Positions 1 to 24,310 of a stretch of 24,310 bases of DNA are shown here, piece by piece. Source of the stretch: an uncultured Chthonomonadaceae bacterium (GTDB lineage Bacteria > Armatimonadota > Chthonomonadetes > Chthonomonadales > Chthonomonadaceae); contig CAWIEK010000040.1 of NCBI GenBank assembly GCA_963835065.1, positions 1-24,310 on the forward strand. Direction: 5' to 3'. Under the pieces are notes generated by a model that did no database searches, had not been told where the DNA came from, and saw only the letters and a list, made by a program, of their open reading frames with translations. The translations under genes and the position numbers were made by a program. The first letter of the stretch is position 1; each line of letters opens with the position of its first letter.

Positions 1-313
1 CTTATAGAGTTGACGCTCCTCGATAAGCGGGGTACACTGTCGTAAGAACGGTGTGTCGCGCTTTGTTTTCGGCAGCCCAACTGCTCTAAAAACGCAGGCT
101 TGCGCGGAGACACGCGTAGCCGTCAATGCGTGTTTCAGGAGTGTTGGCCCGGTGGATATAATCGGTCCAACCCCGGCACTGCTCCTCGTAACTCACGATG
201 CTCGTGCCGTAATCGTCGCCACCTAAAGCGCGAAGACGGCGTTCCAAAACAACCGCGCCTTCGCCGCCACGCTGTAGGACCGAATTATGATCCGTGTCGA
301 GCAGATAAATCAC
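1..313 (-). CDS. PIN-domain (VapC-like) toxin; 3' part disrupted or running off the window
   Basis: ORF 86..313 begins MIYLLDTDH and has SIVSYEEQCRGW, typical PIN N-terminal acidic motifs. Its GTG start overlaps the upstream gene's TGA (GTGA at 310-313). The stop at 86 is premature for a PIN protein and lies in a noisy read end. Confidence 0.7.
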
Positions 314-561
314 GCGCCCGACTCCTCTGCTGCCAACAGACGCCGGGCCTCCTCGCGTTCGCGTTCGCGCTCTGCTTGTATCTGGCGGGTCACTTCCTCA
401 AAAGCCGGGTTGTCCGCGTGTATCCCGATCATGGTGTCCAGAAAATCCGGGCTTGTTCGCTCCGAAACCCCGGGGGGTTGCGCTTCCAATTTCATGCGAA
501 GCCGGGCCACTTCCGCTTCAAGAGCGGCAAACCGTTCTTTAAGGATTGTTTCTGCCGCCAT
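310..561 (-). CDS. Putative antitoxin partner of the PIN toxin (83 aa, helical)
   Basis: Small charged helical ORF translationally coupled to the PIN gene. TATAAT and AGGA lie just upstream on the minus strand. Confidence 0.65.
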   Translation of the reverse strand: MAAETILKERFAALEAEVARLRMKLEAQPPGVSERTSPDFLDTMIGIHADNPAFEEVTRQIQAEREREREEARRLLAAEESGA

Positions 562-680
562 TTGTGTTTTTTCCTGATTTATTATATCGCATACTTCCTG
601 TTGCTTAAGTTCCAGGGTTGACTTTCCTTGTCGCCACCGAAGTATGTGCCGCCGTTATTCGCCCCTGGAGGTCACAAAAG

Positions 681-869
681 ATGACGACGAAACCCTTTGA
701 TTGTGTGGAAATGGTGGAGTGGACACAGGCGGAGATACAGGAACGCCTCGAAACGATGCCCCGTGAAGAACAGTTGGCGTTTTGGCGCACACAAACGGAA
801 AGACTGCGCGAACGTCAGGAGTACGAAAAAGGCGAAAATCTTCCCCTGCCTTTAGCCAAAAGGGAATAG
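681..869 (+). CDS. Small hypothetical protein (62 aa, MTTKPFDCVEM...)
   Basis: GGAGG at 667-671 precedes ATG 681. The FDCVEM...EEQLAFW pattern resembles small antitoxin-like proteins (recalled, not verified). Confidence 0.6.
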   Translation: MTTKPFDCVEMVEWTQAEIQERLETMPREEQLAFWRTQTERLRERQEYEKGENLPLPLAKRE

Positions 870-971
870 ACCAAAAGTACGCAGATAAGTCAAAAGTGCC
901 GAAGTCTTCAACATCTGTAACTATCAGGCAGAGGGTTGGCGGCATACCCTTGCTGCATCAGGGTTTGGGAC

Positions 972-1604
972 TTACACAAGCTGGAGGAGGCCGCGCTTGA
1001 TGGCGGCGGTGACGGCCTGGGTGCGGTCGCTCACTTGCAGCTTGTTCAGGATGTTGGCGACATGCACTTTTACGGTTCCTTCGGCAATGAACAGGTTCCT
1101 GCCGATTTCCGCGTTGCTCATGCCGGCGACCAAGCAGGTTAAAATTTCCATTTCCCGCGCCGTCAGATTGGAGCGGCCCAGGCGCTGCGCCAATTTTGCC
1201 GCGATTTCCGAGGGAATGTTGTACTGGCCCGCGTACACGTCCTGTACCGCCTGATAAATCGCTTCCGGTGGCATGTCCTTCAGCAGGTACGCTTTGGCTC
1301 CCAAAGTAAAGCCCTGATAGATATGCTCTTCGGCGTCCGACCATGACAGCAAAATCACGCGGGCGGCGGGAAAGTTTTTGAGGATGTGCGTCGCCGCATC
1401 CAAACCACCTCGACGCGGCATGTTCACGTCCATCAGCGTAACATCCGGCTGATATTGCTTGAACAAAGCGACCGCTTCTTCGCCATTCGTGGCCTGTCCC
1501 ACCACGCACATGGCCTCGCGCTGCGACAGCATCGCGGCAAGCCCTTCCCGTACAATGGGATGGTCGTCGGCAATCAAAACACGAATTGGTTGGTTACTGC
1601 TCAT
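972..1604 (-). CDS. NarL/FixJ-family response regulator (REC plus LuxR HTH)
   Basis: IRVLIADDHPIVREGL, phospho-acceptor region DVTLMDVNMP, and LTAREMEIL...SNAEIGRNLFIAEGTVKVHVANILNKL. AGGAG RBS upstream. Confidence 0.95.
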   Translation of the reverse strand: MSSNQPIRVLIADDHPIVREGLAAMLSQREAMCVVGQATNGEEAVALFKQYQPDVTLMDVNMPRRGGLDAATHILKNFPAARVILLSWSDAEEHIYQGFTLGAKAYLLKDMPPEAIYQAVQDVYAGQYNIPSEIAAKLAQRLGRSNLTAREMEILTCLVAGMSNAEIGRNLFIAEGTVKVHVANILNKLQVSDRTQAVTAAIKRGLLQLV

Positions 1605-1628
1605 GGGACACTCCTATCAACAAAGGAA

Positions 1629-1871
1629 TCAGTTGATGGTGATTATGGCTTCATCCTCGAATTCAGCCGACATTTCCCGGTAAAAGTCTGCGCGGGAAGT
1701 ATGCTCGGCCTCGCTGCTGGCGTAGCAGGCGGCTTCCAGTGGCTTGCAGTTGCGCAGGATGTGCCAGCAGCAATCGCAAAGCAAATTTTCATGGCGGCAA
1801 TTGATGTTTTCAACGCGAATCCATGCCGCCGGGCCATGACAGCCGACAACTTCGCATAGCACAGCCTGCAT
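1629..1871 (-). CDS. Small Cys-rich hypothetical protein (80 aa), possible metal-binding finger
   Basis: AAGAGGTG RBS just upstream of ATG. CEVVGC...LLCDCCW...C...C pattern. Ends 24 nt before the regulator start, same strand. Confidence 0.55.
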   Translation of the reverse strand: MQAVLCEVVGCHGPAAWIRVENINCRHENLLCDCCWHILRNCKPLEAACYASSEAEHTSRADFYREMSAEFEDEAIITIN

Positions 1872-2098
1872 GATACACCTCTTTTCGGCGGGCTTGCAAA
1901 AAGCAGGGAGAATAGCGGAACATGAGAAAAACCGTACCTGGGCAACACTGACTAAGGACGGTATTTAGGTGAGAACTCCGCTATTGTATCAGCCTGGATT
2001 GATGAAAACTATTCTCTTCTGGATTTATCTTTTTCTATATAGTGCTATATAGCGCTATTGCGCCTTCCACACCATGCGGGACACTCAATGGCAGTTTG

Positions 2099-4319
2099 TC
2101 ATGCCTTCAGGCCATTGGGAACGAGCGGCATCGCCGTTAGTTTTAGGCCGGTAGCGTCCAAAATGGCGTTGCGAATGGCCGGGGCAATGGCGACAATGGG
2201 CGTTTCGCCCGCGCCCTCGGAGGGCAGGTCTTTGCGGTCTACCAGCACAACCTCTATGGGCGGCACATCGGCAAACCGGGGCAGGCGATATTGCGCGAAG
2301 TGGGGATTGACAATTTTCCCGTTGTCGAAATGAATGGCCTCGAACAGCGCGCCGCCCAAGCCCTGTACAACGGCTCCTTCCACCTGATTTTGCAGGTGCG
2401 TGGGATTGACAATCGCGCCGCACTCGAAGGCCGTGACAATCCGCGTCATCTGCACTTTGCCGCTTGTTTTATCCACCATCAGTTCCACGCATGTCGCCAC
2501 ATAGCTGCCTTTTTCCAGCCCGCAGGCCAACCCGAAACCATGTCCCGGCGTTGCCTTGCGCTTGTCCCAACCGAAGCGCGCGGCGGCGGCTTGCAGCGTG
2601 GCGGATAGGCGCGCGTCCTTGAGGTTTTTCAAGCGGAAGGCGAGCGGGTCCAGTTTTACCATTCGCGCCAGATCATCTATATGCGACTCGCGGGCGAAAT
2701 GGTTGGCGGTGGACGCCAGGCCGCGATACGAGCCTTCGCGCAGCGGAGCCTGGGCGCGGTGGAATTCCGCGCGCTGACTTGGAACATCGTAGGGCGCGCG
2801 GACGCCGGACGGCCCGGAATTGTAATTGTCATGCTCCCAATGCGTCAGGGTTCCATCCGGCTGCGCGGTGGCGGTAATGTCAATCACGCCCGCAGGCCGG
2901 AAGTATGCCCACGTAAACTCTTCTTCCCGCGTCCAGACCAGTTTGACGGGCTTGCCTGCCGCGCGCGCCAGCCGCGCCGCTTCCAGCGCCGCGTCTCCCT
3001 TATGCTTGCCGCCATACCCGGAACCGGTATCCGGCACAATCACGCGAATTTGCGCTTCGGGAAGATGGAAAAACGCCGCCAGTTCACTCCGAACGCCGAA
3101 CGGACTCTGCGTTCCCGTCCAGACGGTGAGATTGTCCCCCTGCCATTCCGCAAGGGCGGCGCGAGGTTCGAGGGGCGCATGGGCGATATAGGCAATGGTA
3201 TAGGTGGCTTTGAGCGTATGCCCGTCGGCACTAACGTCAGGTTTTTGCACGTCCTGCACCAATTTGGGCGTGTTCTGCGCCAATGCAGGCGCGTTCCCTT
3301 CCGCCTGTGCCTGCGCAGAGCGGGGGCGTAATTGCTCGTACAGCGTTTGGCCGGAGGGCTGTGGAACCGTCTGCCAGTCGGCTTTCAGGGCGGCAAGGGC
3401 GCGGTTGGCGAGGAGCGCGTTCGGAGCCGTCACGCCCACAAAATCGCCGTCCTGAACAACGGTCACGCCGTTCATGGCTTTGGCTCCATCCGCGTTCAGC
3501 GATTTCAAACTCGCATGAAAGGCGGCGGGGCGCAAAATCTTGCCGACCAGCATCCCTTCGCGCTTCATGTCAGACGTATAATGATGCCGTCCCGTAACAA
3601 AATCCCGCCCGTCCGCTTTGGGCGCGGACGTTCCCATCACTTTCCATTGCGCCGTCGGTGTCAGCGCGACATTGGCGTTGATGTTCTGCGTGAGTTTTTG
3701 CCCTTTGCACAGTTCGCCATACGTGAGCGTCCGCTGCGTGGGCGCGTGAGTGGCTTTGCCGTTTTCCAGCGTGACCGTACTCCGCTCCACCTGCCACTGC
3801 GCAGCGGCAAGGTCAGTGAGAACTTCGCGGGCGTTGGCGGCGGCGATGCGCAATTGGGGCGTCATATTGGGCGTGGTGCGGCTGCCGAACGTGCCGGCAT
3901 CATAAGGCGTCAGGGCCGTATCCGCCATTACCATCTGAATGGACGCGAACGGAACGCGCAATTCCTCGGCAACCGCCTGCGCCAGGGAGGTGCGGATATT
4001 CTGTCCCACTTCCGTCTTGCCGGTATACACCGTAACGACGCCCTTGTCATCAATATGCAGCCAAGCTGCAATATTCTGCGGCCCGCCCTGCCCGCCGCGC
4101 CTTCTCCCGCCACCGCTAACCGACTCCTGCGCTTCCGCCAAATCCGGCAGCGCGACCAGCATCAACACCCCCGCGCCCAAGCAGCCGGAACAGGTCACGA
4201 CGGGAAGGCAAGGATGAAGGATGAAGGATGAAGTGATGAGTCAATTGCCGATTGCGTCATCCTTTTCTCCTTTTCTCCTTGTTCTCCTTTTCTTCTTTTC
4301 TATTCGCTAATACCTTCAT
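2099..4319 (-). CDS. Molybdopterin-binding large subunit, xanthine dehydrogenase / isoquinoline 1-oxidoreductase beta family, with Tat signal; 5' end frameshifted
   Basis: ORF 2099..4198 has TGKTEVGQNIRT, GTFGSRTT, AHAPLEPR, GSGYGGKH, QVEGAVVQGLG and EGAGETP motifs. One frame correction near 4177 gives SRRDLFRLLG-AGVLMLVALP. Probable start is ATG 4319 after AAGGAGG, overlapping the small-subunit stop; ATG 4260 is an alternative. Confidence 0.9.
4210..4301. repeat. Bipartite short tandem repeat in the 5' region of the Mo subunit gene
   Basis: (AAGGATG)x3 at 4210-4230 and about five CCTTTTCT-like octamers at 4261-4301. Confidence 0.85.
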
Positions 4320-4801
4320 TTCGCCTCCTTATGCTGCGTCTGCGTCTGCGCGGCGGTGTGGACGGCGCGCAGGATGCGGCGGTACGTGCCGCAGCGACAG
4401 ACATTGCCGTTCATGGCCTGTACGATGTCCTGGTCGGTGGGATGGGGCTTTTTGCGCAGCAGGGCGACAGAAGCCATAATCATGCCGGACGTGCAGTAGC
4501 CGCATTGCAGGGCGTCCTCGGCGAGAAACGCTTCCTGCACCGAATGCAGTTGGTCGTTGGTTTCCAGTCCCTCGATAGTCAGCACGGCTTTGTTTCCGAC
4601 TGCGCTGACGGGGGTTATGCAGGAGCGCGTGACCTGTCCGTCCACAAGCACGGTGCAGGCTCCGCACTGGCCTTCGCCGCAGCCATAGCGGGTTCCGGTC
4701 AGGTCAAGATCGTCGCGCAGAACGCTGAGGAGGCTTTGTTCCGGTTCGGCTTCAACCGCATGGGCGCTCCCGTTGACATGCAGGGTAAGTTTGTTGGGCA
4801 T
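4316..4801 (-). CDS. [2Fe-2S]-binding small subunit (IorA/CoxS-like)
   Basis: GCGEGQCGACTV, SC, LQCGYCTSG and NVCRCGTY cysteine motifs. Start taken at ATG 4801 (MPNKLTL). Confidence 0.95.
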   Translation of the reverse strand: MPNKLTLHVNGSAHAVEAEPEQSLLSVLRDDLDLTGTRYGCGEGQCGACTVLVDGQVTRSCITPVSAVGNKAVLTIEGLETNDQLHSVQEAFLAEDALQCGYCTSGMIMASVALLRKKPHPTDQDIVQAMNGNVCRCGTYRRILRAVHTAAQTQTQHKEAK

Positions 4802-5092
4802 AGCTGAGTCTCGCAAATGTAGGCAGACAGAAAGTAGGATACAAAAATAGACCCCGTCCGCGCCCGGAAGTTAGCCGGGGTTGCGCAATAGCGCAAAGGA
4901 TGGCTGGCGCGTACAGTTGTATTATAGCAGGTAAAACCACCCGGCGCAGGAGCAAGTGTACAAAGTTAATCTGTGTCGTGGGAAGCCGCTTACACGGAAG
5001 CCTATTTTTGGTGTATACTTATAGTGGGTGCCAGAGTAGGTATTTGCCTTTTATGACTGGCAACATCGGCGTATTCACCACAGGATAAAACC

Positions 5093-5447
<355 letters not shown>

Positions 5448-5867
5448 CAGCGGCCAGCCAGTGCCGGACGAATTAATTACCGACACGCTGCTCGAATTGG
5501 AAGAACGCTTTGGCGCTGTCTCTTCCGAAACTCAAATTATTCGCGGCCTGTGGCGTCACGAAGACCAGCTCTTCCGCGATGAATTGATTCGGGTGTTCGT
5601 AGACACCGCGGACGTTCCTGAAAGCCGTCAGTTTTTATTGGAGTTTAAGGAACGTGCCAAAGCCCGGTTCCAGCAGATCGACATTTGGATGACCACTTAT
5701 CCGGTAGAAATACTGTAGAAGACAACGTTTGCTTTGCAGCCGAATGGATTACCGCACCAGACAGGCAGATTATCATGTCCTGTGCCTATCGAAAGGTTAA
5801 ACAAGTGGCCTGACGGTTCTCTGGCTGTGTAGATGTCGTAAACCACGTTGCGCCCGAACCTTATACA

Positions 5868-5901
5868 GCGCGCCCTCGCCTTTGCAGGTGGGGGCGCGTT
5901 T
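5868..5901 (+). terminator. GC-rich hairpin, terminator-like
   Basis: GCGCGCCCTCGCC / GGTGGGGGCGCGT 13-bp stem with three G-U pairs, then only a short T-tract. Confidence 0.5.
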
Positions 5902-6241
5902 GCCTGTCAGGGGGATTTCCGTAAAATTGCGTTATTTTCTAAGAATTTTGCGGGACGTAGGAATATCGCGGCAGAACCGCGAAATAGCCAGTGGAATGTT
6001 CCCCGATGCGCATTGCATGCGTTTCCATGCCGATTTAACGTGAAATGCCGCAGAGGGTTTTGCGCCGCGCCGTTGCCGCACATTCACTGCCGCGCCGTGA
6101 AACCATAAACCTAATCGTATCCTGTTTTCCTGTTTGCGCGCAGATTTCCACCCTGTCCCTGCCGCGCCCTCCCGCTGATTGGGCGCAGCCTGAATCTCAC
6201 CCGGCGTCACCGACGCACAGCCCACCGTTCAGGAGAAACGC

Positions 6242-6631
6242 ATGGAACCCCAGCCGCTTCCCCCGCAGGGCGCAACCCTGCTGATTGTTGACGATGAACC
6301 CATGATTACGGATTTGTTTCGCCAAGCCATGACCAAGCGCCGGTATCAGGTGAAAGTGGCGCACAGTGGCCGCGAAGCGTTGGAGATTGTGGATGCCCCG
6401 GACGCGCGCATTGACCTGGTGATTACCGACATGACCATGCCGGAAATGAACGGCCTGCTGCTGGCGCGCGAATTACACGCCCGCCTGCCTTCCGTGCCCG
6501 TCTTAATCGCCACCGGCCACGATCTGGACGCCGACCAAATGGACCTGCCGCCCAACGTCATTGAAATCATCCGCAAGCCGTACCAGATGCGCGTTCTGGC
6601 CGAGCGTATCCGGCAACTCCTGACAAAGTAA
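6242..6631 (+). CDS. Single-domain response regulator receiver (CheY-like)
   Basis: LLIVDDEP, DLVITDMTMPEMNG, IATG and KPY motifs. AGGAG RBS. Confidence 0.93.
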   Translation: MEPQPLPPQGATLLIVDDEPMITDLFRQAMTKRRYQVKVAHSGREALEIVDAPDARIDLVITDMTMPEMNGLLLARELHARLPSVPVLIATGHDLDADQMDLPPNVIEIIRKPYQMRVLAERIRQLLTK

Positions 6632-6640
6632 AAACCGCTT

Positions 6641-6743
6641 TACCGCGATGACACGGATAAAACGGATGAACACAGATCAAAGTCAAAGGATGGGATTGTG
6701 ATATTATCCGCGTGTATCCGTTTCATCCGTGTCATCCGCGGTA
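6641..6743. repeat. Inverted repeat built from 9-mer (ACACGGATG-like) units between convergent genes
   Basis: Left arm TACCGCGATGACACGGATAAAACGGATGAACACAGAT (6641-6677). Right arm ATCCGCGTGTATCCGTTTCATCCGTGTCATCCGCGGTA (6706-6743). Confidence 0.85.
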
Positions 6744-7762
6744 GATTTTGTTACGGCTGCAAGCGGCTCGGAAGCATAAGTATCCAATGCAAGCGTGTCC
6801 GGGCCGTGCTGCGTCAAGCGGAAGTAGCCGGCAGCCGCGATCATGGCGGCGTTGTCGGTGCAAAGGACGGGTTCGGGAGCCACGAGGCGCAGGGCTTCCG
6901 CATCGGCCATCGCCTGCAAGCCGGCGTGGAGGCTGCGGTTTGCCGCCACGCCGCCCGCCACGCAAATAGTTTGAACGCCCGTTTGCCGCGCCGCCCGCCG
7001 CATTTTCTCCACCAAAACCTCCACAATCGCGGCTTGATAACTGGCGGCAACATCGGGCAAGGGCGTTTGTCCCGCGTCTTTGGCGACGAATGAGCGCAGG
7101 GCGGTTTTCACGCCGCTGAAGCTGAAATCCAGGCTGTCGCCCATCCACGAGCGGGGAAAAGCAACGCGCTTCGGGTCGCCTTCCAGCGCAAGGCGGGCGA
7201 TGTTAGGACCGCCGGGATAGGCCAGGCCGAGCAGCCGCGCGCCCTTGTCGAACGCTTCGCCTGCCGCATCGTCGCGGGTCGCGCCAAGCAGCGCGTACTG
7301 CCCGTGCCCGTCCATGCGGATAATCTGCGTATGCCCGCCGGATACGATCAGGACAAGCAGGGGAAAAGCGTCGGGCGCGTCTATTAAGTCGGGGGCGGCG
7401 AGGAAGTTGGAATACACGTGCCCTTCCAGATGGTGAACGCCGACGAGGGGAAGATGGCGGGCATAACTCAGGGCTTTCACGAACGACACGCCCACGAGCA
7501 GCGCGCCCAGCAGTCCGGGGCGATTGGTTACGGCAAGCGCGTCAATGTCGGCAACCGTCATGCCCGCCGCGTCCAGGGCTTCCTGCGCGACGGGCAGCAT
7601 CCGCTCGACATGCTTGCGCGACGCCACTTCCGGCACGACCCCGCCATACCGCGCGTGTAAATCGGCCTGGCTGGCAATGATATTGGCGCAAACCCGCCGC
7701 CCATCCGTCACAATGGCCGCCGAAGTCTCGTCGCAGCTAGTCTCCACTCCAAGTACGTTCAT
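6704..7762 (-). CDS. tsaD: tRNA N6-adenosine threonylcarbamoyltransferase TsaD
   Basis: LGVETSCDETS, YGGVVPEVASRKH, VHHLEGH, VSGGHT, DDAAGEAFDK, FSFSGVKT, GGVAAN, CTDNAAMIA. Confidence 0.98.
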   Translation of the reverse strand: MNVLGVETSCDETSAAIVTDGRRVCANIIASQADLHARYGGVVPEVASRKHVERMLPVAQEALDAAGMTVADIDALAVTNRPGLLGALLVGVSFVKALSYARHLPLVGVHHLEGHVYSNFLAAPDLIDAPDAFPLLVLIVSGGHTQIIRMDGHGQYALLGATRDDAAGEAFDKGARLLGLAYPGGPNIARLALEGDPKRVAFPRSWMGDSLDFSFSGVKTALRSFVAKDAGQTPLPDVAASYQAAIVEVLVEKMRRAARQTGVQTICVAGGVAANRSLHAGLQAMADAEALRLVAPEPVLCTDNAAMIAAAGYFRLTQHGPDTLALDTYASEPLAAVTKSTADDTDETDTRG

Positions 7763-7768
7763 GCCACT

Positions 7769-7774
7769 ATTGTA
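7769..7774 (-). promoter_or_regulatory. -10 element (TACAAT) 6 nt before the tsaD ATG; likely leaderless transcript
   Basis: Minus strand GGTACAATAGTGGC-ATG with no Shine-Dalgarno. Confidence 0.55.
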
Positions 7775-8105
7775 CCTTGCCCCGCGCCAAAAGCCAAAAA
7801 GCCCCTCTTCTGGGCCGGCGCATGTAAACGGGAAAAGAAAAAGAGTATGTAGAGACAGCGTCGAAATCTTGGCAATACAGCGCTTCCAGCCCGGTGTCTC
7901 GTTGTGTCAGGTTGTATTAAGATGAGGCGTCGTGACCTCGTAAGCGTCAGGGCGAACGGGGAGAGTGACCAGGCATCTTCCAGCACCTCCCTTCCAGGTT
8001 AGATTGTTGAGAGGGGAGAGTTCATCGTTGAGAGGAACTCCGAACTTTTAACGGCCCGCCACCTGGCTCGTTGGCGTCTCTACTTAGTAGACGTGTGTAT
8101 ATTTA

Positions 8106-8131
8106 GACGAGGCAGAGGCAGAAAAGGTTTG
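8106..8131 (-). promoter_or_regulatory. Candidate ECF sigma promoter
   Basis: Minus strand CAAACC-N16-CGTC(TAA) fits the AAC...CGT pattern of ECF promoters. Confidence 0.4.
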
Positions 8132-8202
8132 TTATTTCTGCTGTTTAACCAGATATTTTTCTACTTTTTTGCGTGTTCTTTTGGCAAGGATTGGAACAAA
8201 AT

Positions 8203-8242
8203 AGCCCCTCTCCCGGCGCGTTGCGCGGTAAGGAGAGGGGCT
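8203..8242. repeat. CCCCTCTCC...GGAGAGGGG palindrome (REP-like or terminator)
   Basis: AGCCCCTCTCC (8203-8213) and GGAGAGGGGCT (8232-8242) form a perfect 11-bp IR just past the stop of the 8258 gene. Confidence 0.7.
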
Positions 8243-8257
8243 GGGTGAGGTTACAGC

Positions 8258-9076
8258 TTACGGATTTACCGTGATGTCGTTGGACGCGACAGTGTTGCTC
8301 CCGGATTGGGCGAACACATTCAGCTCGAATGGCGCGGGGGGTGACGCGATGATCACATTGATGGGGGCGCACTGAGAGTTCTGAGGCACGATCACGGCGG
8401 TTACGATGATGGGGTTTGCCGGCGTACCGATGTTTATGGTCGGCAGTTGAAAGTAGGATTGATAATCCTGGTTGACAGACAGGTAAACCGTAGTTGGCCC
8501 TCCGATGGATGGCCCAACCAGGCAAACGTGGCCTTGTGGTGAGTGAGAGCCGGACGAAAGCGGAGTGTTAAACGTGACGGATTGCACTTCCACCGCAGCC
8601 GGGAGCCGGGCATTAGCAGCCTGCGCGGGACCGGCGGTGGTGGGAACCACGATCCGGGCAGAAACCGGGGTGCCGCCGGAACACTGGGCGTAGACAAACA
8701 CGGCGGGCGTGTTGACGCCCAAATTGCCGCGGAAAATGGCAAAAACTTGCGCTGTGGTGTAACCCGCAGGGATGATGACTTGCGACTGAGGCAGGACAAT
8801 TGCCGAAATTGTGCTGGTAAGGCTGATGGGGCAATCCACAGTGAGCGGCGCTGCAATGGACACCAACCCGACCAGACTCTGATCGGCGATGCCCTTGTTT
8901 CCGGCGCCAGGCATAGTTTGAACGGGCGGGAAAGCCAAACTGACGGGCTGACACTGCGGCGGAATGAATGGGCCCGATATATCGCCAACATCGGCATCTT
9001 CCTGAGCCTGTTGCTGTAAATCTGCCGGGAGCAGGTAGTCTTCCGATTGTTCACCGGTTTCATGGGATATGTTCAC
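8258..9076 (-). CDS. Beta-strand-rich hypothetical protein with two Ig-like repeats (272 aa)
   Basis: AGGAGGA RBS before GTG 9076. Two similar segments: GLVSIAAP...ISLTS...VIIPAGYTTAQV and GHVCLVGP...VYLSV...VIVPQNSQCAPI. Ends ITVNP. Confidence 0.75.
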   Translation of the reverse strand: MNISHETGEQSEDYLLPADLQQQAQEDADVGDISGPFIPPQCQPVSLAFPPVQTMPGAGNKGIADQSLVGLVSIAAPLTVDCPISLTSTISAIVLPQSQVIIPAGYTTAQVFAIFRGNLGVNTPAVFVYAQCSGGTPVSARIVVPTTAGPAQAANARLPAAVEVQSVTFNTPLSSGSHSPQGHVCLVGPSIGGPTTVYLSVNQDYQSYFQLPTINIGTPANPIIVTAVIVPQNSQCAPINVIIASPPAPFELNVFAQSGSNTVASNDITVNP

Positions 9077-9191
9077 GTTGTGTCCTCCTGGAAAATGGTT
9101 CCGCGTCTGGAAAGATGCCGATAACAGCCTGCTACAGCAGCGCGGATTACAATTGCGCATGATTTATTTTAGCTTATTTTTGAGACAATAG

Positions 9192-11969
9192 TCAACAGGC
9201 AATATGCGCTTTCACATAGGCGCATGCCTGCTCAAGCGTCATTGCCGTTCCCTGCGCCCAAAGTGCAGCGTAAGCCTCCGGCGACAGGCAGGTCGTCGCA
9301 GCAGCAAGCATACGCGCTTTCTGCTCTTGCTCCTGCTCGGTGCGCTGCGCGCCTGCTGCTTCCCTGAGCGCCTGTACCGCGCCCGACAGAAGAATGGTTT
9401 GTTCGCTCAACCCGCTATCCCAGAACAGTTCCGCAAATGCGTCCAGCGTAAACGCGCTGCCATTTCTGTCGTTGAGCGCTATGCGTATTTGCAAACTATC
9501 CCATAGAAAGCGGTGCGCGGCGGCGAAATCACGTTGCCTGCGCGCTACATCACCGAGGTTGACCAGTTTGAATCCTGCTCCCCAGCGGTTGCCAAACTCT
9601 ATATCCAAGGCAAGGCCTTCCTCATAGTAGCGCCTTGCCTGTGGATAATCTTCAAGACAGCAGCAGACCACGCCCAGGTTGCCTAACATAGAAGCCATAT
9701 AGGCGCGATCATCACCCTCCCGGTAAATTGCCAGACTCCGCTCGAAGTGAGAACGCGCTTCTGCATACTCGGATGCGTTTACGAACAAAATGCCAAGGTT
9801 GTTCAGCGCAGCCGCAATGCCACGCTGATTTCCCACGCTTTGCCACAGATCGATACTCTGCTGGTACAAACGGCGCGCTTCCTCGCTTTGTCCCTGCGTA
9901 TTGGCAACGATAGCCAGGTTGTTCAGGGCTTCCGCCATGCCCGCCTGGTCGTTAATACTCTCGCTCAATCGCAGACTTTCTTCCAGCACGCGACGCGCTT
10001 CCTCGTATTCGGCTTGTCGCGTTGCCAGAACGCCCAGGCCATTCAGAGCTTTGGCGCGGAGGCGTTCGGCGGTTTGCGGGCTGCGCGCGAGCGCGCCACT
10101 GAGCCAGCTTCGGCCCTCCTGAAAGTGGCTGCGCATGGACCAGAAACGCCACAACGACGATGCCAGTTGCAGGCGCGTCGTGTTGTCCGTTGCCCACTTC
10201 AGCCCCGCGCGCAGGTTGTCGTGTTCGGCTTCCAGCGTTCGCAGCCAATGCGCCTGCTCCGCGCCGGTCAGTTTCGGCTCGGCTTCTTCGGCCAGTTCGA
10301 GGAAGCAGCGCAAATGGGCTTCGCGGGCGGGTTCGGTTTCCCCCGCTTCCTCCAATTTTTCCGCCGCGTACTCCCGCACGGTTTCCAGCAGGCGATAGCG
10401 CGGCGCGTCTTCCTGTTGGGCCGCGTGGCCTTCACGCCCGGCTTCCTCCACAACCACGAGCGAAGCGTCCGCCAGTTGCGACAGCAGGTTCAGCGCGTCT
10501 CCCGGTTCCAATTCGCCCCACTCGCACACCGACTCTGCGCCTTCCAGCGTCCAGCCGCCCGCGAACACGGCCAGGCGGCGCAGCAGCACGCGCTCACCGG
10601 GGGAAAGCAGATCGTGGCTCCAGTCAATCAGGGCGCGCAGGGTTTGATGCCGTTCCAGAACGTCGCGCTTGCCGCCCACCAGCAGCTTGAAACGCTTGTT
10701 CAGACGCTCCGCGAGCTGCTGCGGCGTCAGGGCGTTGACGCGGGCTGCGGCCAGTTCGATGGCAAGCGGGATGCCGTCCAACTGGCGGCAGATTTGAGTC
10801 ACGGCGGGCAGATTGGCCGGCGTCAGCGCAAAGTGGGGGCGCGCGGACGTGGCGCGTTCCACAAACAGGCGCAGCGAAGCGTGGCGCATGGCGTCTTCTA
10901 CTGTGAGCGCGGTTTGGGCATCGGGAACCGGCAGGGAAGGGATGCGCCAGGACTTTTCGCCCGCGATATGCAGGGGCTTGCGGCTGGTTGCCAGTACGCG
11001 CAGGCCGGGGCAGGCTTGCAGCAGCGCGTTGGCGGTTTGGGCGCAGGCGTCCACCAGATGCTCGCAATTGTCCAGCAGCAGCAGCAAATTCCGATCCCGC
11101 AGACTGTCGCACAGGGTTTGCAGCGCGTCCTGGTTCGGCTCATCCGCGATACCGAGCGTTTTGGCAATGGTTCGCGCCACCAATCCGCCGTCAGTCAGCG
11201 CGGCCAATTCCACAAACCAGACGCCATTGGCATAATCGTCCACGGCTTCGGCTGCCGTTTGCAGGGCAAGCCGGGTTTTGCCGCAGCCGCCCGCGCCCAG
11301 AAGCGTGAGCAGGCGCGTTTGCGTGAGCAGTTCACAAACGTCATTTAATTCCTGTTCCCTGCCGATGAACGAACTCAACTGTGACGGCAGATTGTGCTTG
11401 AACGCGGTCAGGGAGCGCAATGGCCCGAAATCGTCCAGCCAGTCGGGATGCTGCAGTTGGTAAATGCGCTCCGGGCGCTGCAGGTCTTTGAGATGGTGCA
11501 GGCCCAAATCGCGCAGGAACACCCCGCCTTCCAATTCGTCGCGCACCAGTTCGGCAGTGGCTTGCGTCAGGAGAATCTGCCCGCCGTAGCCTGTTGCGCG
11601 GACACGGGCACAGCGATTGACCGCCCCGCCATAATAATCCTCGGCGCGTAAATCGGCTTCCCCCGTATGCAGCGCCATGCGTACCTTGATGGGCGTGTCA
11701 GCAGGCCATTCTTCCGCCCGCAGCGCATGTTGAACAGCAACCGCCGCCCGCGCCGCATCCACCGCAGACGCAAACGTTACAAACAGGCTGTCGCCCTCGC
11801 CCCGCTTCTTGATCACCACGCCATTGTGCCGCGCGGTTCCCGCTTCGATCAAATCCTCATGGCGTGACAAGGCTACGCGCATCGCGTCGGGAAATTGATC
11901 CCACAGCGGGGTGCTGCGTTCCACATCGGTCAGCATAAACGTAACGGTTCCACTTGGTAAGGATGGCAT
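9192..11969 (-). CDS. Class III adenylate/guanylate cyclase domain + STAND (AP-ATPase/NB-ARC-like) + TPR protein
   Basis: VTFMLTDVERST, GEGDS and VRMALHTGEA...DYYGGAVNRCARV (cyclase). GAGGCGKT, LLLLDNCEH and LDGIPLAIELAAAR (STAND). Repeated ALNNLG TPR units. Confidence 0.93.
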   Translation of the reverse strand: MPSLPSGTVTFMLTDVERSTPLWDQFPDAMRVALSRHEDLIEAGTARHNGVVIKKRGEGDSLFVTFASAVDAARAAVAVQHALRAEEWPADTPIKVRMALHTGEADLRAEDYYGGAVNRCARVRATGYGGQILLTQATAELVRDELEGGVFLRDLGLHHLKDLQRPERIYQLQHPDWLDDFGPLRSLTAFKHNLPSQLSSFIGREQELNDVCELLTQTRLLTLLGAGGCGKTRLALQTAAEAVDDYANGVWFVELAALTDGGLVARTIAKTLGIADEPNQDALQTLCDSLRDRNLLLLLDNCEHLVDACAQTANALLQACPGLRVLATSRKPLHIAGEKSWRIPSLPVPDAQTALTVEDAMRHASLRLFVERATSARPHFALTPANLPAVTQICRQLDGIPLAIELAAARVNALTPQQLAERLNKRFKLLVGGKRDVLERHQTLRALIDWSHDLLSPGERVLLRRLAVFAGGWTLEGAESVCEWGELEPGDALNLLSQLADASLVVVEEAGREGHAAQQEDAPRYRLLETVREYAAEKLEEAGETEPAREAHLRCFLELAEEAEPKLTGAEQAHWLRTLEAEHDNLRAGLKWATDNTTRLQLASSLWRFWSMRSHFQEGRSWLSGALARSPQTAERLRAKALNGLGVLATRQAEYEEARRVLEESLRLSESINDQAGMAEALNNLAIVANTQGQSEEARRLYQQSIDLWQSVGNQRGIAAALNNLGILFVNASEYAEARSHFERSLAIYREGDDRAYMASMLGNLGVVCCCLEDYPQARRYYEEGLALDIEFGNRWGAGFKLVNLGDVARRQRDFAAAHRFLWDSLQIRIALNDRNGSAFTLDAFAELFWDSGLSEQTILLSGAVQALREAAGAQRTEQEQEQKARMLAAATTCLSPEAYAALWAQGTAMTLEQACAYVKAHIAC

Positions 11970-11997
11970 GGTGTTAGGTGTTAGGTATTGGGTGTTA
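11970..11997. repeat. Heptamer array (GGTGTTA)x4 abutting the start codon of the cyclase-STAND gene
   Basis: GGTGTTA GGTGTTA GGTATTG GGTGTTA at 11970-11997. TATAAT on the minus strand at 12010-12015. Confidence 0.85.
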
Positions 11998-12031
11998 TTA
12001 TGCGCTCAAATTATACCTCCGTATTGATGAA

Positions 12032-12565
12032 CTAGGGGAGGGGTTGGCGGTAGGATTCGTACACCTGTTCGCGCAGACCGCGCAGGCGGAGGGCGTAGGC
12101 GGTGGTGTTGATCTCTTCGGCCCACATCACGAGGGCGTTTTCGCCGTTGTCCGTGTAGTAGTTTTTGCGGAGGGCGACGTTGCGGAAACCGTATTTGCAG
12201 TACAAACGCTGCGCAGCCCGGTTGCTTTCGCGCACTTCCAGCGTGACATGAGACGCGCCGCGCAAAATAGCCTCTTCCATCAGGGCGATCAGCAGCCGTT
12301 CGCCGATCTTGCGCCCCTGCTGCGCGGGGTCAACCGCCAGCGTCGTGATATGCCCTTCCTCCATAATCACCCACGCGCCCGCATACGCGACCACCTCGGC
12401 TCCCTGACGCGCCACAAGGTAGCAGGCGGCGCGGTTGGAAAGCTCCGTCAGGTACGACGTGGGCAGCCAGGGCGACGGAAAGCAGCGCCGGTCAATACGG
12501 GCAACGGCTTCCATATCGGTATGCCGCATCAATTCAATGGAAATGGGTTCGACGGAAACATTCAT
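12032..12565 (-). CDS. rimI: Ribosomal protein S18 alanine N-acetyltransferase RimI
   Basis: EGHITTLAVDP, QGRKIG, TLEVRESNRAAQRLYCKYGF, RKNYYTDNGENALVM. Lies near tsaD. Confidence 0.93.
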   Translation of the reverse strand: MNVSVEPISIELMRHTDMEAVARIDRRCFPSPWLPTSYLTELSNRAACYLVARQGAEVVAYAGAWVIMEEGHITTLAVDPAQQGRKIGERLLIALMEEAILRGASHVTLEVRESNRAAQRLYCKYGFRNVALRKNYYTDNGENALVMWAEEINTTAYALRLRGLREQVYESYRQPLP

Positions 12566-12574
12566 TGGTATGTA

Positions 12575-12657
12575 GGTGTTCAGGGTATTGGGTGTTCGGG
12601 TGTTGGGCTTCTGTCTTCTGCTTAATGTCTAATATCTAATGTCTAATGCCTAATGCC
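12575..12657. repeat. Bipartite tandem repeat spanning the GH stop to the rimI start
   Basis: GGTGTTC/GGTATTG units at 12575-12605, CTTCTG(T/C) x2, and TAAT(G/A)(T/C)C x5 at 12623-12657. Confidence 0.85.
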
Positions 12658-15526
12658 TTCCCCGGCATGTTATACAGAACGCGCGTCGGTTGCGCGCTAT
12701 GATGGATTTCTTTGCCGTCCAGGTAGACGCTGTAGCCTTTGAAGCCGGGGGCAACGTGCCCGCCCTTTTCATCCCACGCGATGCTTACGTCATGGCCGCG
12801 ATATGCCTGCCCGTCCAGCACGTAGTACGACCATGCGGAGGGCGGCAACAGAGAGTCAATTTCCAGCACGTTGTCATTGCGCGGAACCAGCCCGATCAGA
12901 TGCCGTATCAGCGGGTCTACCCAGGTGGAATGGTTGTAATCGCGCTGCGTGGTCTTCCACTCGCCCGTATCGCCGTTGTAAAATTCGCCTGTCCAGGGAT
13001 ACATTGGATTTTGGTTATGGTACTGTACGCGGGTAAACGATGCGAACAATTCCAGCAGCTTTTCCCGCGTGAGCGCGCCCGTTTGCGAATGGCTTGTTTG
13101 GAATTGGCTGGACGGATAATCGCTTGACTGGTAATGCCGGAGCGTATTCGCCATTGCGGTCATTACCAGGCTGTTGGCGTGGGGCCACGAGGGGCCGTTC
13201 CACATGCAGATGCTTCCACCCGGACCGACAGGCCAGCCGTTTTGGGCATACGCAGGGCAATCTTTGGACGCGGATGCAAGCGGCCAGCGCGTCCAAAATT
13301 GGTTAGCGTTGAGCGCGACATTCCAAATCGCTTCGTAACCCTTGCCCTTCGTTGGCATGTCGAACGCAAACGGGTACAGGCCGATGATTTCCTTTGTCGG
13401 CGCAGGCGCGTTGTCACTCGCCCGCAGGGAATGGAACCAGTGCGTATCGGGGTTCCACATTTGTGTCAGCAGCGCATCCCGCGTGTCGTCCGCCAATTGC
13501 TGCAAGGGCTGCGCGTCCTATTGCGGTTCAGTTCGCGGTAAATGTCGGCGGCGGCCTGCGCGTTGGCGAAGTTGTACGCGGTCAAATCCACGCGGCGCAG
13601 GGGCGTCATGTACTTGCGGTCTTCGCCACTGCCGCCGCCCGTTTTATAATCGGCAAACGCGAAGAAACTCGGCTGCCACTCCATGCCCGTCCACCAGTGG
13701 CTGTCCACCGTAAGCAAGGGACTGCCGTTTTCGCCGTACACCTTGCGCCAGCCCTGCGCGTTGCGGGCAACGGGGTCGGCAACCGCGCTCAAAATCTGCC
13801 TGTCCGGGTGAACCAGATATGCGTCCCATGCGGTAGAAGCGATCCAATCGGTATACTGCCCGCCCGCCTGTCCTTTGGGCGTGATGTGCGAGGGGAAAAT
13901 TCCGTCCGGGCGCGGGTTCTCCGTCCACGTCTGCAAATGCCCCCAGGCATAAGACGGGTCGCGCAGCCAGCGCGATTCATCCACCTGATGCCCCGCGCCA
14001 TAAGAAATCACGTTGGCGTACCAATCGGATGTCCACCTGCCTTCGGCAAACGCCCGATGCCGCAGCCGCCCCAGACGCGGGTACATGCTGTTCTTTTTGA
14101 TATTGTACCAGCGATGGGCGTACATCCTGGTTACAAGCGGGTCGGAACAGGCGAAATGCGCGGTATTGGCGTCGAACCAATGCTGATAGGCCGCTGTCTG
14201 CGTTCGGAGGGGGTCCGGCTGGATAAGTATAGCCGTCAGTTTCGTCTCGGCCTCCTCTTTCGTGTGCCCAACCGCGCAGGCAAACGTGTACTTGCGCGTT
14301 TCTCCCGGCTTCGAGTCCGTTGCAAACTGTGCGTATTCGCGCTCTGGCCGTCAGTTCCACTGGCGGCTAAAAACAACGGAAAGCCTTCCACATCGCGCTG
14401 TTCGGCGTACCCACGCGGCGCGGTGAGCGACGAGACCATGTGGATTGAAAGGGGAATGTTAAAGGAAAAAGTCAATTGGGAAGCGCTCGACGCGGCTTTG
14501 AGCGGCGAGTCCATGCGAATTTTCACCGTCTGTACACTTCGTGTCGAATCCGCACCATCACCCGCGTCACCAGCACATCGTTGTCCGTGATCCATTTGTC
14601 GGCGCTAAAGTTGAGGGTTGAGAGTTGATAGTTGATAGTCTGCTGCCATCTGACTTTTCTTGTCCCGTCTTCTTTTCTTTTCTCCTTTTTCTCTCCTGTT
14701 TCCTGTTCCCTGTTCCCTGTCATCCTTTGCGTAAGCCGGTTCCACGCCGTACAACCCCGTGTACAGGTTGGTTCCCTGGTTACGGAAGGTGAAGCGGATT
14801 TGCTCGGCTTGTTCGGGCGCGATGCCTGAAAAAGCGATGGAAGTTTGACCGGGCTTTGGGCGTGATGGGGCGCGTGGCGACGTCATGCCAACTGCCGCTT
14901 CGGAACAGTTCCACGCCAACGCTTTCGGCAGGTGGGCGCAGCCGCCGCCCTGCTCCACATCGGAGAAAAAGTACAGGTCAGCCCCACAACTTGCACGATT
15001 TGCCGAAGTCTACGGTGTAGGTGTCCGTTCGATGCTTGCTGTTCCAGCATGTCCAGCGCTTGGAAGGGGTAAACGGTTTGGAAAGCGGGTTGTTCACGTT
15101 GTCGGTCGTGTAGGTGAACGAGGCGGACGCGGTAAGCAGGCTGCCGGGCGTGCCGACAAGGTGAACGTGACTCGGCATGTACCGCGCTTTGTCCACAATG
15201 TAATTGTTGTCGCCGCTCCGAACGCTCACATCGAACAGGCCGGCATTGTCTTTGTCGCTGATATACAGCAGGTGAACGCCGTCCCGAAACGCCCACCCCT
15301 GCGGACTGGTCGCCCACACGATTTCGCCCGAAGCCCCAAACGGAACCTCAGCGTCGTAAGGCCGCGCCAAAACGGTATCCACGCTGCTGCGGCTGGAGGC
15401 GAAAACTCGGTGCGGCAACGGCTTGCCTGCTGCCAGGTGTACGGTTTGTCCCGCATGAGCCGCCTCCCCTCCCATTATAAAAAGCAATGCCGCCAATATC
15501 GGCAACTTCCTATGTGTTCTGTTCAT
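12636..15526 (-). CDS. Large secreted glycoside hydrolase, MGH1/GH63-like (alpha/alpha)6 domain with N-terminal beta domains; several frameshifts
   Basis: Signal peptide MNRTHRKLPILAALLFIMGGEAAHA after AGGAG. Fragments in alternating frames carry YAHRWY, ESRWLRDP, TGMEWQPS, WNGPSWPHANS, GEFYNGDTGEW, DYNHST and YRGHDVSIAWD. Confidence 0.82.
14610..14722. repeat. Bipartite tandem repeat inside the GH coding region
   Basis: GTTGA(GG/GA/TA) x4 at 14610-14637, a CT-rich run, and CCTGTT(T/C)-type units x4 at 14695-14722. Confidence 0.85.
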
Positions 15527-15585
15527 GCCACTCCTGCAAATGATTATTTTATGTAATAAATACAATAACCTTAAAATAAAAATCC

Positions 15586-15704
15586 GTAGGGACACAACAT
15601 GTTGTGTCCTCCTCCGGCTGCCGCATATTCTCCTTCGGCGGTGTATTCCCCCGGTGAAGGACAGCGCGGACGTAGCAAGCGGGCACAACATGTTGTGTCC
15701 CTAC
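15586..15704. repeat. GTAG-type REP doublet (REPIN-like), 119 bp
   Basis: GTAGGGACACAACATGTTGTGTCC (15586-15609) and inverted GGGCACAACATGTTGTGTCCCTAC (15681-15704). Each is a self-palindrome with a GTAG foot. Confidence 0.85.
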
Positions 15705-15760
15705 ATTCTTGCTTTTCGGGTAAATAACGCTTTATTTCAATGGTATCAATCCTGCAAAGT

Positions 15761-18608
15761 TCAATACGCAATGTTCTCCGCATTAAGGAGATGCACGTCA
15801 AATTGGAGCATCGCGTCGGGCGGAATCGTGCTGCCGACGCCTGCGCTGCCGTATCCTAACGACGGCGGAATTATCAGGCGGCACGTACCGCCGACGCGCA
15901 TGGTGGCAATGCCTTCTTCCCAGCCCTTGATAACCTCGTCCTTGCCAAGCGTGAATACAAACGGCTGGCCGTGCTTGCGCGACGTGTCGAAGACCGTGCC
16001 GTCCGCGAATTTGCCGACGTAGTGAACGGTTAATCGCTGTCCTTTGTGGGGCAACGCGCCGGTTCCTTTCACCAGATCAACGATCTTCAGCCCGGAGGCC
16101 GTGACGCGCATTTCGCCTTCCTGCCCCTCCAATGTACGCAGCAGTTTGCCGGTACGCGCGACCCATATTTGTACGCCCTGCGTGTAACTGCCCGTGACCA
16201 GCCTGTTGCCGGTTGGGTCGAAGGCGGCGGACGTGTAGCCCACATAAGGATCTTCCCCATCTGCCTTCAGCGCGCTGCCTGTTTTGGGAAGAAGCGGCAG
16301 GACACACAGGCGCGTGGCCTTTGCCGTTCCCAGAACGACCACTTCATGCATTCCAGAAAGCAGGTTCGCAACACGAGTTTCGCGGGGCGAGAAAACAAAT
16401 CCGGTACTCGACAGCGGGTACACAACCGGAGGCGTGGACAAACCCGTTTTTACAATCCAGCGGCGGGCAGGCGAGCCGTCGGCAACGATGGTTTTGCCGT
16501 CGCGCGCAAACGCAGCCATTGCAATCAGCGTCAGTTTGTCCCGATGATAATAGCGCTGCCCGGTACGCGCGTTCCAAACATCCATTCGGCTTTCGATTCC
16601 GGCGGCAACCGAAGGCGTTTTCGGGCTATCCACAATGCTGACAAGCGTATCGTCTACGGGTGAAAACGCCATGCGGGGAATGTCACGAACGCCGGTGTCA
16701 AATGCCTGCGCCTTTTTGCCGGTTTGCGCATCCCAAACGCAAACGGAGGAATGGGAGGCAGGATTCCAGCCGTACTTTGCCGCCGCCAGCAGTTTGCCGT
16801 CATGCGAAAACAGGACGGTGCTGTAACTTCCGCCCCCGGCAAGCGTTATGCGCCGTTTGCCGGTCTGCATGTCCCAAAGGCTGACCACGCCCTTGCTGTC
16901 CGGGATCGCCAGGGTTGCGCCGTCAGGAGAACACGCGAAATTATGCGTGAAACGTCCGCCGTTTTTGAAATGTACGCCGCGCTTTGCCGGTACGCGCATC
17001 CCACAGCACAATGGCGCTGCCACTGCCGAGGATCGTTTTGCCGTCCGGGGAATACGCCACCTGCCAGATGGTTTCCGCAGGCGCGTCCGCCGAATCCGAA
17101 CCAAAGGGGGAAGCGAACGCCGTTTGCAGCCATGCGGACGTGGAATTTTCCGATGTGGCAGATGGATTGTCGCCGGAAGTGGAGGGGGACCCTTCCGGGG
17201 CTGTTTGCGCAATGTTGTATCTGTCCGTATCCCGATTTCGATCACGGGAACTTCCGCTTCCTGCGAAAAGGCAAAGACAGATAAAGCCAGCAAATCCCAA
17301 GCCTACCATCCAAGTTATGGCTGCTGTGGCTACAGAATGAACGCTATTCGGGTCGGCAGGCGTATCCGGCATGGGCGGATACGCCTCGTTGTAAGGATTT
17401 ACAGGCTTGATGCTTGTGGGAGCAGGGGCTTTCGATCTTTCCCGTTCTCGCACGGCCTGCTCGGAGGGGAACGGGTCCAGGCCGCGCAACTGCGTTTGCT
17501 TGCGAAGACACCAGGGGCAGGCGTCCAGATGATTGCCGTAAAAGTGCTGCGGATTGGCGTCACAGCGCCTTAGATTGCGCCCCGCTTCATCCAATGCGCG
17601 CTGCCACGTTCGGGCGTCCGGGCGCAAATCGGGATTGTCATGCCCCTCCTCAAAGCACAGCACAAACAATTCGCGCAAAGCAGGCGGCAGCAATTCAAAC
17701 GGCGGCGCATAGCGCGTGTTGGCGCGATACGGCACGTCCCGGTTGCCATACGGAAAATGCCCCCGCGCAATCCGCTCCTCAAACGGCGGGGGGTCGCCTT
17801 CCTCCAGATACACCCCCGCAAACGGATGCGTCCCCTCCATCAGCATATGAAAAATCAGCACCGCCAGCGCGAAGAGGTCGTGGGACGGAGATAAGGATGA
17901 AGGAATTGTTGATTTTCGATTTTCGATTGCCGATTGAGTTTCTTCTGTTCCCTGTTTCCTGTTCCCTGTCTCCTCTTCTCCTTGTCTCCTTGTCCCCTTG
18001 TCTTCTGTCTCCCCCTCTTGCATTTCGGACGGCGTGAAATCGGGCGTGTGGACGGGGCAGGCGTAGACGTGGCCGGTTTGGGGGTCGCGCACCTGGAAGG
18101 AGTCGGCGTCTACCAGCGTGACGAGCGCGGTTTGGGTGACTAAGACGTTGGAGTGTTTGAGGTCGCCAATGACGTAGCCGCGCGCATGGAGGGCGCGAAC
18201 GGCGGCAGCCAGATTGCGGGCGGTGCGCAACAGATAGCGGTAATCGAAGAGAGGACATTCGATCAGGCGCGTTTGCGGGTTGTAAACATCAATCACCTGC
18301 ACGGCGTCATGGACGCGCCCCATTAAAAACCCGGTTACGCGCCCCACATCGTCCGCATCGCACAGCAGATCGAGCGGCCAGGCAATCGAAACGTGCCCGT
18401 CCCTGCCTTCCGGCACATCCGGCGGCAGGTCGCGCATGACGGTCAATTTGGCGATCCGCTCCGTCAGGTCTTTATCGGCCTCGTACACCTTCGCCGCCAA
18501 ATGGGGCGATCCCGACACGGCATAAACCCGCGCCTCGCCCCCCTTGCCGAGCGGCGCGCTCGTGTCTACGGTCAGCATTTCTGCATTGGATTGCCGTCGT
18601 AAGCGCAT
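15761..18608 (-). CDS. YegI/TerY-associated Ser/Thr kinase + Cys/His finger + TM + WD40 repeats + FKBP PPIase; one frameshift near 16964
   Basis: GKGGEARVY, AAKVY, IAWP, IGDLKHSN, DADSFQ, HDLFALAVLIFHMLMEGTHPFAG, CDANPQH...CPWC, TM WMVGLGFAGFICLCLFAG, and WD units (VAYSPDGKT, LFSHDGKL, AFDPTGNR). FKBP at 15761-16111 (VHYVG, FDTS, VIKGWEEG, IPPSLGYG). The two ORFs join at an A5 run. Confidence 0.85.
17891..18015. repeat. Bipartite tandem repeat in frame inside the kinase domain
   Basis: GATT(TTC/GCC/GAG) heptamers from 17911, CTGTT(C/T)C-type heptamers at 17945-17972, and CCTTGTC(T/C) octamers x3 at 17980-18003. Confidence 0.88.
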
Positions 18609-18618
18609 AGTTTCTCCA

Positions 18619-18740
18619 TAGGGGTCAGGATTCAGGGGTCAGGGGTCGGGAAGGAGCCTGCCTGCTCCTTTTGTTATGAATATAGTCAAGATTAACGGTA
18701 AACGACTCACTGACCCCTGACCCCTGAATCCTGACCCCTA
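18619..18740. repeat. 122-bp palindromic element with perfect 29-bp terminal IRs made of CAGGGGT heptamers (MITE-like)
   Basis: TAGGGGTCAGGATTCAGGGGTCAGGGGTC (18619-18647) and its exact reverse complement (18712-18740). Confidence 0.9.
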
Positions 18741-19409
18741 CTGACTTCTTCCCGGCCTCGGCAGCGGGCGCTGCTCCTCGCTTTCCAGACGCGCTTGCGA
18801 CAACGCGGACACGCTTTTGGAAAGGTAATCAATCATCTCCTGAAAACTCTGGTCCGCCAGGTCAATCGGCTCGCGGACGACCATTTGGCGCAGGCGGGCG
18901 ATGTCGGCTCCACGCACCCCGATGGCGAAAAACAACACGCTGCGCTTGGCTTCTTCCTCGGCAATGCGCCGAATTGCGCTTTCCGTCACGTGTTCCGGCT
19001 CGTCTTCGGGCTTACCGTCCGTAATCAGGAAGACATGCGGGCGGAAATAATCAATTTCCAGTTCGCGCAGGGCTTTCTTGTGCTTTTGCAGCAGGTCGAG
19101 CGCCTGATGAACCCCACTGCCCATGTGCGTATAGCCGCCCGTCGTTAGAACAGGCGGCACAAAGCGGCTGATAGGGACGAATTCCTGCGCCACCGTGACC
19201 TTACTATCAAAGGTGACGACAGCCACATCCACCCGTTTCGAGGCAACCGGGTCTTTGCGCAAATTTTCGTGCAGGGTGCGCAGGCCGGCGTTCAATTGGG
19301 CAATGGCGTTGCCGCGCATGGAGTCGGACGTGTCCAGCAGCAGGACGCACGGACAGCGCGGCTCCGGGTTGTTATAAAACTCAACCATGTCTTCCAGATT
19401 GGAGTTCAC
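18738..19409 (-). CDS. TerY/YegL-family vWA domain protein (223 aa)
   Basis: NPEPRCPCVLLLDTSDSM (MIDAS DxSxS), GYTHMG, YFRPHVFLITDGKP, FFAIGV. GTG 19409 follows AAAGGAGG. Confidence 0.92.
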   Translation of the reverse strand: MNSNLEDMVEFYNNPEPRCPCVLLLDTSDSMRGNAIAQLNAGLRTLHENLRKDPVASKRVDVAVVTFDSKVTVAQEFVPISRFVPPVLTTGGYTHMGSGVHQALDLLQKHKKALRELEIDYFRPHVFLITDGKPEDEPEHVTESAIRRIAEEEAKRSVLFFAIGVRGADIARLRQMVVREPIDLADQSFQEMIDYLSKSVSALSQARLESEEQRPLPRPGRSQ

Positions 19410-19434
19410 GCTTCCTCCTTTTACGTTAGTGATT

Positions 19435-20979
19435 TTACTCTGTTGCGCCTGCGGCTTTGAGCGCTTCAACAACGTCCGCGCTATGGTACTGAGTCGCCGC
19501 GTGGAGGGGCGTAACTCCCTTGTTGTTCTTCAAGTGAACATCCGCGCCCCGCGCAATCAGGAATTTGGCGATTTCAGGATGGCCCCATTGTATCGCCAGC
19601 AAGAGCGGCGTTGTGCCGTTGGAATCACGGGCGTTGATGTCCGCGCCTCGTTCCAGCAAAAACGTTGCGGCGGCGATGATCTTTTTGTTCTCTGCTTCGC
19701 GCCAATTGGTCACGGCGGACGCAGAATTGGTTTTAGGAAAGGCGCTTGGAAAAGCGAAAATCGCGCTATGCAGGGGCGTTTTGCCGTCCGCGTCATGCGC
19801 GTTGACGTCGGCGCCTTTTTCCAGCAGGGTTTTCATCAAATCCAGACTGCCCGCTGTCGCCGCTGCCGACAAATACCGTTGCTGCCAGATCGTTGTGCCG
19901 TTGATATCCGCGCCCTTTTCCACCAGAAGTTGCGCCATTTCCAGCGAACCCCACATAAAGGCGTCCGCCAGCAGGCTGTGTGTTGTAAAAAAGCCTTTGT
20001 TGACATCCGCCCCGCGTTCAATCAGCAGGCGGGCGGCGGCAACGTTATCCGCGCGAACGGCCACCGCAAGCGGCGAAAACAAACCCTCTCCTCCTGCCGC
20101 TGCACCTTTGTCCAGCAGGTCGCGCGCCAGCGCGAGGTTCTGCTGGACAATGGCAAAATTGAGCAACGCGGGTCCATCCGCGGAGCGAACATCGAGAACC
20201 GCGCCCTGCGTTTGCAGAGTTTGCACGATTGCCGCCTTGCCGCGATTGGCGGCGTAGCCCAATGCGGATAATCCGGCGTTGTCGCGCAGGCTGACATCGG
20301 CGCTGCGCTGAAGCAACAGGCGAACGGCATCCTGATTGGCGTTTTGCGCGGCGACCATCAGCGCGGTTTTGCCGTCCCGGTCCTGCGCGTTGATGTTCGC
20401 GCCCGCATCCAGCAGAAGATGCAGCGTGGAAGCGTTGCCGCTCCCACTCGGCTCCCACGTCAAGACGATCTGGCCGGACTGCGCATCTGTTGTCTTCACC
20501 GCGCCCAAACCAAGCAGATACTGCGCGGGTTCCGAGCGCAAGCCCTGTTCGTCGCGCAGGGAAAAGGTGAGATGCTCCCCCGAATATCCCAATCCGGTCT
20601 GATGCCCCATGTCGCTGATTTGCCGCAACTGCCGGGCGCGCTCATACACGCGCTCGAAGGAATTGGGATTGTAACCGGCGGCCAGCAGCAGCGCGGTTCG
20701 CCCCTGCCCATCGCGCGCATCCAGACGCGCGCCCCGCGCCAATGCCCCGCGTACGGCTTCCAGGTTGTCGAAGGCCGCGTTTGCCAGCAGCGACTCGTCG
20801 TGAACGCTCAAACCCTTCGCCACGCTCAAGCCGGGAAGCGGCGGCACGGACGAAGCCGCAGACTGCGCGTTCGCGCCCGGCGTCAGCAGGCAAAGACCGC
20901 CAAGCGCCAGCGCCATCCACAAGCGCGGCGTAGCGATGCCAAAACCAGAAGAAGTCTGTTGAGTCATGGGAACAGTCAC
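19435..20979 (-). CDS. Secreted ankyrin-repeat protein
   Basis: Signal peptide RLWMALALGGLCLLTPGANA. Many GAD(V/I)NA.D..G.T(P/A)L units. Start is GTG 20979 or ATG 20967. Confidence 0.92.
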   Translation of the reverse strand: MTVPMTQQTSSGFGIATPRLWMALALGGLCLLTPGANAQSAASSVPPLPGLSVAKGLSVHDESLLANAAFDNLEAVRGALARGARLDARDGQGRTALLLAAGYNPNSFERVYERARQLRQISDMGHQTGLGYSGEHLTFSLRDEQGLRSEPAQYLLGLGAVKTTDAQSGQIVLTWEPSGSGNASTLHLLLDAGANINAQDRDGKTALMVAAQNANQDAVRLLLQRSADVSLRDNAGLSALGYAANRGKAAIVQTLQTQGAVLDVRSADGPALLNFAIVQQNLALARDLLDKGAAAGGEGLFSPLAVAVRADNVAAARLLIERGADVNKGFFTTHSLLADAFMWGSLEMAQLLVEKGADINGTTIWQQRYLSAAATAGSLDLMKTLLEKGADVNAHDADGKTPLHSAIFAFPSAFPKTNSASAVTNWREAENKKIIAAATFLLERGADINARDSNGTTPLLLAIQWGHPEIAKFLIARGADVHLKNNKGVTPLHAATQYHSADVVEALKAAGATE

Positions 20980-21017
20980 TTTCTATTTTCCTATTTCCTA
21001 CTGCGCATTTTCGTGTT

Positions 21018-21530
21018 TCATGAGCGTATTTTCGTAAAGAACAACACCAAACCGTCATCCACCATTACGGGAACGCCGTAAGCAACCGGCTGCTCATGCG
21101 TCATCAATCCCCTGCCGTCCGGCACATACCCGCGCTGTACATACATTCGCTGCGCCGCGCCATAATCCTGCGTCATGCCCACTCCGATTCCAACAAATGA
21201 CGAACATTCAAAAATTCTGGCTTCCGCCTCATCCATCAGCGCGGTTCCAATGCCCATGCGCCGCACATCGGGCAGCACGTTGAAGTCCCGGATTTCGGGG
21301 ATACGCGCGTCCCGAAACGGCGGATAATCGGATTGCCAGACAATCGTGAGATACCCGGCAAAACGTTCCGCTACCCACGCGGTCAGCACGGTTCGCGCTC
21401 CGGCCTGCTGCTCGGCGAAATAACGCGCGTACTGCGCTTCGGGCTTGTTCCAGCCGATGGCGGCAAACGCGGCGGCAATCGGAGCAATATCGCGCGCTTC
21501 CAACAAGCGCAGGGTATACAAGGAAGTCAT
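21018..21530 (-). CDS. GNAT-family N-acetyltransferase
   Basis: EIRDFNVLPDVRRMGIGTALM (motif A) and DYGAAQRMYVQRGYVPDG. Confidence 0.93.
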   Translation of the reverse strand: MTSLYTLRLLEARDIAPIAAAFAAIGWNKPEAQYARYFAEQQAGARTVLTAWVAERFAGYLTIVWQSDYPPFRDARIPEIRDFNVLPDVRRMGIGTALMDEAEARIFECSSFVGIGVGMTQDYGAAQRMYVQRGYVPDGRGLMTHEQPVAYGVPVMVDDGLVLFFTKIRS

Positions 21531-21694
21531 GGCAGAAGTTCTCTCATGGATTTGCCTCGTGCGAAAGATATTGAGGGAATTACGTATTCTGCGCGAAGAT
21601 GCAGATTACCGCGTTGGACGAACGGTAAACACCCAATCGGCGCGAAACGCTTTGCTGATGGCTGATTCTGTCTTTACGCGATTGGAGAACAAAC

Positions 21695-21952
21695 ATGATT
21701 TCTGAAACACTGCCCCCACAGAAAGTCGCGGACCGAGTACGCCCTTACGTTGCCGGCAAGAAAGTCGGAATAATTTCGCTTTCGATGGATGAAACAGGCA
21801 TTCACCTGCGAAATGGCTATTGGCGCGTTCCGATTCGCCCGTCAGTAGAACCGCAGCCCCTCTTTCCCTACTATGAAGCGTTGGCCGACCTCGAAGACGA
21901 AATTCAGGATGGGGAGGACATCAAGGTCACGATTGCATCAGGCGACCCCTGA
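21695..21952 (+). CDS. Small acidic hypothetical protein (85 aa)
   Basis: GGAG RBS before ATG 21695. Globular-looking YWRVPIRP...YYEALADLEDEIQD. Confidence 0.7.
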   Translation: MISETLPPQKVADRVRPYVAGKKVGIISLSMDETGIHLRNGYWRVPIRPSVEPQPLFPYYEALADLEDEIQDGEDIKVTIASGDP

Positions 21953-22248
21953 GTGAAAACCTGACAGCCTGACCACAAACGTTCGGCTTTTCGCCTGACG
22001 AGAACGTCTCTGGACGCAACCTTCTCTGATGCGGGCACATACTTTTGCGTTGGAAAATAAAAGCGCAACCCACTTGCTTGTATTTACGTACTCCTGTCGT
22101 AGAACTTACTATTTTATGCGAAAACAGGGCGGTTTGTCGTATAGTCAACAACATGCGCGATACTGTAGAAGCAGGGTATAGCAGAATTTGAACTGAATAC
22201 AAAACTAAGAAGGCAAGACATTGATTGTATTGAGGAATAGGAGGAACG

Positions 22249-22780
22249 TTGGAGCGTCCGGCGCGAACACGAGAGCATTGGCTTGCCGACCTGAGTATCA
22301 ACCATGTCGAACGCTTCATTTTGCGGCAAGGTCACAGCGTACAACGTGTGCAGTTTGATTATGGCTATGACTTGTTTATGCAGACGTTCGACTATGGAGG
22401 AGATGCCGCGCGCAAACGAGGAACTTATGAGGGTGGCCTTGTGTACTTTCAATTCAAGGCGACTATAAACTCACGGTGCTGGAAGACGGCAGGACTATTG
22501 CCCTCCCCGTTGCCCGCAGGCATGTGGAGTTGTGGCGCACGGAAACAATGCCGGTGATCCTGATCATGTATGATATGGCGGCAGAGCGCGCGTACTGGCT
22601 ATACGTACAACATCATTTACGTACCACGCGCCAAACTTGGCCTGCGGCTCAAAAAGAAGTGTCGTTAAGAATGTCCATGAGCAATATCGTGGATGAGAAC
22701 GCCATAGAACAGTTCAGACAGTTTAAGGCAGAAGCCTTGCGGCAGATCGAAGAAGAAACCAATGTCGATCAATCATGTTG
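22249..22780 (+). CDS. DUF4365-like PD-(D/E)xK-fold protein; frameshift near 22465, end approximate
   Basis: AGGAGG before TTG 22249. REHWLADLSINHVER, DYGYDL, YFQFKAT, then in the next frame MPVILIMYD...AYWLYVQ. Confidence 0.75.
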
Positions 22781-23109
22781 CCCATCAGCCCGTCCCTCCG
22801 GACGCTTAAGTGAAATTCTGATCCGGCTTGGCTTTGTGCGCCGCGATACGGCAGAGTATATCGCCTTCAAAAATCCTGCATACGACGCGCTCATTGCCTT
22901 CCCTGTGATTCAACCGCAGACGCCTGTACGCCCCGGCCCTGTTGGCAGCGCAGGCAACCGTCACGGCGAGTGGTGTCACTACGAAAGTACCGTGGGGCGG
23001 ATTATCGCCAGTGGCGTAATGGAAGACGCGCGCAGTTTAGCCGGAAAACGGCAGTCGCGCAAAGCGAAGCAGCATAAGGGTGAGGAAGCGAGCGGGAATA
23101 CAAACATAA
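22762..23109 (+). CDS. HicA-like small protein, frameshifted; bounds approximate
   Basis: GRLSEILIRLGFVRRDTAEYIAFKNPAYDALIAFPVIQPQTPVRP, then in another frame LLAAQATVTASGV. Helix-GF-beta-beta-beta-helix pattern. Confidence 0.45.
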
Positions 23110-23149
23110 GCAGGCAAGCAAGACGCGGAATGTCTTTGCCTGCCTGCTT
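23108..23149. terminator. Hairpin between convergent genes
   Basis: AAGCAGGCAAGCAAGAC-GCGGAAT-GTCTTTGCCTGCCTGCTT. Confidence 0.6.
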
Positions 23150-23304
23150 CAGCCTATTTAACTTTGTTGTCGTTCTTACGCCGTAACGGGCTGGCGTTCT
23201 ACGGCTTTGCGGAAGGATAGGACGTTTTGCCTGCTCGATTTGTTCGGGTGTTGGCGCGGTCAACGCAAAGGCGATAAGTTCCTGACGCTTGCACTACCGT
23301 CATG

Positions 23305-23572
23305 CTACTTTCTCGGTACAAACCCGGCTGATAAAGCGTTCAGGCGTTTCACCTCCTGTTCTCGCTCGGCCTCTTGTTCTTCCGCTATATCTCGCATCAG
23401 CGATAAGCCTTCAAACCCCTCCCGAATACCTGTGTCTTCCGGGTAGCGCCTTAGCCATTCACGAAGAGCCTGAGCCGCAGCATCAATTTCGGCAAGCGCG
23501 CGGGCATCCAGAACTTGATTTACAAGGCATTCGCGTTCCGGCAAATGCAGAAAAGCGGACTTTTGATTTCAT
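23305..23572 (-). CDS. Small helical hypothetical protein; 5' frameshift likely
   Basis: ORF 23305..23544 (ERECLVNQVL...LREWLRRYPEDTGIREGFEGLSLM). AGGGG RBS and ATG at 23572 in a neighbouring frame. Confidence 0.6.
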
Positions 23573-23633
23573 GGCGTTAAATTCCCCTGTGGGCGGCGCG
23601 TTCGCAGCGCCGCATTGGCGGCTGAAAACTCCA

Positions 23634-24185
23634 TTATAAATTGGCGGCGCTCAGGAAGAACCTTTGCAAATGAGAGCCTAATGTCAGCAGCAGGGCAGAC
23701 CTGTCGCGGAGAGGAGTGTGTGACCAGCAGCAGGTAGAACTATTTCCCTGAGTTTTACCCACTCTCACGCGCAATTGTTCCAGTGCCGCAATGAAATTGT
23801 TGTAAGCATGGCCTTCGTCTACAGATTGAAAGAATTCTTCATCCACTTCGATTTGCAGCCGCGACAAAATACGGGCGCGAAACAGACGCTGCAATAGCTC
23901 GACAACGCCTTCTTCCCAACCCTGAAAGTCCTGATAATCGTCGCGCGCGTACCCTGCTGAAACGGTATGCAAAACTTCGTGAATGAGCGTTGACCAGCGT
24001 TCCAACTGCGTTGCCAAAAGCGCGTTGAGCAAAATGTCGCAACGAAACGGCTTTTTGCCCTTGAAATCAGCATTTTCAACCAGTTCAACCTTACCACTCC
24101 AGCGTGATTGCAGAGATGTTAAATCTTCCACAATATCAACGATACGGCGTACTTCCTCGGTAACTTGCGTGTGTAGGCTCTCCAT
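23634..24185 (-). CDS. HEXXH (zincin/gluzincin-like) hypothetical protein; C-terminus possibly frameshifted
   Basis: STLIHEVLH followed by GWEEGVVE. ATG 24185 lies 6 nt after TACACT (24192-24197). Confidence 0.7.
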   Translation of the reverse strand: MESLHTQVTEEVRRIVDIVEDLTSLQSRWSGKVELVENADFKGKKPFRCDILLNALLATQLERWSTLIHEVLHTVSAGYARDDYQDFQGWEEGVVELLQRLFRARILSRLQIEVDEEFFQSVDEGHAYNNFIAALEQLRVRVGKTQGNSSTCCWSHTPLRDRSALLLTLGSHLQRFFLSAANL

Positions 24186-24237
24186 ACTTATAGTGTAACA
24201 CATTGCCAATCGTTCAAACAACACTCATACAGAAACA

Positions 24238-24266
24238 GGGGCAGAGCGCGTATTGCACTCTGCCCC
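24238..24266 (-). terminator. Terminator-like hairpin for an upstream minus-strand gene outside the window
   Basis: GGGGCAGAG / CTCTGCCCC stem, followed on the minus strand by TGTTTCT. Confidence 0.55.
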
Positions 24267-24310
24267 CGCGACTACCCTTACTAGATAATTGTTTATGCCG
24301 TAACGGTCTG

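Follow-up and report, generated by a model that had tools for sequence, protein, structure and literature searches.

Inverted heptamer modules of a Chthonomonadaceae genome are likely selfish mini-elements that repeatedly overwrite old sites

The window, a stretch of 24,310 nucleotides from contig CAWIEK010000040.1 of an uncultured Chthonomonadaceae bacterium (GCA_963835065.1), carries tandem arrays of short units inside genes and at gene junctions. This raises the question whether each array arose on its own or whether all belong to one spreading family. An earlier note had proposed the latter, a family of mix-and-match micro-elements spread by a dedicated, transcription-oriented mechanism. 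The sites are listed in Table 1.

Table 1. Repeat modules in the window and the state of the equivalent sites in other genomes (G002 is the congener).
Position	Strand	Feature	Location	Units and remarks	Equivalent site
4210..4301	-	mixed module	N-terminal leader region, molybdopterin oxidoreductase subunit gene	left arm of AGAAAAGG type, then short AATCGGC/ACTCATC pieces and a right arm of CATCCTT	G002: in-frame module whose left unit differs (GGGAGAC); relatives G001, G011, G016: variable repeat-free leader
6640..6735	.	related 9-mer inverted module	response-regulator/tsaD junction		G002: four-helix-bundle gene between inverted 8-mer arms
11970..11997	-	single right-type arm	ends at start codon, cyclase-NTPase-TPR gene	AACACCT/AATACCT	G002: no clear array; G001: different mixed repeat stretch
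12575..12658	-	mixed junction module	between MGH1-like and GNAT acetyltransferase genes	GGCATTA left arm gives stop codon of MGH1-like gene; AACACCC right arm precedes GNAT gene	G002: empty
14609..14722	-	stacked mixed module	within MGH1-like glycoside hydrolase gene	GGGAACA, AGAAAAGG-type, then AACTATC/AACCCTC	G002: other units
17891..18015	-	in-frame stacked mixed module	Ser/Thr kinase-like gene	hydrophilic insert of ~40 residues	G002: other units, 42 nt shorter; G016, G018, G005: repeat-free segment of 11-13 residues
18619..18740	.	complementary hairpin	vWA gene stop codon to just before kinase start	AGGGGTC x4, ~60-nt spacer, inverse arm	G002: related arms, weakly similar spacer; G016: empty
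20975..21000	-	weak single left-type arm	directly behind stop codon	GGAAATA-like, ~3 units; sub-TRF threshold	G002: absent

TRF located arrays at 4210-4239/4260-4301, 11970-11997, 12575-12607/12619-12658, 14609-14639/14681-14720, 17911-18013 and 18620-18647/18710-18739. The arrays listed in the earlier note were thus recovered, save the one at 20975-21000, which was below threshold and recognisable by eye as about three units. The description needs correcting at 11970 and 20980, which are single arms, and at 18619-18740, a complementary rather than a mixed module with a folding energy of -93.5 kcal/mol. Two exact words shared by unrelated loci lie where the note had placed them, as family words with 17 and 167 copies genome-wide. 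A structure predicted for the insert-bearing kinase was uninformative, at a mean pLDDT of 46.8. At the Rfam gathering threshold the window gave no matches and locus L037 only rRNAs.

The arrays are not long-read artefacts, since independent short-read contigs (X2 records 9 and 14) cross 11970-11997 and 20980-21000 without gaps, and contig depth on the modules at 12575, 14610, 17891 and 18619 was 65-116x against a background of about 7x (X2). This comparison with reads covered six of the seven arrays, from 11970 onwards. The window nonetheless has indels. As sequenced, the module at 4210..4301 has an in-frame TGA in its middle, so that either the sequence is wrong there or translation restarts at a TTG further on. 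A one-base frameshift in the module at 14609..14722 is probably an assembly error, because the several indels of the MGH1-like gene are absent from the contigs of a close relative. The G011 alignment for an empty site in this gene falls short of the module position.

Genome-wide, 2,344 period-7 and 576 period-8 arrays (2,920 in total; score of at least 40, at least three copies) were found against none in a codon-block shuffle, in the genome, which is 92% complete, with home-made gene calls and an assembly containing indels and duplicated segments. About 25 unit families account for most arrays, the largest being AGTTGAT and AGGCATT. Two classes of modules exist: hairpins between genes and mostly non-complementary, frame-keeping stacks within genes. 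Most intergenic multi-arm modules are hairpins of about 120 bases, with two inverted arms of four to five units around a family-specific spacer of ~55 nt. Arms have a median length of 31 nt (interquartile range 28-33), and 941 of 1,148 hairpin arms contain four or five copies. Complementary outer arms, as terminal inverted repeats, were present in 624 of 2,118 modules and absent from most in-gene modules. Another spacer was matched by 128 of 431 spacers, with a common arm family in 198 of 235 matched pairs, and six near-identical pairs lie in unrelated flanks, so that the inverted doublet is copied as a unit and whole modules recur. Left-type arms precede right-type arms in 149 of 157 fully typed modules with at least three arms. 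Variant units were mirrored between the arms in 22/33 AGTAGTC modules (control 16%) and in 44% of 50 AGGCATT modules (control 20%), and in none of the AGGTGTTC and AATGATG families. No target-site duplication was detected, the direct-repeat match of the flanks lying within about one SD of shuffled pairing in 8/8 family groups, among which old sites may have decayed. The spacers do not appear to be captured genome fragments (19/431 have matches beyond the modules, most of them short or to other repeats) or relics of four-helix-bundle genes, to which matches stayed at chance level.

Internal modules were found in 203 of 6,813 predicted genes. They reside in frame within unrelated conserved genes: 14 of 20 random hosts match an NCBIfam family at E<=1e-10, and hosts over the family cut-off include QueG, GalT, a RecQ-family helicase and a glycogen debranching enzyme. 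Internal multi-arm modules are non-complementary in 188/226 cases and encode variable peptides without a conserved one, with a hydropathy of -1.63, whereas the antisense frames give +0.87. Length differences with the congener are multiples of three in 28/33 in-gene modules versus 24/74 intergenic ones. Excision of in-gene modules from mRNA is disfavoured because of these in-frame differences, with five exceptions unexplained.

The purine/G-rich arm precedes the C/A-rich arm in 832 of 884 modules. The order seen in the earlier note is real and not random, but it is identical whichever strand is read. G-first/C-second also prevails where the neighbouring genes are convergent or divergent (104 vs 0), and the spacers have no fixed orientation with respect to the gene (32/63 flipped). 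Since the order survives reverse-complementing, the proposed transcription-oriented spread is unsupported, and a transcription-oriented arm order was rejected. A dedicated enzyme for the spread we infer. Co-oriented gaps contain 480 complementary and 162 mixed modules, ORFs 40 and 202. Within ORFs, A exceeds T on the sense strand in 195/202 mixed modules. This A-richness is found chiefly in coding modules, in keeping with peptide-level selection; most of it follows from in-gene modules being hydrophilic and frame-keeping. Mixed modules outside predicted ORFs also show a sense-strand A excess (83 vs 34), which goes beyond peptide selection unless gene ends were mis-called, and which counts against the explanation preferred below. 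What tracks transcription is where the modules lie, beside stop codons and the ends of tRNAs, and not the arm order, which by itself is uninformative about transcription, a caution for others.

In the congener an arm was found at 91 of 132 mapped module sites, compared with 4 of 150 module-free junctions. No unit is common to both genomes at 74 of the 91 shared occupied sites. Clean empty orthologous sites, which the earlier note had proposed to look for, were found as well, without target duplication. Units at orthologous sites are closer to each other than chance (distance 1.93 vs 3.08), and inheritance extends to a few spacers, so that part of the turnover appears to be gradual and in place. 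The modules are likely selfish mini-elements which repeatedly overwrite old sites.

All three TIGR02436 (PF05635) four-helix-bundle genes of the genome, on contigs C8, C25 and C33, are flanked by such arms, as had been guessed. Among 23 PF05635 loci overall, 20 had stronger flank pairing than the 99th percentile set by 1,144 control genes. The seven window modules hold no four-helix-bundle ORF between their arms; three loci genome-wide do, and at some orthologous sites gene-loaded and gene-less modules alternate. In a 200-kb sample of G023 the two commonest units were those flanking its two PF05635 genes, and in G001 (97% complete) PF05635 was not found and 200 kb contained two arrays. The gene is not sufficient for arrays, since six genomes with PF05635 yielded one array in 177 kb sampled; in 13 more genomes (two arrays in 369 kb) array density did not discriminate by PF05635 presence. 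The AGTTGAT and AGGCATT units flank none of the three genes (genome 92% complete). None of the ORFs between complementary arms at most 2.5 kb apart, read by eye, was recognised as a transposase. We know of no enzyme activity for the four-helix-bundle protein. Its matches to the Avd model were weak (E 1.5e-7 to 4.3e-4; 20-32 bits against a cut-off of 80), and reverse transcriptases lie on C49 and C50, with none on the PF05635 contigs. A gene-less module forms an insert at a helix tip, a location seen for the rRNA copies, in the 23S rRNA hairpin at RF02541 model positions 1206-1226, which we take to be helix 45. The same gene has two further inserts, both missing from G002.

Based on these data, the ~120-base hairpins are probably non-autonomous, gene-less counterparts of the four-helix-bundle cassettes known in 23S rRNA intervening sequences, spreading by templated copying and by overwriting of occupied sites. 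This reading builds on the observed architecture, insertion without target duplication beside stop codons, tRNA ends and the tips of rRNA helices, module copies in unrelated flanks, differing units at fixed sites in the congener and an almost invariable left-then-right order in stacks. Other genomic modules would supply new arm blocks of ~30 nt that enter or overwrite an existing module, and the first arm would serve as a DNA template for the second, giving mirrored variant units. In coding sequence, selection would retain only combinations that lack stops, encode hydrophilic peptides and keep the frame, and that are hence mostly non-complementary, producing the 'mix-and-match' modules and the A-richness of the sense strand. 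RNA hairpins may be tolerated through RNase III removal or as harmless stems. The weakest step, put forward tentatively, is that the four-helix-bundle protein acts as helper in trans. It is rather doubtful that 'repeat-writing' proceeds without a transposase, an Avd-like four-helix-bundle pentamer handing hairpin RNAs released by RNase III to a host polymerase, which would extend both 3' ends of a break, at a former hairpin or the edge of an RNA unit, with arm blocks of ~30 nt taken from a single template or more than one. If so, left-then-right stacking, mixed arms, the absent target duplication and the reuse of old sites would be accounted for.

Three other explanations were weighed. Independent polymerase slippage with a seven-base preference, each array being local, is a literature proposal for heptamer excess cited in PMC4692102 and PMC4679880, and copy number does differ by one unit between sites. 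It is very improbable as the origin and largely refuted, though it may still trim arms: the few common families, fixed arm length, inverted pairing, common spacers, whole-module copies and strict left-right order speak against it. Few unit families with mostly four or five copies per arm and family-specific spacers, recurring modules, empty orthologous sites and four-helix-bundle genes flanked by the same units argue for the single family proposed earlier. The stems could also be RNA processing or stability elements selected by the host at useful sites, keeping structure while sequence turns over. Their position agrees with this: 59/68 modules are no more than 20 nt from the upstream stop (29 under a uniform model), all 65 modules in convergent gaps are close to stop codons, 9.8% of co-oriented versus 3.6% of divergent gaps are occupied, an arm lies at most 30 nt from 25/76 tRNA/tmRNA genes, and an RNase III gene (rnc) is present. 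This is nevertheless quite improbable, as G-U pairs show no excess on the sense strand (138 vs 161), which led us to reject RNA-level selection on arm pairing; moreover, the congener has no module at many of the sites, arrays are missing in most relatives, and the 203 genes with internal modules are left unaccounted for.

Host repair alone, with long hairpins that break during replication and whose ends copy similar arms elsewhere by gene conversion, and with the four-helix-bundle gene as a mere passenger sheltered in stems removable by RNase III, agrees with the reuse of sites, the less-than-chance unit distance and the retention of some spacers. It also agrees with relatives that have the same gene at the same site but flank it with differing units (L058/L059 and L063/L064/L065), with other genes lying between complementary arms as well, and with PF05635 genomes having few arrays. 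Full ~120-nt modules at clean empty sites without homology and the near-universal wrapping of the PF05635 family remain unaccounted for, and we consider this explanation unlikely.

Templated copying of mini-elements, the preferred reading, can be compared with known systems. Cyanobacterial STRR, reportedly dispersed tandem heptamers (Mazel, 1990), resemble the dispersed, many-copy arrays found here. Closest to the rRNA inserts is the Coxiella burnetii IVS with an S23p/PF05635 ORF, for which RNase III excision was shown and which shares the 23S helix-tip insertion, long stem, tandem heptamers beside the ORF and protein family (PMC4990558, available part). Here, in contrast, the rRNA inserts are ORF-free and the same units occur at ~2,100 mRNA, tRNA-spacer and coding sites; that part of PMC4990558 places heptamers on the 5' side only and describes no genome-wide family. 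Heptamers of Xanthomonas/Nostoc (PMC4692102) and TAACTGA of Beggiatoaceae (PMC4679880) likewise favour four units, form inverted pairs, lie close to the upstream ORF and are depleted between divergent genes; their sites are shared but vary in content, and stop codons filter the orientation. These studies treat one unit each, explain the repeats by G-quadruplexes, regulation or slippage and do not name a mechanism, whereas here ~25 families replace one another at fixed sites and are linked to PF05635. REPIN/RAYT systems likewise copy an inverted doublet with a less conserved spacer, have a single-copy candidate helper flanked by repeats and insert into or beside existing elements (PMC3116915); the arms here are tandem heptamers instead of REP palindromes, the associated protein is no HUH transposase and many copies are translated. 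Rickettsia palindromic elements (~120-150 nt, in frame in unrelated conserved genes) and ERIC/Correia MITEs (co-transcribed gene-end hairpins, RNase substrates), as described in PMC10969869, resemble the modules here in these traits and differ from the in-gene copies, mostly non-palindromic chimeras without conserved peptide or detected target-site duplication. The weak Avd match and content replaced at fixed sites recall diversity-generating retroelements, but the match is far under the cut-off, no reverse transcriptase lies on the PF05635 contigs, and no adenine-specific variation was seen, spacer conservation being similar for A, C, G and T. Among the papers searched, mostly outside subscription journals, none was found to unite inverted heptamer arms, PF05635 and site overwriting.

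Dispersed heptamers, 23S intervening sequences and the PF05635 protein have each long been described and left unexplained, and are joined here at high copy number. If repeat-writing is true, heptamer excess and 23S intervening sequences would be a single phenomenon, and surface loops in about 3% of the cell's proteins would be continually rewritten. A measurable behaviour is added: sites persist while their content changes, and coding sites filter the modules into variable hydrophilic inserts in about 200 proteins. Persistent sites with replaced content thus make the mechanism of spread directly testable.

The window, contig C40, belongs to a genome of 8.0 Mb that is 92% complete. Its six main arrays of 7/8-mer repeats were confirmed at the positions claimed in the earlier note; an array claimed near 20980 is a weak three-unit arm, visible by eye only. 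The arrays were also present in short-read contigs of other runs: two window arrays are spanned and contigs pile up on four others, so the window arrays are real. Genome-wide, 2,344 period-7 and 576 period-8 arrays were counted, against none after codon-block shuffling. The exact words noted as common to unrelated loci were found; they are words of the family and occur 17 and 167 times in the genome. The arrays are real, genome-wide and not derived from independent slippage, and the idea of one family was upheld. Single-base indels of the window (13518, 14335, 14338, 14545, 14851, 14934, 16247 and others) were absent from contigs of a close relative, so frame calls in this assembly are noisy; a homopolymer interruption (see table) is likely a long-read artefact.

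Features observed in the window and elsewhere in its genome (G000; Cn, contig n)
Feature	Location	Observation
MGH1-like gene and kinase/WD40/FKBP region	window 12636-15691 and 15761-18608	several frameshifts split the gene and blur the region
Homopolymer interruption	window 5156-5273	T run and ~58-base A run with AT-rich filler break an apparent single small ORF
Response-regulator/tsaD junction	window 6631-6704 (junction), 6640-6735 (module)	inverted 9-mer tandem hairpin
G/C-rich hairpin	window 8207-8242	separate, after a stop codon; other repeat type
GTAGGG-headed palindromes, presumably REP-like	window 15585-15705	inverted pair, 33 such pairs genome-wide; stretch replaced in two independent short-read runs (X2, X3)
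tRNA gene array	G000:C49:430274-432100	most spacers contain heptamer modules, some conserved and some swapped in congener G002
GxxExxY genes (three)	G000:C19:8329, C39:76631, C3:174081	flanked by 8/9-mer repeats; at least one gene has clearly inverted flanks
Toxin-antitoxin-like pair (named by eye)	G000:C59:31863-32657	between or beside complementary arms
MarR-like gene (named by eye)	G000:C63:117368-118137	between or beside complementary arms
Duplicated small ORF (named by eye)	G000:C12:75778-76254	between or beside complementary arms
Esterase-like gene (named by eye)	G000:C45:100780-101740	between or beside complementary arms
Reverse transcriptase gene	G000:C49:681660
Reverse transcriptase gene, presumably retron-like	G000:C50:52695

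On our own gene calls (6,813 genes), 3,474 arms were grouped into 2,118 modules. Of 884 multi-arm modules lying in genes or co-oriented gaps, 832 had a G-over-C richer first arm, 29 a poorer and 23 an equal one, and this G-first order was the same after reverse-complementing. With left and right unit types derived from the data they were then tested on, 728 of 873 two-arm modules read left-right and one right-left, the remainder being same-type or untyped; 149 of the 157 fully typed modules with at least three arms ran left-then-right. Transcription-oriented spread had been argued from this order. As it is strand-symmetric and also holds in convergent or divergent gaps (left-right 104 versus right-left 0), the order belongs to the element itself and is no evidence of such spread.

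Complementary (hairpin) modules make up 480 of the 642 multi-arm modules in co-oriented gaps, with an arm length of 31 nt (interquartile range 28-33) and a spacer peak at 52-59 nt (44% GC). Spacers are family-specific yet diverged (AGTAGTC spacers 64% to the family majority) and lie either way round (32 of 63 flipped). Six of the 22 near-identical spacer pairs listed sit in unrelated flanks, 15 are segment duplicates and one is intermediate. No target duplication was detected at module flanks. In several families a variant unit of one arm recurs mirrored in the other (AGTAGTC, 22 of 33 modules versus 16% in the control), which was not so in two families tested; together with the lack of G-U excess on the sense strand, the mirroring suggests arm copying at the DNA level. 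The share of gaps with a module is 9.8% where the genes are co-oriented, 7.1% where they converge and 3.6% where they diverge. The upstream stop lies at most 20 nt away in 59 of 68 (29 expected) and inside the arm in 167 of 480. An arm lies within 30 nt of 25 of the 76 tRNA/tmRNA genes, and the 23S gene carries three module inserts, one of them a hairpin module without a gene; it sits in the helix of model positions 1206-1226, which we take to be the classic intervening-sequence site. Module positions track transcription units; this may reflect targeting or selection against other positions, both of which fit.

Within ORFs, 202 of 242 multi-arm modules are non-complementary, 195 of them A-rich on the sense strand. 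Units there are mostly stop-free and hydrophilic, stop-free hydrophobic ones being almost missing, and inserts (median 34 residues) have a mean hydropathy of -1.63 versus +0.87 for antisense frames. Each family pairs an A-rich arm with a T-rich complement, so only a mixed two-arm insert can be hydrophilic. Internal modules were found in 203 genes, a random 20 of which included QueG, GalT, a RecQ-family helicase and a debranching enzyme, and unrelated genes share mixed junctions with common linkers. Of 33 length differences from G002, 28 are divisible by three. Mixed modules outside called ORFs keep a residual A excess (83 versus 34).

The G002 sample comprised 844 kb, about 11% of that genome. 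Among 132 mapped modules (a few being duplicated segments), 91 sites had an arm in G002, two a weak arm and 39 none, confirming the empty sites that the note had suggested seeking in relatives; 4 of 150 module-free control junctions had an arm. Several empty sites are clean, with just a short stop-to-RBS gap, and 74 of the 91 occupied ones share no unit. Unit distance at shared sites was 1.93 versus 3.08 by chance, and a few of 18 spacer pairs are clearly inherited, most not. Given the clean empty sites, the closer-than-chance units and some inherited spacers, whole-module arrival and in-place arm rewriting both occur. In G002, window sites 12575 and 20975 are empty, 11970 lacks a clear array, and 4210, 14610, 17891 and 18619 have either different or related units; 17891 and 18619 are empty in the relative G016.

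The guess that genes for four-helix-bundle proteins (PF05635/TIGR02436) share flanking units was borne out at all three in this genome, each of them enclosed by inverted 7/8-mer arms and oriented with its operon. With relatives included and weak matches excluded, flank pairing exceeded the 99th percentile of 1,144 control genes at 20 of 23 PF05635 loci. One of the three sites has a gene-less module in G002. At the tsaD junction G002 has a four-helix-bundle cassette, and in the relative G001 the 3' end of tsaD holds a heptamer-like hairpin; with the window's 9-mer module, one site is thus used by different repeat systems. Arm units differ between genomes with such genes at the same site (loci L058/L059; L063/L064/L065), so a gene can keep its place through a change of arms. 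The four-helix-bundle proteins are matched by XCC0516, solved as structure 2GSC; their Avd match is weak. The GxxExxY flank repeats resemble the ACAGAGGC family, and these genes represent a parallel gene-plus-arms system.

Arrays per Mb number 366 in this genome, 192 in G002, 140 in the relative G023 and 10 in G001, where PF05635 was not found. Against a simple causal link from PF05635 to arrays stand array-poor PF05635 genomes (six with 1 array in 177 kb), the two largest unit families, with no PF05635 gene attached, and the spacers, which are not derived from PF05635 genes. The reverse transcriptase genes lie on contigs other than those of the PF05635 genes. Rewriting of modules by host repair, with the four-helix-bundle gene a passenger, is a rather unlikely account. 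Similarly doubtful is transposase-free writing, in which the four-helix-bundle protein would present released hairpin RNAs to a host polymerase that writes arm blocks. That modules are host-selected RNA stems appears improbable, and array formation by independent slippage extremely so.

In Coxiella, an RNase III-excised 23S insert carries an S23p ORF and tandem heptamers, according to the accessible part of PMC4990558. Xanthomonas and Nostoc heptamers, with four units, inverted pairs, positions close to upstream ORFs and shared sites of variable content, are assigned no function in the accessible text of PMC4692102, and that of PMC4679880 describes stop-codon filtering of Beggiatoaceae repeats with no evident mechanism. 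As far as the available portions of the sources describe them, REPINs (PMC3116915) and Rickettsia palindromic elements (review PMC10969869) work like the heptamer modules but differ in protein type, palindromy in genes and target duplication. No paper uniting these parts was found in a search that covered older and subscription papers poorly.

Architecture, copying, replacement and coding filter rest on data of this analysis; DNA-level arm mirroring, RNase III handling and a role of the four-helix-bundle protein are parts that we infer. The modules are probably non-autonomous hairpin elements of the intervening-sequence cassette kind, which would be copied without target duplication and then overwrite older modules, while those in coding sequence would be filtered by selection.

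Follow-up and report, generated by a model that had tools for sequence, protein, structure and literature searches.

TerY-P systems combine a vWA protein, a PP2C phosphatase and a kinase-zinc ribbon protein; they have been hypothesised to work as a metal-sensing switch, and an anti-phage variant has been described (PMC11090510, PMC10542128, PMC4978471, PMC7699616, in their accessible portions). Within the literature searched, as far as its accessible text goes, the role of the vWA in these systems is hypothesised only, as a metal-sensing switch. For the E. coli kinase YegI, the accessible part of the preprint reports that autophosphorylation requires the DSD motif and Ser162 and that it is second order, a behaviour that serves here as an analogy only for ligand-induced dimerisation (bioRxiv 10.1101/819920).

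Here, we describe a locus found at positions 15,761 to 19,409 of a 24,310-nucleotide stretch of DNA from an uncultured Chthonomonadaceae bacterium (GCA_963835065.1, CAWIEK010000040.1:1-24310), the whole of which is referred to as the window. The host is a member of the Chthonomonadaceae, and the related locus L001, with which the window is compared throughout, is so titled and forms part of the congeneric genome G031.

Organisation of the locus

All the parts listed in an earlier note on this DNA, i.e., a vWA gene followed by a YegI-type kinase with a C-x5-H...CPWC finger, a TM helix, a Ser/Thr-rich linker, WD40 repeats and an FKBP domain, were recovered with Pfam, alignments to YegL and YegI, and hydropathy (Table 1). 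On the minus strand the vWA gene (19409-18738) comes first, followed by the kinase ORF (18608-16941) and then by another frame, from about 16960 to 15761, shared by the WD40 repeats and FKBP_C. The neighbouring genes in the window code for ankyrin, GNAT and glycoside-hydrolase proteins, and those of L001 for RNase PH-like and dehydrogenase-like proteins (the latter names read from translations).

Table 1. Position and strand of the features of the locus, counted from the first letter of the window.
Feature	Position	Strand	Remark
TerY/YegL-type vWA gene, 223 aa	18738..19409	-	Pfam VWA E=9e-14
Perfect 29-bp inverted repeat	18619..18740	.	Fills the gap where triads have PP2C
YegI-type Ser/Thr kinase domain	17577..18608	-	Model pLDDT 89.8
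Putative zinc finger C-x5-H-x8-CPWC	17508..17564	-	Pattern in 253/254 related kinases
Single predicted TM helix, aa 430-448	17265..17321	-	Hydropathy
Ser/Thr-rich linker, weakly conserved	17073..17261	-	30% Ser/Thr
WD40 beta-propeller	16127..17072	-	Seven blades in model of intact homologue P0004
A5 run with one extra base	16962..16966	-	P0375 and relatives read through
C-terminal FKBP-type prolyl isomerase	15761..16126	-	FKBP_C E=9e-33

The vWA and kinase genes are separated by 129 nt without a PP2C, an arrangement shared by L001. The inverted repeat in this gap is composed of heptamer repeats that occur genome-wide, and the hairpin predicted from it (-80.8 kcal/mol, z -9.1) ends at the ribosome-binding site of the kinase; L001 has an element that resembles it. 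A promoter and terminator scan gave no signal over chance level.

Alignment with E. coli YegL gives 45% identity for the vWA (E=3e-56), and alignment with YegI gives 28% over 378 aa for the 555-aa kinase ORF, finger included (E=1e-38). The TerY-P ancestry proposed beforehand is supported. The MIDAS of the vWA is complete (D26-x-S28-x-S30, T94 and D131), and its residues are invariant. The kinase motifs are GKGGEA, K40, DLKHSN (D149/N154) and D167-A-D169-S170, with K40, D149, N154, D167, D169 and S170 invariant among 35 aligned kinases and S170 equivalent to Ser162 of YegI. The kinase domain also contains a repeat-derived insert of ~40 aa (about 17904-18020).

Hydropathy and the model of P0004, in which a helix at 420-439 corresponds to the TM, indicate an N-terminal kinase, one TM helix and then a folded C-terminal domain, as the receptor-like layout of the earlier note would have it. 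Single-pass receptor Ser/Thr kinases such as PknB and PknD are built in this way, and the window protein, which has this layout, likely serves as a receptor in the membrane. Given the single TM and the absence of an N-terminal hydrophobic segment, the C-terminus would point outward, placing the kinase probably in the cytoplasm and the propeller and FKBP in the periplasm. The positive-inside rule gives this topology no support, with no K or R before the helix in any of five proteins and four after it in the window copy.

A vWA-kinase pair in a family of triads

No PP2C lies in the same operon as the vWA and the kinase, and the locus is classed as a pair derived from TerY-P rather than as a triad. 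The loss of the phosphatase had been put forward as distinctive. We rejected it as the novelty of the locus because a full triad is present in the same genome and PP2C-less pairs are frequent. The PP2C partner looked for elsewhere in the genome was found in a complete vWA-PP2C-kinase-TM-WD40 triad on contig C25, duplicated on C37; the C25 PP2C is 36% identical to PphC. Among 58 kinase loci with context (a count in which two sequences occur twice and this genome contributes both its loci, and from which L063, L064, L065 and L067 are left out as broken or cut) there were 25 triads, 15 vWA-kinase pairs, 13 orphans, three PP2C-kinase pairs and two loci at contig edges.

The three genes were widespread, the kinase being found in 43, the PP2C in 41 and the vWA in 42 of 68 genomes of the order and, within the family and leaving this genome out, in 38, 36 and 37 of 41 genomes, respectively. 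A single PP2C was present in six of the eight genomes having two or more vWAs (hand tally; copy counts are lower bounds because most genomes are fragmented, and relatives are non-independent samples). In G034 there are two vWAs, two kinases and one PP2C, neither kinase being beside a partner, and in G047 the three genes are at three distant sites; in both of these nearly complete genomes the genes are scattered and all retained. G032, of the same genus as the host and 97% complete, has triad-type genes only. This distribution of genes across genomes is most simply explained by a shared phosphatase that acts in trans, and the PP2C of the genome's triad probably acts on the kinase of the window. 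The locus itself probably goes back to a second triad from which the PP2C was lost, since kinases of its DxK[HQ]xN subtype are still seen in full triads (L074-L077). Overall, the survey suggests that nearly all Chthonomonadaceae have TerY-P, as a signalling system whose genes are dispersed and whose outer domains vary, and not as a mobile defence island.

Predicted docking of the vWA on the kinase

Kinases with a DxK[HQ]xN catalytic loop form a clade (96% SH-aLRT), and the vWAs found beside them, that of the window included, form a separate, matching and long-branched one (100%, seven rows), both in quick trees. A vWA clade of its own accompanies this kinase subclade. The predicted complex of the vWA and the kinase scored 0.63, compared to 0.01 for the best of three controls. 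The mark applied to this score is reached by 116 of 157 solved complexes vs. 2 of 215 mismatched pairs, counts that hold only roughly because the alignments were own-made. At least 65% of the contacts were common between runs and the partner pLDDT was at least 76; close cousins of a true partner pass the test as well, so that the score does not speak for cognate specificity. A profile search retrieved no close solved relative of the vWA or the kinase family, and the literature searched contained no TerY-kinase complex. From the modelling, we consider that there is a high probability that the vWA binds this kinase.

Predicted contacts on the kinase side involve residues 104-113 (hinge and alphaD), 152-153 (catalytic loop) and 258-276 (alphaF-alphaG loop), together with two loops further along the sequence; on the vWA side they involve residues 9-17, 54-58, 111-123 and 156-157, with no MIDAS residue among them. 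The vWA is predicted to dock on the substrate-docking face of the kinase through the face opposite its metal site. PKI binds PKA at the corresponding kinase surface, and it is by this analogy that the predicted interface is equated with the substrate-docking surface. The kinase positions diagnostic of the clade are enriched at the interface (4/29 vs. 4/319, p=0.002, the kin not being independent). No enrichment was found for the clade-diagnostic positions of the vWA (4/23 vs. 15/195, p=0.12), nor was the interface significantly more conserved than the rest (p=0.15 for the kinase and 0.06 for the vWA). Identical residues in E. coli amount to 5 of 30 interface positions on the kinase side (YegI) and 12 of 23 on the vWA side (YegL).

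A vWA docked at this place could be a brake, a role that we judge to have an even chance over that of adaptor or activator. As a substrate adaptor or activator it would capture a target with its free MIDAS face and present it to the kinase, and the invariant MIDAS residues are indeed left free by the predicted interface, which lies beside the substrate groove and does not touch the glycine-rich loop. However, the contacts take in H152 and S153 of the catalytic loop as well as the alphaF-alphaG loop, and at PP2C-less loci a lone kinase would be unopposed, so that we find this alternative rather unlikely. Whether brake or adaptor, the role of the TerY-P vWA becomes directly testable through the predicted interface and the two paralogous vWA-kinase sets that this genome has.

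The WD40 propeller and the FKBP tail

The best fold match of the propeller was the WD40 domain of PkwA (5yzv, E=2e-21); of the P0004 model, which at full length is of low quality (pLDDT 51), the propeller alone was used. The FKBP_C domain scored 113 bits vs. a Pfam cut-off of 21.1, with matches to single-domain FKBPs of the PDB down to E=1e-33. In a set of 254 YegI-type kinases (classified locally from top phmmer hits, and not a census) one predicted TM follows the finger in 157, and the outer domains are WD40 in 94, TPR in 44, FGE-like in 11, FKBP in three and ankyrin in two. The kinase-TM-WD40 arrangement is common, and of the parts of the window protein the FKBP tail alone is rare.

This rarity (3/254 kinases) is what one would expect if the tail were an incidental recent fusion in decay, the working unit being kinase-finger-TM-WD40 and the FKBP at most an aid to the folding of the propeller. 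In a quick tree all four kinases with an FKBP fall into a single clade (98%), the sister of which, P0005, lacks the domain; the tail looks like a single, recent gain. Searched for at E<=1e-40, the WD40-FKBP part gave no match in 400 further genomes from the phylum (a sample without G031), nor was it found in G032. A metagenome scan with P0004 produced no matches, a second one with an alignment as query produced eight loci, none with FKBP, and a protein search retrieved, beyond P0002-P0004, generic WD40 and multi-FKBP proteins only. As to a donor, the domain shares 51% identity with a signal-peptide FKBP and 57% (partial) with one without a signal peptide, which points to neither. The ligand pocket, which we take to consist of Y26, F36, D37, R42, F46, V55, I56, W59, Y82 and F99 in FKBP12 numbering, has lost seven of these ten residues in P0002 and five in P0003 (by eye), again in agreement with decay. 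The sensing of macrolide-like ligands suggested for this locus is weakened by these losses in two of the four domains, and macrolide binding as a shared function was dropped.

Against decay, the pocket is kept in P0004 (10/10) and in the window copy (9/10, with R42 changed to H), the frame is maintained in all four sequences, and FKBP domains with degenerate pockets may still bind peptides. The dN/dS values relative to L001 were 0.10 for the vWA, 0.15 for the kinase, 0.37 for the WD40 and 0.30 for the FKBP, so that every part is under purifying selection, the core being conserved and the outer domains changing faster. An incidental tail appears unlikely. A contribution of the FKBP to sensing, the reading that we retain, is tentative and falls somewhat short of an even chance; unless the pocket turns out to be a sensor, the fusion is a narrow, lineage-level curiosity.

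Genomic context and a possible anti-phage function

The locus might also be an anti-phage TerY-P variant, in which phage proteins of attachment or injection would be sensed by the outer domains, and the kinase, unopposed, would arrest the cell. A TerY-P system tested in E. coli protects against T7-like phages (PMC7699616, accessible part), the locus is patchy within the genus, and the outer part evolves fast (dN/dS of 0.37 and 0.30, see above). However, PADLOC gave no match for the vWA and weak, generic ones for the kinase, and there are no defence genes among the neighbours here (ankyrin, GNAT and glycoside hydrolase) or in L001. Besides, the system is near-universal in the family, with its genes often scattered among housekeeping genes, and an OB-fold tail is reported for the defence kinase that was tested (PMC11090510, accessible part). 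No link to ter, DNA-processing or defence genes was detected at the locus; a split DUF4365 gene is located ~3 kb upstream. The anti-phage role once proposed is therefore unsupported at this locus, given the lack of a PADLOC match for the vWA and of defence neighbours, and we regard it as improbable, the least supported when set beside an adaptor vWA and an incidental FKBP.

Continuity of the reading frame

Removal of one base from the A5 run gives a fusion of 948 aa, in line with the frameshift and the single protein of ~950 aa anticipated by the earlier note. P0375, a cluster mate encoded on another contig, is 98% identical, with four differences in the first 546 residues of the kinase. Across the frameshift site it reads ...ARRSFQNGGRFTHNF, the result expected from deleting one A of the run, and its sequence agrees with the frame downstream in 111 of 114 residues; the frame of P0375 is broken elsewhere. 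P0002, P0003 and P0004 have a complete kinase-TM-WD40-FKBP in one frame (933-935 aa, 61-65% identity to the window ORF). Given this read-through in a 98%-identical protein and the unbroken fusions of three relatives, the extra base is very likely an assembly error, and the kinase and FKBP very probably belong to one fused protein.

A contig from run X2, ~90% identical and spanning 15753-17882, is also shorter by one base here (at 16971, with mismatches close by), and its remaining listed indels add up to multiples of three. The closest run, X1, had zero cover at the site, which is spanned by no read of the exact strain. The assembly is prone to indels: between duplicate contigs, 270 of one base were counted in 198 kb, some of them possibly strain differences, the kinase of the triad is frameshifted on C37 and intact on C25, and the glycoside hydrolase and DUF4365 genes in the window are also split. 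As for an internal FKBP start, the purine-rich motif (AGGAAGG) does exist ahead of the ATG at 16111. A conserved start was ruled out, since L001 has the Met without the motif and P0003 and P0004 lack the Met. That the frameshift is genuine, the strain making a truncated kinase of 555 aa and perhaps a separate FKBP from ATG 16111, would suit that motif and the lack of reads from this strain, but it is highly improbable in view of the read-through of P0375 (broken at another place), the indel rate between duplicate contigs, the broken C37 kinase and split genes, and the absence of the motif in L001.

Proposed mechanism

We propose that a duplicated branch of TerY-P has given rise to a receptor kinase braked by its docked vWA and reset by the PP2C of the triad, an account that, taken whole, could equally well prove right or wrong. 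The vWA would dock on the hinge and alphaD helix, the catalytic loop and the alphaF-alphaG loop and hold the kinase off. The periplasmic propeller and FKBP would bind envelope proteins that contain proline or are misfolded, and the receptor would be clustered in this way; the vWA would be released and the clustered kinase would autophosphorylate at S170. Finally, the PP2C of the complete triad would reset the kinase. A much bolder extension, which we see as a long shot, is that TerY is a dedicated metal-gated regulatory subunit docking on YegI-type kinases and that the Chthonomonadaceae triad has been turned into a family of insulated receptor pathways, with cognate vWA-kinase pairs, swappable outer sensors and a shared phosphatase, the FKBP pocket here receiving FK506-like molecules or envelope proteins that are unfolded or contain proline. 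If true, this would be an envelope-folding sensor that signals through Ser/Thr phosphorylation.

Comparison with known systems

The locus shares with the yegL-pphC/yegK-yegI triad of E. coli a YegL-type vWA and a YegI-type kinase in which DxD replaces DFG, with S170 equivalent to Ser162 and a C-terminal finger (10.1101/819920, accessible part), and differs from it in having no PP2C. YegI is described there as having two TMs with both ends inside, whereas the window kinase has one TM and a predicted outer propeller and FKBP; the catalytic loops also differ (DLKHSN vs. DVNQNS in YegI). Closer to home, the C25/C37 triad is made up of the same three families, its kinase likewise ending in TM segments and WD40, and the DxKHSN-type triads L074-L077 have the vWA and the kinase subtype in common with the window. 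However, in all these Chthonomonadaceae triads the operon retains its PP2C, and an FKBP is absent.

The Pro_isomerase domain of the Mycobacterium avium paratuberculosis kinase gi|41407147 is presumably of the cyclophilin type. This protein is a precedent for the pairing, with a kinase, a TM and a C-terminal prolyl isomerase, and differs in that the domain is Pro_isomerase and not FKBP and that no propeller or TerY partner is listed in the accessible part of the source (PMC1262709). PkwA of Thermomonospora curvata and cyanobacterial kinase-WD40(7) proteins similarly combine a Ser/Thr kinase with a C-terminal WD40 propeller, and the accessible text does not describe them as YegI-type, vWA-linked or FKBP-fused (PMC6113231, PMC2176072). 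The literature searched contained no kinase-WD40-FKBP fusion; the primary descriptions of TerY-P and their supplements (Anantharaman 2012, Gao 2020) may list PP2C-less pairs or kinase-TM-WD40 proteins. From its sequence, then, the locus resembles the TerY-P module and appears to derive from it, the rare part being the FKBP tail.

Gene neighborhood of the locus

The order GNAT, ankyrin-repeat and vWA gene is common to the window and to L001, the related locus in another genome of the same genus, and a search of G032, a same-genus genome carrying triad-type genes only, gave no match to the window's GNAT gene. L001 also contains an element resembling the hairpin found between vWA and kinase in the window, which could hold the level of the kinase below that of the vWA protein. 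As for the genes that accompany complete vWA-PP2C-kinase triads (see table), the two found in L074, a full triad of the DxKHSN type, had no match in a Pfam search.

Features of the window and of triads located elsewhere
Feature	Location	Remarks
GNAT gene	window 21018-21530	precedes ankyrin-repeat gene
Ankyrin-repeat gene	window 19435-20979	signal-peptide-like N-terminus; 25 nt from its end to vWA
Heptamer-repeat hairpin, very stable	window 18619-18740	predicted; between vWA and kinase, extending up to the kinase ribosome-binding site
In-frame kinase insert, ~40 aa	window 17904-18020	after activation segment; 7-nt repeat units
DUF4365 gene	window 22249-23186	broken over two frames
MGH1-like glycoside hydrolase	window 12636-14125	broken over two frames
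Adenylate/guanylate cyclase-STAND NTPase-TPR protein	window 9192-11969	925 aa
23S rRNA-IVP-family four-helix gene	L032:5079-5441 (G000:C25)	in the triad of the window's own genome, PP2C on one side, kinase on the other
Two similar ~600-aa genes	L074:738-4396; L035:8851-12606	ahead of DxKHSN-type triads

Assembly quality

The two broken genes of the window are consistent with assembly indels. About 200 kb of the window's own assembly is duplicated at 95–99% identity (C25/C37, C26/C62, C21/C30 and other contigs), and the assembly is therefore a mixture of strains or haplotigs.

Variation in the kinase and vWA proteins

The 7-nt repeats that compose the kinase insert are present in about 100 copies genome-wide, and relatives have inserts at the same position of the kinase that are different from that of the window. 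In the vWA alignment (A3), most proteins end in LPPPGW. The Trp of this motif is absent from the clade paired with DxK[HQ]xN kinases, the catalytic-loop type to which the window kinase belongs, and in the same clade YRANG is replaced by LRELE, adjoining the predicted vWA-kinase interface.
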